64,000 bases of DNA, from NCBI GenBank assembly GCA_041658485.1, contig JBBAAE010000001.1, positions 11,889 through 75,888 of the forward strand. Reading direction: 5' to 3'. Below the pieces are notes generated by a model. It had not been told where the DNA came from. It made no database searches and worked only from the letters and a program-made list of their open reading frames with translations. This stretch comes from Minisyncoccota bacterium (GTDB lineage: Bacteria > Patescibacteriota > Minisyncoccia > Phycocordibacterales > Phycocordibacteraceae). The stretch's first letter is position 1. Each line of letters opens with the position of its first letter. Of the stretch, positions 1 through 64,000 are shown piece after piece. A program made the translations under genes and the position numbers.

Positions 1-302
1 AGCCATGTTACGCAAGCGACGGGCGAGGCCGGACGGGCGATTAGAAAATCGTGCCGAGAGGCTTTACCACTTAGCGAGTCTGCGAGCTTAGTGAGCTGAC
101 GCCGACTCTCTCTTAATTTGCCCCCCTTGCCTCTCTCCCCAAGGAGGCGTATAACAATCTAAATTAATAAAATAATTCCTCTAGGATATTTGTATGTCGC
201 AAGAAAAAAAACCTGATGCACTTGATAGAGCTCTGAATTGGTTAGATAAGAATGTCGGCAGGCATGTACGCCCTGTAGGACCACGCGACCCTCGAGAATA
301 AT

Positions 303-334
303 AAAAAAAACCGCCTTGTATGAGGCGGTTTTTT
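303..334. terminator. Bidirectional rho-independent terminator: CCGCCTtgtatgAGGCGG hairpin flanked by an A-run and a T-run
   Basis: Read in sequence: aaaaaaaaCCGCCttgtatgAGGCGGtttttt, immediately 3' of the minus-strand gene ending at 340. Confidence 0.65.
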
Positions 335-339
335 CTATT

Positions 340-1878
340 TCACAAATCCGTTCCTGAGTACGAAAGATTTAAACTCTTATTGCAAAGCGGAAAATCCGGC
401 ACGATGTTTCCTGGAGCAAGTTCGCCAAAGAGCGGCCAATTGCAAAACGAAGGGTCACGAATGACGAGTCGGTCAATGCGACCTTTTGCATCAAGGCGCA
501 CAAAATCCATAATTCCACCACGCCAGCTCTCCGCGAATCCGTACGCATCTCCAGTGCCATGAGAAACGGAAGCCTGCACCTTGCCTTCGGGAATCTTCGT
601 GAGCGCAAGACGGATTAATCTGAATGATTCAGTGAGTTCACGCACACGCACATTGAAGCGTGCAAAAACGTCGCCTGCTTTTTCTATAACCACAGACACT
701 TCCATATCTGCATATGCTCCATAGGGCATGTCACGACGAAGATCTATATCGATTCCAGAGGCGCGTGCACCAATACCTTGCGCGCCATATGCGAGCGCTG
801 CCTCTTTACTTAACACGCCCGTCGTTTCAAAACGTTCCTTAAGACCGTCTTTTGCATAGGCAATCTTTAACACCTCTCCTATGTCATGCTCTATACGTTT
901 AATTGTTTCTAGAATCTTCACTTCATCGTCTGCGGTTATATCGTGCGCACCGCCAAGAGTAATTGCACCACGGAGGAATCGGTGTCCAACAAGGTCGGCA
1001 TTAAGACGACGCATTTCTTCCACCATACGAAAACCTTGTGCTGCCATAAACGTAAATCCTGTACCCATACCACCCATGTTGCCTATATCAAAGATGTGAG
1101 CACACACACGCTCTAGCTCACTCCATATAACTCGCAAATACTCCGCACGCAGAGACACTGTCACATTAGAGATTTTTTCAATAGCTTGCACGAATGCGAG
1201 CGTGTGACCAACTACCATGTCGCCCGATACACGTTCAACAAACGGCAGTGCCTCTTCAGGAGTTTTCCCTTCAACAAGTTTTAGAACACCCTTATGTTTG
1301 AAAAAGAGTTTACCCTCAAGCGTAATAATGCGCTCCCCGCGTACGTTGAAACGAAAATGCCCTGGTTCAATGATACCTGCGTGAATTGGTCCTACTGGAA
1401 TCTCATACACCCCCTCACCTTCCACTTGGTGCATAGGGTACGGAACATTCGCATGAGCTAACTTTGTATTCCACTCAAAGTCTTTTCGCATAGGGTACGT
1501 GCCCTCAGGAATATTTTCATGATGCATGAGACGGCGTGGGTCAGGGTGTCCCACTGCCTCAATACCAAACTGATCCATAATTTGTCGCTCGTACCAGTTC
1601 GCTGCCATGATTGAGCGAGTCAAAGATGGATACTGTGGTTTTTCAGGTGAGAGATAGCTCTCAAGCGTAAGCAATTCTGTACCAACAGCAAAAACTGCAC
1701 GTATAGAAAACACATTACTTTTTTTACGCTCATCGAGTGCGTACATTAAAACCAAAGGCGATCCTTTCTCCACTATATCCTCTGCCGTAAGTGCAAAGTC
1801 CGACACTGGAACCTGCACTGTGCCAGAATCGCTCACATCTTCTAGACCTATTTCTTTTAAAAGTGTTTGGATATTCAT
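340..1878 (-). CDS. Fused NuoC-NuoD-like subunit / group-4 [NiFe]-hydrogenase large-subunit-like protein (HycE/HyfG-like) with incomplete Ni-ligand cysteines
   Basis: 512 aa. The N-terminal ~120 aa carry a NuoC signature (ERQIMDQFGIEAVGHPDPRRL). The rest is NuoD/large-subunit-like (GPIHAGIIEPGHFRF...GKLFFKHKG). The N-terminal RxCGxC position reads RVCAHI (one Cys only). The C-terminal DPCxxC position reads DPSFCN (one Cys only). Confidence 0.75.
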   Translation of the reverse strand: MNIQTLLKEIGLEDVSDSGTVQVPVSDFALTAEDIVEKGSPLVLMYALDERKKSNVFSIRAVFAVGTELLTLESYLSPEKPQYPSLTRSIMAANWYERQIMDQFGIEAVGHPDPRRLMHHENIPEGTYPMRKDFEWNTKLAHANVPYPMHQVEGEGVYEIPVGPIHAGIIEPGHFRFNVRGERIITLEGKLFFKHKGVLKLVEGKTPEEALPFVERVSGDMVVGHTLAFVQAIEKISNVTVSLRAEYLRVIWSELERVCAHIFDIGNMGGMGTGFTFMAAQGFRMVEEMRRLNADLVGHRFLRGAITLGGAHDITADDEVKILETIKRIEHDIGEVLKIAYAKDGLKERFETTGVLSKEAALAYGAQGIGARASGIDIDLRRDMPYGAYADMEVSVVIEKAGDVFARFNVRVRELTESFRLIRLALTKIPEGKVQASVSHGTGDAYGFAESWRGGIMDFVRLDAKGRIDRLVIRDPSFCNWPLFGELAPGNIVPDFPLCNKSLNLSYSGTDL

Positions 1879-1885
1879 ATGTATT

Positions 1886-3358
1886 TTATGAAATGGCCGT
1901 GATTATACGTTCAAGGATTGGCGATGCCATAGGTGTCATAAGAAACACACTAAATGCGACCAACAAAATAAGGTGAAGGGCTATAGCGGTATGCGACCAT
2001 CCCCATTTTTCACCCACCGTAACTTCACTCTTTGGTGAAACAGGTGCGGACGAAAAAAGAAACGGAATGATGAGGCGTATGAATCCTGCAAAAATAATAG
2101 CGAGTGCAAGAAGTACTATTGTTGCAAATATCGGATGTAGTACAACGCTTTGCGATATCAGAAGTAGTTCACTTCCAAAAAGTGGCGATGGTGGAATAGC
2201 GAGGAGCATCAAAATCAAGGTAAGAAACAGTGCCCCCGTGTACGGTAGTGTACGCATGACCTGCCCTACTCGATCAAACTTCGTACTCTTGAAACGAAGC
2301 AATATATTGCCTGCGCCAAAAAACAACGCGGACTTTGCGAGTGCATGTCCAACAATATGAATGACTGATGCAACAGCACCCACAGTCCCGAGTCCAGCAG
2401 AAAATACGATGAGTCCCATGTGCTCAATCGAAGAATACGCAAGGAGACGCTTATAGTCTGCCTGGAGCAAAATGAACGCCGCAGGAATAATGCATGAAAG
2501 CATGCCGAAAACCAAGAAGAGCTCACTCGTCCAAACACTTGAAGCAAGTGAACCGTCTACTAACACCCGAAAGCGCAATATTCCAAACAACGCAGCATTG
2601 AGAAGAATACCTGAGAGCATGCCTGAAATCGGTGAGGGAGCCCTACTGTGCGCATCGGGTAGCCATGCATGCATTGGCACCAAACCCACCTTCGTTCCAT
2701 ACCCAATAAGAATGAACACAAACGCTATTTGCATCAAGTGTGGTGGAAGCGAAGGAGCGACAGTAAGCAAATTCGTCCAACTGATTGCTCCGAGTCCATG
2801 CAAAAGACCAGAAGATGACGCTGCGTAGTAGGTGAGGAATAATCCAATGAGTCCAAGCGAAATTCCTGTTGAGCAAAGAATGAGATATTTCCATGCTGCT
2901 TCAAGTGAGCCTTTATGAGCATAGAACGCAACGAGGAGTGTTGTAGTCAGTGTTGTTGCTTCAAGCGCAATCCACATAAAACCAAGATTGTTTGAAACAA
3001 TAGTGAGAAGCATTGAGCACACAAAGAGACCAACAAAAAAGAAGTAACGACGCACTGCGGGCAATGCTATCTCCCCTGTTCGCACTTCTTCTCCTAGGTA
3101 GTGAATACTCGTTATGGTTGCTGTCCATTGAATGAACCCAATGAGAAGCACCATGAGTGCTGCAAATGTATCAAGATACCAGTACCCATTTTCAAATGAC
3201 GGTGCGCCAAAAAATAGCGGGATGGCAGTATAGAGACTTAACGCAAACACACCAGAACTTGCCAAAAATGCTGCGCCAAAAATAAACCGCAAACCACGCA
3301 TAAAAAATGGCACGGTGGCGAGAACTAAACATGAGACAAGTAGTAGTGAGATAGCCAT
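1886..3358 (-). CDS. NuoM/NuoN (Mrp antiporter)-like membrane subunit, HyfF/MbhH-like
   Basis: 490-aa polytopic membrane protein with the NuoL/M/N family motif WLPDAHSRAPSPISGMLSG. Confidence 0.7.
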   Translation of the reverse strand: MAISLLLVSCLVLATVPFFMRGLRFIFGAAFLASSGVFALSLYTAIPLFFGAPSFENGYWYLDTFAALMVLLIGFIQWTATITSIHYLGEEVRTGEIALPAVRRYFFFVGLFVCSMLLTIVSNNLGFMWIALEATTLTTTLLVAFYAHKGSLEAAWKYLILCSTGISLGLIGLFLTYYAASSSGLLHGLGAISWTNLLTVAPSLPPHLMQIAFVFILIGYGTKVGLVPMHAWLPDAHSRAPSPISGMLSGILLNAALFGILRFRVLVDGSLASSVWTSELFLVFGMLSCIIPAAFILLQADYKRLLAYSSIEHMGLIVFSAGLGTVGAVASVIHIVGHALAKSALFFGAGNILLRFKSTKFDRVGQVMRTLPYTGALFLTLILMLLAIPPSPLFGSELLLISQSVVLHPIFATIVLLALAIIFAGFIRLIIPFLFSSAPVSPKSEVTVGEKWGWSHTAIALHLILLVAFSVFLMTPMASPILERIITAIS

Positions 3359-3363
3359 AAAAA

Positions 3364-4011
3364 TTAATCAGTTAAGGTTCGCAAATCATCAGTCGCCACC
3401 GACGCATTCTCATCTTGCGCACGGTGCGTGAACACAGTGATAAGAATAAAAAATGCTAAGAGGTCAAAAAACGATCCAATTTCAAAAAGAAACGGCATGC
3501 CGTGCGTGAGCGCCAACCCGAATGTGAAGATGCCATTCTCCATAACAAAGAATCCAATTCCTTCCCCAAACATATCTTTTCGCGAAACCAACATAAGAAG
3601 GCCGACGAGCACAATGCCAAATGATGCAGCGAGCACAAAGTAATCAGCACCAACGGGCAATAACCCACGTGCTCCGATCAGAGCAACAATAGCCAGACAC
3701 GCCGCAACGAAAGAAAGTGTTGCGGGACGTGCATATGATTGCAGGCGCTCAGATGCTCCACTCACACGCGCCGCACGAAGCAAAAACGAAGGAATAAACC
3801 AAACTTTAATAAGAACAATAAGACCTGCAACAATAAAAAGTTGGAATTCCCCCGTTACAAATGCTGCAGCAATAGCGAGGAGTGCAAGAAGCGCTGACTG
3901 TACTCGAAATGCAGTTACCAAAGACCCCAAGCGCATGCGACTACTCATAAGAAACGCTAGGAAAAACATTCCTCCAGCAAACACTGTCATGGCAGTTGCG
4001 ATTGGTGTCAT
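3364..4011 (-). CDS. Small polytopic membrane subunit, HyfE-like (hydrogenase-4 component E-like)
   Basis: 215 aa, about six hydrophobic helices, sits between the NuoH-like and NuoN-like genes as hyfE does in hyf operons. Assigned by size and context only. Confidence 0.4.
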   Translation of the reverse strand: MTPIATAMTVFAGGMFFLAFLMSSRMRLGSLVTAFRVQSALLALLAIAAAFVTGEFQLFIVAGLIVLIKVWFIPSFLLRAARVSGASERLQSYARPATLSFVAACLAIVALIGARGLLPVGADYFVLAASFGIVLVGLLMLVSRKDMFGEGIGFFVMENGIFTFGLALTHGMPFLFEIGSFFDLLAFFILITVFTHRAQDENASVATDDLRTLTD

Positions 4012-4012
4012 A

Positions 4013-4993
4013 TTAGTGATAGAGGACGATTAACTCAACGGCAAGTCCGAGGAGCGCAATAAAGAATGCGAGCATCATATACTCCTGCATCCGATAAAAA
4101 CGCATCTTCACAATCACTGATTCTATAAAAGCAATTGCAAAAGCCCCGAGTGCAAGTTTTCCGAAAAATGCAATTAGTGCGACCCCAAGCCCAAAGAATG
4201 TAACCGGTGGAGCACTAATCCCAAATGGAATGAGGATACCCATACACACCGCCAAGAGCGCGGTTAACTTTATTGCTGATGCATACTCGAGCATTGCAAG
4301 ATATGTTCCTGAATACTCTAAGATCATAGCTTCGTGCACCATGGTGAGCTCAAGATGTGTCGCGGGATTATCTACTGGGTAGCGTGCATTTTCGGCAAGC
4401 AACACAAATAAAAATCCAATGAGCGTGACGATGACAGGAGGAACAGCGACCAACCACGGCAGTGATGTGAAGTGTCCAATAATGCCTCCCATGCCCCATG
4501 CGCCCGTAGCAAGTGCAAGGGTTGCAAGCGATACATAGAATGCTGGCTCAACGAGAGCAGCGAGCGTCATCTCACGGCTCGAACCCATGTTGCCAAACGT
4601 ACTTCCCGTATCCATACCTCCAAGCACCAAAAATACTGAACCAAGCGCCACTACTGCACCAAAAAGAAAAATATTATCGAGCGAACTTGGCACAATTCCA
4701 AAAAAGAGTGAGGGTACGACGAGAGCAAGGAAGAATGCACTTCCCAAGACCACAAATGGAACTACGCGAAATACCCATGAACTATGTTTTGTAATCGTCA
4801 TCTCTTTTCGGAGGAGCGAAAGCATTGAGACATAGGGCAAAAATATCGATGGTCCTTGGCGATTTTGAAAACGAGCTTTCAACGTGCGAACCATTCCCAC
4901 GACTAACGGTGCGGAAAGAAGTACCACGAGAGCTTGAAATGTAATAAGAAGGTACGTCATAGAGTAGTAGCGAGAGTGAGCACCAGTGCGCAA
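4013..4993 (-). CDS. NuoH/HycD-family membrane subunit
   Basis: KARFQNRQGPSIFLPYVSMLSLLRKE matches the NuoH/HycD signature (Q.R.GP....G.lQ..aD..KLl.KE). Polytopic. The true start is probably the internal Met (MTYLLITF), since the ORF overlaps the upstream gene by 37 nt. Confidence 0.7.
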   Translation of the reverse strand: MRTGAHSRYYSMTYLLITFQALVVLLSAPLVVGMVRTLKARFQNRQGPSIFLPYVSMLSLLRKEMTITKHSSWVFRVVPFVVLGSAFFLALVVPSLFFGIVPSSLDNIFLFGAVVALGSVFLVLGGMDTGSTFGNMGSSREMTLAALVEPAFYVSLATLALATGAWGMGGIIGHFTSLPWLVAVPPVIVTLIGFLFVLLAENARYPVDNPATHLELTMVHEAMILEYSGTYLAMLEYASAIKLTALLAVCMGILIPFGISAPPVTFFGLGVALIAFFGKLALGAFAIAFIESVIVKMRFYRMQEYMMLAFFIALLGLAVELIVLYH

Positions 4994-6963
4994 ATAACTA
5001 GAAGGAGGTACAACTGAATAACGCCATTCTGGAGTTTTTTAACCGCATGTGAAACAGCAAAGACCGCAATACCAATCGGGCGATAGAGCCAATACTCAAA
5101 AAAGGATTGAATGCTCCACACAAGACGCCGACGCACAATCCAGGGATTACTCATTGAAATAGGCTCAATGATTAATTCTTTCTCCGACATGAGAATTGAT
5201 TTGAAGAAAAATCTAATCGGCGCTGAAAAACCAGTTGCAGTGTACTGCATCCGAGGAGTTATAGGTTGCCCACAATCCCACGTATCCGTGATGCGGGCAG
5301 GATTTCTGTTAGAAAGAAATCGACGAAATACCATGAGAAGCACCCCAATAGAGAGAACACTCAAAAGCACCCACCATGCGTTCATAGAAGCTCCACCTAA
5401 AACTGCAACATCTCCAAAAAGTGTCATACCTTCCGTGAAGGCATTCGGCGCACTGAGGATCGGGAACAAAAACAATCCTGCAGTGATTGAAAGAAGTACG
5501 GAAGATAGTGGCGGAAGCCAAAGCAGTATCGGCATTGGGGACACCTGCTCTGCGTGGGTCGTGCGTGCTCGTCCAAGAAAGATTGCACTAAACATGCGGA
5601 CATATGCAAAAAGCGCGAGCCCGCCAACCAAAGCAAGGAGAGCGAGTATCAGTGCAAAACTTCCTCCAAAAAGAGCGGAAACAGTCATACCGCTTGCAAG
5701 CGTCTGAAAATATGTCCACTCACCAAAAAAGGTACCGAATGGGGGCAACGCAGCAGCTGCAAGAGAAAGTGCAAGAAATATTCCTGCAAAAATTGGCCAA
5801 CGCTGTGCAAGACCCCCTAGCTCGTCGAGATTTCGTGTATGTGTTTTTGATGCCACAGCACCAACTGCCATGAATAGCCCTGTCTTGAAAATAAAATGGT
5901 TCACGGTATGAAGAATTATGAAAAGAGCAATGGATGGTGCAATTGCGGAAACAGCACTATCTGGAGATCCGTGTACAAGGAGGTATATTCCAACAGCAGA
6001 AAAGATGAGCCCCATATTTTCTATACTGCTCCATGCAAGGACGCGCTTTGCGTCATTCTCAACTGCAGCGCGAAGCGCACCAAAAAATGCTGAGAGAAGG
6101 CCAATACCAATAACGAGGAATGCTGAGAAAGACGGAACAAATGGGAATAGTGCTACTCCTTGAATGAAACCAAAGAGTGCCACTTTAAGCATGACACCAG
6201 AGAGAAGCGCGGAGCTTCCACTTGGTGCTTGTGGGTGCGCATAGGGCAACCACTGATGAAGTGGCACTAAACCTGCTTTCGAACCAAACCCCGCGAAGAG
6301 AAGCACAAATGCAACAGAGATGGCGAGTGGTGTGGCACTAAGAGCAGAGAGTGCAACATCATGCCACGACGCAAAAAGATTACCTCCTGCAAGAAGAAGA
6401 AGCCCTGCTGCAATACAAGCAAACCCAATGTGAGTCATCACAAAGTAGAGCCATCCTGCACGGAGTGACTCATCACTCCTATCTGCGATAACCAAGAAAT
6501 ATGCGGAGACTGACATAATTTCCCAAGCCATCAGGAAAGTAAAAAGCGATGGGGAAAGGATCGTTGCTTGCATCCCTACAATAAAAAATGCCGAGGCAAC
6601 ATTGAGCGTTGGCAACACGTACACATCCTTATATGGTGGCAAGCTCTGAATCGCATAGAGCGAGGTTAGAAGGACGCCTCCGTACACCAGCATAAGGAAA
6701 AACACCTGCATTGAGTTAAGTGCAATGTTCACCAACCCAAAGAACGTAGCATTGAAAGACGCACTATTCCCTATTCCTAAAAGAGCAAAAAAATAACTGC
6801 CAGCAATCAGGCCAGCAAAACCCGACAAAATAAATATCGATTGCACCAGCGTGTTGTTCCAAGAAAAACGGCGGGTCAGAAGAGAAAGAACTACCCCTAC
6901 AAGTGGGAGCACGAATGCTACAGCAAAAAGACAGTCGATAGTGAAGGAGGACATAAGGTGCAT
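4957..6963 (-). CDS. NuoL/HyfB-like large antiporter-type membrane subunit
   Basis: 668 aa (E. coli HyfB is 672), polytopic, with the NuoL-family motif WLPYAHPQAPSGSSALLSG. Confidence 0.75.
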   Translation of the reverse strand: MHLMSSFTIDCLFAVAFVLPLVGVVLSLLTRRFSWNNTLVQSIFILSGFAGLIAGSYFFALLGIGNSASFNATFFGLVNIALNSMQVFFLMLVYGGVLLTSLYAIQSLPPYKDVYVLPTLNVASAFFIVGMQATILSPSLFTFLMAWEIMSVSAYFLVIADRSDESLRAGWLYFVMTHIGFACIAAGLLLLAGGNLFASWHDVALSALSATPLAISVAFVLLFAGFGSKAGLVPLHQWLPYAHPQAPSGSSALLSGVMLKVALFGFIQGVALFPFVPSFSAFLVIGIGLLSAFFGALRAAVENDAKRVLAWSSIENMGLIFSAVGIYLLVHGSPDSAVSAIAPSIALFIILHTVNHFIFKTGLFMAVGAVASKTHTRNLDELGGLAQRWPIFAGIFLALSLAAAALPPFGTFFGEWTYFQTLASGMTVSALFGGSFALILALLALVGGLALFAYVRMFSAIFLGRARTTHAEQVSPMPILLWLPPLSSVLLSITAGLFLFPILSAPNAFTEGMTLFGDVAVLGGASMNAWWVLLSVLSIGVLLMVFRRFLSNRNPARITDTWDCGQPITPRMQYTATGFSAPIRFFFKSILMSEKELIIEPISMSNPWIVRRRLVWSIQSFFEYWLYRPIGIAVFAVSHAVKKLQNGVIQLYLLLVICALVLTLATTL

Positions 6964-7481
6964 TACTTGCGGGTAGTGGTAACTATACTCAAGAGCCCTC
7001 TTAAGACATCCTCTGGTGTTGGCGGATCACCGGGAATTCGAGCATCAACTGGAATAACATTTTCTACTGCCCCCACTCCCGCATAGGAATCCTTCCAAAT
7101 TCCGCCCGTGCATGCTCCGTCACCGAGAGCAATAACAATTTTTGGCTCTGGCGTCATCTCGTAGGCGGTCTTCAGTGCATGCTCCATGTTGCGAGTAACA
7201 GGACCTGAAACAGTGATTACGTCAGCATGACGGGGAGATGCCACAAATGAGATTCCGAAACGCTCAATGTCGTACAAGGCGTTACCCAGAGCAGTTAGTT
7301 CATACTCTTCACCGTTCGTGGAACCCGCATCAACATGCCGTATGCGTAGCGTTCGACCTCCATATAAAGTATGAATAGCCCTCTTCAGATTCTCACCGAT
7401 CTCCTCAACGTGAGTTGGAATTTGAGGACATTTTTCAGTTCTCTTCCCTGTGGTAATTATTTTAGAAAGAAGACGCAACAT
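6963..7481 (-). CDS. NuoB / hydrogenase small-subunit-like protein with degenerate Fe-S ligands
   Basis: 172 aa with NuoB/HycG-like blocks. GSTNGEEYEL replaces GSCNGC..E (both Cys lost). IPGDPP replaces the conserved IPGCPP (Cys to Asp). Only ALGDGACTGG keeps one Cys, so 1 of 4 canonical cluster ligands remains. Confidence 0.75.
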   Translation of the reverse strand: MLRLLSKIITTGKRTEKCPQIPTHVEEIGENLKRAIHTLYGGRTLRIRHVDAGSTNGEEYELTALGNALYDIERFGISFVASPRHADVITVSGPVTRNMEHALKTAYEMTPEPKIVIALGDGACTGGIWKDSYAGVGAVENVIPVDARIPGDPPTPEDVLRGLLSIVTTTRK

Positions 7482-7669
7482 ATTGTGGAAATGTGGCTTA
7501 CTATATTCCTCTTCACTTTAGATGTCCAGAAAGCAACAGAGTAAATAGTGAACCCATCTAGCTCATTGTTTCTTAAAATAAACCACCACACTGTTGTAAA
7601 AATTTCTTGCTTCTTACCATAAAGAGGCGTATAACTTTACAAAATAATCTAACAGAAATATTTACAAAT

Positions 7670-8434
7670 ATGGCTAGGCACGAAGGGGGTCCACGAGACC
7701 CTATGAATTTTGAAGAGGCGGAAGAATATGTTCGTCGAAATGGTGAGGTACTACCCATACCCAAACTACTTGGACCAGATCACATACACTGCATAGATAG
7801 CCGGCGAACAAAAAAAGGAATTGGATACCCGGGAGGCATGCTGGGACTTACCACGACCCTCTTTTCAGGGGTACATGCGGATGCGCACGAGCATGTTGGC
7901 GGATTCAAGGGGTTTGCTCAATTTCTTGAAGGATTATTTGGTGGAATGAGTGCTCACACCGACGATGAACATGAACATGATCCTTCTGGGTGTAGAGGGT
8001 GTGGACACATGCAATCTCTTATGAATAATCACGGTGCATACGGATTCGGATCAGAACACGCTGAGGAAGTCCACTCATATTCAAAAGGCCTGAAAACTCG
8101 GTGGAGAGAAGGTACTCCTGGTTTCAGTATTTTTCAGTACGGAGGAAAAGCAAACCCACGTGCAGTTATGCATGTAGACGACCCACGGGATGGGCACTAT
8201 ATATCTCTCCCCCCTAACGATGGAACGAATCAGGTATTTGTTCACAATAGAGGTGCCAATCACAGCATATTAGGCGATGCGGTGCATTTTATTTTGGGCG
8301 GACTTGGTGACGTATTTAAAAGCCACCCAAGAGATATCTATGATGACCATATTGCGTTAACGATAGATAAACTAGCTTCCGATTTACCCCATTTCACAGT
8401 AGGACATGACGGGAATAAAATTACAGTTAACTAA
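7670..8434 (+). CDS. Hypothetical His-rich protein, possible metal-binding
   Basis: The track ORF runs 7607-8434; the likely start is the Met at about 7670 (MARHEGGPRDP...). It contains HADAHEHVGG, HTDDEHEHDPSGCRGCGHM and HAHVH-like clusters. No recognisable family. Divergent from the Ehr-like operon. Confidence 0.5.
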   Translation: MARHEGGPRDPMNFEEAEEYVRRNGEVLPIPKLLGPDHIHCIDSRRTKKGIGYPGGMLGLTTTLFSGVHADAHEHVGGFKGFAQFLEGLFGGMSAHTDDEHEHDPSGCRGCGHMQSLMNNHGAYGFGSEHAEEVHSYSKGLKTRWREGTPGFSIFQYGGKANPRAVMHVDDPRDGHYISLPPNDGTNQVFVHNRGANHSILGDAVHFILGGLGDVFKSHPRDIYDDHIALTIDKLASDLPHFTVGHDGNKITVN

Positions 8435-8531
8435 AAATAACATCTCATAAAAACCAGAAAAATATAGGAGAAAGCACCTATAAACACTTGTAAAGGCGCC
8501 ATTATCAGGCTATCATTCTCCATACAAAACC

Positions 8532-9065
8532 TTGGCTACTCTAAAAACACGTATTAATGCGCAAATACGCGCACCCGAACTTCGGGTCATAGGTCCTAAT
8601 GGCGAAAACGTCGGCGTTATTACGCTCGTTGAAGCTATGGCGCAAGCAAAAGCTGTAGAGTTGGACTTAATAGAGGTTTCTCCAAATGCGACCCCACCAG
8701 TTGCGAAAATAATGGATTATGGTAAATTTCAATACGAGCAACAGAAAAAAGACCGAGAAATAAGGGCTAAATCGCACATTACAGAGACAAAAGCAGTCCA
8801 AGTTGAGGTAGGTACCGGAGAAAACGATCTTCTCCGAAAAGCTCGCCAAGCAGCTGGATGGCTCAAAGAAGGACATCGGGTACGAGTGGAACTCTTCCTT
8901 AAGGGACGCTACAAGTACATGGATCCGGCATTTCTCAAGGAAAGATTGAAGCGTTTCGTGCTTTTGGTTCCCGAGGATTACCGTATCGCTGAGGACATAC
9001 AGAAAGGTCCAAAAGGATTCAATATGATCCTAGAAAAGGCCGGAAAACAGAAGCCTGCAAAATAA
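8532..9065 (+). CDS. infC: Translation initiation factor IF-3
   Basis: Clear IF-3 homology (ELRVIGPNGENVGVITLVEAMAQAKAVELDLIEVSPNATPPVAKIMDYGKF). Uses a TTG start at 8532, in line with the non-AUG starts typical of infC. Confidence 0.9.
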   Translation: MATLKTRINAQIRAPELRVIGPNGENVGVITLVEAMAQAKAVELDLIEVSPNATPPVAKIMDYGKFQYEQQKKDREIRAKSHITETKAVQVEVGTGENDLLRKARQAAGWLKEGHRVRVELFLKGRYKYMDPAFLKERLKRFVLLVPEDYRIAEDIQKGPKGFNMILEKAGKQKPAK

Positions 9066-9069
9066 TAAA

Positions 9070-9261
9070 ATGAAAACGAACAAATCATACACAAAGCGTC
9101 TCCGCGTAACTCGCAACGGTAAGATTGTTGCACGCAAGGGCGGACAAGACCATTTCAATTCTCGTGACAGCCGAAAGACTCGCACCGTGAAAGCTCGTGC
9201 GAAAGCTGTAGAAATGAGTCCTGCGATGCGCGCTCGATTCCTTCCAGGAAACGGCAAGTAA
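9070..9261 (+). CDS. rpmI: 50S ribosomal protein L35
   Basis: 63 aa, basic, MKTNKSYTKRLRVTRNGKIVARKGG..., downstream of infC as in the canonical infC-rpmI-rplT operon. Confidence 0.9.
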   Translation: MKTNKSYTKRLRVTRNGKIVARKGGQDHFNSRDSRKTRTVKARAKAVEMSPAMRARFLPGNGK

Positions 9262-9297
9262 ATTTTTCCAAACACTAAATACTAATCACTAATCCAT

Positions 9298-9645
9298 ATG
9301 TCTAGAGTAAAAGGAGGACCAAAGGCGATGAAGCGCCGTCGCAATATATTGAAAGCCGCAAAAGGCTATCGTTTTGGACGTTCAACAAAAACGAAGCAAG
9401 CGCTCGAGGCCTTGAAGCACGCCGGTAAGTACGCATTCCGTGACCGTAGAGCTAAGAAAAGAACGATGCGAGGACTCGCCATTGTACGTATCAATGCAGC
9501 ACTCCGTGAGCGAGGTTTCAAGAACTACAGCACCTTCATGGGCGCAGTAAAGAAAGCAAATATCGAACTCGACCGTAAAGTACTTTCCGAAATTGCAGCA
9601 GAATATCCTGAGGCATTCGACAGACTTTTGAAGATAGCTGTCTAA
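9298..9645 (+). CDS. rplT: 50S ribosomal protein L20
   Basis: 115 aa, MSRVKGGPKAMKRRRNILKAAKGYRFGRS...RDRRAKKRTMRGLAIVRINAALRERG. Confidence 0.92.
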   Translation: MSRVKGGPKAMKRRRNILKAAKGYRFGRSTKTKQALEALKHAGKYAFRDRRAKKRTMRGLAIVRINAALRERGFKNYSTFMGAVKKANIELDRKVLSEIAAEYPEAFDRLLKIAV

Positions 9646-9677
9646 TAAAAAATCCCCGCAAATGCGGGGATTTTTTA
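9646..9677. terminator. Bidirectional rho-independent terminator
   Basis: aaaaaaTCCCCGCaaatGCGGGGAtttttt directly after the rplT stop. Confidence 0.7.
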
Positions 9678-9679
9678 TT

Positions 9680-9868
9680 TCAGAAATACTGTTTACCGAC
9701 CGGCAGCGTTTCAGCTTCTTCTTTGTATCTCTTCTGATCCGCAGGAGAAAGTGCTCCTAGTTTTTCAAAAGCTCTAGTACGAAGCGCACGAATAGACTCC
9801 CCAAGACTGAGAATTTCTGCTACAGGATCTTGCTGACGAAAACTCCTTCTATCAGGATTTAGTGCCAT
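9680..9868 (-). CDS. Small hypothetical protein (62 aa)
   Basis: An ORF only. It lies between the terminator and the beta-CASP gene start. No homology recognised. Confidence 0.2.
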   Translation of the reverse strand: MALNPDRRSFRQQDPVAEILSLGESIRALRTRAFEKLGALSPADQKRYKEEAETLPVGKQYF

Positions 9869-9927
9869 TTTGAATTAAAAATTTTATTTCGTAACAAGTG
9901 CTTAGTCTATAAAAAAGCACTACTTTG

Positions 9928-11304
9928 TCAAACGAGAGGAATTTCGTATGTCTCACCCTCTCTCGGTACATCAACGGGAATATTAAGGAATCCTGCGATT
10001 CGTTGTGCTAAAAATGTCGCTGACTCTGTTTCCCCCAATATTACAAAAACATGCTTAGGGTTAACATTTTCAGCAAAGGTCATAAGATCATCTCTGTCGG
10101 CGTGTGCAGAAAATCCGTCCGTTGATAGTATTGTTGCTCGCACCTTAACTTCAACCCCATCTATATTTACTGTCCGTGCACCATCCTTCAATCTTCGTCC
10201 TAAACTCCCTGGCACCTGATAGCCCACAAGCAAGAGCGCGGTCGACTTCTGTGGAAGATACTTCGCCTCATGCCTTCTAATACGCCCACCGTGGCTCATA
10301 CCAGCCCCTGCGATGATTATTTTAGGACCGGGGTGTTTGTCTATTGCCTCCGACTCGTCTGGGTGGACACTCACTTTTAAACCTGGGAATGAAAATGGAT
10401 CGTCTCCGCCGAGAAGTCGAGCACGTATATCAGCACGAAGAAATTCTGGATGCTTTCTGTACACATCAGTTACTTTTGCAGCAAGAGGTGAATCCATAAA
10501 TACTGCTACTTCGGGAATAACGCCGTTAGTAATTGCCTTATCTAAAGAAGCAAGAATTATTTGTGTGCGTTCAAGTGAAAATGCAGGTATAAGAAGCGTA
10601 CCTTGGTTGACAATAATAGCTTTAACAGCTGACAAGAGTGCCTGCTCACTTTCTTCAAGTGAGCTGTGTGTTTTATTACCGTATACGCTTTCTGTTATAA
10701 GGTATTCCACATCGGCAGGCACTTCCCTATCGGGCACAAGAGCGGCAGGCACACGACCTAAATCTCCTGTAAACAAAATTTTCTTTCCAAAAATATCAAG
10801 AAGGATAGTGGCGGACCCTAAAATGTGTCCAGCATTGTGAAATGTTGCAGTAATTCCAGACGCAAGCTCTAATACTTTCCCATATGTTGCTTCATCAATG
10901 TATTCAACTGCCCGTATAACATCTTCAGTGGCGTACGGCGGATCATCGTTACACCGCTTTGCTTCGAGTGCGATTATCTTTACGGAGTCCTCAAGCATTA
11001 TTGGAATAAGCGCTTTAGTTGGGGCCGTTGCAAACGCACGGCCTGTAAAGCCATCCTTTATGAGCTTAGGGAATAATCCAATGTGATCAGCATGTGCATG
11101 CGTAAAAAATACAGCATTAATAGTTGCGGGGTCATATGCAAATGTTTCTCTATTTGTTGATTCGCAGAATCGTTCGCCTTGCGCGAGCCCACAATCAATA
11201 AGTATGCGTGTGGTAACCTCTCCGTTCTTTGCTTCTACCAGAAAATTTGAACCCGTGACACGCCTCGCACCTCGTGCAAACAAAATAGAAATCGATTTTC
11301 CCAT
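9928..11304 (-). CDS. MBL-fold beta-CASP family ribonuclease (RNase J / CPSF-like)
   Basis: 458 aa with the HAHADHIG metallo-beta-lactamase motif followed by beta-CASP-like and C-terminal RNA-metabolising domain architecture. Confidence 0.7.
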   Translation of the reverse strand: MGKSISILFARGARRVTGSNFLVEAKNGEVTTRILIDCGLAQGERFCESTNRETFAYDPATINAVFFTHAHADHIGLFPKLIKDGFTGRAFATAPTKALIPIMLEDSVKIIALEAKRCNDDPPYATEDVIRAVEYIDEATYGKVLELASGITATFHNAGHILGSATILLDIFGKKILFTGDLGRVPAALVPDREVPADVEYLITESVYGNKTHSSLEESEQALLSAVKAIIVNQGTLLIPAFSLERTQIILASLDKAITNGVIPEVAVFMDSPLAAKVTDVYRKHPEFLRADIRARLLGGDDPFSFPGLKVSVHPDESEAIDKHPGPKIIIAGAGMSHGGRIRRHEAKYLPQKSTALLLVGYQVPGSLGRRLKDGARTVNIDGVEVKVRATILSTDGFSAHADRDDLMTFAENVNPKHVFVILGETESATFLAQRIAGFLNIPVDVPREGETYEIPLV

Positions 11305-11391
11305 ACCTTGTATAGTAGCAAACGCATCTGTATATACATGAAAAAAATAAAACTCGCCAAGGACGCAAGCGCCTCGCGAGTCTATTGAGAA

Positions 11392-11545
11392 GGGTCACTG
11401 ACGGAGTATTAACCTTAGAGCCGAAGCTCCAGGTGGGTGCTCGCAACATCTCGTGCGTCGGATTCTCCGGAGAGATTCACCAGCATGGAGTGATATAAAG
11501 CTCCCTAAAGTTTTTCAACGAGGTTAATACTCCGTCACTAACCCC
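11392..11545. ncRNA. Candidate structured RNA or MITE-like element: ~150 nt enclosed by a 22-bp helix formed between a 5' arm and a 3' arm
   Basis: GGGTCACTGACGGAGTATTAACC(TT) at 11392-11416 pairs with GGTTAATACTCCGTCACTAACCCC at 11522-11545 (18 continuous bp plus 4 outer bp). The ~100-nt interior holds several local hairpins (GAGCcgaaGCTC, TCTCcggaGAGA). It sits in the 310-nt gap between the GNAT stop and the beta-CASP start. Identity unknown; I could not match SRP, 6S, tmRNA or RNase P. Confidence 0.3.
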
Positions 11546-11563
11546 TCCTTAAGCGTAGCACGC

Positions 11564-11600
11564 TGTCAGCTTACAGCTTATAGCTTATAGGTTTCAGCTT
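11564..11600. repeat. Short tandem repeat (CAGCTTA x3, then TTCAGCT x2)
   Basis: gtCAGCTTACAGCTTATAGCTTATAGgtTTCAGCTTTCAGgg, adjacent to the structured element. Confidence 0.5.
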
Positions 11601-11615
11601 TCAGGGAGGAAAAAT

Positions 11616-12065
11616 TCATTCCCTAAGCAAGGTCATCACAATTCTTGGCTCGCCATCCCCAAAATAATTCTCTTTGAGCTCGCCAACTTTAAATCCAAAT
11701 GATTTATAGAGATTTAAAGCTTTTATATTTTCTGGATGCGTCACCAGCCATACCACTGACCCAATCTCCACATTCGAAAGAATCCCCTCAACCGCTTCGC
11801 GCGCAATACCCTGCCCTTGAAACTGGGGATCAATAGCAAAATTGGAAAGATACATCTCCTTCTTATTTGTATCCTCGCACGAGATAAATCCCGCGATCCT
11901 TCCTTTGCTTCTTATTGAGTAGGTCTGGCCTTTTTTAATATGTATAGCGAGTGCCTGTGGATCTGTAAAAGTAGAGAATGCCTTACTCTGCACCTTTTTT
12001 CCTATCACGATATATTCGTCTATGTCCGCATCAGTGGCTGTTTCTAATGTGATTCTTTTTTCCAT
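11616..12065 (-). CDS. GNAT family N-acetyltransferase
   Basis: 149 aa with the acetyl-CoA-binding motif region QFQGQGIAREAV. Confidence 0.8.
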   Translation of the reverse strand: MEKRITLETATDADIDEYIVIGKKVQSKAFSTFTDPQALAIHIKKGQTYSIRSKGRIAGFISCEDTNKKEMYLSNFAIDPQFQGQGIAREAVEGILSNVEIGSVVWLVTHPENIKALNLYKSFGFKVGELKENYFGDGEPRIVMTLLRE

Positions 12066-12105
12066 TCTATAACTTTAAAGTTGAATTGACTTTGAAAAGT
12101 ACAAA

Positions 12106-12717
12106 CTATTCCATTATTCCATCCAAATTCACGTCGTAGAGAATCTGTTCCTGCACAATACGATATTTCAAAATCTCTTCAGGCTTGAACCATACGGCAA
12201 TTTCACGTGATGCTTCTTCAGGACTTTCAGAACAATGAACGAGGTTTCTGACGGCACGGCTTTGTACAGAAGAATGGTCATACGAGTCCACAGTGTAGTC
12301 ACCGCGGATAGTACCCACATCCGATGTCTTTGGCTCTGTTGCACCCACAAGCTTCTTCACAACGGCTACTGATTCATTCCCTTCAACAACCATCATGAGT
12401 ACAGGACCTGCGGTCATGAATTTCACTATTGAGTCTATTATTTCTTTACCGTACCCGAGCGCATCCTTCTCTATTGGCAGGTTGTGCGTGGTGCGGTCAT
12501 TTAATATTCGAGTTCCTTTTTCAAGAAACCACTTCTCATCTTTATTGTAGTGACGCACAAGTTGGTCTTCCGTGGCAAGGCCAAATTTGAATGCAACAAA
12601 TTTCAACCCTGTTCTCTCTATCCGCTTCATTATCTCGCCGATAAGCGAACGCTGTACTGCGTCAGGCTTCAATATAATGAGCGTGCGCTCATTCTCAAAT
12701 TGTGCATTAGTGTTCAT
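12106..12717 (-). CDS. ndk: Nucleoside diphosphate kinase with N-terminal extension and internal insertion
   Basis: ERTLIILKPDAV, GPVLMMVVEG, TIRGDY and NLVHCSES motifs of NDK. 203 aa against a typical ~140. Confidence 0.85.
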   Translation of the reverse strand: MNTNAQFENERTLIILKPDAVQRSLIGEIMKRIERTGLKFVAFKFGLATEDQLVRHYNKDEKWFLEKGTRILNDRTTHNLPIEKDALGYGKEIIDSIVKFMTAGPVLMMVVEGNESVAVVKKLVGATEPKTSDVGTIRGDYTVDSYDHSSVQSRAVRNLVHCSESPEEASREIAVWFKPEEILKYRIVQEQILYDVNLDGIME

Positions 12718-12740
12718 TCCCGCGACTATAGCATTAAGAG

Positions 12741-12851
12741 GCTTTAGTGGCTAGGGTTTAGCGTTTAGGGGAGAACGAATTGAAAAATCCTGATCCCTAC
12801 GAATCCGACGAAGCATCGTCTAAACCCTGACCACTAAACGCTAGCCCCTAG
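12741..12851. repeat. Pair of inverted G-triplet repeat units (GGGTTTAGCGTTTAGGG family) flanking a 47-nt spacer
   Basis: Left unit ctttagtggctagggtttagcgtttagggg (12741-12770); right unit ctaaaccctgaccactaaacgctagcccctagc (12819-12851). Lies between the TraD-like stop and the ndk start. Confidence 0.6.
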
Positions 12852-15733
12852 CTCTTCTGGTTCTCTCGCATCTGATTATACTTCTGGTGAATATCAGCCT
12901 CCACAGCTTCGCGGGCTCGACCGTAGCGTTGATACGAAATCTGTTTCAATGCATCAATGTTCAAGAAGTCGCCAGGGGTAAACGGGATAGTCTCAATAGT
13001 AAAACCAGGGGTAGGCTTTCCTCCAGCAAGGAGCTTTAAATATGAATGGAAGTTGTCAATTTTTAGGAAGTCGGAAACCTCAAAGTTTGGAAATTGTTTC
13101 GCAATATACTCAGCATCATCGGGACCTACACGAAACACTGCCATCGTACCAACGTTACCAAAGACCGCTTCTTTAATTTTTGGAAGGAGCTGAGAAACAT
13201 ACTGGTGCGCCATAGTCATAGAGAGACGGAATTTTCGTGCTTCTGAGAGAATTGTTGAAATAGTATCGGTCGTGATGTTCTGGAACTCGTCAATGTAGAG
13301 ATAGAAGTTTGGAGGATTCAAATGCAAATACTCAGTACGTGCAAGTGCAGTCATCATTATCTTTCCAACAATCACAAGTCCAATCAAGTTTGCATTTACG
13401 TCCCCCAGTCGGCCTTTGGACAAGTTCACAAGAAGAATCTTCTTGTTGTCCATAATATCCTTGAAATTAAAGGCCGATCGTTGCTGACCTATGATGGGGC
13501 GCATAATTTCATTTGCGATGAAGATATCGAATTTTGAGGTGATGTACGGAACCACGTTACGCAAATCTCCTTCTCCCCGCACATTTTCTGCAATGTCTTC
13601 CCAGAAGTGCGTTACCACGGGATTTTTACAGCGCGACAATTTCAATGCGCGGAACTCATCGTCAGCGAGTACTCGCGAAATATCCATGAGTGTCGAGCCA
13701 GTATCAGGATCTTCCAAAACAAGCATCGTGGCATTACGAAAATACTGCTCGAAAATAGGGCCGAACGCTTCTGGTACATCACCATATAATTTCTTGAAAA
13801 TCTTAAACATCTCGTCCACCACGAATGTTTTTTGTTCAGGGAAGCGTGGATCATACTCAAGCATATTGAGCCCCATTGGCCTTGCGGTATATGCAGGATC
13901 AAAATAAATGAGGTCGTCAATGCGATCTTTAGGAATACGGGAAAGAATCTCCAATACATCCACACCGTGTGGGTCAATAAAACACACCCCTTCCCCATTC
14001 TCAATGTCCTGAATAATCATATTCTTCAGGAAGTTCGTCTTACCAGTACCCGTTTGTCCAATGGTATACATGTGGCGCAGGCGATCATCTGGAGTGAAAT
14101 GAATTGGCGTTGCAATATTTGAGTAACGATTAATGCCGATGACAATGCCTTTCTCAGGAAGCCCTGGTGGTGCAGGAGCAAGCTTAGCGCTTGCAGTTTT
14201 GGCTTCACGAGATGCTGTACCTCCTGCAATAGTGAGATGAAAAATAGTTGAGAGCTCTGCCAAATTCATCGGCATGAGTGGAATCTTATGCATCAAAGGT
14301 GTTGGCGCAGCCTTGCGTGTCCATTCAAGCCACAGCTGATAGAAAAATCCTTCGTGTGCTTGACGGTCAAACATACGGAAAATGAACAAGCGGAGAAACT
14401 CCCGCAACTCCTTTCTACCTTTTATATGCTTAAAACGAAGGCGATTCGCTTTTGCATCTTCATACTGCCCAAAGGTATTTTCAAGTTCCGTCAAAATTGC
14501 CATTGCCCTCTCTTTGGTGCGAGCAGAGGCAACAATGCGTAAATTCACTCCCACAATGACACTCTTGAGCTTTTTTGACACTGCGTCAGCCGCAAAAGAA
14601 TCAATATTCTTACTATCATCCTTCTTTTTTTCTTCAGAGCTTTCCAAAAAACTAGTGAAGCCTTTGTTCAATCCCTGAAAAAATCGACGCATTGGTGAGT
14701 AATGCTCCATGTACATATTTTTTCGAAATATGTCATTCGCAGAACCCTTACCTTTATTAAGTTCGTCTAAAACATAGCGGATACGCTTAGAGTGATAGTC
14801 TCCTGCTGGTGCAACGGTAATTTGAAGCGCAGCCCCTTCACCTTCTTTAGTGATTTTTGAAAGTGCTGCGAGCGTCACATTCATAGGGTCGTGACTAAAC
14901 TCTTCTGATGTCTTTAAAGGAATTGGTGGCGGGCGCTGATAGTAAGCAGACGCTGCAACAGTCACACCAAATTGGTTAAAAAGATTGTAGTCATCTTTTT
15001 TTTCAACAATACGTGCGCGAGGAAACATGGCAAAAATCTGCTTTTCAAACGTTTCCCGTTTTGCTCGAGGAACTGACAAATAAAAGACCGCTTCCTCTTT
15101 AGTGTGCGAAACAGCAATTTCCATTGTGAAATGCTGAAGATGAATCTTTTTGCGCTTGTGCCAATCCTTCAGGAAAATTGTATCGGGGAGAGCAACAAAA
15201 GGAATCATGCTCAAATAAAACTGCTCCATCTGCATGCAAACATCCTTAAGAGACCCCCCTGGTTTCCCTGGCGCAGCTTCAGGTACGGCTATATCCAAGA
15301 GAACAAAATCAAGAGCTACAGCGAGTGGGTCATTAGCACTCAGCCCTGGGATTGGATGACCAGCTGTCCGGTATTGCACAAGCAGGCGATGGAAATCATC
15401 TTCAAGGTGGGGATTATCAATGCGATCGAGCTCCCTCATGACAGCCTTGAATCCTTGGGTATGCAAAATACCCAACAACTCCTCCATGTCTTTGTCGTTC
15501 GAGTCAGGTGTAAGTTCAAGAATGATGCCTTGCTTCTGCTCTTGCTCTACCCCCTCTGGTGCCTCCGAAAGTGTAGGGAGAACAGACGCTTCGACAGGTA
15601 AGGCCGGATCCCCTCGATGTCCCCTTCCCCCTCCACCCGAACGCGCGGTCTCACGCAACTTCGTCAGTTGATGCTCAGGCGAAAGTTTCGCTGCTTTTGT
15701 ATCAATTCCTTTATTAGGATTAAATCCTGGCAT
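12848..15733 (-). CDS. TraD/VirD4/TrwB-like (FtsK-HerA superfamily) P-loop ATPase with a large N-terminal domain of unknown function
   Basis: 961 aa. Walker A YTIGQTGTGKTNFLKNM, Walker B LYIDEFQNI, then ARKFRLSMTMAHQYVSQL typical of type IV secretion coupling / DNA-translocation ATPases. The N-terminal ~500 aa have no recognisable similarity and no N-terminal transmembrane helices. Confidence 0.6.
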   Translation of the reverse strand: MPGFNPNKGIDTKAAKLSPEHQLTKLRETARSGGGGRGHRGDPALPVEASVLPTLSEAPEGVEQEQKQGIILELTPDSNDKDMEELLGILHTQGFKAVMRELDRIDNPHLEDDFHRLLVQYRTAGHPIPGLSANDPLAVALDFVLLDIAVPEAAPGKPGGSLKDVCMQMEQFYLSMIPFVALPDTIFLKDWHKRKKIHLQHFTMEIAVSHTKEEAVFYLSVPRAKRETFEKQIFAMFPRARIVEKKDDYNLFNQFGVTVAASAYYQRPPPIPLKTSEEFSHDPMNVTLAALSKITKEGEGAALQITVAPAGDYHSKRIRYVLDELNKGKGSANDIFRKNMYMEHYSPMRRFFQGLNKGFTSFLESSEEKKKDDSKNIDSFAADAVSKKLKSVIVGVNLRIVASARTKERAMAILTELENTFGQYEDAKANRLRFKHIKGRKELREFLRLFIFRMFDRQAHEGFFYQLWLEWTRKAAPTPLMHKIPLMPMNLAELSTIFHLTIAGGTASREAKTASAKLAPAPPGLPEKGIVIGINRYSNIATPIHFTPDDRLRHMYTIGQTGTGKTNFLKNMIIQDIENGEGVCFIDPHGVDVLEILSRIPKDRIDDLIYFDPAYTARPMGLNMLEYDPRFPEQKTFVVDEMFKIFKKLYGDVPEAFGPIFEQYFRNATMLVLEDPDTGSTLMDISRVLADDEFRALKLSRCKNPVVTHFWEDIAENVRGEGDLRNVVPYITSKFDIFIANEIMRPIIGQQRSAFNFKDIMDNKKILLVNLSKGRLGDVNANLIGLVIVGKIMMTALARTEYLHLNPPNFYLYIDEFQNITTDTISTILSEARKFRLSMTMAHQYVSQLLPKIKEAVFGNVGTMAVFRVGPDDAEYIAKQFPNFEVSDFLKIDNFHSYLKLLAGGKPTPGFTIETIPFTPGDFLNIDALKQISYQRYGRAREAVEADIHQKYNQMRENQKS

Positions 15734-15933
15734 GTCTCTCAGTATAACTCCTCTCTCGTACTGTTTTTGGCGAATCGCTCAGTGTCTCCTGCGGACACCT
15801 TGCTCGTCCTCAACTGGATTCAGCTTCTCGCTGACCAAGCAATCCAGTTTGCGGATGTTCGCCAAAAACAGCACTCGCTCTGTAAGAAAAAAGTCGTGAC
15901 TCTAAAGGCAGTGCCGATATGCACACCGAAACA

Positions 15934-16485
15934 CTAAGGGGCAGTGAGTCCTACATACTTCAGTATCTCAAATGCACCACGAGTAATCGATGAACCATCT
16001 GCCCCTACACTGAGTAATGCTTTTTTCAAAACTAACCTACCTTGTTCGTCAAAGACTCCAATTTCAGTGCCTGTAGTCTCAAACCAACATGCTATCCCGG
16101 CTTTTTCGCCCTCGAAAAGCGGCCACTCTGGAACACCTATTTCTGCACATGCACCCGCATACGCTCCGACGAAATATTCTTTACGATTCAGAGAAACTGC
16201 TACGTTCATAAGTGGGGCTCCGGAAGAATTTTTACTACCCGAATCACTGACAATCCAGTTGTATACAGGGGTTTCACACTGAGCAAATTCACAGGCGGGC
16301 CCCATCCGTCCAACAGTGCTCCCGTCTGGACAGATTTTCGCTTCTTCAGTACATACACTCGTATGTGGCACAACAGTAGTGGGAATACGGGCAAAAAAGA
16401 ACCAAGCACTGATAACCCCAACACATATAATTACACCAAAGAAAGCCCACTGAAACTTTGCCGACATCATACTAGTGTAACTCAA
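15934..16485 (-). CDS. Hypothetical membrane-anchored Cys-containing extracytoplasmic protein
   Basis: 183 aa, N-terminal hydrophobic helix (FFGVIICVGVISAWFFFA), eight Cys in the predicted extracytoplasmic part. No family recognised. Immediately upstream of the TraD-like gene. Confidence 0.5.
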   Translation of the reverse strand: MSYTSMMSAKFQWAFFGVIICVGVISAWFFFARIPTTVVPHTSVCTEEAKICPDGSTVGRMGPACEFAQCETPVYNWIVSDSGSKNSSGAPLMNVAVSLNRKEYFVGAYAGACAEIGVPEWPLFEGEKAGIACWFETTGTEIGVFDEQGRLVLKKALLSVGADGSSITRGAFEILKYVGLTAP

Positions 16486-16493
16486 ATAGAGAA

Positions 16494-16524
16494 TACAAAA
16501 AAAGGCGCCGACGGCGCCTTTTAG
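16494..16524. terminator. Bidirectional rho-independent terminator (GGCGCCgacGGCGCC)
   Basis: aaaaaaaGGCGCCGACGGCGCCtttt. Confidence 0.65.
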
Positions 16525-16707
16525 GTAGGTTATTTTTTCTTATCTTTCTTTGGTTTCTTTTTATCTTTACGATGTGTTTCTCCTTTTGCCATAGAGTATG
16601 CGATTTAGCGAAATCGTGTCGGGCACTCGATTCAGTAGAATCGTGTCGTGTACTATCCTTTGGAACACGACTTGAAGCCCGACCCTTTAAATAATGTTTT
16701 TATACTA

Positions 16708-16884
16708 TCATGTCTTTACTATTACCTTCTTACCATGACAGACACTACATATGAGCGACATATGTTGCCAGTCGCCATTTTGTTTTCTGTATCCGCGATC
16801 CTCAGTACCCCACCCGTTGCACCGTGGACATTTTTCTTCGGTAGAACCTAAAACTATCTCTCTTCCTAAGCCTTTAAAAACCAT
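16708..16884 (-). CDS. Small (59 aa) DnaJ-type CxxCxGxG zinc-finger protein (candidate)
   Basis: An internal Met of the track ORF 16708-16998 starts 13 nt after the map stop, with an AAGAG Shine-Dalgarno-like sequence upstream. It carries CPRCNGWG...(20 aa)...CSVCHGKK. The longer track ORF overlaps map out of frame. Confidence 0.3.
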   Translation of the reverse strand: MVFKGLGREIVLGSTEEKCPRCNGWGTEDRGYRKQNGDWQHMSLICSVCHGKKVIVKT

Positions 16885-16897
16885 ACAATCTCTTGCT

Positions 16898-17662
16898 CTA
16901 AAGCTCTGTAAGAATTCGATGACCATTCTCGGTAATAAGAATAGTGTGTTCGAAGTGTGCGGCGCGCGAACCATCTTTTGTGACAAACGTATAACCATCT
17001 TTTAAAAGTTTCACGCGGGGGGTGCCTTCTGTAAACATAGGCTCAATTGCAATAACAAGTCCTGGTGTTAATGGTGCCCCAGTCCCAGCATCCCCAACAT
17101 TTGGCACATACGGCTCTTCATGGACAGAGTTCCCCACTCCGTGTCCTCCAAGTTCAAAGACAATACCATACCCGCGTTTGACGCCCACCATTTCAATAGC
17201 AGAACTTATGTCTCCTATATACCCACCTGGTTTCGCCATTTTAATACCCGCCATGAGAGCTTCCTTCGTTGCATCCAATAGTGCCTTTGCGCCCATGTCC
17301 CCCTTCCCTGCAATAACCGTGAGTGCGCTATCTACCAGTAAGCCTTGATGTGTGAGCACACAATCAAGTCCAACAATATCGCCTTCTTTAATAATGCTAG
17401 GGTTTTCATTTGGGATACCGTGCACCACCTCATCGTTAATTGAAATACAGATGGTCGCAGGGTACGGGCGTGTTGCTCCCCGCGGAGTATATCCAACCAA
17501 CGACGGCACATCACCGAAGTCTCGAATCATTTTCTCCGCAAGAGCATTGAGAGTGTCGGTTGATACTCCCGGGACTACCGCCTTACCAACAGCCGTTAAT
17601 ACTGCTGCGAGATGTTTCCCGCCTTCCCGAAGAATTGGAATATCTTTTTTTGTTGCAATCAT
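16898..17662 (-). CDS. map: Methionine aminopeptidase type I
   Basis: 254 aa with the metal-binding blocks of MetAP (DIVGLDCV, HGIPNE, FVTKDGSRAAHFEHT). Confidence 0.9.
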   Translation of the reverse strand: MIATKKDIPILREGGKHLAAVLTAVGKAVVPGVSTDTLNALAEKMIRDFGDVPSLVGYTPRGATRPYPATICISINDEVVHGIPNENPSIIKEGDIVGLDCVLTHQGLLVDSALTVIAGKGDMGAKALLDATKEALMAGIKMAKPGGYIGDISSAIEMVGVKRGYGIVFELGGHGVGNSVHEEPYVPNVGDAGTGAPLTPGLVIAIEPMFTEGTPRVKLLKDGYTFVTKDGSRAAHFEHTILITENGHRILTEL

Positions 17663-17671
17663 TCTGTGGAG

Positions 17672-18253
17672 CTATTTCAAAACCTCTGCTACTTTTTTCA
17701 TTACTTCTTCATGCACTTCCGTAGGTGTTTGTTCACCGTTTATATCGATACATTTGCCCAATTGTTGGAAATATTCAATAGCTGGTTTCGTAAGACGATT
17801 ATACTCAGCGAGGCGCATACGGATAACAGACTCATCCTTGTCAGTTGAGTCACGGCCACGGAGAAGTGAGCGTTTTACTACTTCATCTTCACTGACATCC
17901 AAATTCAATACGGTGTATGAACGTCCCAGCCATGTACACACTTCATCAATGACTTTTGCTTGTTCAACATCACGTCCCGATCCTTCAAATATTGCGCCCT
18001 TTTCTGGAGCTAGCTTAAACAAAAACTCCTCGAGCATGTAATTAGCAACCCACGAAGGCATGAGAAGACCTTTTTCATAATCTGCCTTAATGCGATTACC
18101 TAACAGTGAACCTGATGCAACAATTTCACGAAACTTTCCTCCCGTACTAAACACGGTATACCCAAGCTTCTCTGCAAGTTGAACGCACTGCGTTTCTTTC
18201 CCAGAAGCAATACGCCCCACGAAGAAAAATAAATGTTTCTGCTGTGTATCCAT
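17672..18253 (-). CDS. adk: Adenylate kinase
   Basis: 193 aa with a P-loop GRIASGKETQ, LMPSWVANYMLEEF and GSGRDVEQA, in the secY-adk-map position of the spc operon. Confidence 0.8.
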   Translation of the reverse strand: MDTQQKHLFFFVGRIASGKETQCVQLAEKLGYTVFSTGGKFREIVASGSLLGNRIKADYEKGLLMPSWVANYMLEEFLFKLAPEKGAIFEGSGRDVEQAKVIDEVCTWLGRSYTVLNLDVSEDEVVKRSLLRGRDSTDKDESVIRMRLAEYNRLTKPAIEYFQQLGKCIDINGEQTPTEVHEEVMKKVAEVLK

Positions 18254-18264
18254 GAATACCTATA

Positions 18265-18837
18265 TTAACCTGCAATAAGAGATTCTACGACTTCTGCAAA
18301 ACGTTTTTTAGCAGCATCCACTTCTCCCGAATGGTTTTCAATAACAAAATCAGCCTCGGACATAAAATTCATCTCATCTTGATATCGTTCTTTTCTTTTC
18401 CCTAGTTCCGTTTCCGATATTGGTGCACGAGCCCGAATCCGAGCCTCCATTTCACTCCATGAACCAGCATTCACGAAAATAACAGCTAATTCTTCTTTAG
18501 GGATTTTCTTTTGCAATTGTCGAACTCCTTGTACTTCAAGTTCTTTGAGTGCAGTCATACCTCCGTCTAGCAGTGGCATAACTTCGGATGCAAGCGTGCC
18601 GTAAAAATGCCCACCATATTCTGCCCACTCTAAAAAATCACCACTCTCGATGCGGGACTGAAACTCCTCGCGAGAAAGAAAATAATAGTGCTCGCCATGC
18701 TTCTCGTTCGCACGCATGGAACGAGTTGTTGAAGACTTTGGATATTGAAGCGCTGGGAATAGAGGGCGGATATGATTAATAAGCGTTCCTTTTCCAGAAC
18801 CAGATGGACCAATAACGAGTATGAATTTCCCTTTCAT
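18265..18837 (-). CDS. gmk: Guanylate kinase
   Basis: GPSGSGKGTL...SSTTRSMRANEKHGEHYYFLSREEF...FLEWAEYGGHFYGT. Confidence 0.85.
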   Translation of the reverse strand: MKGKFILVIGPSGSGKGTLINHIRPLFPALQYPKSSTTRSMRANEKHGEHYYFLSREEFQSRIESGDFLEWAEYGGHFYGTLASEVMPLLDGGMTALKELEVQGVRQLQKKIPKEELAVIFVNAGSWSEMEARIRARAPISETELGKRKERYQDEMNFMSEADFVIENHSGEVDAAKKRFAEVVESLIAG

Positions 18838-18864
18838 ATTTTTGCTATTTAGAAGCTACACACA

Positions 18865-18883
18865 AACGCTAGCCACTAAACCT
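18865..18883. repeat. G-triplet intergenic repeat unit (AAACGCTAGCCACTAAACC)
   Basis: Lies in the 50-nt spacer between the secY stop and the gmk start. Confidence 0.5.
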
Positions 18884-18887
18884 TGTC

Positions 18888-20159
18888 TTAATATTCTCGT
18901 AAAGAAATTTGTGCTCCAATCTTACGCACCAAATCCAAGACGACTGATACAACAATGAGGAGCGCTGTACCGCCGATGGCAAGCGTACTAAGGCCCGTGA
19001 GAGATTGCATGATGAGCGGAAGAACGGCAACAACACCAAGAAACAATGCGCCAACCATAGTAATCCGCGTAATGACGGTGCCAAGATACTCTGCTGTTTG
19101 TACTCCTGGGCGTACCCCTGGCACAAACGCTCCGTTCTTCTGCAGATTGGTTGCGAGCATGTTTGGGTCAAAAGTAACTGCAGTGTAGAAGTATGTAAAG
19201 AGAAACACGAGGAGGAAATAAAACACTGCATAAATCACCGCACCACCACTCCACGAGAGAAGTGCGCTCGCAATTCCTGAAAGCCACACCACAGAAGATT
19301 TTGCTGCAAAATTCAAAAGGAGCTGAGGGAACAACAGAATGGAGAGGGCGAAAATAATAGGAATAACCCCTGCCTGATTTAAACGAAGCGGTAAGTAAGT
19401 AGAAACACCACCATACATTTTATTACCGCGAACTCTCTTTGCATATGTCACGGGGACTGGTCGTTCTGCTTCGGTCATGACCACAACGCCGTAGATAATA
19501 ACCAATGCTGCGATAACAAAGCCCATATAGAGAGGAATTTGCGCGGGGTTAAAGGAGAACAAAAGCTGTGCAAAATTCTGCGGAACGCTCGCAACGATAC
19601 CTGCAAAGATTATGAGCGACACACCATTACCAACACCAAACTCGGTCATAAGCTCTCCAATCCACATCAACAAGACCGAGCCTGCAGCTATGATAAGAAC
19701 ATTCAACATGAACGCCATGAGTGGAAGTTGGTCAACGATTCCCTGACTCTGGAATAAAGAGAGGTACGCGTAGCCTTGAATAAATGCGAGCGGAATAGAA
19801 AGTAATCGTGAGTACTGACTAAACTTCTTGCGTCCCTGATCTCCCTCCTCCTGATACATCATCTTCAACTTTGGGAACATGATGGTAAGAACTTGCATGA
19901 TGATGGACGCAGTGATGTATGGCGCAACACCGAGCATGACTATTGAAAGATTGGAAAGCCCTCCTCCTGAGAAAATATTGAGGAGACCAAGGAATTGATT
20001 ACTTGAAAAGAATTGCGAGAGACGCACCGGATCAATTCCTGGAATTGGTATCGTTGCGAGAAGTCTGAATACGGCAAGTGCCACAATGACAAAACCAATA
20101 CGCTTGAGAAGCATACCGTCGCTCAGAATGAGTTTGAGTTTTGCAAAGAATCCAGACAT
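18888..20159 (-). CDS. secY: Preprotein translocase subunit SecY
   Basis: 423 aa, ten transmembrane segments, SecY signature, follows rplO. Confidence 0.93.
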   Translation of the reverse strand: MSGFFAKLKLILSDGMLLKRIGFVIVALAVFRLLATIPIPGIDPVRLSQFFSSNQFLGLLNIFSGGGLSNLSIVMLGVAPYITASIIMQVLTIMFPKLKMMYQEEGDQGRKKFSQYSRLLSIPLAFIQGYAYLSLFQSQGIVDQLPLMAFMLNVLIIAAGSVLLMWIGELMTEFGVGNGVSLIIFAGIVASVPQNFAQLLFSFNPAQIPLYMGFVIAALVIIYGVVVMTEAERPVPVTYAKRVRGNKMYGGVSTYLPLRLNQAGVIPIIFALSILLFPQLLLNFAAKSSVVWLSGIASALLSWSGGAVIYAVFYFLLVFLFTYFYTAVTFDPNMLATNLQKNGAFVPGVRPGVQTAEYLGTVITRITMVGALFLGVVAVLPLIMQSLTGLSTLAIGGTALLIVVSVVLDLVRKIGAQISLREY

Positions 20160-20171
20160 GGTAACCAGTGT

Positions 20172-20681
20172 TTAGCTTTTAGCTTTTAGCGAAGAGACAG
20201 CTTTCTTAGAAGGCATAACCTTCTTTGAAACAGGGGCGCGGACAGCACCTCCTGCTTTCTCAATTGTAGCTCGTGCTACTTCAGAGATGAAAACATCCTC
20301 AAAAGAGAGCTTCACGGTGAGTTCACCTCGCGCAAGAACTTTTATTGGAGGAACCTTACCGGAAATGCGTCGTACAACTCCAGCCTTTACGAGTGCGATA
20401 GGAGTAACGATATCCCCTGCCTTAAATTGTCTTGAGAGCGTATCGAAGTTCACCGTAGCAAATCTAACGCGAGGGACTGCGGTTCGAGAACGATTTCTAC
20501 CATACCCACGGCGTTTTGGAATTTTCTTGATTATATCTCGCCATTCTGGACGAAATTTTGCGCCAGCGCGTGATTTCTGACCTTTAGCACCACGACCAGA
20601 TGTCTTACCTCGTTTTCCTCCACGACCAACACGACGGCTTGTCGCATTACTCTTTGTTCGTGCCAATGTGTGAAGTTCCAT
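20172..20681 (-). CDS. rplO: 50S ribosomal protein L15
   Basis: RRVGRGGKRGKTSGRGAKGQKSRAG. Confidence 0.9.
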   Translation of the reverse strand: MELHTLARTKSNATSRRVGRGGKRGKTSGRGAKGQKSRAGAKFRPEWRDIIKKIPKRRGYGRNRSRTAVPRVRFATVNFDTLSRQFKAGDIVTPIALVKAGVVRRISGKVPPIKVLARGELTVKLSFEDVFISEVARATIEKAGGAVRAPVSKKVMPSKKAVSSLKAKS

Positions 20682-20682
20682 A

Positions 20683-21306
20683 TTATTTCTTTAGACTTGA
20701 AAGTGCCTTAATGGTTGCTCGTGCAATGTTGAGTTTATTTTTAGATGGTGACAAAACTTTTGCCGTCACATCTTTAATTCCCGCTAGCTCCAAAACAATT
20801 TTAACTGCAGAGCCAGCCACAATACCGCGCTCAGGAGAAGGACGAATGGCAACTATCCCTGAAGATGTCTTTGCCATCACATCGTGTGCAATGCTCATGG
20901 TCTTTGTCATTCTGACAGTAATCATGTTCTTTTTTGCATCACGGAGAGCCTTCTCAATTGCAAGTGCTGTGTCCCCCCCTTTACCGATACCTATTCCTAC
21001 ACGACCTTTTCTGTCTCCTGCGGCAATAGCTGCAGAGAATGAAAAGCGTCTACCTCCTGCCATAACGCGAGCAACACGACGAATGAGGATGGTTCTCTGA
21101 TCAAATTCTGCTCGTTCACGAGGTTCACGCTTTCGGTCTCCCCCACGAGAAGGTCGGCGATCACCACCAGCGCCAGCGCCACCACGAACAGGCCTGCGAC
21201 CACGAGGAGCATTACCTGGCGCACGAGATGCGGGAGCAACAGGAGCCGATGCTGGAGTTGCGTCGGTTGTATTTTCAGATACTGGTGTGTTTTGTTCGTC
21301 GTTCAT
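20683..21306 (-). CDS. rpsE: 30S ribosomal protein S5 (with Arg/Gly-rich N-terminal extension)
   Basis: RVARVMAGGRRFSFSAAIAAGDRKGRVGIGIGKGGDTALAIEKA. It is directly followed by rplO, so no L30 gene lies between them. Confidence 0.9.
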   Translation of the reverse strand: MNDEQNTPVSENTTDATPASAPVAPASRAPGNAPRGRRPVRGGAGAGGDRRPSRGGDRKREPRERAEFDQRTILIRRVARVMAGGRRFSFSAAIAAGDRKGRVGIGIGKGGDTALAIEKALRDAKKNMITVRMTKTMSIAHDVMAKTSSGIVAIRPSPERGIVAGSAVKIVLELAGIKDVTAKVLSPSKNKLNIARATIKALSSLKK

Positions 21307-21328
21307 ATTCTAAAATGGTGAAGCTAGA

Positions 21329-21685
21329 TTAAAATTCCAATCCTCCAGCTCTCGCAGCTTCTGCTAATGCTCGGACGCGTCCCGTGTAGGTGAAGCCCCC
21401 TCGATCAAAGACAATCTTCTTTACGCCCTTTAAAAGTGCAGCTGCTGCAACGCGTTCACCGACAATTTTTGCATCCTCCATCATAGTCTTACCTTTCACA
21501 TCCATAGACGAAGCGCTTGCAATAGTGACCTGTTTATCATCATCAATGAGTTGTGCGTAGAAATATTTATTTGAACGAAATACAGCAAGACGAGGGCACG
21601 AAGCTGTGCCTTTTACCTTCGCACGGATACGGCGATGGCGACGAGCGCGAAGAGCAGATTGAGTTTTTGGAGTGAGTTTAGACAT
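21329..21685 (-). CDS. rplR: 50S ribosomal protein L18
   Basis: RRHRRIRAKVKGTASCPRLAVFRSNKYFYAQLIDD. Confidence 0.9.
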   Translation of the reverse strand: MSKLTPKTQSALRARRHRRIRAKVKGTASCPRLAVFRSNKYFYAQLIDDDKQVTIASASSMDVKGKTMMEDAKIVGERVAAAALLKGVKKIVFDRGGFTYTGRVRALAEAARAGGLEF

Positions 21686-21690
21686 ACAAA

Positions 21691-22227
21691 TTATGCAGAT
21701 GCTTTCTTACCTTGCTTACGGCGCACATACTCACCATCGTAACGAATCCCCTTACCTTTATATGGCTCAGGTTTCTTCACTGCACGAACAACTGCAGAAA
21801 ACTGACCTACTGCATCTTTATCAATACCACTCACCGTGATTTGGTTCTTCTCAACAACAACATCAATGCCCTCAGGGATTGCCAAAATTACTGGATGAGA
21901 AAATCCAACGAGGAATTTCATATTCCTTCCCTGCACTTCAACGCGGTACCCGATACCTTCAAGAGTTAATTTCTTTTCGTATTTCTTATTCACACCAGCA
22001 ATCATATTCTTGAGGTGAGATGCAAATGTTCCCCAGAGAGAGCGCGCAAGTTTTGAAGAATTCAAAGGCGCAACCGTTACGGCTTCACCTTCAACAGTTA
22101 CCGATACCATCGAGTGTACTGGTCGTGTTATTACGCCCAAAGGACCCTTCACAGTCAACACGCCCTCAGCAACTGAGATCTGCGTATTTGCTGGAATGGT
22201 GATTGGGTTTTTACCGATGCGTGACAT
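21691..22227 (-). CDS. rplF: 50S ribosomal protein L6
   Basis: MSRIGKNPITIPANTQISVAEGVLTVKGPLG. Confidence 0.9.
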   Translation of the reverse strand: MSRIGKNPITIPANTQISVAEGVLTVKGPLGVITRPVHSMVSVTVEGEAVTVAPLNSSKLARSLWGTFASHLKNMIAGVNKKYEKKLTLEGIGYRVEVQGRNMKFLVGFSHPVILAIPEGIDVVVEKNQITVSGIDKDAVGQFSAVVRAVKKPEPYKGKGIRYDGEYVRRKQGKKASA

Positions 22228-22254
22228 ATATATTTTTGTAGTGATTGTATTGGA

Positions 22255-22650
22255 TTACCAGATTTTGAAAAGCGTTTCTCCTCCGAGTCTATTTTGTCTC
22301 GCCTCACGATCAGTGACGATGCCCTGTGGTGTAGAAAGTACCATAAGTCCTTTGCCGTACTTCACAGGGAACACTTCGCGAGCTTTTGCATACAAACGGC
22401 GACCAGGCTTCGAAATTCTTTTAACGCCGTTGATTCTTGGAAGGCCTTCAGCATCGTAGAGCAATTCAACAACGAGAGTCTTATGAATCCCTGAACCTTC
22501 TTCAGAAACTTCACCAAGGTATCCCGACTTACGGAGTGCAAGTGCTACAGCAAGCTTGAGTTTGGAAAATGGCACAGCAACTGATGCTTTGCGCACCGCT
22601 GTGGCGTTTTTCAAACGAACAATGAAATCTCCAATAGGATCTGTAATCAT
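22255..22650 (-). CDS. rpsH: 30S ribosomal protein S8
   Basis: MITDPIGDFIVRLKNA...GIVTDREARQNRLGGETL. Confidence 0.9.
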   Translation of the reverse strand: MITDPIGDFIVRLKNATAVRKASVAVPFSKLKLAVALALRKSGYLGEVSEEGSGIHKTLVVELLYDAEGLPRINGVKRISKPGRRLYAKAREVFPVKYGKGLMVLSTPQGIVTDREARQNRLGGETLFKIW

Positions 22651-22674
22651 GATGAAATTATTGCTGTGGATGAA

Positions 22675-22944
22675 TTACCAAGAAGACTTCTTAACACCTG
22701 GGATCTCCCCTCGGCGTGCCATCTCACGAAACTGAATACGAGAAAGACCGAAATGACGCATATAACCCTGACCACGGCCAGTAACCGCGCAACGATTCTT
22801 CACACGAATCGGTGAAGCATCTTTAGGAAGCTTTTGAAGTGCTTCCCAGTCTCCTGCCTTTTTCAAGGTAGCGCGCTTCACAGCAAAACGAGCGACCGTC
22901 TTGATACGCTTAGAATTACGAGCTAGTTGTGATTTTTTTGCCAT
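22675..22944 (-). CDS. rpsN: 30S ribosomal protein S14
   Basis: 89 aa, [13 protein letters not shown]...[39 protein letters not shown]. Confidence 0.85.
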
Positions 22945-23223
22945 TTTTTAGAATTCCTCTGAAAATCGCGATCTGCTTTGTTGCAGGATTCGAGCATGCC
23001 AGAGTCGTCGTATGATGCATACGCCTCCCGACCTGTTCTTCCTGCGCCTCGCATATCATCGATTTGCAAAGGACTTTGGGGAACCGTCGCTTTCGTCCAT
23101 TTGGACCAGAGCGGGGTATTCGCCTTTTTGAGCCTTCTTCCGTATCCCGAGGGCCGAGACCTTAAAGAAAAAGCGCTTCGAAAAGCTTTTTCAAGAATAG
23201 CAGAAAGGAACTGAGAGGTCAAA

Positions 23224-23634
23224 TTATGCTCCACCTCCTACAATAGGCTTCCCGGCATCTGGTCCTCCAGTAAAATCTTTAAGATCGCCAGACCTTACAG
23301 TAACAAACAATTCCCCACCCATTGGTACCTCTCTATCAGTTTCAATGAGAATACCGTAACTAACACCTTTCAGTTGACTCAAAACAGCCTCAAGGGCCTT
23401 GTAACCTGCCGTCTCTCGTATTTGACTTGGAGAAAGACCAAGAAATGCTAATTCTCTCCGGGCAAGAACTACACCGCTCTTCTCCCCTGTGGCAGCAAGA
23501 GCTTTTTCGACTTGTGTTCCCAAACGAGAAGCCATGAGCTTCAAAGAACGATCGATAGTATCGAGTGCCCCACGAAGCACAGGGGCCTCTAATATTTTCC
23601 TCCCATTGTCAGGAGATGAAATAGCTTCACCCAT
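23224..23634 (-). CDS. Hypothetical protein inserted between rpsN and rplE
   Basis: The track ORF runs 23224-23712; the likely start is the internal Met (MGEAISS...), since the upstream 26 codons look non-coding. About 136 aa, no family recognised, a Gly-rich C-terminus GGPDAGKPIVGGGA. Confidence 0.4.
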   Translation of the reverse strand: MGEAISSPDNGRKILEAPVLRGALDTIDRSLKLMASRLGTQVEKALAATGEKSGVVLARRELAFLGLSPSQIRETAGYKALEAVLSQLKGVSYGILIETDREVPMGGELFVTVRSGDLKDFTGGPDAGKPIVGGGA

Positions 23635-23882
23635 ATATTTACAGTATGTGTGAAATGAAAAATCTGTCAATAAATTAACAAAAACAAACAAGAAAGTGCC
23701 CTCCTTATCCAATTATCCAAATTTTTAAGTTCCAATTATTTGTTGGGCTTCGGAACAAGAAAAGGTCCCGGAAGGGGCTTACCAGTAAGTCCAAGACCTT
23801 TGAGTAATGCCGCTACATCTTCTTTTGGAGGAACAGGAAAAGAAGTCGAGCTTTCGTACGCCATAAGAACTAAAAAACAAAC

Positions 23883-24446
23883 TTAAACTGCTTCCTGAAG
23901 TGGAACCCCAATGTGGCGGAAGAAGGCCTCTGCCTGCTTTGCGTCTTTTGCGGTCGTGACGATGGTGATAGCAAGGCCAAACACATCTTTCAACTCTTCG
24001 TCTGAAGTCTCAGGGAAAATAGTGTGCTCTTTGATACCAAGCGTGATGTTACCAAGTGAATCAATCGCTTTTGCAGAGAGTCCACGGAAGTCACGGGTAC
24101 GAGGAAGAGAGATATGAACAAGTTTGTCCAAGAAATCATACATGCGAGCACCACGGAGTGTTACTTGGTAACCTACAGGATCCCCTTCACGAACCTTGAA
24201 TGAAGCAACTGATTTCTTTGCACCACGAACCGCTGCTTTTTGACCAGTAATCAAAGCAAGTCTGTCTTCAATGACTTCAATTTTCTTTTTATCTTTTATC
24301 TTTCCAATACCTGTTGAAATAACCACCTTCACAAGGTGTGGTGCTTGAAAGACATTCTTGTAACCAAAATCCCCCTTTAGGGTTTTGAATGCGCTTTTTT
24401 CTTGTGTACGAACTGATTGCATATATTTTTTATACTTCTGAACCAC
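23883..24446 (-). CDS. rplE: 50S ribosomal protein L5
   Basis: DFGYKNVFQAPHLVKVVISTGIGK...FLDKLVHISLPRTRDFRGL. Confidence 0.9.
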   Translation of the reverse strand: MVQKYKKYMQSVRTQEKSAFKTLKGDFGYKNVFQAPHLVKVVISTGIGKIKDKKKIEVIEDRLALITGQKAAVRGAKKSVASFKVREGDPVGYQVTLRGARMYDFLDKLVHISLPRTRDFRGLSAKAIDSLGNITLGIKEHTIFPETSDEELKDVFGLAITIVTTAKDAKQAEAFFRHIGVPLQEAV

Positions 24447-24732
24447 TCTTAACGGCTACGCGGACACGCTTATCTCCCTTCATTTTAATCGAAATACGAG
24501 TACCCTTGCCTGACTTTGGATCAACGAGCATTGCATTTGATACATGAAACGGCATCGACATATCAACAATCTGACCTTTTTTGTTGCCACGAGGTTTCTG
24601 ATGCTTCTTCTTCATATTCAAACCTTCCACAATAATTTTACTTACCGCTGGAAGCGCTCTCGTTACCGTGCCTGTCTTACCTTTATCCTTGCCGGTAATG
24701 ATTATGACTTTATCTCCTTTTCTTATTTTCAT
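24430..24732 (-). CDS. rplX: 50S ribosomal protein L24
   Basis: MKIRKGDKVIIITGKDKGKTGTV. Confidence 0.9.
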   Translation of the reverse strand: MKIRKGDKVIIITGKDKGKTGTVTRALPAVSKIIVEGLNMKKKHQKPRGNKKGQIVDMSMPFHVSNAMLVDPKSGKGTRISIKMKGDKRVRVAVKSGSEV

Positions 24733-24785
24733 ATTGTTTTTGTTTTTGTGTTTTTCTTCTCTCCTCCCTAAAAGCTAAAAGCTTC

Positions 24786-25166
24786 TTATACTACTTCTGG
24801 CGCAAGAGAGCCAATCTTCTGATATCCCAAATCGACGATTTCGCGAGGGATTGGACCGAAGACACGATTTGCCTTTGGTTCAAAAGGATCTTTTGCATTC
24901 TTTGAAAGAATCACCACAGCATTATCATCGAAGCGAATATAGGAACCATCAACACGACGGAATGTCTTTCTTTGTCGAACTACTACCGCAGTCAATACAT
25001 CTTTTTTCTTAACCATTTTTCGTGGTTCAGCAGACTGCACAGAAAGCACTACTCTGTCGCCAATCTGAGCAATAGTTTTTTTGGAACCACCAAGCACTTT
25101 GAAAATGCGTCCAACCTTTCCGCCGGTGTTATCTGCAATGATGACGAGTGAGCGATCTTGAATCAT
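24786..25166 (-). CDS. rplN: 50S ribosomal protein L14
   Basis: MIQDRSLVIIADNTGGKVGRIFKVLGG. Confidence 0.92.
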   Translation of the reverse strand: MIQDRSLVIIADNTGGKVGRIFKVLGGSKKTIAQIGDRVVLSVQSAEPRKMVKKKDVLTAVVVRQRKTFRRVDGSYIRFDDNAVVILSKNAKDPFEPKANRVFGPIPREIVDLGYQKIGSLAPEVV

Positions 25167-25402
25167 ATAACTATGAAATGTTTATTCTTCGACATTGGGC
25201 GACATGGCTGAATGGTGACGCGCTCTCCTTCTTTCTTTGTATTCCCTGCGTCATGCGCAAGATACTTCTTTGTTTTCTTCACATACTTTTTATACTTTGA
25301 ATCCTTCACATAGCGATTTACAGCAACCGTTATCGTGTCTTTCATTTTTGTGGATACGACCACGCCGGTGAGTGTTTTCTGATTTTTTGTGTTTGTTTCC
25401 AT
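25163..25402 (-). CDS. rpsQ: 30S ribosomal protein S17
   Basis: KTLTGVVVSTKMKDTITVAVNRYVKDSKYKKYVKKTKKYLAHD. Confidence 0.9.
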   Translation of the reverse strand: METNTKNQKTLTGVVVSTKMKDTITVAVNRYVKDSKYKKYVKKTKKYLAHDAGNTKKEGERVTIQPCRPMSKNKHFIVI

Positions 25403-25407
25403 ATAGT

Positions 25408-25596
25408 TTATGCCTCTCTTTCTGCCATGACTAGCTTAATACGGGCGATGTCGGCACGAATTCCGCGAGCCTTGCGGACATTCTTAGTGCGTGATCCCGA
25501 CATACCAAAACGAAATTCACGAAGCTCAATTTCGAGCTCACCAAGAGCCTTCATAAGCTCACTATCAGTCTTCTTCCTAACATCTATAGCTTTCAT
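25408..25596 (-). CDS. rpmC: 50S ribosomal protein L29
   Basis: MKAIDVRKKTDSELMKALGELEIELREFRF. Confidence 0.85.
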   Translation of the reverse strand: MKAIDVRKKTDSELMKALGELEIELREFRFGMSGSRTKNVRKARGIRADIARIKLVMAEREA

Positions 25597-25604
25597 ATGC
25601 AAAT

Positions 25605-26024
25605 TTAGTGGCGAGCAATTACGGTCGTTTTAACTGACAATTTAGTTGCAGCTTTGCGAAGCGCTTCTCTCGCAATCGCATCAGTAACACCGTCGATTTC
25701 AAAGAGAATTCTGCCTGGCTTTACCTCAACAACAAAACGGTATGGGTCACCCTTACCCTTACCCATCGGCAATTCCCCTCCCTTCTTCGTATCAGGACGG
25801 TCAGGAAATACACGGATCCACACACGGCCAGTTTTACCGAGAAGTCGTGCTCCCGCTCGACGAGCAGCCTCAAGCTGATTTGATGAAATACGATCAGAGG
25901 TAAGCGCTTTCAACCCATGAGAACCGAAGGCAAGCGTAATACCACGCGTTGCGACCTGCTTCTTGTTAGGGTTTACGCGTGAGCGTTGCCACTTTCTATA
26001 TTTAACTTTTTTTGGAAACAACAT
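25605..26024 (-). CDS. rplP: 50S ribosomal protein L16
   Basis: MLFPKKVKYRKWQRSR...GKGKGDPYRFVVEVKPGRILFEIDGV. Confidence 0.92.
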   Translation of the reverse strand: MLFPKKVKYRKWQRSRVNPNKKQVATRGITLAFGSHGLKALTSDRISSNQLEAARRAGARLLGKTGRVWIRVFPDRPDTKKGGELPMGKGKGDPYRFVVEVKPGRILFEIDGVTDAIAREALRKAATKLSVKTTVIARH

Positions 26025-26030
26025 AAAAAT

Positions 26031-26711
26031 TTATACCTTTGGACGTGACGCATCATCAGCGAAAATATCGCCACGATAAATCCAAACCTTAACGCCGATT
26101 TTGCCCAAAGGAAGTTGTGCTGCTATCTGCGCATAATCAATGTCTGCGCGGAATGTCTGAAGAGGGATACGTCCACGCTTCAATTCTTCAGTGCGTGACA
26201 TAGAGCCTGAACCGAGCATGCCAGCAACAGCAATACGCACACCCTTCACATCCCTATTTGCCATAACCTTATCAATGGTCTGTTTCAAAACACGGCGGAA
26301 AGGAAGGCGCTTCTCGAGACTCTCTACCACCATACCTGCAACAATTGCTGCATTAGATTCAGGAGATCTGACTTCAATAACATCAAGGTGAAGCGCGGGC
26401 ACTGACGAAAGCTTCATGCTTTTGAGCATTTGGTGCAAATCCTTTTTCAATTTTGTTGCACCTTCACCTGAGCGACCAATAACCATACCTGGACGTGCTG
26501 TGTGAATCTGGACGCGCAAATCTTTTTGGGAACGCTCAATTTCAACATGCGACACATAGCTTCCACGAAGGCGCTTTGTCAAAAATTGACGAATCATGGC
26601 GTCAGTGCGAATGAATTCACGGTTCTTTTTTGCAGAACCAGCAAACCAACGACTCTGCCAATCCCTAAGGATGCCGAGACGGTGCGCGTATGGATGAACG
26701 ATTTTTGTCAT
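26031..26711 (-). CDS. rpsC: 30S ribosomal protein S3
   Basis: MTKIVHPYAHRLGILRDWQSRWFA, KH domain. Confidence 0.92.
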   Translation of the reverse strand: MTKIVHPYAHRLGILRDWQSRWFAGSAKKNREFIRTDAMIRQFLTKRLRGSYVSHVEIERSQKDLRVQIHTARPGMVIGRSGEGATKLKKDLHQMLKSMKLSSVPALHLDVIEVRSPESNAAIVAGMVVESLEKRLPFRRVLKQTIDKVMANRDVKGVRIAVAGMLGSGSMSRTEELKRGRIPLQTFRADIDYAQIAAQLPLGKIGVKVWIYRGDIFADDASRPKV

Positions 26712-26713
26712 AA

Positions 26714-27055
26714 TTATTTTTTCTTCTTTGGCTTTGCTTTCCCTAAAGTCACTGTTATATGGCTCATTCTATGGCGAATTGGGGACGAACGACCAAATGC
26801 ACGAGGCATCGAGCGCATAGCAACCAAACCTTTATTGACCGTAATATTTTGAACAACGAGAGTTCTTCCGTCTTCGCCTTGCTTCTCAGCGTTTGCGACA
26901 GCAGAAGAAATGAGTTTTGCCATGGGACCTGCGGCGCGCTTATCCAAGAACTTCAGTGCAAGAAGCGCTTCCTCAATGCCCTTACCCTTCACAAGCTCAG
27001 TAACGAGTCTGGTTTTTCGTGGAGTCTGCTTGTAATTGGAAAGTGTCGCCTTCAT
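26714..27055 (-). CDS. rplV: 50S ribosomal protein L22
   Basis: QTPRKTRLVTELVKGKGIEEALLALKF. Confidence 0.9.
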   Translation of the reverse strand: MKATLSNYKQTPRKTRLVTELVKGKGIEEALLALKFLDKRAAGPMAKLISSAVANAEKQGEDGRTLVVQNITVNKGLVAMRSMPRAFGRSSPIRHRMSHITVTLGKAKPKKKK

Positions 27056-27080
27056 ATGCTGATTCTAGGGGTATCAAAAA

Positions 27081-27440
27081 TTACTTCTTTGCGGGAGCCT
27101 TAGCTTTACCGTCGGCTGGAGACTTAGCTGCTTGGGCTGCTGCAATTTCAGATTCTTTCTTCTTCTGCTCAAGTTCTTTCTGCATCTTACCTCCGTGACG
27201 AGTAAATTTCGTTGTTGATGAAAATTCACCAAGACGATGCCCTACCATTTCTTCTGTAACAAATACCTCAGGGAAATCCTTTCCGTTATGGACAAGAAAA
27301 ACAAAACCAACCATTTCAGGACTGATTTCAGATGCACGAGCCCATGTTTTAATAGGCGCCGTTGTTGCAGGCTTCTTGCCTTCAATCTTCTTTAGAAGCT
27401 TGTGGGCGACATACGGACCTTTTTTAAGTGAACGAGACAT
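27081..27440 (-). CDS. rpsS: 30S ribosomal protein S19 with Lys/Ala-rich C-terminal tail
   Basis: [20 protein letters not shown]...[26 protein letters not shown]. Confidence 0.9.
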
Positions 27441-27538
27441 TGTTGTAGTTTTGACCCAAATGAAGTGCGCACTAAGAAAAATGCGCCCTTACGAGCTTTG
27501 GGCATACTATCCCAATCACCCACTCACTGTCAACATCA

Positions 27539-27566
27539 TTTGTGCAACCTCCGGAGGTTGCACAAA
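27539..27566. repeat. Perfect 28-nt palindrome TTTGTGCAACCTCCGGAGGTTGCACAAA
   Basis: Read in sequence, 21 nt beyond the stop of the Y1 transposase gene. It recurs at 28301-28334. Confidence 0.85.
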
Positions 27567-27587
27567 TGACATATCGTATAAAAAAAA

Positions 27588-28286
27588 TTACAAAATAATA
27601 ATGCCTTCAAGCTCCTCAGCTAAAAGTTTTTTGTTGGTTGTTTTAACAAAATCAGCGTAATTACTTTTTGCTGTTATGGCAAACTGCCCTGTAATGATTT
27701 CGGGCACTATGAGTCCTCCCCATCGGTTTGCATCAGTAAAATCTTGGAGCGACGACCAAGGATATTCAAATTCCTTTCCTGACCATTCTCGTGTATCACG
27801 AGGGTTTCTATGAATGTAGGCGGATGTGTAGAGAAGTTGAGAGTCTGTCTTTACATGCACCGCTTTATACGGACCCTGAAATACATGCCCAGTGGCGTCA
27901 TATTTAACATTATAATATTTTGTATATCCATCAGACACACGTTGCATATAGCGTGCGATTCCACCTTCAATAGTTTCTTTGACCAGTAAGTGAAAATGGT
28001 TGGACATCAGACAAAAACAAACCACTTCTACAAAACGACTCTCGATAATGGACTCGATATCTTCGTTAGGAACAGAAAAACCAATATCCGGAACAAAACT
28101 TTCCGTAATGCGATGTATATTTTTAAACTCGTGCGGGGATTGGAGAAACAGCACATTAAAAAGGAATCGCCGCCAATCGTTTTTTTCTTTAAAAACCGTT
28201 TGTCGGTGAGCTCCGCGATTAAAAATATGGTAGTACTCCCCTGGAGCAATTCCTTCTCGCGATTTTAGTAATACTTTAGGCATCAA
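27588..28286 (-). CDS. IS200/IS605-family (REP-associated tyrosine transposase, RAYT-like) Y1 transposase
   Basis: 232 aa. EYYHIFNRGAHRQTVF opening block, CLMSNHFHLLVKE (HuH motif), GHVFQGPYKAVHV with the catalytic Tyr region. This is the typical Y1_Tnp / RAYT layout. Confidence 0.75.
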   Translation of the reverse strand: MMPKVLLKSREGIAPGEYYHIFNRGAHRQTVFKEKNDWRRFLFNVLFLQSPHEFKNIHRITESFVPDIGFSVPNEDIESIIESRFVEVVCFCLMSNHFHLLVKETIEGGIARYMQRVSDGYTKYYNVKYDATGHVFQGPYKAVHVKTDSQLLYTSAYIHRNPRDTREWSGKEFEYPWSSLQDFTDANRWGGLIVPEIITGQFAITAKSNYADFVKTTNKKLLAEELEGIIIL

Positions 28287-28300
28287 TGTAGACTAACACG

Positions 28301-28334
28301 CCCCTTGTGCAACCTCCGGAGGTTGCACAAGGGG
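28301..28334. repeat. Second copy of the palindrome, extended: CCCCTTGTGCAACCTCCGGAGGTTGCACAAGGGG
   Basis: Read in sequence, 15 nt upstream of the transposase start codon. It has the same 24-nt core as the copy at 27539-27566. Confidence 0.85.
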
Positions 28335-28360
28335 CTCGAAACCAAAAATATTTGCCGAGA

Positions 28361-31300
28361 TTAAAACTCGTCGAAGCGCGGAGTAACACCTATGGTCACT
28401 GACTTTGAACTCGGAACCCCACCGGTCAAACAATTCATTGTGTATGTACTTTGTTGATTTATGATCACAGATTGTGCGCCTGAAAAAGCTGTTGAAGAAA
28501 GCCCAGGGCCAGAAATCGAACAAGAGTCAGGAGTGCCCACCACTCCCCATGACACCGTTGCAGGGTCGCCTTGGCGAACAGTAACGGCTGGGCTAATGCT
28601 GAGAGCAATATCAGCAGGGTTTACAGTAACTGTTGCACTTGAAGATGCACTTCTCGTACCGTTTGTACAAGTGATGCCGTAGGTTGTAGTAACTGGAGGG
28701 GAAACAGTAACCGAACCAACGGTTGCACTCCCTGTTGGGAAGTTAGTTCCTGTACAAGAAGTGGCGTAAGAAGATGTCCAGTCAATGCGTGGAGAAGTTA
28801 CACCTTTAATTATTACGTTTGGTGTAACAGTAATGAGCACCGTGGGAGTGTTCTGTATAGTTCCCGCTGCACATGTCGCAGTAACTGACCCTGCACCTGA
28901 GGTCACAATAACTGAAGCCGATTTCGTACCGGCAGTAGCGTATGTTTTCGAGACAGTTACACCTGTGCCGAGAAGTCCGTCAGTGCCACTCCAGACATAT
29001 GTATATGAACCTACACCACCAGAAGGTGTGACGGTCCACGTTAATGAATCTCCCACATACCCAGTACTTGGTGATGGAGAACATGATGCTGTCACTGCAC
29101 CCGGGTTTACAGTTAATGATGTCCATACACTACAGTTATCAAGCTCATTGGATTCGTTCACTTCATTGAGTGGTGTATCAGCACAAAAACGCATCTGGTA
29201 CGAACCCGGTGAAGGAAATGTGTAGCTTCCTGTTTGAGTACCACTGCCCCCAGCTACAATCGATATTCGACTTAAAGCAATTTTAATTGACGTATTGGCT
29301 TCCGCAAAATTAATAAAGAAACTAAAGATGCGACTCCAAATAGAGTCTGACTTGGTGAGATAATTATTGAGACAAGCACTGTCCGAAGTGAGACACACAT
29401 ACATCCTTGAACCAAAAACTGGAGTCGCTGCCCCACCACGATTAGTAACGCCAGCGGTAAATGTGGTATTTACTCCCGCAGTTACACTGGCAGGAGAGAG
29501 AGACCCTGTAGTTAAATCCGCCAAAGAAACACCAACTACAACAGAGTTTGAACAACTCGCCGTAACTGATGCATTCGATGCAGTTGCCATACCTGCCAAA
29601 TAATTATGTCTCGTTGTACTACCGCTCGTTGAGGTTTTCGAGGCAAGAGAAGCATTCGAATATGCTTCGTAGCGATAGTAGGTATTAACAGGTTGCCCAG
29701 CTGAATTCAAAGTCTCTCGCACATCAACACTACAGCAACCGCCTGCTGGGGTTATACCTGCGCACACTCCTGCCATAGAGCTAGTGTTGAGAGTAAATCC
29801 AACACCATCCTCGGTAGTACCATAACTACCTACTTTCGTACCTCCAGAACAATGCTTTTCCCCTTGAAGCGTAACAGAAGTTGCGCCGGAAGGGCTAGTG
29901 ATAGTGATTGAGGCTGTTTTTGTACCGACAGTTGTATATGTTTTTGAAATAGATGCAACGGCACCCGAGAGACTATCAGTACCACTCCATGAATACGTGT
30001 ATGAACCGGCTCCACCCCATGCAGAGGCAGTCCAAGTTACAGGACTACCGGTGTATACACTTGTTGGCGATACTGAACATGACCCAGAAAGAGCGCCGGA
30101 GGAGGTTGAATTTACTTGAACATTTGCGGTAGCGAAAGCGGTCTGAGGAGTCACGGCAGGAGAGGCGCCGACACATGAATAGATATCAGTATTGATGCTG
30201 CATGCACTGATGGTGTTCACCTTACACGTTGGGATACTACAAGTCTTTCCTGTTGGATTCGAAGGGCAAGTTGGTACGCTTGAATATGCCTTGTTTGGAT
30301 CTGTGAGCGGGCAAGCAAAATCACTTATATCAGACTCTGAATATTGCCATGTACCTGACGATACTGCGCTAGCTCCTGTACAGGTGATGGAGTAGTTTGT
30401 ACTAGCACTTAACGCTCCGGTAGAAATAGAGCCTGATGTATTCCCGCCAGTTTCAAATCCACTACCAACACAAGAAACTGCATTAGTTGAGGACCATGTG
30501 AGAGTAGCGGAAGATCCAGAATTCAAACTTGTTGGAGTTGCAGAGAGTGAAACCGTTGGCGAAGGGATTGAACTTACAGTGACCGTTTGGGATGCCGCCG
30601 CAGAACCGCCAGCGCCAGTACATGAGACAAGATAACTTGTTGTTTGCGATGGGATAACTGTTACAGAGCCTGCAGTTGCCGACGCTGTCGAAAAATTGGT
30701 TCCTGTACAGGAAGTTGCGTTCGTTGAACTCCAAGTAATAACTGACGAGGCACCTGCGACAAGAGAGGTTGGATTTGCAGAGAGCGTTGCCGTTGGCGCT
30801 GCAGGAAGATTCACGGTCACCGTCCGAGATGCAGACGCAGAACCACCAGCGCCAGTACATGAAACGAGGTAACTGGTTGTTTGTGACGGGACCACCGTTA
30901 CGGAACCTGCAGTTGCTGATGCTGTCGAAAAGTTAGTGCCCGTGCAGGATGTTGCGTTAGTTGAACTCCAAGTTATTACCGATGATGCACCTAATATAAA
31001 GGAGGTTGGATTTGCAGAGAGTGAGGCAGTTGGGGCAACAACAGGAGCACTGACAGTCACCGTTGCGGAAGAAGAAATTGTCTGGGCACCATCGGTACAG
31101 GTAATTAAGTAGGCTACTGAAGAAGATGGTGAGACAATAAGCGAGCCTGAAGTAGCGCCACTAGTTGAAAAATTAGTGCCCGTACATGAGGTTACATAGT
31201 CCGAACTCCATGTTAAAAGAGACGAACCTCCACTAGTTATGGAAGCAGGTGTCGCAATAATTCCAACATACGGCGCTGTTGGCTCTTCGATACAACCCTC

Positions 31301-31597
31301 ATCCATGTCGCCAACAGTTGCGGTCTGATAGGCACTTTGCACTGTATAACTATCTCCACCATACACTGCATAAAAGGCCGCGGCACCTCCACTGCCCGGG
31401 GGGAATGGATTAGTTACTACAGTGTAGGAGTATTCCCATATCGAACCACTACACCCTCCGACACCACCTCCTCCACCATCCATGTTTGGTGCAGCGTATA
31501 CCGATTGAGGAATTATACTGAGTACCGCAACTACAAAGACAGCAACCACAAAAAAGCTTTTAAAAGTGCGGGCAACAAACTGGCGGAAGGCTATCAT
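28361..31597 (-). CDS. Giant secreted Thr/Ser-rich repeat-domain protein (surface or S-layer-like candidate)
   Basis: 1078 aa. Signal peptide MIAFRQFVARTFKSFFVVAVFVVAVLSIIPQSVYA, followed by poly-Gly. At least six copies of a ~75-90-aa module (xTPTSLxxGxSSxxTWSSTNATSCTGTNFSTxxATxGSxTVxPSQTTSYxVxCTGAGGS). A Cys-rich central module (GTWQYSESDISDFACP...CKVNT...YSC). PKD-like GSYTYSWSGTD modules. Many N-x-S/T sequons. C-terminal tail ...PRFDEF. Confidence 0.8.
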   Translation of the reverse strand: MIAFRQFVARTFKSFFVVAVFVVAVLSIIPQSVYAAPNMDGGGGGVGGCSGSIWEYSYTVVTNPFPPGSGGAAAFYAVYGGDSYTVQSAYQTATVGDMDEGCIEEPTAPYVGIIATPASITSGGSSLLTWSSDYVTSCTGTNFSTSGATSGSLIVSPSSSVAYLITCTDGAQTISSSATVTVSAPVVAPTASLSANPTSFILGASSVITWSSTNATSCTGTNFSTASATAGSVTVVPSQTTSYLVSCTGAGGSASASRTVTVNLPAAPTATLSANPTSLVAGASSVITWSSTNATSCTGTNFSTASATAGSVTVIPSQTTSYLVSCTGAGGSAAASQTVTVSSIPSPTVSLSATPTSLNSGSSATLTWSSTNAVSCVGSGFETGGNTSGSISTGALSASTNYSITCTGASAVSSGTWQYSESDISDFACPLTDPNKAYSSVPTCPSNPTGKTCSIPTCKVNTISACSINTDIYSCVGASPAVTPQTAFATANVQVNSTSSGALSGSCSVSPTSVYTGSPVTWTASAWGGAGSYTYSWSGTDSLSGAVASISKTYTTVGTKTASITITSPSGATSVTLQGEKHCSGGTKVGSYGTTEDGVGFTLNTSSMAGVCAGITPAGGCCSVDVRETLNSAGQPVNTYYRYEAYSNASLASKTSTSGSTTRHNYLAGMATASNASVTASCSNSVVVGVSLADLTTGSLSPASVTAGVNTTFTAGVTNRGGAATPVFGSRMYVCLTSDSACLNNYLTKSDSIWSRIFSFFINFAEANTSIKIALSRISIVAGGSGTQTGSYTFPSPGSYQMRFCADTPLNEVNESNELDNCSVWTSLTVNPGAVTASCSPSPSTGYVGDSLTWTVTPSGGVGSYTYVWSGTDGLLGTGVTVSKTYATAGTKSASVIVTSGAGSVTATCAAGTIQNTPTVLITVTPNVIIKGVTSPRIDWTSSYATSCTGTNFPTGSATVGSVTVSPPVTTTYGITCTNGTRSASSSATVTVNPADIALSISPAVTVRQGDPATVSWGVVGTPDSCSISGPGLSSTAFSGAQSVIINQQSTYTMNCLTGGVPSSKSVTIGVTPRFDEF
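30590..31130. repeat. Near-identical in-frame tandem DNA repeats (~270 bp, about 90% identity) inside the giant gene
   Basis: Two successive ~90-aa modules (...SLSANPTSFILGASSVITWSSTNATSCTGTNFSTASATAGSVTVVPSQTTSYLVSCTGAGGSASASRTVTV / ...TLSANPTSLVAGASSVITWSSTNATSCTGTNFSTASATAGSVTVIPSQTTSYLVSCTGAGGSAAASQTVTV) encoded by nearly identical DNA. Confidence 0.6.
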
Positions 31598-31654
31598 TCC
31601 ATCTATTGTACAGGGAATTCATACTTGCTGTTAAGAGAAATTTGTGAGGGGTGG

Positions 31655-31688
31655 AGTAATAAAAACTCTCCAGGTAATGGGGAGTTTT
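31655..31688. terminator. Bidirectional rho-independent terminator between the two giant genes
   Basis: aaaaACTCTCCaggtaatGGGGAGTttttttatttc. Confidence 0.5.
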
Positions 31689-31847
31689 TTATTTCAGCTC
31701 CCTGATTTGCGTTGCTTGCCCCATCATTAGAATTTGGCGTTACTCCTTATAGTGAAGTATTAGACGTTTTAGACACCGACCACACGGTCGTGAATCTGTG
31801 ATTTGCAGTATCCCGTACATCGAAACAATCTATTACGCACCTGTGTA

Positions 31848-34325
31848 TCAAAACTCTTCGTATGCTGGTAGCAGTTTGACTGTTATTGATTTTGAAGTGG
31901 TCCCTCCACCTGTCGTACATGAGAACGTATAGGTACTTTCTTGACCTATAATGACACTTTGCGAACCTGAAAAAGAACCTGATGAGAGCCCTGGGCCACT
32001 CATGAGACACGAATCAGGACTTCCTGATACTGACCAGTTAATAATTACCGAATCATTACGACGAACTGAAGTGTTTGGGGATGCAGTAAGCACTAGATCC
32101 GCTACATATACTGTAACGACCGCGCTCGAGTAAGCACTTTTTGATGCGTTCGTGCACGTAAGGTTATAGGTAGTGGTGTTAGTTGGTGTTACCGATAGAG
32201 CGCCAGACGTTTGGCCTCCTGTTGCAAAATTAGTGCTTGTGCACGATGTTGCGTTTGTCGAAGACCACGTAAGTTGCGACGCATTTTGCCCGCGAATAAT
32301 TGAGCTCGGGGTCGCACTTAAAAGTGCCGTAGGAGAAGCTGAGATTGAGGTTGAATTGCTACATGCTTGAGTAACAGACTGTGTGCCTGAAGCAACAATC
32401 ACAGAGCCGGCTTTGGTTCCCACTGTTGTGTATTGCTTCACAACCGATTGCGTTGTTCCTGATAAACCATCTGTACCACTCCACGAATACGTATAGGAAC
32501 CGGTGCCCCCCGCAGGAGACGCTGTCCACGTTATGTTGTCATTTGTATACCCCGAGGTGGGAGCAACAGCGCAGGAGGTATTAAGTGATGGAATTGCGAC
32601 GGTCACAGCAGTCCACGCACCACAATTATTTGTTTCATTGGACTCGTTGATAACGCCGGAACCCGTAGATGAGTTTTTGTCAGCACATGCACGCACGTAC
32701 CACGTACCTGCCGAAGGGAACGCGTACGAAAAAGTAGTTGCCTCAGAACTATTCGTCGAAATGTTTGGTGACATACCAGTGCCAATATCTTCTGTATTCG
32801 CACCACTTGAAGATGTAGCTCGCTGAAAAAGATTGATGAACTCTCCTCCTGTCGCAGGGTTACCTGCATTCGTGATTGTTGCGGAAAATGTTTTTGCGAC
32901 GTTAGTAATTGCGGAGGTTGGTGAAATGGCGCTCGCACTAAGATCGGACAACACTACACTCACTGCAACAGAATTTGAACAACTCACTCCCGCCGAGTTA
33001 CCGCCCGAAGTAATTGTCACTGCACCACTCTTCGTACCAGTGGTTGAGTATGTTTTGGATACCGATGCACCTGTGCCAGAAAGACTATCGGTACCACTCC
33101 ACGAATACGTATACGAACCGGTGCCACCCGATGCAGATGCAATCCAAGTAACCATCTCTTCCGTATACACACTTGTGGGAGACACTGCACACGATGCCGT
33201 AAGGGGCGTACTTGAAACAGTAACGTACGCACTGCCCGATACACTTGGCGGAGGCGATGTTACTTGGCACGAATACAAGTCCGTAGTGATACCACATCCG
33301 GGACCGATTGTGTTTACTTTACACGTTGAAGGAGGTGAGGTGCATGATTTACCTTGAGGACTCGCTGGGCAATCTGGTACAGAACTATAAACATTGTTGC
33401 TGGATGATACAGGGCACGATAGATCCGAGTAATCACTTTGATAGTATTGCCATGTTCCAGTGCCACTCCCCGAAGAACCCGTGCATGTAAGCGTGTAATT
33501 TGTGCTAGCGTTTGGCGTAATGGTGATCGAGCCCGATGTGGCGCCAGCGGTATCAAATTGAGTGCTCGAGCAATACGAAGTATTGCTCGAAGTCCACGAA
33601 AGCGTTGTACTCCCTCCCGCGGTAACCGAGGAGGGAGACGCGGTCAACAATATACTTGGCGACGAACTTGGGGGCGTTACCGTAAGAGTCGCCGAGCCTT
33701 GCGCTGTACCTCCAGCACCAGTACAACTTACTGAATACGTTGTAGTTTGCGACGGTGAAACAGAAACTGTACCAGAGAGTGCTCCGCCCGTACTGAATCC
33801 CGTTCCCGTACATGATGTTGCATTTGTGGAACTCCACGTGAGTGCAGATGAGTACCCTGCCGAAATGGACGTGGGCGCTAGAGATATTGACGTGGTTGGT
33901 GCGGGAGAAGCGTTGATATAGGTAAGTGCATATGTCTTAGTTGCACTTGCCGTGCCGGCGCCACTATACATTTTATAGAGTATGTTCCAACTGCCGCTGT
34001 TCGACGTTAATTCTCCTTGAATACAGTACGAGCCTGGAGTGTTATAGCCACTTGGGATGAGAGTGCCATCTATAAACCCCCACGCGAGAATGCTCCACGA
34101 CGGTGCAGACGGTGGCGACAAGTCCCCCTCACCACCGAGATTCGCCACAAACGCCCCCGTACATTTTGTATTTGCACTGGTAACGGCGCCAGAAGAAGTT
34201 GGTGGATTGGGGTAGGCGTACGCCTCCGCAAAAGAGACAGAAACGCTTCCCACAAAAACGGCCGCGATTAAAAAACTTCCGAATGTTTTCAAAACAAAAG
34301 ATGTAATCGGTGTGAGCGAGTTCAT
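31848..34325 (-). CDS. Giant secreted Thr/Ser-rich repeat-domain protein, paralog of 28361-31597
   Basis: 825 aa. Signal peptide ...VSVSFAEA. Same module types as its neighbour (SLAPTSISAGYSSALTWSSTNATSCTGTGFSTGG...; central GTWQYYQSDYSDLSCP...CKVNTIG...YSC; GSYTYSWSGTDSLSGT). C-terminal tail ...LLPAYEEF. Confidence 0.8.
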   Translation of the reverse strand: MNSLTPITSFVLKTFGSFLIAAVFVGSVSVSFAEAYAYPNPPTSSGAVTSANTKCTGAFVANLGGEGDLSPPSAPSWSILAWGFIDGTLIPSGYNTPGSYCIQGELTSNSGSWNILYKMYSGAGTASATKTYALTYINASPAPTTSISLAPTSISAGYSSALTWSSTNATSCTGTGFSTGGALSGTVSVSPSQTTTYSVSCTGAGGTAQGSATLTVTPPSSSPSILLTASPSSVTAGGSTTLSWTSSNTSYCSSTQFDTAGATSGSITITPNASTNYTLTCTGSSGSGTGTWQYYQSDYSDLSCPVSSSNNVYSSVPDCPASPQGKSCTSPPSTCKVNTIGPGCGITTDLYSCQVTSPPPSVSGSAYVTVSSTPLTASCAVSPTSVYTEEMVTWIASASGGTGSYTYSWSGTDSLSGTGASVSKTYSTTGTKSGAVTITSGGNSAGVSCSNSVAVSVVLSDLSASAISPTSAITNVAKTFSATITNAGNPATGGEFINLFQRATSSSGANTEDIGTGMSPNISTNSSEATTFSYAFPSAGTWYVRACADKNSSTGSGVINESNETNNCGAWTAVTVAIPSLNTSCAVAPTSGYTNDNITWTASPAGGTGSYTYSWSGTDGLSGTTQSVVKQYTTVGTKAGSVIVASGTQSVTQACSNSTSISASPTALLSATPSSIIRGQNASQLTWSSTNATSCTSTNFATGGQTSGALSVTPTNTTTYNLTCTNASKSAYSSAVVTVYVADLVLTASPNTSVRRNDSVIINWSVSGSPDSCLMSGPGLSSGSFSGSQSVIIGQESTYTFSCTTGGGTTSKSITVKLLPAYEEF

Positions 34326-34336
34326 ATCATTACATG

Positions 34337-34999
34337 TTATTTGATGTCTGATTTGGAATATGTAACAGAACCCAAATGTCGTACGCCAGTTCGAATATCA
34401 TACAGCTCAAAGGAATTTGGACGACCGGTGTGCATGACGATGGTCGCGGGTGACGCGAAACCGACGGCAATGAGGTAGGTTGGCAAATTCGGGATTTTGA
34501 ATGAACCACGATACGAGACGCTCGCGCCACCGTCATACACCTTGAACACATCAAATTGGTTGGTGACCTGATTGAACAATACCGCAGCACTTCCGTCAGG
34601 AGCAACGGCACCAACATCAGGAGTAATGCCTTCTTGCGCAATGAGCACAAGTTCACTTTTTGCTTTCGGATTACGCCAGACTAGCCCTTTCTCGGTAACT
34701 ACAAGAATCATACCGCTCGGAAGTGTAACGTTATTTGAGACTGAGAGAGTTTGTTGTGGTGCCGTGGCAGTATGCACTTCATTCGCAGAATTCAAGGCAT
34801 ACCACCGATAAGTATCAGTTTCATACATTGAAAATACTTGATCTGCCATTCGCTCGTTCGCCTCTTTTGGTATCCATTCAGAAAAAAATGTACGTAGAAT
34901 AGGGACCGCATACAACAGACCGCTCAATGCACCCAAAATGAGCGCAATAGAAAGTGTGATACGCATTGGTCGAGAGAGTCTCTGTACTATCTGACTCAT
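34337..34999 (-). CDS. Hypothetical membrane-anchored protein
   Basis: 220 aa, one N-terminal transmembrane helix (ITLSIALILGALSGLLYAV), no family recognised. First gene of the accessory island downstream of rplB. Confidence 0.45.
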   Translation of the reverse strand: MSQIVQRLSRPMRITLSIALILGALSGLLYAVPILRTFFSEWIPKEANERMADQVFSMYETDTYRWYALNSANEVHTATAPQQTLSVSNNVTLPSGMILVVTEKGLVWRNPKAKSELVLIAQEGITPDVGAVAPDGSAAVLFNQVTNQFDVFKVYDGGASVSYRGSFKIPNLPTYLIAVGFASPATIVMHTGRPNSFELYDIRTGVRHLGSVTYSKSDIK

Positions 35000-35039
35000 A
35001 CTCTCAGCAGTCTACAACGAAAAGATAGCACCCCTTAAA

Positions 35040-35072
35040 AAAACACCCCGCATGATGCAGGGTGTTGGTGGA
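35040..35072 (-). terminator. Rho-independent terminator immediately after rplB
   Basis: Minus-strand reading: CACCCTGCATCATGCGGGGTGttttttt. Related in sequence to the hairpin at 37779-37812. Confidence 0.55.
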
Positions 35073-35074
35073 TA

Positions 35075-35938
35075 TTACGCGCCTTTCGTTCTTTTTTTCC
35101 CGACACGACGACGAGAAACAATGAAGGGATTCGAGTATTTCTTTGGAGTTCGTGTCTTTTGTCCCTTTCCAGATGGCTTACCCCACATGGTGCGTTGTCT
35201 GCGGTGACCACGGCCTTGACGACCTTCACCTCCTCCATGTGGATGGTCAACTGGGTTCATTGCAGTACCACGAACCGTTGGGCGAATACCCATGTGTCGT
35301 GCACGACCTGCTTTACCAATGATAACGAGATGGTGCGCATCGTTTGAAACTTCACCAATCGATGCCCATGCGGTATCAACAACTTTTCGAACTTCAGTCG
35401 AAGGGAGTTTTATTTGAGCGTAGCCAGCATCGAGCGCGATCAACTCAGCGTGGTTACCTGCACTTCGTGCCATTTTTGCACCACCGTTTGCATGTACTTC
35501 AATGTTGTAAATGAATGTGCCGATTGGAATGTTCTTCAAAGGAAGACGGTTACCGGGAGTGATAGGCGCAGTCTCTGAAGTAATAACCTTATCGCCGACT
35601 TTCAAAGATTTAGGTGCAAGGATGTATCGGCGCTCACCGTCAACATCTACAATACGAGCAATGAAACCTGTACGAGTAGGATCGTATTCAATGTGCTCAA
35701 CTTTGCCTGGGATATTCTTCTTAGCGAACATGAAGTCAACCACACGCATCTGTTGCTTGTGTCCACCTCCTTGGTGACGTGTGGTGATGCGACCGAGTGA
35801 GTTTCTACCTGCGTGATTTTTCTTTCCTTTCGTCAAAGACTTCAAGGGCTTCCCGGTCGTCAAAACATCGCGGTAACGAATCACGCTCATGTGGCGAGTA
35901 GATGCGGTTCGTGCTTTGTAATTTCGTGTAGTAGACAT
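35075..35938 (-). CDS. rplB: 50S ribosomal protein L2
   Basis: GRNSLGRITTRHQGGGHKQQMRVVDF...GRARHMGIRPTVRGTAMNPVDHPHGGGEG. Confidence 0.93.
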   Translation of the reverse strand: MSTTRNYKARTASTRHMSVIRYRDVLTTGKPLKSLTKGKKNHAGRNSLGRITTRHQGGGHKQQMRVVDFMFAKKNIPGKVEHIEYDPTRTGFIARIVDVDGERRYILAPKSLKVGDKVITSETAPITPGNRLPLKNIPIGTFIYNIEVHANGGAKMARSAGNHAELIALDAGYAQIKLPSTEVRKVVDTAWASIGEVSNDAHHLVIIGKAGRARHMGIRPTVRGTAMNPVDHPHGGGEGRQGRGHRRQRTMWGKPSGKGQKTRTPKKYSNPFIVSRRRVGKKRTKGA

Positions 35939-35955
35939 ATTCGTGTATTAAAAAT

Positions 35956-36354
35956 TTATGAGAAACGGATAGTGTCTCCTTTCTTTAAAAATACCAGAGC
36001 CTTTCTTGATGCAGATGTCTTACCAAAACCACGCTTCTTCCTCATTTGTACTCGTTTTGCTGGAGTATTCACTACATTCACCTTGATTGGCATAACTTTG
36101 TAGAGAGCGTTGACTGCCATAGCAACATCCTTCTTTGTTGCCGATTTGCGGATATCAAAAGTGTACACACCTTGCGCGGTCATATTTGCTGCTTTTTCCG
36201 TAATGCGAGGGCGTACCAAAATATTGGCATACTCAGCAAGCGCTGAAGGACGATCAGTCTTTTTAGTAGCAGAAACTTTTGTTTCAACCTTCTTAGCTTC
36301 TGCCTTTGGAGCATCAGCTTTTTTTGTATTCGTTTTTGATTTAAAAATTGCCAT
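35956..36354 (-). CDS. rplW: 50S ribosomal protein L23 (Lys-rich N-terminal extension)
   Basis: YANILVRPRITEKAANMTAQGVYTFDIRKSATKKDVAMAV. Confidence 0.85.
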   Translation of the reverse strand: MAIFKSKTNTKKADAPKAEAKKVETKVSATKKTDRPSALAEYANILVRPRITEKAANMTAQGVYTFDIRKSATKKDVAMAVNALYKVMPIKVNVVNTPAKRVQMRKKRGFGKTSASRKALVFLKKGDTIRFS

Positions 36355-36359
36355 AAAGT

Positions 36360-37025
36360 TTATTTCTCTAGTCGTTCTGTAAGCGTTTTAACAGACACCT
36401 TTGGATCTACAACGAGAATATAACGGTACGTGAGCAAGTCAACAGGGTTTGCATTTCGTGCCTCGTCAACCATCACATTCTTCATGTTACGGAAACTTTT
36501 TACGACAGCAACATCATGCTTTGAAAGAAGAATAAGTGCTGCGTTATTTCTTCGTGTAGCGAGCTCGGCAAATCCTGCAATCTTAGCAAGGCCACCGAGG
36601 GTTGCCTTTGCATCCTTTGTCTTTGGAGCCTTGAAAGAAAGCGAGTCAACGAAAATCATTTTTCCTTTGCGGAGTTTTTCTGAAAGAACTGTTGCGACTG
36701 CTTTTGCACGCATCTTCTTATTAATCTTCTGTGAGAAATCGCGTTCCTTTACCGGTCCGTGCGTTGTGCCTCCTCCTCTCCAGATTGGAGATCGAATAGA
36801 TCCGTGACGAGCTCGGCCAGTACCCTTTTGCCTCCATGGCTTCTTGCCTCCTCCGCGTACCTCACCACGACCCTTTGTGTGGGCAACTGGTGTGCGAGCG
36901 TTTGCCTGCATAGCAAGAACAACCTGATGCACCAAGGCATCATTTCTCTTTGCATCAAAAATGCCCTCTGGGAGTTCAATCTCCCCTACTTCTTTTGCGC
37001 TTGTATTGTAAATGGAAGCTTTCAT
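36360..37025 (-). CDS. rplD: 50S ribosomal protein L4
   Basis: MKASIYNTSAKEVGEIELPE...GGGKKPWRQKGTGRARHGSIRSPIWRGGGTTHGP. The start is placed at the internal Met; the track ORF extends to 37097. Confidence 0.9.
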   Translation of the reverse strand: MKASIYNTSAKEVGEIELPEGIFDAKRNDALVHQVVLAMQANARTPVAHTKGRGEVRGGGKKPWRQKGTGRARHGSIRSPIWRGGGTTHGPVKERDFSQKINKKMRAKAVATVLSEKLRKGKMIFVDSLSFKAPKTKDAKATLGGLAKIAGFAELATRRNNAALILLSKHDVAVVKSFRNMKNVMVDEARNANPVDLLTYRYILVVDPKVSVKTLTERLEK

Positions 37026-37029
37026 ATAT

Positions 37030-37638
37030 TTATTTTCCTCGAATTTCAATGACGGTACCTTTTCGTCCTGGAACTGCTCCACGAACAAAAATCTCATTTT
37101 TTACAGCGTCAACGCGAACTACCTCGAGGTTTGGAACAGTCACACGGTCAGAGCCCATTCGGCCTGCCATGCGCATACCTTTCACGACGCGACCGCCCGC
37201 TCGACCTGGACCTCCTCCTGAAGAACCGCGCTCTCTTTCAGAATGTTTCTGACCGTGTGTACGAGGGCCTCCTTTAAAGCCATATCGCTTAACCACACCT
37301 TGGAAACCCTTACCTTTTGAAATACCTGAAACAACGACGCTTTCACCTTCTGAGAAAGCAGTGACATCAAACGTTGCGCCTACTTCAAAGCCTTCGGCTC
37401 CATCGAAACGAAACTCACGAAGTCCACGAACATTTCCTTTAGGTTGTTGCGGTTTTGCGATGCGTGATTCCTTCTGCTCACCGTAACCTACCTGTACTGC
37501 CTTGTAGCCATCAGTCTCCACGTTCTTTACTTGAGTCACCGTAACCTTTGGTGCATGTATAACGGTAACAGGCACAGCGTGACCTGCTGAATTGAAGACC
37601 TGTGTCATTCCTTGTTTTGTTCCTATGATGAATTTCAT
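37030..37638 (-). CDS. rplC: 50S ribosomal protein L3
   Basis: MKFIIGTKQGMTQVFNSAGHAVPVTVI...GFKGGPRTHGQ. The start is placed at the internal Met; the track ORF extends to 37689. Confidence 0.9.
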   Translation of the reverse strand: MKFIIGTKQGMTQVFNSAGHAVPVTVIHAPKVTVTQVKNVETDGYKAVQVGYGEQKESRIAKPQQPKGNVRGLREFRFDGAEGFEVGATFDVTAFSEGESVVVSGISKGKGFQGVVKRYGFKGGPRTHGQKHSERERGSSGGGPGRAGGRVVKGMRMAGRMGSDRVTVPNLEVVRVDAVKNEIFVRGAVPGRKGTVIEIRGK

Positions 37639-37778
37639 TTTGTGAAAAGAAAAACGCGCACTAGTATTTCGCAGTGCGCGATATACCATTGGTCCGAAAG
37701 TAGCCTATTGGGCTTCCGTACGTAGCGTTTCGACTACTATACACAAAGCATCTAAAAGATGCAAGAAAACTCAAAACA

Positions 37779-37812
37779 ACAAAAAACACCCCATGCAGGG
37801 GTGTTTTTTGTT
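37779..37812. terminator. Terminator/attenuator-like hairpin between rpsJ and rplC
   Basis: aaaaaaCACCCCatgcaGGGGTGttttttgttgttttt, with T-runs on both strands. Confidence 0.5.
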
Positions 37813-37828
37813 GTTTTTAAAAATTCAA

Positions 37829-38224
37829 TTAAAGCATTCTGACATCAACCGAGACGCCTGATGGAAGCGAAAGGTTCGTCAAAGCATCAATGATTTTTGG
37901 TGTTGGATTCAGAATGTCCAAGATGCGCTTATGAGTACGAATCTCAAACTGCTCACGAGCATCTTTGTAGACGAACGATGAAGCATTGACCGTGAATTTC
38001 TTGATATCAGTTGGAAGTGGAATGGGCCCTACAACCTCCGCATCAAAGCGAAGCGCTGTGTCAATAATTTGCTTTACCGAAGCATCCAAGACTTTGTGGT
38101 CATATGCGCGAACACGGAGACGCAATTTGCCTACACCTCCTGCTGGAGCAGCAGCTTTCGCTGTCTTTGCTCCTGCTTTTGGTGCCTTGCGGACAGGCGT
38201 CTTTTTTTCTTTAGTGTCGGACAT
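37829..38224 (-). CDS. rpsJ: 30S ribosomal protein S10 (Lys/Ala-rich N-terminal extension)
   Basis: LRLRVRAYDHKVLDASVKQIIDTALRFDAEVVGPIPLPT...RTHKRILDI. Confidence 0.9.
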   Translation of the reverse strand: MSDTKEKKTPVRKAPKAGAKTAKAAAPAGGVGKLRLRVRAYDHKVLDASVKQIIDTALRFDAEVVGPIPLPTDIKKFTVNASSFVYKDAREQFEIRTHKRILDILNPTPKIIDALTNLSLPSGVSVDVRML

Positions 38225-38253
38225 AGATTTTCAAAGTTCGTGAATACTAGGCT

Positions 38254-39450
<1,197 letters not shown>

Positions 39451-39665
39451 ATAATTAATTATTAGTGCGTAGTAATTGGTAACACTGGTAAAAACAAATC
39501 AAAGAGCCCGAGAGCTCTTGCCGTCGATAGTCCTCGCACAACATTAGTGAGGAGTCTATAGACGAAAAGAACGCGTGAAGCGTTACGAGGTACTGTATCT
39601 GAAAGCTACAAAAGAGTCAAGAAAACAGGCGTATCTTTGGATATCTAAACACTCAACTCAGCTTT

Positions 39666-39917
39666 TTAATCATCAATTTCACGACCATTCCCATCGCACC
39701 CCGTTAAAACACCATTCTGTCGAGAGAAATGAGGCAAAATAACGGATTTCAGTCCATTTTGAACAATCATGACAATTTTTGAGCACACGGGACAGAAATG
39801 TGTAGGCCGAGTTTCTTTTTGTATTGAATCAAACGACATATGGGTTTCTACAAGGCACACAGCCTTAGTCATTACTGAATCCAACCCTTGAGAGGTGCGC
39901 AGGGGTCGCAATACCAA
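39666..39917 (-). CDS. Doubtful small Cys-containing ORF in the fusA-tuf gap
   Basis: 83 aa with a TTG start and no homology. It is the only ORF in an otherwise non-coding ~600-nt spacer. Confidence 0.12.
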   Translation of the reverse strand: MVLRPLRTSQGLDSVMTKAVCLVETHMSFDSIQKETRPTHFCPVCSKIVMIVQNGLKSVILPHFSRQNGVLTGCDGNGREIDD

Positions 39918-40057
39918 GCCCTATCTATATAAACGTCTGCAGTGTTTGAGCAAAGTTTACACTTCGGGTTTTCTGGAGGCAATCCAGAAATTTCTCTATT
40001 CCCCAGACTTTCCTGCCCTCCCCACATAGTAATTAAGAAAATAGCCTAGAGAAAACT

Positions 40058-42211
40058 CTACTTGCGAGATGCTTTGATAGTCTCAGCGACGTTTTGTGGC
40101 ACCACTTCGTAGTGATCGAATTCCATTGCCATAACGCCACGACCCTCGGTCATTGAGCGAAGTGCTGTGGTGTAACCAAACATTTCTGAAAGTGGCACTT
40201 TTGCATTCACTACCTTTGCCATACCTCGCTCTTCAATTGAATCAATGGCACCGCGCTTTGAAGTAATGTGTCCGGTGATATCACCCATGAATTTTTCAGG
40301 TACTACCACCTCCACTTTCATAACAGGTTCGAGCAATACTGGTCGTGCACGCTCAGCAGCTTCTTTGAATGCCATCGACGCTGCAATTTTGAATGCAATT
40401 TCTGATGAGTCGACATCGTGGGATGAGCCGTCAAAGAGATCAATTGAAATGTCCTCCATTTTGAAGCCGGCAACAATACCGCGTTCCATTGCTTCACGAA
40501 TACCCTTCTCAACCGCAGGAATAAATTCTTGTGGAATAACGCCCCCCTTAATGTTGTTGATGAACTCAAAGTGCGCTTCGCGCTTCACATTGTTCTTTAC
40601 CTTTGCACCAGGATCAATTGGTTCCATTGGTCGAATTTTGATTGCCACATGTCCGTACTGACCTTTACCACCAGTCTGCTTAATATATTTATGATTTGCT
40701 TCTGCTTCTTTCTGAATTGTTTCACGGTATGCAACTTGTGGTTTACCAGTGTTCGCATCCACATTGAACTCGCGCTTCATGCGGTCTACCAAAATTTCCA
40801 AGTGAAGTTCACCCATGCCTGCAATAATTGTTTCCATGGTTTCAGCGTCTGAAGTGACACGGAAACTTGGGTCTTCATCAGAAAGTTTTTTGAGCGCCAT
40901 ACCCATTCTCTCTTGGTCACCTTTTGTTTTTGGTTCAATGCGCATCGACACCACTGGGTCTGGTGCCTTGATGACTTCAAGAATCATTGGGTTTGCTTCA
41001 TCAGCAAGCGTGTTAGAAGTTTTTGCTTCTTTCAATCCTACTGCTGCAGCAATTTCTCCTGTGAAAACTTCTTTCACTTCTTCACGCTTGTCGGCTTGCA
41101 AACGCACAATGCGTCCTAAGCGTTCCTTCACACCAGTTGATGCGTTGTAGACATACGAGCCTGCTTCAATTTTTCCTGAGTACACACGGAAGAATGAAAG
41201 TGCTCCCACGAATGGATCGGTCTGGAGTTTAAATACGAGCGCACAGAATGGTTCGTCATCTGATGCAGTGCGGAAAACTTCTTCACCTGTGTCTGGATTA
41301 ATACCTTTCGTTGGAGGCAAATCGAGTGGCGATGGAAGATATTCAACAACTGCGTCGAGTACGAGCTGCACACCTTTGTTCTTCAATGCAGAACCTGCGT
41401 ACACCGGAACAATTTTGTTATCAATAACTGCCTTGCGGAGTGTTTTCTTTAAATCAGCAAGTGATGGCTCTACTCCTTCCAAATATGCCTGCATAAGCAC
41501 ATCGTCCTCTGTAACAATTTTCTCAATGAGTTCTGCGCGATACTTTTCAACATCTGCTTTCAAATTTTCAGGAATTTCTTTTTCACGACGAACAACCTCA
41601 CCCATGTCGCCATCGAAGTACACCGCTTCGCGAGTCAAAAGCTCAATGACGCCCACATGCTCTCCTTCCTCACCAATAGGAACCTGCATGCGAACGGCAT
41701 CTTTTGTAAGACGGTCAAGAATAGATGCGTACGAGCGTTCAAATGATGCGCCGGTTCGATCGAGTTTATTTATGAAACAAATACGAGGAACTTTTCCTTC
41801 GTCAGCGTAACGCCAGTTTGTTTCTGATTGTGGCTCTACGCCTGCAACGCCGTCAAAAACAACAACTGCGCCGTCAAGAACACGAAGTGATCGTTTCACT
41901 TCAATCGTGAAGTCGATGTGACCAGGAGTGTCGATAACATTAAAACGAATTTTCTTCGAGGTATCTTTTTTATCTGTCTCTTCAGTAGGTGTCCAGAAAC
42001 AAGTGATAGCAGCAGAGGTAATGGTGATACCGCGCTCACGCTCTTGCTCCATCCAGTCGGTCGTCGTCTCACCTTCGTGCACCTCGCCGATTTTGTGTTG
42101 AGAGCCTGTGTAGTACAAAACACGCTCAGAGGTTGTTGTCTTACCTGCATCAATGTGCGCAATGATGCCGAAGTTTCGAACGCGATCCAATGGATAGTCT
42201 CTTTTGCCCAT
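40058..42211 (-). CDS. fusA: Elongation factor G
   Basis: 717 aa; AHIDAGKTTTSERVL, DTPGHIDFTIEV, full EF-G domain layout. Confidence 0.97.
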   Translation of the reverse strand: MGKRDYPLDRVRNFGIIAHIDAGKTTTSERVLYYTGSQHKIGEVHEGETTTDWMEQERERGITITSAAITCFWTPTEETDKKDTSKKIRFNVIDTPGHIDFTIEVKRSLRVLDGAVVVFDGVAGVEPQSETNWRYADEGKVPRICFINKLDRTGASFERSYASILDRLTKDAVRMQVPIGEEGEHVGVIELLTREAVYFDGDMGEVVRREKEIPENLKADVEKYRAELIEKIVTEDDVLMQAYLEGVEPSLADLKKTLRKAVIDNKIVPVYAGSALKNKGVQLVLDAVVEYLPSPLDLPPTKGINPDTGEEVFRTASDDEPFCALVFKLQTDPFVGALSFFRVYSGKIEAGSYVYNASTGVKERLGRIVRLQADKREEVKEVFTGEIAAAVGLKEAKTSNTLADEANPMILEVIKAPDPVVSMRIEPKTKGDQERMGMALKKLSDEDPSFRVTSDAETMETIIAGMGELHLEILVDRMKREFNVDANTGKPQVAYRETIQKEAEANHKYIKQTGGKGQYGHVAIKIRPMEPIDPGAKVKNNVKREAHFEFINNIKGGVIPQEFIPAVEKGIREAMERGIVAGFKMEDISIDLFDGSSHDVDSSEIAFKIAASMAFKEAAERARPVLLEPVMKVEVVVPEKFMGDITGHITSKRGAIDSIEERGMAKVVNAKVPLSEMFGYTTALRSMTEGRGVMAMEFDHYEVVPQNVAETIKASRK

Positions 42212-42355
42212 AATATTATTAAGAATTCTTATTTTTTAACTGACAAGTCTTTGTTTCCATATCGCAATAAAAACCAGCTGGGCAATCTCCTGCAAGAGGA
42301 CTACAACGTCTCCCTTCTGCTGATTTTTCTACAACTTTCTCTACTGGCATAGAAA

Positions 42356-42826
42356 CTACCAAGCTAAGTGCGCAAATGCGCGGTTTGATTCCGCCATGCG
42401 GTGCACATCCTCACGCTTCTTCACAGCACTTCCTTCATTTTTTGATGCTGCCATCAACTCATCCGCAAGCTTCAAAGCCATTGGCTTTCCTTTCTTTGCA
42501 CGAGCCGCTGAAACAATCCATCTAAACGCGAGCGAGCGACGGCGCTCAGGTCTGACTTCACGAGGGACTTGGTAGTTTGCACCACCAACGCGTCTCGAGC
42601 GTACTTCAATTGTTGGGCTTACATTAGAAATTGCTGTATCAAAAACAACTATTGGATCAAGCGTTTCATCGCGCTTTTTTATTTCATCGAGAGCATCATA
42701 GACAATTGTCTGTGCAACGCTCTTCTTTCCATCCCACATAACAGTGTTGATGAAGCGTGCCAAAAACTCTGAATCATATTTTGAATCAGGATTGATGATA
42801 TTTTGTTTTTTGAGTCGTCTACGCAT
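42356..42826 (-). CDS. rpsG: 30S ribosomal protein S7
   Basis: [39 protein letters not shown]. Confidence 0.93.
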
Positions 42827-42829
42827 ATA

Positions 42830-43243
42830 TTATTTTGCCTTTGGGCGCTTACTTCCGTAACGGCTTCGTCCACGGCGACGCTTTTCAAGACCTGCTGCGT
42901 CAAGGCGTCCACGGACAACCTTATAGCGAAGTGAAAGGTCTTTAGTACGACCACCACGGAGCATAACCACTGAGTGTTCCTGCAAGTTGTGACCTTCACC
43001 AGGAATGTATGCGGTGACTTCCATGCCGTTTGTAAGGCGGACACGAGCAATTTTACGAACAGCTGAGTTTGGCTTTCTTGGAGTTTTGGTTGTTACTTTT
43101 GTACAAACACCGCGTTTAAATGGTGACGGGTAGAAGGTAGGACGATTCTTTAATACATTGAAACCACGAGACAAAGCAACGGTTTTCGTCTTGCGAGATG
43201 TTTTTTTGCGAGGGTTTTTCCTCAGTTGATTTATTGTAGCCAT
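42830..43243 (-). CDS. rpsL: 30S ribosomal protein S12
   Basis: [14 protein letters not shown]...[47 protein letters not shown]. The start is trimmed to MATINQ; the track ORF runs to 43291. Confidence 0.93.
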
Positions 43244-43291
43244 TGTTACGAAAAAACTGCGCAAGGGCAGTTCGGATACTATACAAGGCAA

Positions 43292-43702
43292 GGCTCAAAA
43301 ACGCAACAGTGCTAGCTAAACTCTAGTTCAAAATGACTAAAACTTTAGTGCATTTTGCAACGATACCCCCGGTCAGTCCAACGGACCTGGAAGTTTTTAC
43401 CCCTCTCATCACACACGCCACATCTGGGCTTTACATTTCGACGTTCATGGGAAATTCTCATTACTAGCAACTGTAACACAAAATAACACTATATGTCAAA
43501 TTTCCTCCTTAAAAAGCTCTTAAATAATGCTTATTTAAGAAGCTATTCAAATAAGGCACCAAAACTTATATATTATATTGCGGGTTTGTGTTTTGAGCAC
43601 CGAAACCCATATTCTCCGTAGTGCCAACCTAAGGTTCCACATCTCTTGTACCCGCACTTTCCTTTTTGTACCCCTTCGCGTGCCATAGTCTCAGAATACT
43701 AC
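43292..43702 (-). promoter_or_regulatory. About 410 nt of non-coding leader/promoter region upstream of rpsL (first gene of the ribosomal supercluster)
   Basis: No ORF and no tRNA found. A minus-strand TTGACA at about 43493-43498 has an AT-rich -10-like region 17 nt downstream. The promoter assignment is tentative. Confidence 0.3.
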
Positions 43703-44332
43703 TTAAGTACCAACGATCAATGAGAAGAGAGTCTGCACAAAGCCTGAAAGGTACGGCCATAAGAGGTATATAGCAACAAGACTGACCATAATGAGCCCAA
43801 AAGGGCCTAGCGCATACATCGAGGTTTCAAGGCGTCCGTAGGCAAGGGCAAGCTTGCTTGGGAGGATAGAACGAAGGACTTTTGAGCCATCGAGAGGGGG
43901 TATTGGGATGAGATTGTAGATTGCCAGCACGAGGTTGGCATATACCACCGTTACACATATACCGAGAAACGCCCCTGAAAGACCTAGAGAACCAGAAAAA
44001 CGCAAAATAAGCCCAAATATAAGGGCGATAAGGATATTAGTGAGCGGGCCTGCGACACCAACCATTGCTTCTCCCCATCGCTGATTCCTTAAATTGTAAG
44101 GGTTATAGGGGACTGGCTTTGCCCAGCCAATTAAAAAAGAAGAGCCTGTTAATGCGAGGATTCCCGGAATAAGAATAGAGCCTACTGGGTCAATGTGTGG
44201 CAGTGGGTTCAGGGTCAATCTCCCTGCATAACGCGCCGTTGGGTCACCGAGCCAGTTTGCCGCAAAGCCGTGCGCAATCTCATGAAGGATTATCGAAAAA
44301 ATAACTATGACGATGCCGATGAGGAATTCCAT
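43703..44332 (-). CDS. Site-2 protease family (peptidase M50) membrane zinc metalloprotease
   Basis: HEIAHG (HExxH) inside transmembrane helix 1, GRLTLNPLPHIDPVGS, four transmembrane helices, 209 aa. Confidence 0.7.
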   Translation of the reverse strand: MEFLIGIVIVIFSIILHEIAHGFAANWLGDPTARYAGRLTLNPLPHIDPVGSILIPGILALTGSSFLIGWAKPVPYNPYNLRNQRWGEAMVGVAGPLTNILIALIFGLILRFSGSLGLSGAFLGICVTVVYANLVLAIYNLIPIPPLDGSKVLRSILPSKLALAYGRLETSMYALGPFGLIMVSLVAIYLLWPYLSGFVQTLFSLIVGT

Positions 44333-44346
44333 ATTTAGCTAGCCAG

Positions 44347-44404
44347 TAGGGTATAGGGTATAGGGTAACAGCATTAAAATCTAGTGGCTAAACCCTAGTG
44401 GCTA
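44347..44404. repeat. (TAGGGTA)x3 tandem plus a CTAGTGGCTAAACCCTAGTGGCTA unit of the G-triplet repeat family
   Basis: Divergent spacer between the site-2 protease and the TrmH-family methyltransferase. Confidence 0.55.
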
Positions 44405-44430
44405 ATGACTGCCGATGCTACACTCGCACT

Positions 44431-45171
44431 ATGCAACGAGAGAAAGTCTATATATATGGAAAGCATGCGGTCGCTGAGGCGGTTGAGCACGCTACGCATG
44501 TAGTTAAGAAAGTTTTCCTTTCCCCAGTCTTTGATGATGAAAAAATAAAAAATCTCTTAGAAAAGAAAAAAATAACCATCGCCACACTAAAAGGAAGCGA
44601 CATGGTTGGAAATGATGCGGTGCATCAGGGCATTGTCGCTATCATCGACACCGAAGCGCTCTTGGTTCCTTTTGAAACATTCATACAAACACTCAACATT
44701 TCTAAAAAGCCAGCGCTCGTACTTTTAGGAGAATTACAGGATCCACACAATGTAGGCGCAATTATTCGTTCCGCTGCAGCGATGGGACTCTCTGCTGTTC
44801 TTATTCCTGAACATCGAACAGCTCCGATAACAGGAGCAGTCGTAAAAACTTCCGCTGGTATGGCATTCCGTATTCCTCTAGTAACCATTGGCAATGTAAA
44901 CCAAACCATTCGTCTTCTGAAAGAAAAGGGGTTTTGGACATACGGTCTTGCAGGTAAGGGCGCACAATCTTTGATCGATGAATCTTTTAGCGAGCCATCG
45001 CTTTTTATCGTTGGCAACGAAGGAAAAGGTATTCGTGAGAAAACTGAGGAGCTCTGCGATGTGTTGCTCCGTATTCCTGTACATCCACGCACAGAGTCAC
45101 TAAACGCCGCCGCTTCCGCCGCAATCGTATTTTACGAATGGAGTCGAGGCCATCAAGGCGCTCTTAAATAG
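44431..45171 (+). CDS. TrmH/SpoU-family RNA 2'-O-methyltransferase (RlmB-like)
   Basis: LLGELQDPHNVGAIIRSAAAMG...IVGNEGKGIREKT...IPVHPRTESLNAAASAAIVFYEW. The track ORF starts at 44398. Confidence 0.8.
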   Translation: MQREKVYIYGKHAVAEAVEHATHVVKKVFLSPVFDDEKIKNLLEKKKITIATLKGSDMVGNDAVHQGIVAIIDTEALLVPFETFIQTLNISKKPALVLLGELQDPHNVGAIIRSAAAMGLSAVLIPEHRTAPITGAVVKTSAGMAFRIPLVTIGNVNQTIRLLKEKGFWTYGLAGKGAQSLIDESFSEPSLFIVGNEGKGIREKTEELCDVLLRIPVHPRTESLNAAASAAIVFYEWSRGHQGALK

Positions 45172-45215
45172 AGTTGTAAGGTTCTAGATTTAAAGCTGGA
45201 AGCTACCCTCATCTC

Positions 45216-45932
45216 ATGAGCAGACAAAACAACTTCTGGAATAAAGAATACGGTAAATCAGACCGCACTGGTGGCGCCAACCCTCACCTCGCTCTTTCAG
45301 TTGAACCATCTGAAGACTTAGAAAAATTCGGACGATTTTTGATGCGCGAATACGGAAAGAAGTTCCTCAATGTAACCGCACAAGCGCTCGACATTGGATG
45401 TGGCAACGGGCGCAACCTCATTTACCTTGCAAACGCATTCGGCATGCGCGGTGTCGGATACGACCTTTCAGAAGTAGCAATCACTGTCGCAAAAAAAGCA
45501 GGTGAAGGTTTGCCTATCAAGTTTTTTGTGCAAGATATGGAGAAGCCAATTCCCTTGCCTGACGCATCCGTCACCATTGCGCTCGACATGATGAGCTCGC
45601 ATGTTTTGAAACAAGCAGAGCGAGAACAACTTCGAAGTGAAATACTCCGTGTCTTAAAACCGGGTGGGTGGCTTTTCTTTAAATCGTTCCTTCTTGATGA
45701 CGATTCTCACGCGAAACGCCTACTTCGTGAAAGTCCAGGAGATGAGCCTGGGATGTACATCCATCCAGAAATTCACACTGCCGAGTATGTGTGGACAGAA
45801 GAGGCACTGCGCGAGTTCTTTGAACCCTATTTCACTATCCACAAAATCGAAAAATCTTTTAAACACAAGCATGCTGACGGAAGTGCTTGGAAAAGACGAA
45901 CGATCGTCGCCTATCTTGAGAAGAGCAACTAG
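45216..45932 (+). CDS. Class I SAM-dependent methyltransferase
   Basis: LDIGCGNGRNLIYLA (motif I), VLKPGGWLFF. Confidence 0.7.
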   Translation: MSRQNNFWNKEYGKSDRTGGANPHLALSVEPSEDLEKFGRFLMREYGKKFLNVTAQALDIGCGNGRNLIYLANAFGMRGVGYDLSEVAITVAKKAGEGLPIKFFVQDMEKPIPLPDASVTIALDMMSSHVLKQAEREQLRSEILRVLKPGGWLFFKSFLLDDDSHAKRLLRESPGDEPGMYIHPEIHTAEYVWTEEALREFFEPYFTIHKIEKSFKHKHADGSAWKRRTIVAYLEKSN

Positions 45933-46003
45933 CTAATCAACACTCTATAAATCCTGAGCGTGGGATTTACTTTTCATTTTTGGGATGGTATCCTCTAAAA
46001 ACT

Positions 46004-46246
46004 ATGGCTAAGGCATGCGCTGTAACAGGTAAATCATCTCTCGTCGGAGGGAGATACTCAAATCGCACTCGTGCGACGCAGTACAACCCATGCGGTAAGG
46101 TGCGCCGTAAGGCAAACCTACAAAAGCACAAAATCTTTGTGCCTGAGCTTAATAAGCACATTTCGCTTCTTCTTTCAGCTCGTGCTGTAAAGACCATTGC
46201 AAAGCGTGGTGCTTTTAAGACCCTCAAGAAAGCTAATATTATTTAA
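46004..46246 (+). CDS. rpmB: 50S ribosomal protein L28
   Basis: MAKACAVTGKSSLVGGRYSNRTRATQYNPCGKVRRKANLQKHKIFVPELNKHISLLLSARAVKTIAKRGA. The track ORF starts at 45980. Confidence 0.8.
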   Translation: MAKACAVTGKSSLVGGRYSNRTRATQYNPCGKVRRKANLQKHKIFVPELNKHISLLLSARAVKTIAKRGAFKTLKKANII

Positions 46247-46464
46247 CCGCTCTTTAAGGTAGACGGTACGCCGTTTACATTAGGGAGTTTTTTTATTGTG
46301 AAATATATGTCAGAAAAAAGATTTCCACCAACTAAGGGCGACAGCGGGCGCTCATTCCACGAAGAGTCGGTAACTCGACAATGCTTAAGCATTGATTGTT
46401 CTAAAGATGTCCCTCTCTATGTGCTCATGTTTACAGGTGGCACATGCCTTGGGTGCAGAACAGC

Positions 46465-47301
46465 TTAGTTATCTAAAGCGCTTACTCTCAAGCCGTTTGA
46501 TACAAAAGTGATTCTACTGTCCTTGCAGGTATCGAAGATAAAGATGCTGAGACTCTGAAATAGATCTACAACCTGTGGCGCTGGATGTCCGTACTTGTTA
46601 TCGCATCCACGAGAGAAGACTCCGTATGCGGGGTTAACTGCTTTCACAAATTCAGGTGCACTAGAGTTTTTTGAGCCATGGTGCCCTGCTTTGAGGACAG
46701 TGCTTTGAAGGCTCTTACCATCAACCGACACCAAATATTTTTCAATTACCTGCGGTGAATCTCCGTTCAGTAGAAACGACGTGTCTCCATACACAACACG
46801 CATCACTATTGAGCCCGTGTTGGTTTCAATGTTAGACACATCTCTATCTGGAAAAAGAATATCTGCGTATGCCCCACCGCCAAGAATTAATCGCATACCT
46901 CGCCTAGCAATAATCTTTTTCACTCCTGATTTTTGTACTGCAAGCACCACCGCTTTCGTCGCTTTTGTATCATTTGGAATCCCTGGCTCCAAAAATGTTC
47001 CCACCTGATATCGCTCAAACACATCAGGAATACCTCCAAGGTGATCTTGATCTGGATGTGTCTCTACTACTGCATCGATAGCGCGATCAAAAAGAGGCAT
47101 CACACTCCCGAGCTCCCGAAGCACTGACTTGTCTGGCGGTCCCGCATCGATAAGCATTTGTATGCCCGTTGGACCTTCTATGAAAATAGAATCGCCTTGT
47201 CCTATATTTAAAAAAGAAACCTTGAGTCCATGCGGAACAGGAATCGTCCATACAAAAATATTCCCCAAAACAAGAATGCCAACCAGTATAATTCTCGCCA
47301 C
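46465..47301 (-). CDS. ComEC-type MBL-fold metallo-hydrolase domain protein (ComEC C-terminal domain as a separate gene)
   Basis: N-terminal transmembrane anchor, then LNIGQGDSIFIE and HPDQDHLGG, typical of the ComEC/Rec2 beta-lactamase domain. Confidence 0.7.
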   Translation of the reverse strand: MARIILVGILVLGNIFVWTIPVPHGLKVSFLNIGQGDSIFIEGPTGIQMLIDAGPPDKSVLRELGSVMPLFDRAIDAVVETHPDQDHLGGIPDVFERYQVGTFLEPGIPNDTKATKAVVLAVQKSGVKKIIARRGMRLILGGGAYADILFPDRDVSNIETNTGSIVMRVVYGDTSFLLNGDSPQVIEKYLVSVDGKSLQSTVLKAGHHGSKNSSAPEFVKAVNPAYGVFSRGCDNKYGHPAPQVVDLFQSLSIFIFDTCKDSRITFVSNGLRVSALDN

Positions 47302-47351
47302 ACTGACAATGATATAATGCCACCGAGGCTAGTAGCCATTCAGAAGATATT

Positions 47352-47380
47352 CACCTAAACGCTAACCACTACCCCCCTAG
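47352..47380. repeat. G-triplet family repeat unit (CACCTAAACGCTAACCACTACCCCCCTAG)
   Basis: Divergent spacer between the ComEC-MBL gene and sod. Confidence 0.5.
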
Positions 47381-47385
47381 TTCAT

Positions 47386-47961
47386 ATGTACACTGCAAAA
47401 AAATTCACCTTCGGAAACTTGGATGGTATTTCACCCAAGCAACTTGAAGTACACATCAAACTCTACGAAGGGTATGTAAAATTCCTGAACACTCTTGAGG
47501 AAACTGTTGCGGATCTAAAAAAAGACTCTGAAAAAAATGCCTACGCCCTCGCTGAAGTTACGCGTCGCATCGGCTTTGAATGGAATGGTATGCGCATGCA
47601 TGAACACTACTTCGCACAGTGGGAAGGAACACCTTCTCCTATTGAAGGAGCACTTAGAGATGCACTGGCAGCGCAATACGGCAGTTACGAAAAATGGGAG
47701 AACGAATTCAAAGCAGTCGGAATGATGCGTGGCATTGGTTGGGCAATACTTTCATACGATGCCACAACTAAGAATTTTCTTACTCACTTCGTTGCCGACC
47801 ACGAACTAGGACAACTCAACGACACAAAAACAATCCTTGCTCTCGACATGTGGGAACACGCCTATATGGTGGATTACATTCCTGCAGACAAAAAACAATA
47901 TATAGAAGCGTTTTTTAAGAATTTGAATGGTGCTTCGATCCAAGTGCGATTTCCTTCCTGA
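47386..47961 (+). CDS. Fe/Mn-type superoxide dismutase family protein (divergent)
   Basis: C-terminal DMWEHAYMVDY (Asp and His ligands), WNGMRMHEHYF, N-terminal EVHIKLYEGYV. Several second-sphere His residues are substituted. Confidence 0.7.
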   Translation: MYTAKKFTFGNLDGISPKQLEVHIKLYEGYVKFLNTLEETVADLKKDSEKNAYALAEVTRRIGFEWNGMRMHEHYFAQWEGTPSPIEGALRDALAAQYGSYEKWENEFKAVGMMRGIGWAILSYDATTKNFLTHFVADHELGQLNDTKTILALDMWEHAYMVDYIPADKKQYIEAFFKNLNGASIQVRFPS

Positions 47962-49324
47962 ACCGGAACACCAACAAGCCTACAGTTGCATACAAAAACC
48001 CGAGCACCATTAAAAGTGGCCACATCCACTCTCGTGGAATAGGGAGCGATGCAAACGGCAATGAGCCGAAAAATGTTGCTATAGAAATAATATAGGAAAG
48101 AATTCCATAGCCGAGAATACTTAAGGGGAAAGCGAATATCGGCGAGAGAAGTGCAGTAATCGATGCGAAAAATCCAACAAACATTGCAATCGGAACTGCA
48201 GGAAGAACCAAAACATTAGCGGGCAAAAAAACTAATGACACCGCTCCGATAGAAAATATAAGAAGTGGTAACACGGTCACTTGTGTTGCCAGAGTCGTCG
48301 ACACAATTTCCCGAAACGGGAAATATTTAAAGTCAGGAATGAACTTCAAACGACTCGCGATTGTTTCAGAGAAAAGTATAAGTCCGAGCGTTGCAAGAAT
48401 GGAGAGTTGGAATGAAAGGTCATAGAGAACGATGTACGGATTCCACAAAGCCATCACCGCCGCCGCAATTGCGAGCATGCGGAGTGCTACTTTTGGTCGA
48501 TGCAACACAGTAGCAACCATCATTAAGAGCGCCATGATGAGGGCTCTGATTGTAGTCTCGGAGCCACCGGTCATGATCGCAAAGCCAATAACAAAAAGTG
48601 CAGAGAAGCCGTATGCAACAGTTCGTGGAAATATTTTTAAAAATATAAATAAAATCCATTGAATAACCAGCGCGACATTGTATCCAGAGAGAACAATAAT
48701 ATGTATCACACCGGCACTTCGAAAGAATCCTGTTATTTTTTCACCTAACGATTGTTTTTCACCAAGAAGCAAGCCAGCAAGAAGTGCAGATTGAGGTTCT
48801 GGCACTGCGCGCTCAATTCCTTTAATAAATAAATGTTTAACAGATAGAAGCCCTGCAACAATTACATTTCCCTCCCCAGTTCTGAGTTTCGTAACCTGCG
48901 GGAATGAAATTGTGTAGAAAATACTATGCGCACGAAGATACTTTGGATAATTAAATGTCCGTCCTGAGTCAGTTTCAAATGGTTCAGGCTTTTTAAGTTT
49001 TCCTTTTACACTAACGCGATCCCCATAGACGGCCGTCTCAAACGAATCCGCAAAGAGAAGTACTCTCACTTTTTCTGCAACAGAAACACCATTCAACTTT
49101 TCCACTTTCACAACAAGATGTGTGGTGCGTTCACGCTGGTCGGGGTCTCTCACCACTACACCCTCGACAACGACACTAGTATCAACTGAATCTTCAAAAA
49201 TCGAAGGAAATTTTTCAGGCACAAGGACTGAATACGCCCCTGCACCAATAACAACCGCGATACAAAGTAGCGGTACGAAATTTCGAATTAAAAAGTCCCT
49301 TAAAAATTCTGTATGATATATCAT
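47915..49324 (-). CDS. comEC: ComEC/Rec2 DNA-uptake channel protein (N-terminal DUF4131 plus competence domain only)
   Basis: 469 aa. N-terminal transmembrane and OB-like region, then a polytopic domain with LLAGLLLGEKQSLGEKITGFFRSAGVIHIIVLSGYNVALV. It lacks the MBL domain, which is encoded separately at 46465-47301. Confidence 0.75.
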   Translation of the reverse strand: MIYHTEFLRDFLIRNFVPLLCIAVVIGAGAYSVLVPEKFPSIFEDSVDTSVVVEGVVVRDPDQRERTTHLVVKVEKLNGVSVAEKVRVLLFADSFETAVYGDRVSVKGKLKKPEPFETDSGRTFNYPKYLRAHSIFYTISFPQVTKLRTGEGNVIVAGLLSVKHLFIKGIERAVPEPQSALLAGLLLGEKQSLGEKITGFFRSAGVIHIIVLSGYNVALVIQWILFIFLKIFPRTVAYGFSALFVIGFAIMTGGSETTIRALIMALLMMVATVLHRPKVALRMLAIAAAVMALWNPYIVLYDLSFQLSILATLGLILFSETIASRLKFIPDFKYFPFREIVSTTLATQVTVLPLLIFSIGAVSLVFLPANVLVLPAVPIAMFVGFFASITALLSPIFAFPLSILGYGILSYIISIATFFGSLPFASLPIPREWMWPLLMVLGFLYATVGLLVFRFRKEIALGSKHHSNS

Positions 49325-49364
49325 ACAGAATTTTTAAGGGAGGAATATAAAGACATACTGGGAA

Positions 49365-49784
49365 TCAAATGCCTCTATCCATTGCTTCGTTTGCAAGAGC
49401 GTCCGCTTCACTATTTTCTTCGCGCGGTATGTGCATAAATTTTATTTGAGGAAATGATTCAGCAATGAGTACACGCACTTTTGTGTGCTGTTCTTTAAGT
49501 ACTGGATGCTTCACTTTGTATTCGCCTTTCATCTGTCGAACAATTAATTCTGAATCCATTCTCACAATCACCTCGTGCGGTACCGGCGTTCCAAACGAAT
49601 CAACCGTTGCTCTAAGTGCCAAAATGAGTGCTTCATACTCTGCCCAATTATTAGTACGCACGCCTAAGAATGCTGAGATGCTCGCCGCATTCTTCCCTTT
49701 CAAATCTTTTACGACAGCACCAGCGCCCGACGGTCCGGGATTTCCTCGCGAACCTCCATCGGTATAAATAATCACATGTGACAT
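49365..49784 (-). CDS. rnhA: Ribonuclease HI
   Basis: VIIYTDGGSRGNPGPSGAGAV...TNNWAEYEALILAL...EENSEADALANEA. Confidence 0.85.
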   Translation of the reverse strand: MSHVIIYTDGGSRGNPGPSGAGAVVKDLKGKNAASISAFLGVRTNNWAEYEALILALRATVDSFGTPVPHEVIVRMDSELIVRQMKGEYKVKHPVLKEQHTKVRVLIAESFPQIKFMHIPREENSEADALANEAMDRGI

Positions 49785-49975
49785 TGGGGCATTGTATCGC
49801 ACAGTTTAATGTATCCGCACTAAACACACTTTAGTATTTTGCAAAAAACTAAAGTGTACAAATGTGGAGATTGAGAGTGTCTGTATACTACTTTGACAAA
49901 ATAATATATTTAAAGCATAATCATGACTCTGGAATTTTGAAATAACTTCTAATTTGTAATAAAAATTTAATTTAT

Positions 49976-50173
49976 ATGCCATTTGGTGCATTCGAAGTAT
50001 TGAGAGCAGGTTCTCGCCCATCTAGAAAAGAACGACCTAGATGCAAAATCTGTACAGGGAAGAAAATGATAGGCTACTGGAAAATTGAAACAGTTGGTAG
50101 ATTTAAGGTGCGACAAAAAAGATGGGCGTATAAAAAATGTAGTGCCTGTGGTGGGAGTGGGAGAAAAAATTGA
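49976..50173 (+). CDS. Small (65 aa) DnaJ-type CxxCxGxG zinc-finger protein (candidate)
   Basis: CKICTGKK...(about 27 aa)...CSACGGSG. Basic. Architecture similar to the 59-aa ORF at 16708-16884. Confidence 0.35.
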   Translation: MPFGAFEVLRAGSRPSRKERPRCKICTGKKMIGYWKIETVGRFKVRQKRWAYKKCSACGGSGRKN

Positions 50174-50186
50174 TTGCCGTGCACCT

Positions 50187-50909
50187 CTAGAGAGGAACTT
50201 CGATGATGAGCACCTTGGCTGAGATAGACGAGGTAATCGTCATCTCATCTGTGCCTGAAACTGCCATAGCGTCGCGTGAATGTAGAATCTCTCCATCGAG
50301 AGTAACTTTCCCTTCAACCACAAACAGATACACACCATTACCTTTCTCTTTCAAGTTGTACGTACAAGGAATATTTTTATCTAACACTGCATACGAAATA
50401 TATGCGTCCTGATTAATGGGTAAACCACTACCCACTCCAATAGGTGCAACAAGCAGTGTCAATCCATTCTTTACTTCAGCAAGATTGAAAGAGCTTTGAG
50501 CGTAGTGAGGCTCAATACCAAATTCTTTTGGCTGTATCCATATTTGAAATAAAGAAAGAGCTTCTTCTTTCGAGTCATTATATTCGGAGTGCGTAACGCC
50601 AGTTCCGGCGGACATAACCTGCACGTCGCCCGCAGGAACTATCCCGATGTTTCCCATACTGTCTTTATGGGTCACAGTGCCATAAGTCACAATGGTGATT
50701 ATTTCCATATCTTGATGATGATGCATACCAAAACCGGAGCTTGCTGAAATCACGTCGTCGTTAATGACTCGAAGTGCACCAAAACCCATACGTGTTGGCT
50801 CATGCCAATCTGCAAAACTAAAACTGTAGCGAGTAGTGAGCCACCCATACTCCCCTCTCCCCCTATCACCACTTCGATCTATCACTTTTTTCATACTCAA
50901 AATCTTCAC
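50187..50909 (-). CDS. Pirin-family cupin protein
   Basis: GFGMHHHQDMEIITIVTYGTVTHKDSMGN...GDVQVMSAGTGVTHSE, bicupin, 240 aa. Confidence 0.75.
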   Translation of the reverse strand: MKILSMKKVIDRSGDRGRGEYGWLTTRYSFSFADWHEPTRMGFGALRVINDDVISASSGFGMHHHQDMEIITIVTYGTVTHKDSMGNIGIVPAGDVQVMSAGTGVTHSEYNDSKEEALSLFQIWIQPKEFGIEPHYAQSSFNLAEVKNGLTLLVAPIGVGSGLPINQDAYISYAVLDKNIPCTYNLKEKGNGVYLFVVEGKVTLDGEILHSRDAMAVSGTDEMTITSSISAKVLIIEVPL

Positions 50910-52570
50910 GCTGTAACAATATTCTCTATCCGTAATCGCAACTCCTTCCTACCTGCGAAATAGGATCGTTCCACAGAGGCTTCAATGGTGCAGACATCAC
51001 CAACTGAAAGAAGTCCAAGTTTCTCCTTAAATAGAGAGCGTGGAACGAAAAAGACTATTGCATCCGCCTTGCGCCCCGAATCATCAGCGAGGGTAAGCCG
51101 GAGGTGATCCTTTGCTTTACCAAAATAATTAATGCCAGCAATTGAAACATTGTGGAATCTAAAAAATGGCTTGGGATTCTCCATTCCGAAAGGACCAAGG
51201 GAACGGAGTGCATCGAACGCAACATCATTTACTTCGGCAAGGGTGAGCGAGCTTTCAACCATTCCTTTATTCCTGCCACCCGAATCTATCTCCCCACCTC
51301 CTTTTGTTGTAATCAACTCGAGCGCTTGTTGAAGCTTTAATGGTAGGTCGTGAATTTTTTCAGGCGAGACAGAAAAACCACCCGCAAGCTCATGTCCGCC
51401 AAAATCCAAAAACGCATCTTTAGCCTCCACCATTAACGAAACAATATTCACGGTGCCATTTGACCGGCATGAGCCTTTTATCAAACCGCCATCCATTCCC
51501 CACAAACACACGGTGCGTTGATATGTCTCAACAACACTTGTTGCAGCTATGCCTAAGAGGGACGGGCGCCACGATTGGCTCCCCATCACAATGACTGAGT
51601 CCGATGTAGGTGTCATTTCCATGCGCTTCTTTACATCCTTCGCAACACGCATGCCTTCAATTTTTCGCTCTTGGTTTAATTGCACTAACTCTTTCGCAAT
51701 CTCGCGTGCCCGCGTCTCTGATTCAGTAGTCAATAACTCGAAAGAAAGTTTAGGGCTTTTCATGCGCGATGCTGCATTTATTTTTGGTGCAATTGAAAAA
51801 GCTATGTCATCTTCTGCAACAGTCATAAGCGGAATGCGCTCAGCTTCAAGTAATGCTTTGAGCCCGGGACGCCTACCTTTACGAAGTACCGTGAGTCCAA
51901 ATTTTACGAGCGTTCTATTCTCTCCAGTTAGTGGGACCATGTCGGCAACTGTTGCAACAGCCACTAAATCTAAAAGCCATTTCTCCGAGCCTTCCGGAAT
52001 ATCAAACGAACCTTTTTGAATAAGTGCCTCTACTAACTTAAATGCAACACCCGTGCCACACAGCCCCTTGAATGGATACACATCATTCGACTGGTGCGCA
52101 TTGATGACTGCGAGAGCCGGAGGAAGTGTAGCTTGAGGAAGATGGTGATCAGTAATAATTGTTTCAATGCCGAGAGTGCTTGCATGTGCCACCTCTACAA
52201 CATCAGTGATTCCACAATCAACAGTAACAATGAGCGAGACACCTTTTTCTTTCAGAGAATCAATACCAGAAATATTCAAACCATACCCTTCGCTTCGCTC
52301 GGGCACATAGGTTTCCACTTCATATCCAATACGACGAAAAAAATCAAAGAGGAGTGCGCCCCCAGGAATACCATCACAATCATAGTCGTGCCATACGCAA
52401 ATCTTTTCTTTCTTTTTTATAGCCTCAAGAATGCGAGCTACCGCCGTCTCCATTCCCTTCAAAAGAAACGGGTCGTGACGTGCGTCGTAGAGAGGATTCA
52501 AGAACAATTCTTTATCTGTAATTTTCCTATTCTCCAATATTCGCTCTACAAGAGGGTGCAGGATACTCAT
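50906..52570 (-). CDS. recJ: Single-stranded-DNA-specific exonuclease RecJ
   Basis: DHH-family motifs (VWHDYDCDGIPG, IITDHH), a DHHA1-like region, 554 aa. Confidence 0.85.
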   Translation of the reverse strand: MSILHPLVERILENRKITDKELFLNPLYDARHDPFLLKGMETAVARILEAIKKKEKICVWHDYDCDGIPGGALLFDFFRRIGYEVETYVPERSEGYGLNISGIDSLKEKGVSLIVTVDCGITDVVEVAHASTLGIETIITDHHLPQATLPPALAVINAHQSNDVYPFKGLCGTGVAFKLVEALIQKGSFDIPEGSEKWLLDLVAVATVADMVPLTGENRTLVKFGLTVLRKGRRPGLKALLEAERIPLMTVAEDDIAFSIAPKINAASRMKSPKLSFELLTTESETRAREIAKELVQLNQERKIEGMRVAKDVKKRMEMTPTSDSVIVMGSQSWRPSLLGIAATSVVETYQRTVCLWGMDGGLIKGSCRSNGTVNIVSLMVEAKDAFLDFGGHELAGGFSVSPEKIHDLPLKLQQALELITTKGGGEIDSGGRNKGMVESSLTLAEVNDVAFDALRSLGPFGMENPKPFFRFHNVSIAGINYFGKAKDHLRLTLADDSGRKADAIVFFVPRSLFKEKLGLLSVGDVCTIEASVERSYFAGRKELRLRIENIVTA

Positions 52571-52681
52571 TACAAGCTATGGTAGCATTTTGGAAAGAAA
52601 GCTTTCAGGTTCCAGGTGTCAGCTTTCAGCTTTGAATTAAAAGAAGCTGGAACCTAAAAGCTGGCAGCTAACAACTAACTT

Positions 52682-53092
52682 ATGAACGATGATCTTTTCT
52701 TGAAAATTGCACGGCGAGAAATACCAGCAGAAATAGTCTACGAGGATGAAAAAACACTCGCGTTTTTAGACATCCGACCCAACAATCATGGACATACGCT
52801 CGTCATTCCTAAAGAACGGTACAGAAATATCTTAGACATACCAGAAGACCTCTGGCTCGCGGTAATGAAAACGGTACACTTACTCGCGCCAGTTATAAAA
52901 AAAGCGGTTGGAGCCGACGGCATTAACATTGCGATGAATAACGAACCCGCCGCACACCAGCTCGTCTTTCATGCACATGTGCACATCATTCCTCGCTTTG
53001 AGGGCGACCAGCACCAGCCATGGACTGGCACTCCTTATAAAGAAGGTGAAGCAAAAATGATCGCAGAAAAAATACGGGGTTCTTTGAGTTAA
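52682..53092 (+). CDS. HIT-family (histidine triad) nucleotide hydrolase
   Basis: HAHVHIIPR histidine triad, 136 aa. Confidence 0.85.
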   Translation: MNDDLFLKIARREIPAEIVYEDEKTLAFLDIRPNNHGHTLVIPKERYRNILDIPEDLWLAVMKTVHLLAPVIKKAVGADGINIAMNNEPAAHQLVFHAHVHIIPRFEGDQHQPWTGTPYKEGEAKMIAEKIRGSLS

Positions 53093-54207
53093 GTTTTTTT
53101 CTCAAGTGCATCTATCCCCGGCAACGTGCCATTTGCAAGAAAATCAAGCATCGCGCCACCTGCCGTTGAAACGAATGTAAATTTATCCATGAGTCCGAGA
53201 TTTTGAATCGAGGAGAGTGTGTCTCCCCCACCAACAATAGATTTTGCAGATGAGCTCGCAATAGCGATAGCAAGCGCATCGGTTCCTGCAGTGAATCCCT
53301 TTTCAAAATTTCCCATCGGTCCATTCCAAAGTATTGAGCGTGACGCAGTAATGATAGATTGAAGCGCTTGAATAGAAGCTGGGGCAATATCTAAAATAGC
53401 TTCGTCATGCCCAACTTCGCTCGCAAGAATATCTCGTCGCCCCTGTGGCCCTTCAACCGTGACAAACTCGGGGAGAATTATTTTTGGATTGCCGAGCATC
53501 GTGCCTGCGGTCGAAGCTCCTGACACCAGAGATACTCCCACTTCGTACCCTTTCGCTTTGAAAAAATCATTGGCAATAGCCCCGCCAACAAACACGGAGT
53601 CATATTTTTTAAGTAACGTCTCTATTAATGCAACCTTCGTGGTAAGTTTTGCACCACCAACTATTGCAAGCGATGGACTGATCGGTGTAAGTGCAGGAGT
53701 GAGGCCTCTAACTTCATCAAGAAATTGAAATCCTGCGTACGAAGGCAAAATATCGGGTATGCCAACAATGGATGCATGCGCGCGGTGGGATGCAGGAAAT
53801 GCATCATTTACATATATGTCAGCGAGCGACGCGAGCTCATGAGCAAAATGTGCATCATTTTTCTTTTCGTCTTCGCTCATGCGAATGTTTTGTAAGAGGA
53901 CCACTTCCCCATCCTGAATTGCCATCACAGCCTGATGCGCCTCTACTCCTGCTATGTCATTAACGAATGTAAGTGGTATTTTTTTCTTAAGATATTCATA
54001 CACTGGAACCAGCGATCCCCTACTGTCACTCAAATGACTCACGAGAATTACGCGTGCCTCTAAAGCAACGAGAAATTGAATAGATTTCAATGCTCTATCA
54101 ATACGAAATGGGTCAGTAATCGCACTGTTCACTATCGGAGCATTCAAATCCAAACGCAATAAGACACGCTTGCCTTTTATATCTTTCAGTTCATTAATTG
54201 AGCGCAT
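53089..54207 (-). CDS. pgk: Phosphoglycerate kinase
   Basis: MRSINELKDIKGKRVLLRLDLNAPI... with full PGK layout. The start is trimmed to the internal Met; the track ORF extends to 54396. Confidence 0.9.
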   Translation of the reverse strand: MRSINELKDIKGKRVLLRLDLNAPIVNSAITDPFRIDRALKSIQFLVALEARVILVSHLSDSRGSLVPVYEYLKKKIPLTFVNDIAGVEAHQAVMAIQDGEVVLLQNIRMSEDEKKNDAHFAHELASLADIYVNDAFPASHRAHASIVGIPDILPSYAGFQFLDEVRGLTPALTPISPSLAIVGGAKLTTKVALIETLLKKYDSVFVGGAIANDFFKAKGYEVGVSLVSGASTAGTMLGNPKIILPEFVTVEGPQGRRDILASEVGHDEAILDIAPASIQALQSIITASRSILWNGPMGNFEKGFTAGTDALAIAIASSSAKSIVGGGDTLSSIQNLGLMDKFTFVSTAGGAMLDFLANGTLPGIDALEKKT

Positions 54208-54217
54208 GAGGTGCTGG

Positions 54218-54970
54218 CTACTTTTGAAATGCGCGGATAATATTTGTAAATTCTTCAGCATTAACACTTGCACGCCCAGCAAGAAGTCCCTGTATACCAG
54301 GAGTCGTTGCAAACAATGCGGCACTTTCTGTATTGACCGACCCCCCATAGATGATGCGCACCTTAAGCGCGCGCTCTCGTCCCCACAGGTCGGCAATGGT
54401 TTTTCTGATGAACATTATTGCTTCTGCAACAACACGAGACGATGGAGCCTCCGTGGCGCCAATCGCCCAGAGAGGATCATACGCTATCGTAAATTTCGAA
54501 GCGTCTACTGCATTAATGCGTGCGAGCGAAGAGATTACATTGTTACTCAGGTAAGTTAGGTACGCACCTTCAGAGTCACGAGACGGTTCGCCAACACACA
54601 CAATGGGGTGCAATTTTGCCTTAATTGCCGTGACTGCTTTTTTTGCAACAACATCATCAGTATCTCCCTCTCGACGTCGCTCAGCATGCCCAATAATCAC
54701 ATATTTGATTCCTGACGAGACGAGAGCCTTCGGGGAGGTTTGCCCGGTATGCGCTCCGTCTTCTTCAAAAAATACATCTTGCGTACCAAAAGCTATTCGC
54801 TTTCCTCCGTAGCTACTTTTCAAAAGTGATGCGAGCGACACCTGAGGACAAAGAACCACTTCTACCTTCAATCCACGAGGCAACTTCTTATCAATGTCAC
54901 GGATGAGCTTTTTCCCTTCAGCGGGAGTGTTTATATAGAGTTTCCAATTTCCTACAATGAGTTTCTTCAT
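54218..54970 (-). CDS. tpiA: Triosephosphate isomerase
   Basis: MKKLIVGNWKLYIN, IIGHAERR, AYDPLWAIGAT, GGSVN. Confidence 0.9.
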   Translation of the reverse strand: MKKLIVGNWKLYINTPAEGKKLIRDIDKKLPRGLKVEVVLCPQVSLASLLKSSYGGKRIAFGTQDVFFEEDGAHTGQTSPKALVSSGIKYVIIGHAERRREGDTDDVVAKKAVTAIKAKLHPIVCVGEPSRDSEGAYLTYLSNNVISSLARINAVDASKFTIAYDPLWAIGATEAPSSRVVAEAIMFIRKTIADLWGRERALKVRIIYGGSVNTESAALFATTPGIQGLLAGRASVNAEEFTNIIRAFQK

Positions 54971-54995
54971 CGAGAAATCGTAACACGATTGAGGA

Positions 54996-55059
54996 GGGTT
55001 TAGTGGTTAGCGTTTAGGGGTTAGTTTTCTCTAAACACTGCCCACTAAACGCTAAACCC
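54996..55059. repeat. Inverted pair of G-triplet repeat units separated by 6 nt
   Basis: gggtttagtggttagcgtttaggggttag / ctaaacactgcccactaaacgctaaaccc, between the tpiA start and the downstream gene stop. Confidence 0.6.
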
Positions 55060-55064
55060 TTTTG

Positions 55065-56246
55065 CTAGTCCTGCGTACGCCAATCAATAATACGAAATCC
55101 ACTTCCTGTTGCAGGGGTAAATGGTGGCGGTAGTTGCGCTAAAAGTGCATCGTGGACATCTGTCCGAGTACTATAGCCCGAGATAAATGCACCAGACGAT
55201 GTCCATTTTGTTTCAACGGTACTAGGCGATGCAAATGTACCGAAAGTATTTAGTGTGGAACGAAGTACATATGATTGCAGGTCAGTAGGAACAGCATGCG
55301 TACCCGAGGCATCATACCGATGTCGCCCAAAGTGGCCAGTGCTTGCGACAAAAACACCATTCATCTGTAACACATCGGGTGATTGGAGTGAAATCAACAC
55401 TGATCGCTCAGCAATTGCGGTTAACCCATCGTCATATGCGTGCGCATAGGTAATGTTTCCCGTGATAACAATGTCGGGATTAATGCTCGTGCTCGCTACA
55501 TTTGCCCCAGCAAACGTAACCTTTCCAGATACGATCCCCTCAAGCCAAACAGAATCTTCTACAAACACAACAGGACACCCTGATGGTATGGCGTAATTTG
55601 TGGTGGCGCCAATTGAAGCAATTATTGTGTTTTCTTCCTCCCAACCTTCATCATCTGAATATCCCATTATCTCAGTAACTGCGGTAACAGGACTTGCATC
55701 GAATGTTCCGTTCGACTTGAAAACAATTTTATAACCATACGCATCCACAGGCGATGGATCAATATATACACCAGACGCTTGCGCATATGTTTTTAAGTTT
55801 GTGAGGGTGGCCGTAACAACTGCGGAATCAGTCTTTGCTGGACTCGTTGATGCCGCAAGTGTCGGTGTTCCATACTGAGCAATAAGTGTTTTTGTGTGTG
55901 ATGCATTTTCCAGTGCCCATCCCGTTGAACGCACTGATGCGGATGTAAGTACTCCGCAAGAAGTTATACCTGAAATAGCGAGAGAAAAATTCCCGACAGT
56001 AGCTCCGCTTTCCGGATCAAGAATTGCATGTACATATGGCCCAGACAAACCCGTGCCGTCTTGTACATCAGTAGGAAACTCTGAGAAGTGCCACCGATAG
56101 TACTCAAGCCCTGCTTCAGAAATACTTAGTGCTTTGTCGGCCTCAGATCCAAAACGCTCTTTAGTTCTCTCGAGTGTCAACGCACTCATAAAATCAGAGA
56201 GAAGAAAAAAGAAAACAGCGGAAGCAATAAGTACAAAAACAGTCAT
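55065..56246 (-). CDS. Hypothetical secreted / membrane-anchored protein encoded with the pilus genes
   Basis: The track ORF extends to 56315, but its first 23 codons coincide with an intergenic repeat unit. The likely start is the internal Met (MTVFVLIASAVFFFLL..., an N-terminal transmembrane anchor). About 390 aa, Thr/Ser/Gly-rich, no family recognised. Confidence 0.45.
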   Translation of the reverse strand: MTVFVLIASAVFFFLLSDFMSALTLERTKERFGSEADKALSISEAGLEYYRWHFSEFPTDVQDGTGLSGPYVHAILDPESGATVGNFSLAISGITSCGVLTSASVRSTGWALENASHTKTLIAQYGTPTLAASTSPAKTDSAVVTATLTNLKTYAQASGVYIDPSPVDAYGYKIVFKSNGTFDASPVTAVTEIMGYSDDEGWEEENTIIASIGATTNYAIPSGCPVVFVEDSVWLEGIVSGKVTFAGANVASTSINPDIVITGNITYAHAYDDGLTAIAERSVLISLQSPDVLQMNGVFVASTGHFGRHRYDASGTHAVPTDLQSYVLRSTLNTFGTFASPSTVETKWTSSGAFISGYSTRTDVHDALLAQLPPPFTPATGSGFRIIDWRTQD

Positions 56247-56270
56247 AAACCCCCGTGCACTTCTTATGCT

Positions 56271-56306
56271 CCCCCCTAAACTCTCCCCCCTAAACGCTAA
56301 ACCCTG
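56271..56306. repeat. G-triplet family repeat unit (CCCCCCTAAACTCTCCCCCCTAAACGCTAAACCCTG)
   Basis: Spacer between the prepilin gene stop and the 55065 gene. Confidence 0.5.
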
Positions 56307-56311
56307 TTCAT

Positions 56312-56962
56312 TCATAATGCTTTGAGATTACGAAGTGTGGTGGTAGCGGTGAGTATGAACGGGGTGGTCATTCCAGGAGCGAGCACATCAATAGAAACCA
56401 GTACGGATGCGACATCCTTTACTCGGTTCATGTCAGAAACTTCAATGCCGTTCCGATCGTAATAGCGAAAAAGTGAAATGGAGTTAGCGCTGTTGTTCAT
56501 ATACGTTGCCAAGGATTCGCTCACTGGCATACCACTGTATGTTGGCGGAGTACCTGCACTCACTTGGCTCCGAGAAAGTGTAGTCCCATTAATTTGATAC
56601 TGAAATCGCGTCGCTCCAATGCTGTTTGGAGTATTACTAAAAAAAGTTAACGAATATGCGGACATAGAAACAATTGGGTACGAACCATCATTGCCATACG
56701 CAATACTACGCATATCTGTCATTAGTGTAGTAAGCGCCGACCGAGCACTACTTATTTGAGTTAGGGCGCGAGTCCCTGTGTTATTTGTTTTGTAGAGCGC
56801 TAATACCGAATTTGATGCACTCATCATGATCAACGAAACAACCGCAAGAGTCACCAAAACTTCTATCAAACTCATTGCTCGCGCTGTATTATTTTTATGG
56901 TGCAACATAGGTAACTGCAGACATACTGTGTGAAAATCCGCGTATATTCCAACTTGCCTCAA
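56312..56962 (-). CDS. Prepilin-type N-terminal cleavage/methylation domain protein (pilin or pseudopilin)
   Basis: ...ARAMSLIEVLVTLAVVSLIMM class III signal-like segment near the N-terminus. Start uncertain, since the track ORF overlaps the upstream gene. Confidence 0.55.
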   Translation of the reverse strand: MRQVGIYADFHTVCLQLPMLHHKNNTARAMSLIEVLVTLAVVSLIMMSASNSVLALYKTNNTGTRALTQISSARSALTTLMTDMRSIAYGNDGSYPIVSMSAYSLTFFSNTPNSIGATRFQYQINGTTLSRSQVSAGTPPTYSGMPVSESLATYMNNSANSISLFRYYDRNGIEVSDMNRVKDVASVLVSIDVLAPGMTTPFILTATTTLRNLKAL

Positions 56963-57347
56963 CTTTCACTACCTTATAATCATTCCCACCTACGCCATTC
57001 GCTCCATCATCCTTATATGTCACAACCGTTCGAAGTGTGTACGGAATATTATTAATAAGTCGTGATTCAGTAGATACTAAAATTCCTGAAGGAGTACCAC
57101 TAACAGTCCCAACGCTCGCATACGGAAGTCCTCTCACATACTCGACAGTACTCGCAATAAGCGCACTCGCATTTGTGCGCGACGCAATACTTTGCACTAA
57201 TGTAGCGGATGCCGCATATGCACCAAAAAAGCCTAAAAAGATTACGAGCATAAGGGAGACGGCAACAATCACTTCAATGAGTGTCATTCCCCGAGAAGTT
57301 TTCTCCCGTCTTTCCGCACACCTGACACCTGACACCTGACACCTCAT
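56895..57347 (-). CDS. Prepilin-type N-terminal cleavage/methylation domain protein (type IV pilin)
   Basis: Leader ...KTSRG followed by MTLIEVIVAVSLMLVIFLGFFGAY, a canonical G | (F/M)TLIE class III signal. The leader codons contain a (GGTGTCA)x3 tandem. Confidence 0.65.
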   Translation of the reverse strand: MRCQVSGVRCAERREKTSRGMTLIEVIVAVSLMLVIFLGFFGAYAASATLVQSIASRTNASALIASTVEYVRGLPYASVGTVSGTPSGILVSTESRLINNIPYTLRTVVTYKDDGANGVGGNDYKVVKVEASWNIRGFSHSMSAVTYVAP

Positions 57348-58562
57348 TTAAATATGACTCGACAGCGAGTAGATAGGAGCAATCATCGAAATCGCAAAAA
57401 ATCCAACCATAGCGCCGATGATAACCATGAGAAATGGCTCAATAACCGTAGAGAGATCTTTTGTTTTTCGCTCAACTGATTCTTCATAAAATTCAGCGGT
57501 TTCCTTAAGGAGACTTGAGAGACGTCCTGTTTCTTCACCAACAGCAACAATTTCAGCAACTAACGGAGGGAAAAGAATAGGGTGTTTTGCAAGAGAGAGC
57601 GAAAGCGGTGAGCCCTCAGTAAGACTTTTCTCGGCTTCAGTAAGAACCTTTTTATACTGACTATTCTCGAGCACATCATGGGTAATTTTGACCGACAAAA
57701 CCATATCGACTCCCGACGAAAACAATGAAGCAAGTGTGCGAGTAGTCCTCGCAACATTCACTTCAACGATCAGTCCACCGATGATAGGAACTTTTAGCAT
57801 AAACCAGTCTAGAAAAATCTTACCCTTTGCTGATCGAATTGCTGAAAGTGATACAAATATAAAAACCACCAATAACACCAGCGCAAGCAGTGTATTGTGA
57901 ATTAAAAAATCACTTGCATTAATGATGAATTGCGTTGTTGGAGGAAGAGCTGCATGTAATTCTTTAAAAGTCCCTGACAGTGTCGGAACGACGTACAGCA
58001 ACATCAATATGCCAATACATACCATTGCACTCAAAACAATGCTCGGATAGATAAGTGCACTTTTGACTTTTTTCTGCAAATTAGAAGCTCGCTCCATTTG
58101 AATAGACGAGACTCGAAGCGACTCAGTCAACTTTCCTGACTCTTCTCCAGCACGCACCATAGAAACCAAGAGCGATGCAAAGACCTTAGGAAATGCAGAA
58201 AGAGCGGTTGAGAACGTCTCGCCCTTTTTTACGCTGGTAATTATTTCAATCAAAATTTCCTGCAAGTGAACATTTCGTGTTTGTCTTTTGGCTATCTCAA
58301 GTGAACGAGAAATAGTTAAGCCCGCATCAAGCATGGTGGCAAGATTACGCACCAGCAGTACCTTTTCATCAAGAGAAATAGTGTGAAAAAATTCTAAAAT
58401 GAAATCGAGGGAAAATAAGTTGTCCGCACGTACTTCTTTGAGCTCCAGCACTCGGTCACCTCGGTCACGTATATCGTGATGAACCGCAAAACGATCATTC
58501 CCATCAATGATGTCGGAATACGTTTCGCCAGTCTGAGTGATTGCAGTAACTTTAAATTTCAC
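57348..58562 (-). CDS. pilC: Type IV pilus assembly platform protein PilC (GspF family)
   Basis: 404 aa with two T2SSF-type repeats and three transmembrane helices. Immediately downstream of the GspE-family ATPase. Confidence 0.85.
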   Translation of the reverse strand: MKFKVTAITQTGETYSDIIDGNDRFAVHHDIRDRGDRVLELKEVRADNLFSLDFILEFFHTISLDEKVLLVRNLATMLDAGLTISRSLEIAKRQTRNVHLQEILIEIITSVKKGETFSTALSAFPKVFASLLVSMVRAGEESGKLTESLRVSSIQMERASNLQKKVKSALIYPSIVLSAMVCIGILMLLYVVPTLSGTFKELHAALPPTTQFIINASDFLIHNTLLALVLLVVFIFVSLSAIRSAKGKIFLDWFMLKVPIIGGLIVEVNVARTTRTLASLFSSGVDMVLSVKITHDVLENSQYKKVLTEAEKSLTEGSPLSLSLAKHPILFPPLVAEIVAVGEETGRLSSLLKETAEFYEESVERKTKDLSTVIEPFLMVIIGAMVGFFAISMIAPIYSLSSHI

Positions 58563-58626
58563 TTTTTCAGTATAACGTCAAAAAATAATTCCTAGCGTGC
58601 TAATTGGTACACCATGTGTACCTAAG

Positions 58627-60363
58627 TTATTCAGATATAACTCGGAGAACTTCTTCAATAGTTGTAACTCCGGTAACTGCCTTGAAAATACCATCCTCCA
58701 CCATCGTAAGCATGCCTTCACGTTTTGCCTGCAGTTCAATCTCATCTGCTGAAACTCTTTTAAGAATAAGCTCTCGTATTTCATGCGTTACTGGCAATAC
58801 TTCATGTATGCCAACACGCCCTGCATATCCGTCGGGAGAGACACCATTTTCTTTTGGCTTAAAAAACGGAATCTCCTTAATGGTTGCCTCTTTGGGAATA
58901 TGTTTTTCTTCTTTCAAAGTTGCGAGCACTCGGTCAATGTCTACTGCGGATTTTAATTGAGCAATTTCCTCTTCTGAAAGAATGTGCTCAATACGGTCCG
59001 ATGCCAAGCGACGAACTAGACGTTGCCCAACAATGACACGCAGCGTCGACACAAGAAGGAACGGTTCTGCTTCCATATCCATGAGCCGAGGGATAGTCGC
59101 TGAGGCTGAATTGGTATGCAGTGTTGAAAGAACCAAGTGGCCTGTGAGTGCTGCATTAATAGCAAGAGATGCTGTTTCGGTATCTCGAATTTCTCCAACC
59201 ATAATGATGTCAGGGTCTTGGCGCACTAATGAACGGAGCCCTGATGCGAAAGTAAATCCAATGTCGGCCCTCACTTGTGTCTGGTTTACACGAGGCATTT
59301 GATATTCGATAGGATCTTCAATCGTAGCAATGTTCACATCAGGCGTATTCAGAATATCCAAAATAGTATAGAGCGTCGTTGTCTTTCCGCTGCCCGTCGG
59401 CCCTGTCATTAAAATCATTCCTGTCGACTGCTTAGAGGCTGCATGTATTCGCTCTAATGCAGCGCCGTGGAAACCTAATGATTCGAGAGTAAAACCTCCG
59501 CCACCTTCTCTGAGTAATCGCATAACTGTTTTTTCTCCAAAATAGGTAGGCATTACGGACACACGCAAAGACACGCGCTCTTTATCTGCCTCCATTTTAA
59601 AGCGACCATCTTGTGGAAGACGCTTCTCATCAAGTTTCAAGTTTGCTAAAACCTTTATGCGCGCCGTTACTCCCGCTGCAATATTTTTTGGCAACTCCAT
59701 AGCATCATGCAAAATGCCATCAATGCGGTAACGAACCAAAAGTATCTCTTCTAAAGGCTCAATGTGAATGTCAGATGCACCCTGAACAATTGCGTGCCGA
59801 AGGAGCGTGTCAACTACTTTTATAACAGGAAGATCATCTGCAAGTTTTTTTAAGCCAGCAGTATCTAGAGAGGGACTATCTTCTATTGAAAGTGATGCGC
59901 CTTGAATAATATTGCCAAATTCTTCTTTGAGAGATTTTTGATATTGCAACAGAGCACTTTTAAGAGAGGCCGTGTCAGTGAGTCGAGGTAAAATCTTCAA
60001 ACCAATTTTCTTTTTTATAAAGTTAAGTGGCTCTAAGTCGCCCGTATAGAGCATGGCAACTTCCAATGCATCCGCAGTCTTTTTGTAAGCAATGACATTG
60101 TGCTTGCGGGCAATAGGCTCAGGGATGAGTGAAAGAACTTCAAAATCTATCTTCATGCCGGCAAGAGATATAAAAGGAATGCCGAGTATGTGTGCCTGCA
60201 TACGACGAAGCTCATCTTCACCTAAAACACCCCCTGAAACGAGGGCGTCACTCAATGGTTGCCCTGTATCTTTTGCATCCCGCTCTGCAGCTTCAAAATC
60301 TTTACGAGATACTAACCCCGAGTCAATGATGAACGTTTTCAATTGTGCGTCGGGGACAATCAT
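58627..60363 (-). CDS. pilB: Type IV pilus assembly ATPase PilB (GspE family)
   Basis: 578 aa. An N-terminal GspII-like domain, Walker A LMTGPTGSGKTTTLYT, and Asp and His boxes. Confidence 0.9.
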   Translation of the reverse strand: MIVPDAQLKTFIIDSGLVSRKDFEAAERDAKDTGQPLSDALVSGGVLGEDELRRMQAHILGIPFISLAGMKIDFEVLSLIPEPIARKHNVIAYKKTADALEVAMLYTGDLEPLNFIKKKIGLKILPRLTDTASLKSALLQYQKSLKEEFGNIIQGASLSIEDSPSLDTAGLKKLADDLPVIKVVDTLLRHAIVQGASDIHIEPLEEILLVRYRIDGILHDAMELPKNIAAGVTARIKVLANLKLDEKRLPQDGRFKMEADKERVSLRVSVMPTYFGEKTVMRLLREGGGGFTLESLGFHGAALERIHAASKQSTGMILMTGPTGSGKTTTLYTILDILNTPDVNIATIEDPIEYQMPRVNQTQVRADIGFTFASGLRSLVRQDPDIIMVGEIRDTETASLAINAALTGHLVLSTLHTNSASATIPRLMDMEAEPFLLVSTLRVIVGQRLVRRLASDRIEHILSEEEIAQLKSAVDIDRVLATLKEEKHIPKEATIKEIPFFKPKENGVSPDGYAGRVGIHEVLPVTHEIRELILKRVSADEIELQAKREGMLTMVEDGIFKAVTGVTTIEEVLRVISE

Positions 60364-60391
60364 TCTTTGGTAAGAATAACATTGCGAAGCA

Positions 60392-60426
60392 GGGTTTAGC
60401 GTTTAGGGTATAGGGTTTAGTGGAGG
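60392..60426. repeat. G-triplet family repeat (GGGTTTAGCGTTTAGGGTATAGGGTTTAGTGG)
   Basis: About 30 nt upstream of the pilB start, in a divergent spacer. Confidence 0.55.
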
Positions 60427-60602
60427 AAAATTAGAAATGAAAAAAGAAAATGAAATACTAAGAAGAAAAAAATTCAAGATGGTGCAAAAAATACCAAAAA
60501 GTGCCACTAAAAATGCCTAGAAAGAAGTACTTGACAGAATGATTTAAGTGTAGTACCCTACTCATATTAGAAATCCCAGAAATTTATTGCATAAAATTAC
60601 AT

Positions 60603-60980
60603 ATGGCTTCTCCTGAAAGACTAATTCCTGCTTTTGAATCTCACCATGCGAGTAACGGCGCCTCTGCTATAAGTCGTGGATCTGAAAACCTTGCTTTTCC
60701 TCCTGTCGAAGCGGCTAATATCTTTAGGAAACCAGGTGCAGAAGCGAAAGTGCAGAGTGTCTCACTATTGCCCGAGATTGCTGATGTCGTTACCTACCAT
60801 GCAATCACATACGGAAACGACGCATACAACGCAGGAGTAAACACAATAGAATACCTGAGATTAACTGGTTTATTTTGGTTAAAAACTTTGGGTGCTCTTT
60901 GGGCGTTCGGGCAAGCTAAGCGGTTTGGTCGTTTTGCAAAGCGTAAATTCGATGACTTCACTTCTCCATATAATAATTAG
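60603..60980 (+). CDS. Hypothetical protein (125 aa)
   Basis: An ORF with a plausible terminator downstream. No family recognised. Confidence 0.35.
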   Translation: MASPERLIPAFESHHASNGASAISRGSENLAFPPVEAANIFRKPGAEAKVQSVSLLPEIADVVTYHAITYGNDAYNAGVNTIEYLRLTGLFWLKTLGALWAFGQAKRFGRFAKRKFDDFTSPYNN

Positions 60981-61054
60981 GCGAGCAAGATTCGTACCGC
61001 TGAACTATTGACACACCTACCCCTCCACGCTATACTTTCGAAGTCAGTTTCCCT

Positions 61055-61090
61055 CCACGGGTCCGCGCAACGCGGGCCTGTTTTTTTACC
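61055..61090 (+). terminator. Rho-independent terminator
   Basis: GGGTCCGCGcaaCGCGGGCCtgttttttt. Confidence 0.5.
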
Positions 61091-61119
61091 AAAATGGAGA
61101 GAAACTCAATCTTTCTTAT

Positions 61120-61153
61120 CCCTAAACACTAGCCACTAAACGCTAACCCCTAA
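61120..61153. repeat. G-triplet family repeat unit (CCCTAAACACTAGCCACTAAACGCTAACCCCTAA)
   Basis: Ends 6 nt before the nusA start codon. Confidence 0.55.
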
Positions 61154-61159
61154 TTAAAT

Positions 61160-62368
61160 ATGTTCGACCTAAAAACAATAAATCTAGTCATCGATCAGCT
61201 CTCTGAAGAGCGTGGTATCCCCCGTGACAAAATGATAGAAGCCATTGAAGGTGCTGTTGCAACTGCCTATAAGCGTGAGTACGGTAAACGAGATCAAATC
61301 GTTCGTGCACATTTTGATATTTCAACTGGCGGTGTCGATTTCTATCAAGTAAAAATGGTTGTTGCGCCTGAAGAAGTTCGCATGGACGGCGACGAGTCTC
61401 CAGTAGAAGAAGGAGACGATCGTCCCCACTACAATGAAGAACGATTCCTTTTCCTTGAAGACGCAAAGAGAATCAAGAGAGATGTTGCTGTTGGTGACGA
61501 GCTCATATTCCCACTCGAAAAGAAGACCGATTTCGGACGCATTGCAGCGCAAACTGCAAAGCAGGTCATTATGCAGAAAATCCGTGAAGCAGAACGTGCT
61601 TCAGTTGTTGAAGAGTACGGCGGTAAAGAAGGGGACATCGTTCACGGTATCGTGCAACGCATTGAGCGTGGCAACTTGTATGTCGATTTGGGTCGTGCAA
61701 CAGGCATTATGCCGTACCACGAACAAATTCCAGGAGAGCGATATCGCGCTGGTGAGCGTGTGCGTGCATATCTCTTTTCAGTGGAGGAAGGAGTACGTGG
61801 CGTATTCTTGCGACTGTCCCGTGCACATCCAAAATTCTTGGAAAAACTTTTCGAACTTGAAGTTCCTGAAATCGCAAGCGGTGCCGTTGTTATAAAAGCA
61901 ATTGCCCGTGAAGCTGGTGGTCGCTCTAAAGTTGCTGTGCACGCAACTGATTCACGCATCGACCCAGTTGGCGCACTCGTCGGTCAGAGAGGTGTTCGTG
62001 TTTCAACTGTCATGAGTGAACTTGGCGGTGAGCGCATCGATATCATCGAGTGGTCAGAAGAAATAAAACAATTTATTGAAGACGCACTCTCCCCTGCCCA
62101 AATTCTTTCAATCGAACTTGATGAAGAAACACACCGTGCAGTTGCTGAAGTCTCTGAGGATCAGCAATCTCTTGCTATTGGTCGTGGCGGTCAAAACGTA
62201 CGCCTCGCCGCAAAACTAACTGGTTGGTCAATCGACATCCGCCCAGTAGGAGGCGCCGTAGTTGCTGAAACTGATGAAAACGTAGCAAAGGCGGAGGAAG
62301 AAACTGAAACCAACAAAGAAAAATCTGATACTGTAGAAGAAGCTGGCGACGCAGAAGTCAAAAACTAA
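61160..62368 (+). CDS. nusA: Transcription termination/antitermination factor NusA
   Basis: N-terminal domain, S1 and KH1/KH2 blocks (IVHGIVQRIERGNLYVDLG, VKAIAREAGGRSKVAV, LAIGRGGQNVRLAAKLTGWSIDI), acidic C-terminus. Confidence 0.9.
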   Translation: MFDLKTINLVIDQLSEERGIPRDKMIEAIEGAVATAYKREYGKRDQIVRAHFDISTGGVDFYQVKMVVAPEEVRMDGDESPVEEGDDRPHYNEERFLFLEDAKRIKRDVAVGDELIFPLEKKTDFGRIAAQTAKQVIMQKIREAERASVVEEYGGKEGDIVHGIVQRIERGNLYVDLGRATGIMPYHEQIPGERYRAGERVRAYLFSVEEGVRGVFLRLSRAHPKFLEKLFELEVPEIASGAVVIKAIAREAGGRSKVAVHATDSRIDPVGALVGQRGVRVSTVMSELGGERIDIIEWSEEIKQFIEDALSPAQILSIELDEETHRAVAEVSEDQQSLAIGRGGQNVRLAAKLTGWSIDIRPVGGAVVAETDENVAKAEEETETNKEKSDTVEEAGDAEVKN

Positions 62369-62398
62369 ACCCTTTACACTAACCCCTAAACGCTAACG
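62365..62398. repeat. G-triplet family repeat unit filling the nusA-ppa spacer
   Basis: CTAAACCCTTTACACTAACCCCTAAACGCTAACG. Confidence 0.55.
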
Positions 62399-62401
62399 AA
62401 T

Positions 62402-62926
62402 ATGAATCTTTGGCACGATATTGATCCAGGAACTGCAGACGAAATGAATGCGGTTATTGAAATCCCAAAAGGGTCGCATAACAAGTACGAGATCGACAAA
62501 GAGACGGGCATGCTTGCGCTCGATCGAGCTAACTATGGCTCAGCGCCATACCCATTCGAGTACGGTTTTATTCCAAAAACATACTGGGACGATGGCGACG
62601 CACTGGATGTCGTACTGCTCGCAACATTTCCAATTCCTTCTGGAATGCTTGTTCGTATTCGCCCTGTAGCATTTATGGAAATGATTGATGCGGGAGAGAA
62701 TGACTACAAAATTATTGGGGTGCCAATAAAAGACAAGCGCTGGGATGATGTACACGACCTCGCCGATATCAACAAACATACACTTAAAGAAATAAAAAAC
62801 TTCTTTGAGACCTACAAAGACCTCAAGGGAGAAACGGTGACTGTACCTAGTTTTAAAGGTGCGGCAGACGCAAAAACTGCCTTTGAGCGCGGAAGAAAAC
62901 TTTACGACGAAAAATTCGCAAAATAG
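62402..62926 (+). CDS. ppa: Inorganic pyrophosphatase (family I)
   Basis: VIEIPKGSHNKYEIDKETG...DGDALDVVLL...IIGVPIKDKRWD. Confidence 0.9.
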   Translation: MNLWHDIDPGTADEMNAVIEIPKGSHNKYEIDKETGMLALDRANYGSAPYPFEYGFIPKTYWDDGDALDVVLLATFPIPSGMLVRIRPVAFMEMIDAGENDYKIIGVPIKDKRWDDVHDLADINKHTLKEIKNFFETYKDLKGETVTVPSFKGAADAKTAFERGRKLYDEKFAK

Positions 62927-62930
62927 CCTC

Positions 62931-62975
62931 AAAATCCCCACTTTTCTCTAGAGAAAAGTGGGGATTTTGCTTTTG
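62931..62975 (+). terminator. Rho-independent terminator after ppa
   Basis: aaatCCCCACTTTTCTCtagaGAAAAGTGGGGattttgcttttg. Confidence 0.65.
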
Positions 62976-63070
62976 TACTTCCCAACATCCTTTGGGGTTA
63001 TATACTATATAAAAGACATTCAAATATAAATTTGGATGGTGTTGTTGTAAAAACTAATCATTGAATCACT

Positions 63071-63817
63071 ATGAAACGCACATGGACATATAATGCACTC
63101 ACTCTCATGGCAGTAGCGCTCGTCGCTAGCTCTGGTACAGTCGCGTTCGCAGAAACCGATGCAAGACCTCTACCAAAAATACCTTCAGCAAAAACATATC
63201 TTGATAATCTTGGAAACAATCCAAAAACAGAACCGCGAGCTGGTTTTATAGATCCAGTACGACCAACAGGTGGTCGCCCTGCAGTTCCCGCACCTGGCGT
63301 GCGCAGAGCAGAAGAAGCGCGTGACCGCATGGGCTCAACCACACGCGAAGGGGTGCGTCCTGGGATTGCCTCAACAACTCGACCAGGTCATATGAGTACT
63401 ACTACCCGCGAACGCAACGAACAAAGAATCAAAGAGGAGATGAAGCGCTTGGCAGAAAGACTTCTTGCTGTCATTCATCGATTAGAGGAGCTCATTGTAC
63501 GAATTGAATCGCGCGCAACAAAAATAGATCAGGCAGGCGGGAATACCGTCTCAGCTCGAGCTGACATCGCAATTGCAAAAACTGAAATCGCCTCCGCAAA
63601 ACAAGACCTTTCAACCATACAGGCAGCAGCAGTAAGCATACTGAACGCGTCTAACATGGCAGCTGTATCGGCAAGCCTCGCCCCTATCCGCACCACTACA
63701 GACAATGCGCAGATGCATATAAAGAAAGCGCGCGAAGCAATCGAAAGTGCTGTGAAAAAACTTGGTGTCGCAGCTCGTGCAATACACAAGAATGCAACCA
63801 CAACACCTAGAACATAA
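63071..63817 (+). CDS. Hypothetical secreted protein with a C-terminal coiled coil
   Basis: Signal peptide MKRTWTYNALTLMAVALVASSGTVAFA, a Pro/Arg/Thr-rich middle, and a heptad-like C-terminus. Confidence 0.5.
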   Translation: MKRTWTYNALTLMAVALVASSGTVAFAETDARPLPKIPSAKTYLDNLGNNPKTEPRAGFIDPVRPTGGRPAVPAPGVRRAEEARDRMGSTTREGVRPGIASTTRPGHMSTTTRERNEQRIKEEMKRLAERLLAVIHRLEELIVRIESRATKIDQAGGNTVSARADIAIAKTEIASAKQDLSTIQAAAVSILNASNMAAVSASLAPIRTTTDNAQMHIKKAREAIESAVKKLGVAARAIHKNATTTPRT

Positions 63818-63852
63818 TCACATCGAGTCTTTTTAAAAAAATAAAATAAAAA

Positions 63853-64000
63853 CATGGAAACAAACGAAAGTGTCCAAACTCCTCCTCTAGAGACCCCAAC
63901 ACCACCAAAGAAAAGTGCTATGGCTATCGGCCCTATCGCTGTCATTGTGATTATCGTGGGCATCCTTGCTGCAGGAGCGTGGTATTTCTTGAATCAGAAC
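63853..64000 (+). CDS. Partial (5') ORF of a membrane-anchored protein; runs off the window end
   Basis: METNESVQTPPLETPTPPKKSAMAIGPIAVIVIIVGILAAGAWYFLNQN... Confidence 0.3.

Follow-up and report, generated by a model that had tools for sequence, protein, structure and literature searches.

A complex I-like Ehr operon of a Minisyncoccota bacterium with substituted cofactor-ligand positions and carbonic-anhydrase-like neighbours

The energy metabolism of CPR/Patescibacteria is an old puzzle: an ATP synthase is present and a respiratory chain is missing. What, then, does a six-gene operon resembling complex I and group 4 hydrogenases do in such an organism, when the positions of its catalytic cofactor ligands are substituted? 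[quoted passage not shown] We addressed the question in a stretch of 64,000 nucleotides from a Minisyncoccota bacterium (GCA_041658485.1, JBBAAE010000001.1:11889-75888), hereafter the window.

The operon and its cofactor positions

The six genes are overlapping or closely packed on the minus strand (340-7481; Table 1). Their identities and order, proposed earlier in a sequence-only reading, agree with the ORFs and with Pfam and NCBIfam. That reading's view of a metabolically minimal host also held, the closest relatives coming from Parcubacteria/Patescibacteria MAGs. The HycD/NuoH-like ORF opens at TTG 4993; translation likely begins at ATG 4960, in an ATGA overlap with the HyfB stop codon. 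Upstream of the operon, the best promoter-like site is TGGACA-17-TATAGT (minus strand, 7528-7500, 10/12 matches); it is weak evidence, because the number of such sites in 7482-7669 is not above the shuffled expectation.

Table 1. Coordinates of the operon genes and of the adjoining region in the window
Feature	Coordinates	Strand	Length and profile match
NuoB/HycG/MbhJ-like small subunit	6963-7481	-	172 aa; Pfam Oxidored_q6 1e-26
HyfB/HycC-like antiporter-type subunit	4957-6963	-	668 aa; NCBIfam hydrogenase-4 subunit B 1.5e-120
HycD/NuoH-like membrane subunit	4013-4960	-	Pfam NADHdh 2e-32
HyfE-like small membrane subunit	3364-4011	-	215 aa; NCBIfam PRK11492
HyfF/NuoM-N-like antiporter-type subunit	1886-3358	-	490 aa; NCBIfam hydrogenase-4 subunit F 1e-111
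Fused NuoC-NuoD/HycE-like large subunit	340-1878	-	512 aa; Pfam Complex1_30kDa and Complex1_49kDa
Intergenic region, divergent, between operon and carbonic-anhydrase-like gene	7482-7669		188 bp
Zeta-class (CDCA-like) carbonic-anhydrase-fold protein, candidate partner	7670-8434	+	254 aa

The large subunit has its best PDB match in HycE (7z0s_E, 5e-58), with the motifs aligned. In the HMMER alignment with E. coli HycE, RVCGICGFAHS faces ERVSGDMVVGHT (residues 215-226) and SLDPCYSCTD faces SLNLSYSGTD (residues 502-511), so that ERVSGDMVVGH and SLNLSYSGTD are the sequences at the true Ni-ligand positions. Aligned to HycE and MbhL, these positions are S218, M221, S506 and G509, none of them a cysteine. 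The sequence-only reading had rightly seen ligand loss here, and had wrongly counted two of four cysteines as retained: the motifs it took for ligand sites, RVCAHI and DPSFCN, align to ERLHSHL and RAATYANWP of HycE, which are non-ligand segments, and the count is therefore zero of four. Judged by alignment, the loss is thus stronger than had been claimed. All orthologous large subunits likewise lack the Ni-ligand cysteines, and the motifs ER[VI]SGDM.VGH and SLNLSYSG[TN]D are near-invariant across the family.

For the small subunit, MbhJ (6cfw_J, 6e-30) and HycG (7z0s_G, 4e-27) are the best PDB matches, again with aligned motifs. GSTNGEEYEL faces GSCNGCDIEI of MbhJ, and PGDPP faces PGCPP. The four Fe-S ligand columns are occupied by T55, E58, G122 and D152, the third being set by Ehr homologues that retain the cluster. 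The only nearby cysteine, Cys124, lies outside the ligand column and varies between Cys, Ile, Ala and Val across the family. Here the earlier placement of the motifs was right, and the alignment to MbhJ and the Ehr homologues tightens its estimate of at most one remaining ligand to none of four.

Since the manual alignment of the large subunit was in fact wrong, one could ask whether the operon encodes a working group 4 [NiFe] hydrogenase with merely misplaced ligands. This candidate was rejected: the corrected HMMER alignments to HycE, MbhL, MbhJ and HycG give fewer cysteines, in one orthologue the whole large subunit contains just one Cys, and seven small-subunit orthologues are entirely free of Cys, which makes a working hydrogenase scarcely credible. 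Assignment to group 4 (Hyc/Hyf/Ech/Mbh) fails on the RxCGxCxxxH and DPCxxC cysteines, on those of the proximal [4Fe-4S] cluster and on a HycF/NuoI-type ferredoxin, all of which are lacking. No hyp maturation genes were found by Pfam and NCBIfam among the part of the window's ORFs that was scanned. Respiratory complex I (Nuo/Nqo) was rejected as well, as N2 ligands are missing and neither the operon nor its flanks contain a NuoE, F, G or I gene. The best matches of the large subunit and of HyfB/HycC, HycD, HyfE and HyfF are to E. coli hydrogenase-4 and formate hydrogenlyase (Hyf, Hyc; PDB 7Z0S), and HycE/HyfG shares the NuoC-NuoD fusion. What sets the window operon apart from Hyf and Hyc is that it lacks the [NiFe] site, any Fe-S cluster, a ferredoxin subunit (HycB/HycF/HyfA/HyfH) and a partner formate dehydrogenase.

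Ehr relatives, selection and ion-translocation residues

NuoB-, NuoC/D- and NuoH-like and antiporter-like subunits are encoded in one cluster, and the large subunit lacks Ni/Fe-binding residues. By these features the operon is an Ehr complex, a kind already known. A CPR-specific Ehr clade without Ni cysteines has been reported, in a study that places CPR sequences in Ehr and discusses only the large subunit (Jaffe et al., 2020; PMC7304191). Derived motifs are common to the window large subunit and 33 Ehr-type large subunits from loci in which the small-subunit gene stands last ('small-last'), and the substituted motifs RVSGD and NKS.NLSYSG.D are found in the window operon and in non-CPR Ehr loci. 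The derived motifs and the published position of CPR sequences both fit a place within the Ehr clade, next to group 4f. The two groups differ in that 51 of 53 small-last relatives keep all four [4Fe-4S] cysteines of the small subunit, whereas the window clade keeps none and has a permuted gene order, with the small subunit first. Intermediates with one Cys also occur. As far as alignments can tell, complete loss of the small-subunit cluster would be the end of a stepwise series, and it appears to be new.

With all [NiFe] and the last [4Fe-4S] ligands gone, and no ferredoxin-like subunit among the six genes, whether in the window or in any of the 24 genome loci, no redox chemistry can proceed by the known route. 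The earlier proposal of an Ehr-like module, redox-inactive or unconventionally cofactored, gains support from the same observations, and we regard a Parcubacteria-type Ehr identity with lost redox function as very probable. A separately encoded oxidoreductase might still supply the old active site with electrons, and so might a non-canonical cofactor with Asp, Glu, His or Met as ligands: a pairing of formate dehydrogenase with Ehr has been suggested in Margulisbacteria and Saganbacteria, and the small-last relatives keep their [4Fe-4S] ligands, which makes a redox-active ancestor of Ehr probable. Such a cryptic enzyme is improbable for the window clade, which has zero Fe-S ligands, includes the seven Cys-free small subunits and lacks the ferredoxin-like subunit; in the flanks of the loci examined, no dehydrogenase or NuoEF-like genes were found.

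The loss of every catalytic ligand would also suit a functionless, decaying remnant of a hydrogenase operon. Against this, the order of the six genes is identical and the ORFs are intact in 24/24 genome loci, more than 100 homologue clusters exist, dN/dS of the genes is about 0.04-0.12 and the substituted motifs are near-invariant. Decay is therefore effectively refuted by the conservation data, and we consider it highly improbable. The near-invariant polar and acidic motifs in the old cofactor pockets further argue that the cytoplasmic cap is functional and not vestigial. The window clade is the cleanest natural experiment on a complex I architecture that is without redox cofactors and still strongly conserved.

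Conservation extends to the membrane arm. For both antiporter-like subunits, 23-25 of 25 sequences have Glu in TM5, Lys in TM7, His/Lys in TM8 and Glu in TM12: in the HyfB-like subunit, which matches HycC (7z0s_C, 4e-40) and has Mrp structures (6z16, 7qru) among its matches, these are E148, K229, H356/K360 and E415 (23-25/25), and in the HyfF-like subunit (MbhH, 6cfw_H, 8e-32) E133, K223, H338/K342 and E397, invariant in 25/25. The HycD/NuoH-like subunit aligns with HycD (7z0s_D, 3e-31) from query residue 15, and 26 of the 30 positions of its NuoH-type loop (residues 200-229) are invariant in 23/23 sequences. The HyfE-like protein matches the hydrogenase-4 membrane subunit model PRK11492 at 7e-13, below the cut-off of that model, and its gene is found at the same place in related loci. 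Since this charged-residue network is complete and under strong purifying selection, transport of H+ or Na+ most likely persists, and ion translocation has probably been retained. The invariant antiporter-type Glu, Lys and His residues likewise favour the ion-translocating scaffold that had been suggested before. Near-invariance of the replacement motifs together with all predicted ion-translocation residues also appears to be a new observation.

Carbonic-anhydrase-like neighbours and the ATP synthase

Divergent from the operon lies a gene for a carbonic anhydrase (CA)-like protein (alternative TTG start at 7607). The sequence-only reading had not mentioned this gene, which is the best functional lead. 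The protein has the CDCA fold and is a predicted CA. Zeta-class CAs have a Cys-His-Cys metal triad with an Asp/Arg dyad (CxDxR ... H ... C), to which conserved stretches of the window protein, C41-x-D43-x-R45, H96-T-D98 and G110-C111-G-H113, may correspond; among 70 sequences, C41, D43, R45, H96, D98 and C111 reach 90% conservation or more, up to invariance. Its His-to-Cys spacing presumably exceeds that of CDCA1.

A CDCA-fold protein is the first neighbour of the Cys-less operon in the window and in three related loci (L001-L003), and in L009 the first neighbour is a distant relative of this family (hhalign E 5e-5, probability 68%). Two further CA classes occupy this place. Co-oriented CsoSCA-like beta-CAs are found in L020 (PDB 2fgy, 1.5e-9, with Zn-site motifs aligned and the Pfam cut-off passed) and in L028, where the protein matches that of L020 at 1e-48, and a co-oriented Cam/CcmM-type gamma-CA in L029 (3kwc 9e-37, 1thj 4e-31). 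Neighbours in L007, L010 and L021 were rejected as CAs, as their likeness is at the motif level and profile tests failed. The motif regular expression that was used had been drawn up with the sequences already in view. Across 104 loci each CA-like match is a first neighbour, and five solid independent cases give a positional p of about 6e-4. A CA as recurrent first neighbour of Cys-less operons appears not to have been noticed before. Such a neighbour occurs in only about one third of Cys-less loci, most others having sigma-70/primase or unrelated genes there. L004, closely related at 83% identity, has the operon and lacks the CA-like gene, and in L026 a CA-like homologue of 46% identity stands in the same IF3/SmpB/FtsH setting without an Ehr operon. 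Thus, the operon and the CA-like gene are separable.

Genes of the ATP synthase recur nearby as well. In L029 the Ehr operon is preceded, at a distance of 79 bp, by a complete atpBEFHAGDC operon, and in L028, L030 and L035 a gene of the ATP synthase alpha/beta family lies upstream of the Ehr operon.

Proposed function and known systems

A stand-alone cation/proton antiporter of the Mrp kind, with the NuoBCD-like cap as a structural or gating lid and no coupled chemistry, would account for invariant antiporter-type residues next to cofactor sites that have lost all ligands; the CA and ATP synthase neighbours would then reflect a common role in pH and ion homeostasis only. An atp operon does adjoin, and most loci have no CA neighbour. 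A six-gene 'group 4f' complex of Methylocystis, with a reported motif (AARVS) similar to the RVS motif of Ehr, shows strong induction at pH 5, and H2 was not detected. Mrp (Mnh/Pha) shares with the window module its kinship to the membrane arm of complex I, its independence of redox chemistry and its pair of antiporter-like subunits. Mrp itself, a set of seven subunits (MrpA-G), lacks NuoH-like and NuoB/C/D-like subunits, however, and the window operon, which has such genes and no MrpE, MrpF or MrpG, was rejected as an Mrp antiporter. Moreover, the retained cytoplasmic subunits amount to about 680 residues, the near-invariance of the replacement motifs and of the NuoH-type coupling loop goes beyond the needs of a passive lid, and three CA classes as first neighbours are difficult to account for unless there is a direct link. 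We therefore consider an antiporter acting alone unlikely.

Our preferred explanation is a redox-free, ion-translocating Ehr complex coupled to a CA, which as a whole is tentative and falls somewhat short of an even chance. The two antiporter-like subunits and the NuoH-like subunit would still move H+ or Na+ across the membrane, and this flow would be coupled to the interconversion of CO2 and HCO3- by a partner CA, in the window the zeta-CA-like protein. The coupling itself, which gene neighbourhood suggests, is the job we favour, likewise at somewhat less than an even chance. Bicarbonate supply, homeostasis of pH and ion gradients, or both, alongside the F1Fo ATPase, may be the role. Few bicarbonate-requiring pathways are known from CPR bacteria, which speaks against the coupling.

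By analogy, the module could be a redox-free counterpart of DAB (DabAB) and of the cyanobacterial NDH-1MS/CupA. In these systems, and in MpsAB, proton-translocating subunits of the complex I type (PF00361) are genetically linked to a CA-like protein, as in the window operon, and the chemistry of DAB is non-redox, as proposed here. DAB2 is a vectorial CA, coupled to the proton motive force, on a complex I-type proton subunit. The operon is not of the DAB type, as no homologue of the beta-CA-like subunit DabA (PF10070) was found by it; a CupA homologue is lacking as well. The neighbouring CAs are instead zeta/CDCA-like, CsoSCA-like or gamma-class, and the window module is far larger, with six subunits and a NuoBCD-like cap, the link being one of gene neighbourhood only.

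With three CA classes and the atp operon recurring nearby, the 'function unknown' of Ehr turns into a specific hypothesis. If it is true, vectorial CO2 hydration on complex I-type proton channels would reach a third, independent architecture, and a coupling machinery would have survived the loss of its original chemistry. A bolder reading, which we hold to be quite unlikely, sees in the complex a chemiosmotic CO2/HCO3- machine to which different lineages dock zeta-, CsoSCA- or gamma-class CAs, trapping bicarbonate or conserving energy. The gradient of the adjacent F1Fo ATPase might be spent to trap bicarbonate. Alternatively, a disequilibrium between CO2/bicarbonate and protons in the habitat or host might build an ion gradient that drives ATP synthesis, which would be energy conservation without redox or light in organisms lacking a respiratory chain.

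Gene content and loss of cofactor ligands

The six gene identities proposed in the sequence-only reading are correct, as judged by Pfam, NCBIfam and matches to solved structures. The genes are tightly packed on the minus strand (340-7481), and their spacing, from 1-4 nt overlaps up to a 7 nt gap, suggests translational coupling. A promoter and terminator scan of the operon region gave nothing above chance. Pfam domains are Oxidored_q6, Proton_antipo_M (twice), NADHdh and Complex1_30kDa with Complex1_49kDa. In NCBIfam the top matches (hydrogenase-4 subunits B and F, HyfE and NuoB/NuoD) all fall short of the curated cut-offs, and the nearest solved structures are those of E. coli FHL (HycE 5e-58, HycC 4e-40, HycD 3e-31) and P. 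furiosus (MbhJ 6e-30, MbhH 8e-32).

In view of the HMMER alignments, a true hydrogenase that was simply misaligned is unlikely. HycE RVCGICGFAHS aligns with ERVSGDMVVGHT (large subunit 215-226) and SLDPCYSCTD with SLNLSYSGTD (502-511). The Ni-ligand positions are thus S218, M221, S506 and G509, and none of the four is Cys. The ligand loss claimed earlier therefore stands, but not the motif placement that had left two Ni-ligand Cys: 'RVCAHI' (257-262) and 'DPSFCN' (475-480) match non-ligand HycE segments, and their Cys are variable across the large-subunit family. For the small subunit, where at most one of four cluster Cys had been thought to remain, the loss was borne out. GSTNGEEYEL lies opposite GSCNGCDIEI of MbhJ and PGDPP opposite PGCPP, and the four ligand columns, which read C in 51 of the 53 Fe-S-retaining Ehr small subunits compared, hold T55, E58, G122 and D152. 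Cys124 belongs to a non-ligand column (C/I/A/V among orthologues), and seven orthologous small subunits lack any Cys. No ferredoxin-like gene was found within the six-gene operon. Together with the losses in both subunits, this leaves the predicted complex with no recognisable site at which any redox cofactor could bind, and a cryptic redox function is unlikely. A partnership of FDH with Ehr was rejected for this clade, because Fe-S ligands are missing and no FDH or NuoEF genes lie nearby.

Loss of ligands could also indicate pseudogenisation, which is unlikely here, since the operon is not decaying and is under strong purifying selection. All six genes show dN/dS of 0.04-0.12 against two comparison loci (L003 and L004), approximate values with saturated dS (>1.2). 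Homologues of the large subunit form more than 100 clusters with 54-96% identity, nearly all from Patescibacteria (Paceibacterota, Kaiserbacteria, Uhrbacteria, Nomurabacteria), and the 24 genome loci retrieved all share one six-gene order. The replacement motifs ER[VI]SGDM.VGH, SLNLSYSG[TN]D, GSTNGEE.E, GDGA.TGG and PGDPP are near-invariant. Of 25 sequences, 23-25 carry the TM5 Glu, TM7 Lys, TM8 His/Lys and TM12 Glu in both antiporter-like subunits, and in the NuoH-type TM5-6 loop (AENARYPVDNPATHLELTMVHEAM.LEYSG) 26 of 30 positions are invariant in 23 of 23 sequences. Thus, the ion-translocating arm and the coupling loop are strongly constrained. We infer that the complex remains an H+ or Na+ translocator and that the cytoplasmic cap, which carries new acidic and polar motifs, is functional. 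The earlier interpretation as an Ehr-like module with lost redox ligands is supported: the ligand set for Ni-Fe or Fe-S is absent, the operon encodes no electron-input subunit, and the ion-channel residues are intact.

Gene orders and graded loss of the Fe-S cluster

Ehr is the name for Ni-ligand-less complexes of the same architecture (Marreiros et al., 2013, as represented in papers citing it). Within Ehr, a monophyletic CPR-specific clade without metal-binding Cys has been described that 'likely cannot interact with H2'; small and membrane subunits of the CPR complex were not discussed there (Jaffe et al., 2020). The kind of complex is thus already published. What appears to be new is that the small-subunit cluster has been lost completely and step by step, a final step of which we found no published account, and the recurrent carbonic anhydrase (CA) and ATP synthase neighbourhood.

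Searching metagenomes with the small subunit as query gave at least 600 matches, of which 80 were added as loci (L028-L107); their operons show two gene orders that are circular permutations of each other. In the 'small-last' order (HyfB-HycD-HyfE-HyfF-large-small) the large subunit has already lost its Ni ligands and has RVSGD and NKS.NLSYSG.D motifs in common with the window type, while the small subunit retains GSCNGCELEI, GDCG and PGCPP with all four Fe-S Cys. In the 'small-first' order, that of the window, Cys are retained in L070 and L074 and one is left in L035, L038 and L052 (GSTNACEQE); the remaining small-first metagenome loci and 24 of 24 genome loci have no ligand Cys. These graded counts across two gene orders indicate that the window stands at the end of a stepwise process in which NiFe was lost first, the genes were then permuted and the last Fe-S cluster finally disappeared. 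One contig carries two operons in tandem, the second HyfB starting 47 bp past the small subunit of the first.

Neighbouring genes

A universally conserved seventh gene was looked for in the flanks and none was found; flank genes vary (sigma-70/primase, IF3-L35-L20, SmpB/FtsH, PD-(D/E)XK nuclease, DsbA-like or degenerate P-loop-kinase-like). The protein encoded divergently beside the window operon has a prokaryotic zeta-class (CDCA-like) CA fold with a conserved CxDxR / HTD / CGH site, and it belongs to a family of about 223 clusters (50% identity). The AF2 model was obtained from 70 sequences; a 5-sequence input gave an unusable model (pLDDT 62). CA-like matches across the 104 loci are all first neighbours of Cys-less, small-first operons. 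For five solid independent cases this position has p ~6e-4, conditional on lying within 5 kb, and the genome-wide chance expectation would be far lower still.

The profile of the window's CA-like family matches, among the loci, only in L001-L003, and hhalign showed no significant similarity between this family and the neighbours in L020, L007 and L021. The L007, L010 and L021 neighbours carry CxDx[RK]...Hx[DN]C motifs; as CAs they are supported at motif level only and were left uncounted because profile tests failed. Neither hhalign nor a PDB profile search supported the L007/L010 family as CA, single-sequence PDB searches with the L007 and L009 neighbours gave no match, and a probe for canonical beta-CA (E. 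coli Can, approximate query sequence) matched in no flank.

In L029 the small-subunit gene of a Cys-less Ehr lies 79 bp downstream of the end of a complete F1Fo operon (atpBEFHAGDC) on the same strand, a possible atp-ehr super-operon. An ATP synthase alpha/beta-family gene lies upstream of the operon in L028, L030 and L035. In the small-last loci L031, L037, L044, L060 and L105, one or two co-oriented SulP-family (PF00916) transporters directly precede HyfB. The SulP family includes bicarbonate carriers. In L037 and L105 a DUF2490 gene directly follows the operon. In seven loci the large-subunit gene is followed, 51-83 bp downstream, by a convergent gene whose product resembles by eye a degenerate P-loop (thymidylate-kinase-like) protein.

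Coordinates and placement of features in the window and at comparison loci
Feature	Position	Strand	Remarks
Small subunit	6963-7481	-	172 aa
HyfB-like	4957-6963	-	668 aa
HycD/NuoH-like	4013-4960	-	ORF opens TTG 4993; ATG 4960 overlaps HyfB stop as ATGA
HyfE-like	3364-4011	-	215 aa
HyfF-like	1886-3358	-	490 aa
Fused NuoC-NuoD large subunit	340-1878	-	512 aa
CA-like protein	7670-8434	+	254 aa, unannotated; no Pfam or NCBIfam match
Distant member of window's CA-like family	L009, upstream, 33 bp gap	co-oriented	hhalign E 5e-5, probability 68%
CsoSCA-like beta-CA	L020, upstream, 101 bp gap	co-oriented	2fgy 1.5e-9, CxDGR + YHFS..H.GC aligned; Pfam cut-off passed
Homologue of L020 protein	L028, directly downstream		1e-48
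Cam/CcmM-type gamma-CA	L029, directly downstream	co-oriented	3kwc 9e-37, 1thj 4e-31
F1Fo operon	L029:1537-9892	+	
Small-last Ehr locus (example)	L037:3097-10513		
Tandem Ehr operons	L095:1-11642		
Convergent gene, 205-252 aa	L005:11598-12284, L008:3848-4525, L011:11536-12294, L012:10382-11074, L013:11612-12229, L015:9987-10607, L019:11601-12284	-	no Pfam or NCBIfam match
ComEC-like competence protein; type IV pilus/T2SS PilC- and PilB-like	47915-49324, 57348-60363	-	
PGK	53089-54396		
961-aa protein	12848-15733	-	no Pfam match at E<=1e-5
416-aa protein	55065-56315	-	no Pfam match at E<=1e-5

Possible coupling to CO2 and alternatives

As the most likely reading, though a tentative one, we propose that ion flow may be coupled to CO2/HCO3- interconversion by a partner CA. 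Either a gradient made by the F1Fo ATPase would drive bicarbonate trapping, or a CO2/HCO3-/H+ disequilibrium would drive ion export. The proposed coupling would parallel DAB, whose beta-CA-like subunit rests on a proton subunit of complex-I type and hydrates CO2 vectorially under PMF. It would likewise parallel the cyanobacterial NDH-1MS/CupA system. The CA and ATP synthase neighbourhood provides a first specific, testable hypothesis for this Ehr family. Against the CA link count L004, where the operon stands with no CA-like gene beside it, L026, where a CA-like homologue occupies this same housekeeping setting but the operon is absent, and about two thirds of the loci, with no CA within 10 kb. 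The main rival, in which the complex is purely an Mrp-like antiporter serving pH and ion homeostasis, seems to us somewhat less likely. An experimental lead fits either reading: in Methylocystis, a six-gene 'group 4f hydrogenase' (ehfA-F) with the reported motif '...AARVS' was induced 16- to 23-fold (log2FC 4.2-4.5) at pH 5, and no H2 was detected (bioRxiv 10.1101/2025.08.29.672306). AARVS resembles the RVS motif of Ni-less Ehr, and ehfA-F may be an Ehr and offer a possible experimental handle on function.

Among the window ORFs scanned we found no hyp or respiratory genes. The scanned ORFs comprise housekeeping genes, ComEC, PilB/PilC, PGK, RecJ and NusA, a predicted content that fits a Parcubacteria genome. 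A set of ComEC, PilB/PilC, PGK and RecJ is typical of CPR genomes.

Follow-up and report, generated by a model that had tools for sequence, protein, structure and literature searches.

As a mimic of an open promoter, 6S RNA binds the sigma-70/sigma-A holoenzyme, and the short pRNA that the polymerase copies from it rearranges the RNA and leads to release (PMC9130861). In E. coli, the 6S RNA gene, ssrS, is placed upstream of fau/ygfA on the same strand (PMC9130861). A relative in architecture, the Ms1 RNA of Actinobacteria, also folds into a hairpin like that of 6S RNA, has a central bubble and binds RNA polymerase, but it measures about 300 nt and carries extra hairpins at both ends (PMC9130861). 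Ms1 was found by means of its structure and synteny, its sequence conservation being weak (PMC9130861).

The window analysed here, a 64-kb stretch of DNA, contains a small intergenic element that, on the strength of sequence and structure comparisons, is very probably an ssrS-type gene for a divergent 6S RNA, encoded on the minus strand of a Parcubacteria (CPR/Patescibacteria) bacterium. The ultra-small CPR/Patescibacteria account for a large share of bacterial diversity and have tiny genomes with few known regulators. The RNA is best described as one of a divergent group, apparently not reported before, within a very well-known RNA family, and a full-text literature search returned nothing on 6S RNA in CPR, Patescibacteria, Parcubacteria or Saccharibacteria. 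The one paper in that search to mention both “6S RNA” and “Patescibacteria” deals with SRP in mitochondria.

The Element and Its Coding Strand

The element consists of a 27-bp closing helix around approximately 105 nt and is located between a GNAT acetyltransferase gene and a gene for a beta-CASP ribonuclease (Table 1). The non-coding gap between these two open reading frames measures 311 nt (11305–11615), in line with the figure of 310 nt given by an earlier note on this DNA. The arms of the inverted repeat (11389–11415 and 11521–11547) are 27 nt long and 89% complementary. The repeat was thus correctly recognized in that note, although its perfect core is 17 bp long (11399–11415 with 11521–11537) rather than 18 bp. 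The 16-mer arm GGTTAATACTCCGTCA has two matches in the 64 kb, which are the two arms themselves, where 0.33 would be expected. The small interior hairpins that had also been described are present, GAGCcgaaGCTC at 11421–11432 and TCTCcggaGAGA at 11466–11477.

The earlier note described the element on the plus strand, an orientation that the folding energies contradict. The minus-strand fold has an energy of -76.4 kcal/mol (z = -7.5; -75.8 in the other MFE computation), which none of 200 shuffles equalled, whereas the plus-strand fold reaches -64.1 kcal/mol (z = -5.5). In addition, two C.A mismatches in the outer helix of the plus strand are G.U pairs on the minus strand only. Because of the lower folding energy and these G.U pairs, the transcribed strand is the minus strand, as it is for both flanking genes. 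This orientation was absent from the earlier note, as were the RNA's own promoter and its own terminator.

Table 1. Features of the putative 6S RNA gene and its surroundings, with positions in the window
Feature	Position	Strand	Basis
Predicted extended -10 promoter, TGCTACGCT	11552–11560	-	sequence; comparison of loci
Structured core of the putative 6S-type RNA, 162 nt	11387–11548	-	models R1/R2, RF00013 alignment, MFE
Closing stem, 5' strand	11521–11548	-	pair table; partner 11388–11415
Closing stem, 3' strand	11388–11415	-	pair table and covariation
Central bubble, 5' strand, CGUUGAAAAACUUUA, 15 nt	11506–11520	-	unpaired in consensus structure
Terminal (apical) stem	11435–11505	-	pair table; apical hairpin 11462–11478
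Central bubble, 3' strand: ACC (11434–11432) and small hairpin	11416–11434	-	covariation of helix 6
Predicted intrinsic terminator, stem CUCGCGAGG/CCUUGGCGAG, then UUUUAUUUUUUU	11341–11380	-	terminator scan
Beta-CASP metallo-beta-lactamase ribonuclease gene (CPSF73/aCPSF-like)	9928–11304	-	Pfam Beta-Casp, RMMBL, Lactamase_B; NCBIfam
GNAT (RimI-like) acetyltransferase gene	11616–12065	-	Pfam and NCBIfam
ndk (nucleoside diphosphate kinase), conserved upstream neighbour	12106–12717	-	Pfam NDK
Heptamer tandem tract, CAGCTTA-like	11567–11604		TRF: period 7, 5.4 copies, 83% matches

A Conserved Rod-like Fold

Two blocks of the RNA, GGGAGY...A.ATC and TGCGR.CACCCACCU, are invariant among relatives, and the helix arms vary. 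Joined into one motif (GGGAGY...A.ATC...TGCGR.CACCCACCU), these blocks are found at no fewer than 120 loci in metagenomes, and about 43 of the motif matches listed represent the CPR-type RNA. Two covariance models were built. Model R1 derives from the window and the related loci L001 and L002 only, and was used to align 33 other sequences; model R2 derives from 33 CPR sequences, the window not being among them. The window core scores 185.1 bits with R1 and 129.8 bits with R2 (E = 8e-26).

Across 33 independent homologues, 89.9% of the pair cells hold standard pairs, compared with 62.3% in column shuffles and 39–46% in slid controls, in which the partners were moved by 1–3 columns; the alignment was fitted to R1 and consequently favours the R1 structure, but the slid controls fall short of it by a wide margin. 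Changes on both sides are seen in 53 of the 58 pairs, and the covariation score is 0.558 vs. 0.166. Compensatory changes extend to every pair of the closing stem (helix 1, 28/28 pairs, 90.8% of cells paired). Helix 2, at the base of the terminal stem, is 100% paired, with GGG:CCC invariant in 33/33 homologues; helices 3–5 covary, and helix 6, the hairpin in the 3' bubble strand, is 81.9% paired, with five of its six pairs covarying. When eight homologues were aligned with MAFFT and folded with RNAalifold, the closing stem was lost, since indels in the 3' bubble had put the 3' strand out of register; the covariance-model-based alignment took the place of this one. RNAalifold predicts the same architecture independently.

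The modelled fold is rod-like, with a closing stem of 27–28 bp, a 5' bubble strand of about 15 nt, an ACC and a 6-bp hairpin on the 3' side, and a terminal stem with an invariant GGG-A-GCY/RGC-A-CCC base. In the window, the closing stem comprises 27 pairs and one G.G mismatch at 11538/11398, the base of the terminal stem pairs GGG-A-GCUU (11505–11498) with GAGC-A-CCC (11442–11435), and the 3'-bubble hairpin reads UGGAGC-UUCG-GCUCUA (11431–11416).

A long, near-perfect inverted repeat around some 105 nt in an intergenic gap is also what a miniature inverted-repeat element (MITE) would look like, the 23–27-nt arms then being its terminal inverted repeats, and the earlier note had proposed this as one of two alternatives. 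It is by now an extremely improbable one. The arms vary by compensatory changes and the interior loops are invariant, the reverse of the pattern of a MITE. The flanks, ...TTGAGAA and TCCTTAA..., form no target-site duplication, and a distant blastn search of 72,556 plasmids returned no match. The search for further copies that the earlier note had asked for found one syntenic copy at a fixed locus and none elsewhere in the window. Related loci likewise hold one significant copy each, the sole second match among them being a weak R1 match at L158 (16.4 bits, E = 0.4). Even relatives with no more than 38–65% identity in the flanking proteins carry the element at this locus and in this orientation, with ndk on one side and the beta-CASP gene on the other. 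It is the other alternative of that note, a structured RNA gene, that agrees with a single syntenic copy and abundant compensatory changes across CPR bacteria.

Relationship to 6S RNA

At gathering score, Rfam recognizes no family anywhere in the 64-kb window. A local scan of 431 nt aligns the window RNA with RF00013, the 6S family, at 13.5 bits (E = 1.7) over model positions 1–187, compared with a gathering score of 46.4 bits, and no other Rfam family aligns with the element from end to end. In this alignment, GGGAGC and GCACCCACCUGGA line up with the consensus GGGagc and gcaCCCACCUgga, at the upper-case positions on either side of the central bubble. The Rfam consensus has 16 unpaired positions where the window RNA has its 5' bubble strand. 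The Rfam covariance scan that the earlier note had called for thus yields nothing at gathering, and a full-length 6S alignment below it. That note had named 6S RNA and reported no match to it, but 6S was dismissed too early, the 6S signature motif being common to the element and to Rfam-certified 6S RNAs. Among the homologues, the Saccharibacteria sequence L008 has RF00013 as its top match, full length, at 18.2 bits (E = 0.05), and a local Rfam scan of L003 gave no 6S match.

The link to certified 6S RNAs comes from the motif. Rfam was used to check 40 motif loci, 11 CPR-type and 29 others. None of the 11 CPR-type loci gave a 6S match in the 54-kb Rfam scan. The 29 others comprise 18 with a 6S RNA at or above gathering (49–92 bits), 10 with a sub-threshold 6S match (26–39 bits), and one without a 6S match. 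Over the window and the CPR-type loci scanned, no model of the current Rfam release captures the CPR-type RNAs.

The 18 certified 6S RNAs were compared with the CPR-type RNA in both directions. Model R2 matches 18/18 of them full length, at 33–51 bits and inside the Rfam 6S coordinates, and an HMM of the 18, which uses sequence only, finds exactly one site in the window, at 11510–11408 on the minus strand (E = 4.4e-10); the 18 were picked via the shared motif, and part of the R2 and HMM scores follows from this selection. When placed on the CPR structure, the certified 6S RNAs have 85.6% of cells paired, compared with 62.5% in shuffles and 34–43% in slid controls, with helix 2 100% paired and helix 6 87.5% paired. 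Model R2 gave no match against E. coli ssrS, and the CPR clade is therefore tied to gammaproteobacterial 6S RNA only via intermediate 6S RNAs.

About 22 specified bases, together with their spacing and structural positions, are common to the element and the certified 6S RNAs. Homology would appear to be the only credible explanation for these common bases, for the bubble geometry and for the 3'-bubble hairpin; no credible alternative was seen.

Other RNA classes were considered as well. A tRNA/tmRNA scan of the window found nothing. SRP RNA, RNase P RNA, tmRNA and Y RNA gave no Rfam signal and no signature motifs, and no Ro/TROVE gene lies nearby. The Rfam families P37 and 6A match weakly (E of at least 1) and on the terminator or low-complexity spacer only.

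A Probable Stand-alone Gene with Its Own Predicted Promoter and Terminator

The predicted extended -10 promoter contains the hexamer TACGCT at 11557–11552 on the minus strand, and the predicted transcription start, at AGGGG around 11546–11544, is right by the closing stem. A TAnnnT hexamer, often preceded by TG, ends 1–10 nt before the model start in 47/49 homologous loci, with a peak at 1–4 nt. A generic sigma-70 scan that also requires a -35 element found no promoter for the RNA gene because no -35 element is present. Downstream of the core, a GC-rich hairpin with a T-run follows in at least 39 of 48 homologous loci under a strict rule, and most of the loci that fail this rule show a hairpin and T-run by eye. 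In the window, promoter and terminator are about 200 nt apart, and across the family the model span is 120–162 nt, with a median of 145. The RNA gene is thus probably a stand-alone unit, consisting of a predicted extended -10 promoter, a core of about 162 nt and a predicted intrinsic terminator.

At most loci, the RNA shares the strand of the beta-CASP gene, directly precedes it and is followed by an intrinsic terminator, as would be the case if it were a leader or riboswitch-like attenuator regulating the beta-CASP gene in cis via that terminator. This is nevertheless very unlikely. The closing stem pairs both ends of the RNA, leaving no strand free to compete with the terminator, which is a separate hairpin, and the spacer between terminator and gene is 40 nt in the window but about 160–560 nt elsewhere. 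The window and many homologues have a -10-like box after the terminator and ahead of the start codon; in the window it is TGCTACTAT (11312–11320), 7 nt before the ATG. Because the beta-CASP gene has this box of its own, the RNA is a separate unit and not a leader. In addition, there are CPR-type copies without a detected downstream beta-CASP gene, such as L107, L174 and L197, no Rfam cis-regulatory family matches, and the RNA that is matched, both in sequence and in fold, is 6S RNA.

Directly upstream of the promoter, and outside the RNA, lies a tract of heptamers that forms part of the context of the RNA gene. The earlier note had recorded a (CAGCTTA)3 microsatellite; the tract exists, but instead of a perfect triplet it has two perfect CAGCTTA units plus variants. 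At other CPR loci, too, heptamer tracts precede this RNA gene, with different units. The outer GGGG/CCCC ends of the element had been likened to dispersed repeats in the window. The GGGGTY 5' end is kept in homologues whose genomes have other repeat units, and the likeness therefore looks coincidental.

Neighbouring Genes and Host

Among the GTDB species genomes, the closest relative of the beta-CASP protein is that of “Parcubacteria group bacterium Greene0714_7” (95% identity), followed by Kaiserbacteria, Paceibacterota, other Patescibacteria and a Saccharibacteria MAG. To judge from these relatives, all of which are CPR, the host is a Parcubacteria/CPR bacterium. The RNA lies upstream of the beta-CASP gene and on its strand in L001–L008, where the identity of the protein is 46–95%; the copies in L001–L007 were found by blastn/nhmmer and that in L008 by model R1.

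The order ndk, RNA and beta-CASP gene, all on the same strand, recurs in dozens of CPR loci, including those of Kaiserbacteria, Paceibacterota and Saccharibacteria. Out of 51 CPR-type loci, 45 have room for ndk and 41 for the beta-CASP gene; the former is found upstream on the same strand in 39 of these, and the latter downstream on the same strand in 35. The GNAT gene is missing from the corresponding position in 51/51 related loci, even in the 95%-identical L001, and since it is never present there, it is a local, lineage-specific insertion between ndk and the RNA gene.

A Possible Mechanism and an Alternative Role

By analogy with known 6S RNAs, the central bubble would mimic an open promoter and capture the holoenzyme of RNA polymerase with its housekeeping sigma factor when nutrients or NTPs are scarce. 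A rise in NTPs would then allow the polymerase to copy a short pRNA from the 5' bubble strand, the predicted template, and the adjoining strand of the closing stem. A likely start for this pRNA would face the UU of CGUUG, conserved where the 5' bubble begins, and would give a product of roughly 5'-AACGAGGUUAAUAC. The hybrid between pRNA and 6S RNA would free the 3' closing strand, the AGGU of which could pair with the invariant ACCU of the bubble; this pairing would lengthen the 3'-bubble hairpin, collapse the bubble and release the polymerase. The folding potential of the RNA is consistent with such a rearrangement. When the 5' closing strand beside the bubble is blocked in silico, as a stand-in for the pRNA hybrid, the 3'-bubble hairpin of the window RNA gains ACCU:AGGU and the bubble collapses, and the same block extends the 3'-bubble hairpin in 29/33 homologues.

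It may be asked whether a 6S-related or 6S-like structured small RNA has been recruited to another function in CPR bacteria, binding core RNA polymerase as Ms1 does, or serving as a substrate, guide or regulator of the beta-CASP ribonuclease. The synteny with the beta-CASP RNase gene (35/41) and ndk (39/45) is unusually persistent, the RNA is far under the Rfam 6S threshold and, in model span, shorter than classical 6S, and Ms1 demonstrates that a 6S-like fold can bind another form of the polymerase (PMC9130861). Such a change of role is nonetheless unlikely, as the most conserved nucleotides are exactly the ones that genuine 6S RNAs conserve, in matching places of the structure, and both the bubble geometry and the potential for bubble collapse are retained. 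Moreover, a terminator lies between the RNA and the beta-CASP gene, and the latter has a -10 box to itself, so the linkage may reflect inherited gene order only, and Ms1 is about 300 nt long with extra terminal hairpins that are absent here. A 6S RNA in its usual role remains the preferred interpretation.

Within that interpretation, the ndk–6S RNA–beta-CASP RNase order, which deeply separated CPR lineages share, might, with little probability, be a functional module rather than inherited order, in which the nuclease matures or degrades the 6S RNA or the pRNA hybrid and NDK supplies the NTP pool that triggers release. If this were true, the module would be a compact growth-resumption switch for minimal-genome symbionts.

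A conserved 6S RNA would mean that RNA-based global control of the housekeeping polymerase has been kept in reduced genomes, and such control would suit a life in which starvation and host-fed growth alternate. In thousands of CPR genomes, annotation pipelines based on RF00013 will overlook the gene, and the motif and alignments could seed a clade-specific model. The fixed site between ndk and the beta-CASP RNase gene provides an easy landmark as well as a hint on RNA processing, and the persistence of this gene order is the only aspect from which more might follow.

Comparison with Known Systems

Like MITEs, the element has arms resembling terminal inverted repeats around a short non-coding interior. 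Unlike them, it is single-copy within the 64 kb and syntenic, lacks a target-site duplication, has covarying arms and is predicted to have its own promoter and terminator. Ms1 differs in that it binds core polymerase without sigma and has no 6S sequence signature, whereas the present RNA (120–162 nt) has this signature. The core of 162 nt in the window also has no extra terminal hairpins besides the terminator, and its host is a CPR bacterium.

The 6S RNAs of Flavobacteria are placed in a separate Rfam family, 6S-Flavo. They show by example that the 6S RNAs of a clade can diverge beyond the reach of RF00013 and require a separate model. The CPR RNAs differ from them in forming a separate group, defined by models R1 and R2, and a cmscan of the RNA region at E of up to 10 revealed no lineage-specific 6S family such as 6S-Flavo.

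The closest comparison is with 6S RNA/SsrS (RF00013) itself. The present RNA, a putative 6S RNA, differs from this family in its score (13.5 bits vs. a gathering score of 46.4), in its neighbours, which are ndk and the beta-CASP RNase gene and not ygfA, and in a closing stem that is almost uninterrupted, with 27 pairs and one mismatch. As modelled, it is also shorter, with a core of 162 nt and a family median of 145 nt in model span, compared with about 180–200 nt for a typical 6S RNA (PMC9130861). What the two have in common is the rod-like fold of closing stem, central bubble and terminal stem, a 5' bubble strand of about 15–16 nt, a terminal stem with GGG:CCC at its base and ACCU next to it on the 3' bubble strand, and a small 3'-bubble hairpin with AGGUU atop the 3' closing strand. 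In both cases, these features belong to an independent gene that ends in a terminator, with a protein gene following shortly downstream in the same orientation.

Gene Neighborhood of the 6S-Type Gene

A RimI-like GNAT gene stands between ndk and the probable divergent 6S RNA gene (6S-type gene) in the window genome only. At this position, a GNAT gene was present in 0 of 51 related loci, among them L001 and L135, whose ndk proteins are 99% identical to that of the window. The GNAT gene looks like a recent insertion, edged by the heptamer tract at 11567-11604.

The window NDK is 203 aa long, whereas an ordinary NDK has about 140 aa, and Pfam NDK matches it in two separate stretches. The split match, together with this length, suggests that roughly 60 aa have been inserted into the window NDK. 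The CPR homologues have this long form too, with tblastn matches that span 196-203 aa. Adjoining ndk is a gene whose 961-aa product contains TrwB/TraG coupling-protein domains and may belong to a type IV secretion system.

Upstream of the beta-CASP RNase gene, a -10-like box ends about 7 nt before the ATG, and comparable TATACT/TATAAT boxes lie very near the start codon in the homologous loci L005, L006, L092, L120, L133, L153, and L159. Such closeness of the boxes to the start codon suggests that the beta-CASP RNase mRNAs would be leaderless or near-leaderless.

Additional 6S-Like RNAs

The RNAs of six further loci (L102, L113, L118, L125, L177, and L182), several of which are human-gut metagenome contigs, have about 57% GC and contain the 6S-type motif. 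Their scores with the Rfam 6S RNA model RF00013, 26-39 bits, are slightly below gathering (46.4 bits), and they probably represent a further 6S clade overlooked by the Rfam threshold.

Palindromes and Tandem Repeats

The 46-bp palindrome covers the 5' end of ORF 47915-49324 (minus strand) and extends into the spacer before 49365-49802. The 40-bp palindrome lies between ORFs 62402-62926 and 63071-63817, overlapping a 133-aa ORF on the minus strand (62540-62941). Copies of the 26-nt palindrome flank a 232-aa ORF (27588-28286, minus strand) on both sides. A 1078-aa ORF (28361-31597) contains 1.8 copies of a 237-nt tandem repeat, with 82% matches.

Coordinates of genes and repeat features in the window
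Feature	Position	Sequence or unit
-10-like box with the start of the beta-CASP RNase gene	11304-11320	TGCTACTAT
GNAT gene	11616-12065	
ndk	12106-12717	
TrwB/TraG-domain protein	12848-15733	
Perfect palindrome without spacer	49296-49341	TCCCTTAAAAATTCTGTATGATA|TATCATACAGAATTTTTAAGGGA
Perfect palindrome without spacer	62930-62969	
Palindrome, two identical copies	27540-27565, 28305-28330	TTGTGCAACCTCCGGAGGTTGCACAA
Tandem repeat	30591-31021	237 nt
Heptamer tract	9273-9294	
Heptamer tract	11567-11604	
Heptamer tract	12745-12850	
Heptamer tract	18855-18887	
Heptamer tract	20162-20197	
Heptamer tract	24755-24788	
Heptamer tract	44340-44427	
Heptamer tract	47351-47376	
Heptamer tract	52600-52633	
Heptamer tract	54988-55060	
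Heptamer tract	56269-56306	
Heptamer tract	57318-57344	
Heptamer tract	60390-60436	
Heptamer tract	61115-61153	
Heptamer tract	62365-62402	

Nearly all of the short tandem heptamer tracts of the window are sited in short spacers between ORFs, usually directly 5' of a gene start and with a CTAAAC-like sense strand. Their units differ and include CTAAACG/AGGGTTT, CAGCTTA, TTTAGCT, TAGGGTA, and ACACCTG, among others. Tracts of 7-nt periodicity, built from other units, also occur upstream of the 6S-type gene in further CPR loci (L001/L135, L114, L122, L153, and L158). The window tracts are reminiscent of the STRR heptamers of cyanobacteria.

Follow-up and report, generated by a model that had tools for sequence, protein, structure and literature searches.

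Degenerate tandem heptanucleotide arrays in the intergenic spacers of a Candidatus Paceibacterota genome

The dispersed G-rich repeats of this Candidatus Paceibacterota (Patescibacteria) genome are short arrays of degenerate tandem heptanucleotides, and they form part of a general period-7 system in intergenic spacers. They were studied in a window of 64,000 nucleotides (the whole stretch of DNA that was analysed) and in related genomes, and the results support a lineage-specific dispersed repeat family restricted to intergenic spacers. The identification as heptamer arrays, together with the rejection of REP, G-quadruplex and terminator readings, is made with considerable confidence. The best overall explanation, that the heptamer arrays would be made by slippage and kept as translation leaders, is on balance somewhat favoured.

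An earlier note, made from the sequence alone, had described at least 12 units built from shared words. Reading of the window sequence confirmed that all 11 of the listed intervals hold these words at their coordinates and lie between genes, as had been claimed, although the list reaches 12 arrays only if the interval 44347-44404 is split. The copies are not free combinations of words. Each G-family copy is instead a head-to-tail array of two to five degenerate heptamers (GGGTTTA, GCGTTTA, GTGGCTA and similar), which are direct repeats lacking an internal palindrome. Positions G1 and G3 and the T-A-G junction are conserved in the unit while one position varies freely, and G-family arrays mix five or six different units. 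Most arrays are unpaired singlets. The 11-mer TTAGCGTTTAG has eight exact occurrences in the window and 12 when one mismatch is allowed, compared with 0.95 ± 0.89 expected from dinucleotide shuffles, and none of 100 shuffles reaches 12. Similarly, runs of at least two units matching G[GCT]G[GT]N[TC]A number 10 in the window versus 0.8 in shuffles. All arrays fall outside long ORFs, within 12% of the window sequence, with none in coding DNA.

The original inventory overlooked seven additional period-7 arrays with other units (AGCT-, CAGGTGT- and CACTAA-type; Table 1). At least three heptamer vocabularies coexist in the window, the G/T-rich "TAG" vocabulary being one of them. Period 7 is the sole over-represented short period in intergenic DNA of both the window (12 regions at lag 7 versus at most 3 at other lags and 0.2 in shuffles) and 612 kb of relatives (43 intergenic regions at lag 7 versus 4–15 at other lags).

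Table 1. Arrays and associated elements in the window, with their placement relative to neighbouring genes
Coordinates	Strand	Vocabulary	Units or element	Placement
9266..9296	-	other	(NCACTAA)x3 on + strand	A/C-rich in sense, ends 1-2 nt before rplT ATG (9298)
11562..11606	+	other	CAGCTTA-type x5-6	A-rich in sense, 10 nt past rimI stop; polarity exception
12741..12772	+	G-family	GCTTTA GTGGCTA GGGTTTA GCGTTTA GGGG	A/C-rich in ndk sense, stops 24 nt before ATG (12717); 3' arm of inverted pair with 12819..12851
12781..12814	-		two-hairpin element, ~30 nt, ACGATGCTTCGTCGGATTCGTAGGGATCA	loop of 12741/12819 pair, directly 3' of G/T-rich array
12819..12851	-	G-family	CTA GGGGCTA GCGTTTA GTGGTCA GGGTTTA G	overlaps TAG stop of 961-aa TraD-like gene; G/T-rich in sense; 5' arm of inverted pair with 12741..12772
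18863..18885	-	G-family	GGTTTA GTGGCTA GCGTTT	4 nt past secY stop, 28 nt before gmk ATG; G/T-rich in sense
20163..20192	+	other	(TTTAGCT)x3	A/C-rich (CTAAAAG) in secY sense, ends 3 nt before ATG; overlaps L15 gene end
24766..24785	-	other	(AGCTTTT)x2.3 in sense	directly after stop of 126-aa ORF (24786-25166); GGGAGGAG next
44345..44368	+		(TAGGGTA)x3	A/C-rich in sense of M50-peptidase-like gene, 15 nt before ATG (44332)
44380..44404	.		mixed orientation: CTAGTGG CTAAACC CTAGTGG CTA	abuts rlmB start
47350..47382	-	G-family		A/C-rich in sod sense, ends 6 nt before ATG (47386)
52600..52636	+	other	AGCTTTC-type x5	A-rich in recJ sense, 30 nt before ATG; arm 1 of pair
52645..52675	-	other	GAAGCTG GAACCTA AAAGCTG GCAGCTA (+ strand)	A-rich in HIT-gene sense; inverted partner of 52600..52636
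54994..55026	+	G-family	GGGTTTA GTGGTTA GCGTTTA GGGGTTA	A/C-rich in tpiA sense, 25 nt before ATG (54970); 3' arm of pair with 55029..55061
55029..55061	-	G-family	GGGTTTA GCGTTTA GTGGGCA GTGTTTA	begins 5 nt past stop of 416-aa gene; 5' arm of pair with 54994..55026; loop 6 nt
56269..56308	-	G-family		5 nt past stop of pilin-like gene, ~24 nt before next start; G/T-rich in sense
57318..57344	-	other	(CAGGTGT)x3.9 in sense	begins 3 nt past pilC stop
60390..60426	+	G-family	GGGTTTA GCGTTTA GGGTATA GGGTTTA GTGG	A/C-rich in pilB sense, 28 nt before ATG (60363)
61118..61155	-	G-family		A/C-rich in nusA sense, ends 6 nt before ATG; between leader terminator (61057-61081) and start codon
62363..62400	-	G-family		fills nusA-ppa spacer; A/C-rich in sense, ends 3 nt before ppa ATG

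The gene names used in the earlier note were checked against NCBIfam/Pfam. SecY is above its curated cutoff, and nusA was identified from Pfam domains and a source's name for the identical protein. Tiny E-values with scores just under cutoff were obtained for gmk and tpiA, and ppa lies well under its cutoffs (best 141 versus 200 bits). In the relatives L205-L207, the homologue of the 126-aa ORF preceding the array at 24766 is ribosomal protein L14.

The orientation of the arrays follows that of the genes. By manual reading of the window, 11 starts are preceded by an array with its A/C-rich strand in sense, and 6 stops are followed within 0–5 nt by the start of a G/T-rich strand; the array at 11562 is the one violation. 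Among relatives (window excluded, duplicates removed), the ratio of A/C-rich to G/T-rich strands at starts is 13:3 (p = 0.02), and the rule that G/T-rich strands follow stops is not significant in these genomes (7:9). Polarity is weak in other phyla, where the nearer ORF boundary lies 5' of the G-rich strand in 34 cases versus 18 and the count at starts is 13:10. The sod array is preceded by TATAAT-like boxes, which places it within the 5' leader. A Shine-Dalgarno-like tetramer is found in only 3 of 69 ORFs. Furthermore, in all 11 genes positions -15 to +15 are predicted to be unpaired with a lower probability once the array is flipped (mean down from 0.56 to 0.42; Wilcoxon p = 0.001). G-poor leaders are general in this genome (G = 17% upstream of starts), and consequently the orientation bias could reflect mere tolerance instead of a positive function.

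Among possible roles, that of an unstructured leader for translation initiation is the likeliest, and paired arrays would form hairpins in the spacer; a function in translation leaders is nevertheless put forward only tentatively. A point against such a function is that close relatives lack several of the arrays, or carry others in their place, with no obvious consequence. The arrays would be included in transcripts, within 5' leaders and intercistronic spacers, and would persist almost only when the strand that is poor in G and rich in A/C (CUAAACG, CUAAACC and similar) stands in the mRNA directly before start codons. In this genome, most start codons lack a Shine-Dalgarno site. The complementary G/U-rich strand usually comes right after stops. 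An A/C-rich leader may keep the start region single-stranded, offering an unstructured landing pad for the ribosome of the S1 or standby type. Where both orientations share a spacer, an intercistronic stem-loop is predicted to span the upstream stop to the downstream start. Three spacers carry inverted pairs with a short loop (the third is 52600/52645), and the two pairs noticed earlier as potential hairpins do fold better than shuffles (12741/12819, z = -2.8; 54996/55031, z = -3.5). The two-hairpin element within the first of these pairs recurs in relatives at five other places, each time after an array end of the form ...YAG.

Comparison with relatives reveals both conservation and turnover. 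The nusA leader array with its leader stretch is identical to that of the relative L122 at 49 of 50 positions and the nusA-ppa spacer array at 33 of 33, giving 82 of 83 for the two together versus 61% identity at 708 four-fold sites. As judged from this alignment, both arrays appear to be under purifying selection. The array of the pilC-pilin spacer keeps its first unit and then continues as (CAGGTGT)3 here and as (CAGCTTT)3 in two relatives; such change of all units of an array together points to slippage. Unit-scale indels separate the arrays of relatives, the whole 86-nt pair 52600/52645 is absent in L122, and the 24766 array is absent in L205 and L206. Orthologous spacers switch vocabulary, from GGGTTTA to GGTTTCA/GGTGTCA, AGCTGTC or CTGTAAA. 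A slippage origin is likely, in which slipped strands would create arrays in place and reshape them by expansion and contraction, and the mixed-unit arrays would be older, stabilised ones. The same words also occur in distant phyla, a recurrence that slippage leaves unexplained.

The earlier note had favoured a REP/BIME-like family that may be functionally tied to a RAYT-like Y1 transposase. A Y1_Tnp gene is indeed present in the window (27588-28286), and spread by this transposase as REP/REPIN-like mobile elements would suit the short-loop inverted pairs in three spacers, the indel of one whole pair relative to L122, and the small GTAG-containing hairpin element that adjoins arrays. However, REP/BIME identity is not supported: the units are direct heptamer repeats that carry no palindrome, and the arrays are mostly singlets. 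As the note itself recognised, the palindromes flanking Y1 differ from the repeats: each side of the gene carries an unrelated 26-nt palindrome, with only those two copies in the window. Y1 also stays beside rpsS in relatives whose arrays differ, its homologues in other loci showed no linkage to arrays, and the concerted change of units points to slippage, so that a mobile-element reading is highly improbable. Equally improbable is the suggestion that the arrays are regulatory repeats forming G-quadruplexes, as proposed for the GGGAATC/GGGGAYT heptamers. The GGG runs on the G-rich strand, a polarity matching that of the published repeats and the common number of about four units are in its favour, but four G3 tracts separated by loops of at most 7 nt occur in none of the 12 arrays, and four G2 tracts in only one. 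By G4Hunter, 11 of 12 arrays score below 1.2 (0.4–1.2 for ten, -0.08 for the mixed-orientation array and 1.5 for the remaining one), many units read GCG or GTG, and the coexisting AGCT and CACTAA vocabularies, which have no G runs at all, behave alike. The idea that the arrays act as terminators or as hairpins stabilising 3' ends draws on the two significantly folding pairs immediately past stops. It is very unlikely, as no array has a U-tract or was detected in a terminator scan that did find classical terminators at 61057, 62930 and 49296, most arrays are single and unable to fold, and many lie inside operon junctions or 3–6 nt before start codons.

The alternatives that accept the heptamer arrays differ in what, if anything, maintains them. 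Neutral slippage could yield functionless simple-sequence junk, with selection only removing G-rich strands that structure start regions. This is an appreciable but minority possibility: relatives at 80–92% identity differ by fast turnover, by switches of vocabulary and by the presence or absence of arrays, the genes beside arrays share no common function, and published studies likewise found no role. Against it stand the near-identity of the nusA and ppa arrays, the retention in L205 and L207 of the arm upstream of ndk (A/C-rich in sense), and several spacers that always bear an array even where its sequence has changed. Alternatively, the arrays might be binding sites that define a regulon for a nucleic-acid-binding protein reading the 7-nt register, such as a cold-shock-domain, S1 or HutP-like RNA binder or some DNA binder. 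The conserved unit positions beside one freely variable position, the sequence conservation of some arrays and the presence of the same words in distant phyla would fit such a protein, and the idea has already been proposed for TAACTGA and the Nostoc heptamers. It is improbable nonetheless, as no candidate protein has been identified, at least three vocabularies occupy one genome, and a sequence-specific binder would not tolerate the exchange of one vocabulary for an unrelated one that orthologous spacers show. DNA uptake signals for competence machinery (ComEC, type IV pilus) are the least credible proposal. The window does encode ComEC-like, PilB, PilC and pilin genes, the lineage-specific vocabularies resemble uptake-sequence dialects, and some copies are inverted pairs after genes. 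However, the density is only about 1 array per 5 kb with zero copies in coding DNA, the arrays are oriented according to gene direction, a constraint unnecessary for an uptake signal in double-stranded DNA, the same words occur in unrelated phyla, and one genome has several vocabularies.

The arrays resemble several known repeat systems to differing degrees. REPs are palindromic, and doublets are the conserved replicative unit near their RAYT (Bertels & Rainey 2011, PMC3116915). The arrays share with them a short, abundant, extragenic and genome-specific nature, some inverted doublets with predicted hairpins and a Y1 (RAYT-like) gene in the genome, but consist of direct heptamer repeats, mostly singlets, and the Y1 gene has a different flanking palindrome. 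Phase-variable simple sequence repeats of contingency loci also have short tandem units, slippage-type gain and loss, and unit replacement between relatives. Those repeats, however, are perfect, and the surface or restriction-modification genes concerned carry them in their promoters or reading frames. The arrays here are degenerate, have housekeeping genes as neighbours (nusA, ppa, secY, tpiA, ndk, sod) and in two cases show strong conservation.

A better frame is the known class of intergenic heptanucleotide arrays, which includes cyanobacterial STRR, Xanthomonas GGGAATC and Beggiatoaceae TAACTGA. GGGAATC (Xanthomonas) and GGGGA(C/T)T (Nostoc PCC 7120; STRR-type heptamers) are G-rich intergenic repeats. 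Up to 50 bp before an ORF their G-rich strand is antisense, and up to 50 bp past the stop, which they sometimes overlap, it is sense (Rehm et al. 2015, PMC4692102). Like the arrays here, they have tandem 7-nt units with a G-rich strand, two to a few per array and commonly about four, together with a strong non-coding bias, identical polarity relative to genes and inverted copies that could fold into stem-loops. They are likewise unconnected with insertion sequences and vary widely in length and sequence from one related genome to the next. The arrays here differ in unit sequence, in mixing units instead of repeating one, in being unable to form canonical quadruplexes, in coexisting with non-G-rich vocabularies and in their host, a small Patescibacteria genome with few Shine-Dalgarno sites. 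In marine Beggiatoaceae, cyanobacteria and some Bacteroidetes, TAACTGA direct repeats are placed immediately before start codons, most of which have no Shine-Dalgarno site (MacGregor 2015, PMC4679880). They resemble the present arrays as heptamer direct repeats in 2–6 copies, with "split" sets of related 7-mers, that are mostly intergenic, face start codons and often end one to a few nt upstream, with ribosomal-protein genes among the downstream genes and a scattered occurrence across phyla. When the units are set in register, CTGATAA is similar to CTAAACG and CTGAAAG of the present arrays. The unit is nevertheless different, and the present genome adds several vocabularies, a frequent class right after stops, inverted pairs, and direct evidence for purifying selection on two arrays along with slippage-type turnover. 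The arrays add a new example to a type of bacterial repeat that is known but functionally unexplained.

The repeats that the earlier note had called telomere-like are tandem arrays with a seven-nucleotide period, and they are restricted to intergenic DNA. Reading the sequence at each interval reported there recovered the reported words, and the G-rich strand of every copy reads as consecutive 7-nt units, arranged head to tail, that fit G[GCT]G[GT]N[TC]A, as in the array at 60392 (GGGTTTA GCGTTTA GGGTATA GGGTTTA GTGG). The unit set of this G-family includes GGGTTTA, GCGTTTA, GTGGYTA, GGGGTTA, GGGTATA, and GTGTTTA, and the most constant stretch of the register is the junction at which ...TTA meets the G of the next unit. 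Because the copies resolve into tandem 7-nt units, the words are overlapping views of one heptamer register. The 11-mer TTAGCGTTTAG occurs eight times exactly in the window and 12 times when one mismatch is allowed, compared to 0.95 expected from dinucleotide shuffles (0/100 shuffles reach 12), and a regular-expression search for runs of at least two consensus units returns 10 in the window versus 0.8 in shuffles. Tandem Repeats Finder reports period 7 or 14 in 17 of 30 rows for the window. Lag-autocorrelation identifies 12 regions at lag 7, whereas shuffles give 0.2 and no other lag between 4 and 12 gives more than three; of the 12 lag-7 regions, eight to ten are intergenic, with intergenic DNA making up 12% of the window. 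Both methods also reveal that the G-triplet family is one vocabulary among several, with seven additional period-7 arrays built from other units (table). All 19 arrays lie in spacers or, at most, overlap a stop codon or gene end. The proposal of a dispersed intergenic family is thus confirmed, as all copies are intergenic and their counts are far above those in shuffles. Across the whole window no Rfam covariance model matched at its gathering score, and two repeat-rich spacers gave chance-level Rfam matches and nothing above.

Coordinates of arrays and other features (window positions unless a comparison locus from another genome, L number, is named)
Feature	Locus	Position	Strand
NCACTAA array	window	9266	
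CAGCTTA array	window	11562	
TTTAGCT array	window	20163	
AGCTTTT array	window	24766	
AGCTTTC-type inverted pair	window	52600/52645	
(CAGGTGT)x3.9 array	window	57318	
Spacer with stop, G/U arm, loop, A/C arm, start	window	12741-12851	
Spacer with stop, G/U arm, loop, A/C arm, start	window	54994-55061	
Two-hairpin element GCGACGCTTCGTCGGATCCGTAGGGATCA	window	12781-12814	-
Two-hairpin element GCGACGCTTCGTCGGATCCGTAGGGATCA	L123	5450-5480	
Two-hairpin element GCGACGCTTCGTCGGATCCGTAGGGATCA	L207	3440-3470, 18255-18283	
Two-hairpin element GCGACGCTTCGTCGGATCCGTAGGGATCA	L006	1155-1177, 4448-4470	
~70-nt element GGCTCCCGATTTGTCCAAGAG..AAGCGATTG	L122	~3785-3850	
~70-nt element GGCTCCCGATTTGTCCAAGAG..AAGCGATTG	L124	~9455-9520	
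Y1_Tnp ORF	window	27588-28286	-
Palindromes TTGTGCAACCTCCGGAGGTTGCACAA	window	27541-27566, 28306-28333	
Classical terminator, hairpin with T-run before nusA	window	61057-61081	
Classical terminator, palindrome after ppa	window	62930-62969	
Classical terminator	window	49296-49341	
Region upstream of nusA	window	61008-61090	
Non-coding stretch upstream of RNase J/beta-CASP gene	window	11305-11560	
126-aa ORF	window	24786-25166	
Hydrogenase/complex-I-like ORF run	window	340-7481	-
PKD/CARDB-domain genes and 220-aa ORF	window	28361-34999	
rplB	window	35075-35938	
(GCGTTTA)x8 array	L208	3995-4050	

The nearest relatives of the window are found among the Patescibacteria/Parcubacteria, and its NusA is identical to a protein annotated from a 'Candidatus Paceibacterota bacterium' MAG; nusA was assigned using Pfam domains together with the name given by a source to this identical protein. 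When the array neighbours were checked against NCBIfam and Pfam, secY scored above its curated cutoff, gmk, tpiA, and ndk gave matches slightly under cutoff, and the matches for ppa and sod were far under cutoff. Other array neighbours identified in this check are pilB, a ComEC-like gene, and a TraD-like gene. The leaders at ORF starts in the window are A/T-rich and G-poor (17% G), and a Shine-Dalgarno-like tetramer (GGAG, GAGG or AGGA, -20 to -4) is found in 3 of 69 ORFs. Two gene groups in the window were noted separately. The translations of a run of minus-strand ORFs resemble, by eye only, subunits of a membrane-bound [NiFe] hydrogenase or complex-I-like module (NuoD-like large, NuoL/M/N-like antiporter, NuoH-like, and NuoB-like small subunits), which would be unexpected in a small Patescibacteria genome. 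Additionally, the S10/spc ribosomal-protein cluster is interrupted between rplB and the rpsS side by a 220-aa ORF and the genes for two PKD/CARDB-domain proteins of very large size (1078 and 825 aa), an arrangement also present in relatives L205 and L206.

The arrays are polarized with respect to start codons. In 11 cases in the window, the A/C-rich strand is in mRNA sense and ends 1-30 nt before the start codon (ndk, an M50-peptidase-like gene, sod, tpiA, pilB, nusA, ppa, rplT, secY, recJ, and a HIT gene). The sense units are CTAAACG, CTAAACC, and CTAGCCA in the G-family and CTGAAAG, CTAAAAG, and CACTAAT in the other vocabularies. In six further cases it is the G/T-rich strand that is in sense, beginning 0-5 nt past the stop codon of the TraD-like gene, secY, a 416-aa gene, a pilin-like gene, pilC, and the 126-aa ORF, which is L14 judging by its homologues in L205-L207. 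The CAGCTTA array is the single clear exception to this rule. A lag scan of the window together with Paceibacterota loci, 612 kb in 83 non-redundant stretches, found 43 intergenic regions at lag 7 versus 4-15 at other lags. With the window left out and duplicates removed, arrays in relatives located no more than 40 nt from a start carry the A/C-rich strand in sense 13:3 (p = 0.02), and the stop-side count of 7:9 is not significant.

The consequences of array orientation were probed computationally. In silico inversion of the array lowers the predicted unpaired probability from -15 to +15 from 0.56 to 0.42 in 11/11 genes (p = 0.001) and stabilises the predicted leader fold from -15.3 to -20.0 kcal/mol, which is indirect, model-based evidence that orientation may affect the accessibility of the start region. 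Three-frame stops were rejected as a selected property. They are commoner in arrays than in control leaders (23%), yet equally frequent on the two strands (10/22 and 13/22) and therefore do not explain orientation; the CAGGTGT and CAGCTTT arrays contain no stops. Replacement of a Shine-Dalgarno site is not a discriminating test since so few ORFs carry such a site anyway, and a replication-strand polarity of the KOPS/Chi type was rejected because orientation tracks genes, not strand.

Three inverted pairs are present among the 19 arrays, with arms that differ in unit order. In a spacer with both orientations, the mRNA reads stop, G/U arm, loop, A/C arm, start, as seen at two spacers in the window and in relatives L171 and L124. 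The suggestion that such pairs form hairpins is supported by folding calculations, in which both G-family pairs are predicted to fold better than shuffles (-30 kcal/mol, z -3.5; -48.5 kcal/mol, z -2.8); the predicted fold of the third, AGCT-type pair is weaker (z -1.35). Two other small elements were observed near arrays. A two-hairpin element of ~30 nt, GCGACGCTTCGTCGGATCCGTAGGGATCA, which contains GTAG, was seen six times. Every copy directly follows a G/T-rich heptamer array at its 3' end, ...YAG, and the sites are non-orthologous, which suggests either a very small element that inserts where arrays end or a module composed of an array plus a hairpin. A conserved element of ~70 nt, GGCTCCCGATTTGTCCAAGAG..AAGCGATTG..TACAAAT.GCAGTCCCCTT.GGGG, occupies different spacers in two genomes; heptamer arrays flank both copies, and Rfam matches to it are at chance level only.

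The earlier note interpreted the repeats as a REP/BIME family that might be tied to a RAYT-like Y1 transposase, might form G-quadruplexes, and might act as terminators. The structure of the arrays is inconsistent with REP/BIME identity, as the units are direct repeats and single arrays lack self-complementarity. Furthermore, the predominance of inverted doublets typical of REPINs, taken from the REPIN/RAYT features of Bertels & Rainey 2011 (PMC3116915), is absent, and the best-conserved arrays (nusA and ppa) are singlets. The sole Y1_Tnp ORF identified in the window by motif scan and Pfam (232 aa, 35 bits) has one copy of the perfect palindrome TTGTGCAACCTCCGGAGGTTGCACAA on either side; the two copies are identical, unrelated to the heptamers, and the only ones in the window, and no heptamer array is nearby. 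In relatives L205, L206, and L207, the Y1 gene keeps its place by rpsS while the arrays differ, and a tblastn search with Y1 against 207 loci returned two matches, both unlinked to arrays. This IS200-like/RAYT-like gene sits within the ribosomal-protein cluster, adjoining rpsS, and the retention of its position in L205, L206, and L207 suggests that it is a vertically inherited, domesticated, single-copy gene. G-quadruplex potential fares no better: 0/12 arrays contain four G3 tracts with loops of at most 7 nt (regex), the number of G3 tracts per array is 0-3, and the G4Hunter score predicted from sequence is below 1.2 in 11 of the 12 G-family arrays. A terminator role is likewise disfavoured, as no array is among the 31 terminator-like sites returned by a consensus scan of the window that does detect classical terminators. 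One site in that scan, directly after ppa, is a perfect 40-nt palindrome with an 18-bp stem that scores as a bidirectional terminator. Consequently, the dispersed, intergenic, and lineage-specific character of the repeats and their hairpin pairs are retained from the earlier interpretation, and REP/RAYT identity, G-quadruplex potential, and terminator function are not.

Other classes of repeat were also considered. DNA uptake sequences (DUS/USS) occur at ~1/kb, also in coding DNA, and are orientation-independent; this candidate was rejected, as there are ~12-19 arrays in 64 kb, none coding, and their orientation tracks gene direction. Contingency simple sequence repeats are perfect repeats that switch a gene on or off as their copy number changes between close strains; the differences seen here are of unit scale, between relatives at 88-92% identity, and the G-family arrays have mostly imperfect units and housekeeping neighbours. 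A resemblance to integron attC sites (GTTRRRY), assessed by eye, was dropped because the neighbouring genes have core housekeeping functions and the core site is not matched by most units. The main rival explanation is neutral: the arrays would be junk from slippage, with the tolerance of leaders as the only filter. It is countered chiefly by the 82/83 identity of the nusA and ppa arrays between the window and relative L122: the nusA leader array is identical at 49/50 positions and the nusA-ppa spacer at 33/33, compared to 61% identity at 708 four-fold sites in nusA, ppa, pilB, and pilC. This comparison points strongly to purifying selection on these two arrays.

Five stretches from four relatives (~70-92% nucleotide identity) were compared, namely L122, L123, L205, L206, and L207, with L123 and L207 coming from the same genome; locus L124 was examined in addition. 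L205 and L207 likewise retain the A/C arm before ndk. Past the pilC stop, a conserved first unit (AGGTGT) precedes (CAGGTGT)3 in the window and (CAGCTTT)3 in L122 and L123, all units having changed together, as would be expected of slippage-type concerted change. At secY-gmk there is a unit-scale indel in L205, one substitution in L206, and an AGCT-type array in L207. The pilB leader contains GGTTTCA/GGTGTCA units in L122 and G-family units in the more distant L123, and the nusA-ppa spacer in L123 has CTGTAAA-type units. The 86-nt recJ/HIT pair is missing from L122, where the spacer is 25 nt, and the TraD-ndk pair is deleted in L206. Judged from these alignments, conservation, slippage-type remodelling, and replacement or loss coexist among the arrays. 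The G-family vocabulary is limited to the closest relatives, with essentially none of it in 557 kb from other Paceibacterota.

Two leader regions drew attention apart from their arrays. Upstream of nusA, a near-consensus promoter (TTGACA-17-TATACT, 11/12) is followed after ~20 nt by a strong terminator hairpin with a T-run, and a short leader, GUCAGUUUCCCUCCACGGGUCCGCG..., shows conservation across L122, L123, L124, L125, and L133. This region looks like a transcription attenuator, possibly reflecting NusA autoregulation. The ~250-nt non-coding stretch upstream of the RNase J/beta-CASP gene has long-range complementarity (GTCACTGACGGAGTATTAACC ... GGTTAATACTCCGTCACTAAC) and its Rfam matches do not rise above chance. 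Over 160 nt it shares 96.9% identity with L205, compared to 82% for the flanking gene, and it is a candidate structured RNA or leader.

The distribution of the arrays beyond this lineage was probed by scanning GTDB genomes with the 15-mer GGGTTTAGCGTTTAG, which matched at least 120 loci. Since 596 Gb should yield ~1,100 matches by chance, the locus count alone is not evidence, and only loci at which the array extends to at least three units were counted (chance per extra unit ~0.003). Among the matches listed, 52 loci have at least three units: 25 in Bacteroidota, 11 in Patescibacteria, 9 in Proteobacteria, and 7 in other groups. Also among the matches listed, arrays in other phyla are intergenic in 65 cases versus 12 in crude ORFs, the nearer ORF boundary lies 5' of the G-rich strand in 34 cases versus 18, and the hosts include the cultured isolates Fibrella, Siphonobacter, Galbibacter, and Limnohabitans. 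No record in the phage collection matched, and the plasmid collection yielded one matching record, from Sulfurovum; therefore, there is no evidence of a mobile vector behind the cross-phylum spread. In this record (L208, Sulfurovum mangrovi NZ_CP087125.1, 10 matching places), (GCGTTTA)x8 begins with the base that follows the TAA stop codon of a glmS-like ORF missing from the plasmid gene table. The same words occur in Bacteroidota, Proteobacteria, Campylobacterota, and other phyla, including cultured isolates open to experiment.

The polarity of the arrays is consistent with a role in the leader. The arrays would be transcribed, and the G-poor orientation would be kept because it leaves start regions without a Shine-Dalgarno site open for S1-type or standby initiation. 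For the inverted pairs, termination by a ribosome 0-5 nt before the G/U arm could open the stem and free the next gene's leader. A stronger version, which we regard as improbable, is that heptad leaders are a positive, sequence-read signal for translation or regulation that replaces Shine-Dalgarno pairing in low-SD lineages (Patescibacteria, Bacteroidota, Cyanobacteria, and some Beggiatoaceae). Such a signal would be read in 7-nt register by a conserved single-strand binder, with ribosomal protein S1 or a cold-shock-domain protein as candidates. A binder of this kind would account for GGGTTTA/GCGTTTA (CUAAACC/CUAAACG in mRNA) in unrelated phyla and for nusA and ppa arrays that stayed frozen while neutral sites diverged 39%. 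Paired arrays would then be translation-coupling switches, in which a ribosome at the upstream stop melts the G/U-rich arm and frees an A/C-rich landing pad. In practical terms, the arrays are markers of gene boundaries and 5' leaders where genomes lack Shine-Dalgarno sites, and they should not be labelled as REP/RAYT elements or G-quadruplex motifs.

Intergenic heptamer repeats were described first as cyanobacterial STRR and later in Xanthomonas, Nostoc, and Beggiatoaceae (PMC4692102, PMC4679880). The window arrays belong to this known class, as they have 7-nt tandem units, non-coding restriction, and gene-relative polarity. Rehm et al. 2015 described GGGAATC in Xanthomonas and GGGGA(C/T)T in Nostoc, with the G-rich strand antisense just upstream of ORFs or sense just after stops, and found no function (PMC4692102). 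Those repeats resemble the window arrays in their non-coding bias, their inverted copies, a preferred array size of about four units, and their variation between species (PMC4692102). For Nostoc, a preprint describes effects of heptamer repeats in reporters, with no mechanism. The TAACTGA repeats of Beggiatoaceae, cyanobacteria, and Bacteroidetes face start codons mostly without a Shine-Dalgarno site, and a translational role was proposed for them (MacGregor 2015; PMC4679880). The literature searched contained no match to the unit strings of the window arrays and no report of such repeats in Patescibacteria, and the units differ from the described families CCCCAGT/GGGGAYT, GGGAATC, and TAACTGA. 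What sets the window apart within the class is its mixed units, coexisting vocabularies, host phylum, and combination of turnover with strong local conservation. It adds a new host group, Patescibacteria, for heptamer repeats and a case in which the G-quadruplex explanation clearly fails yet gene-relative polarity stays. It also provides direct comparative evidence for two simultaneous forces, slippage-type turnover and strong purifying selection on particular leader arrays.
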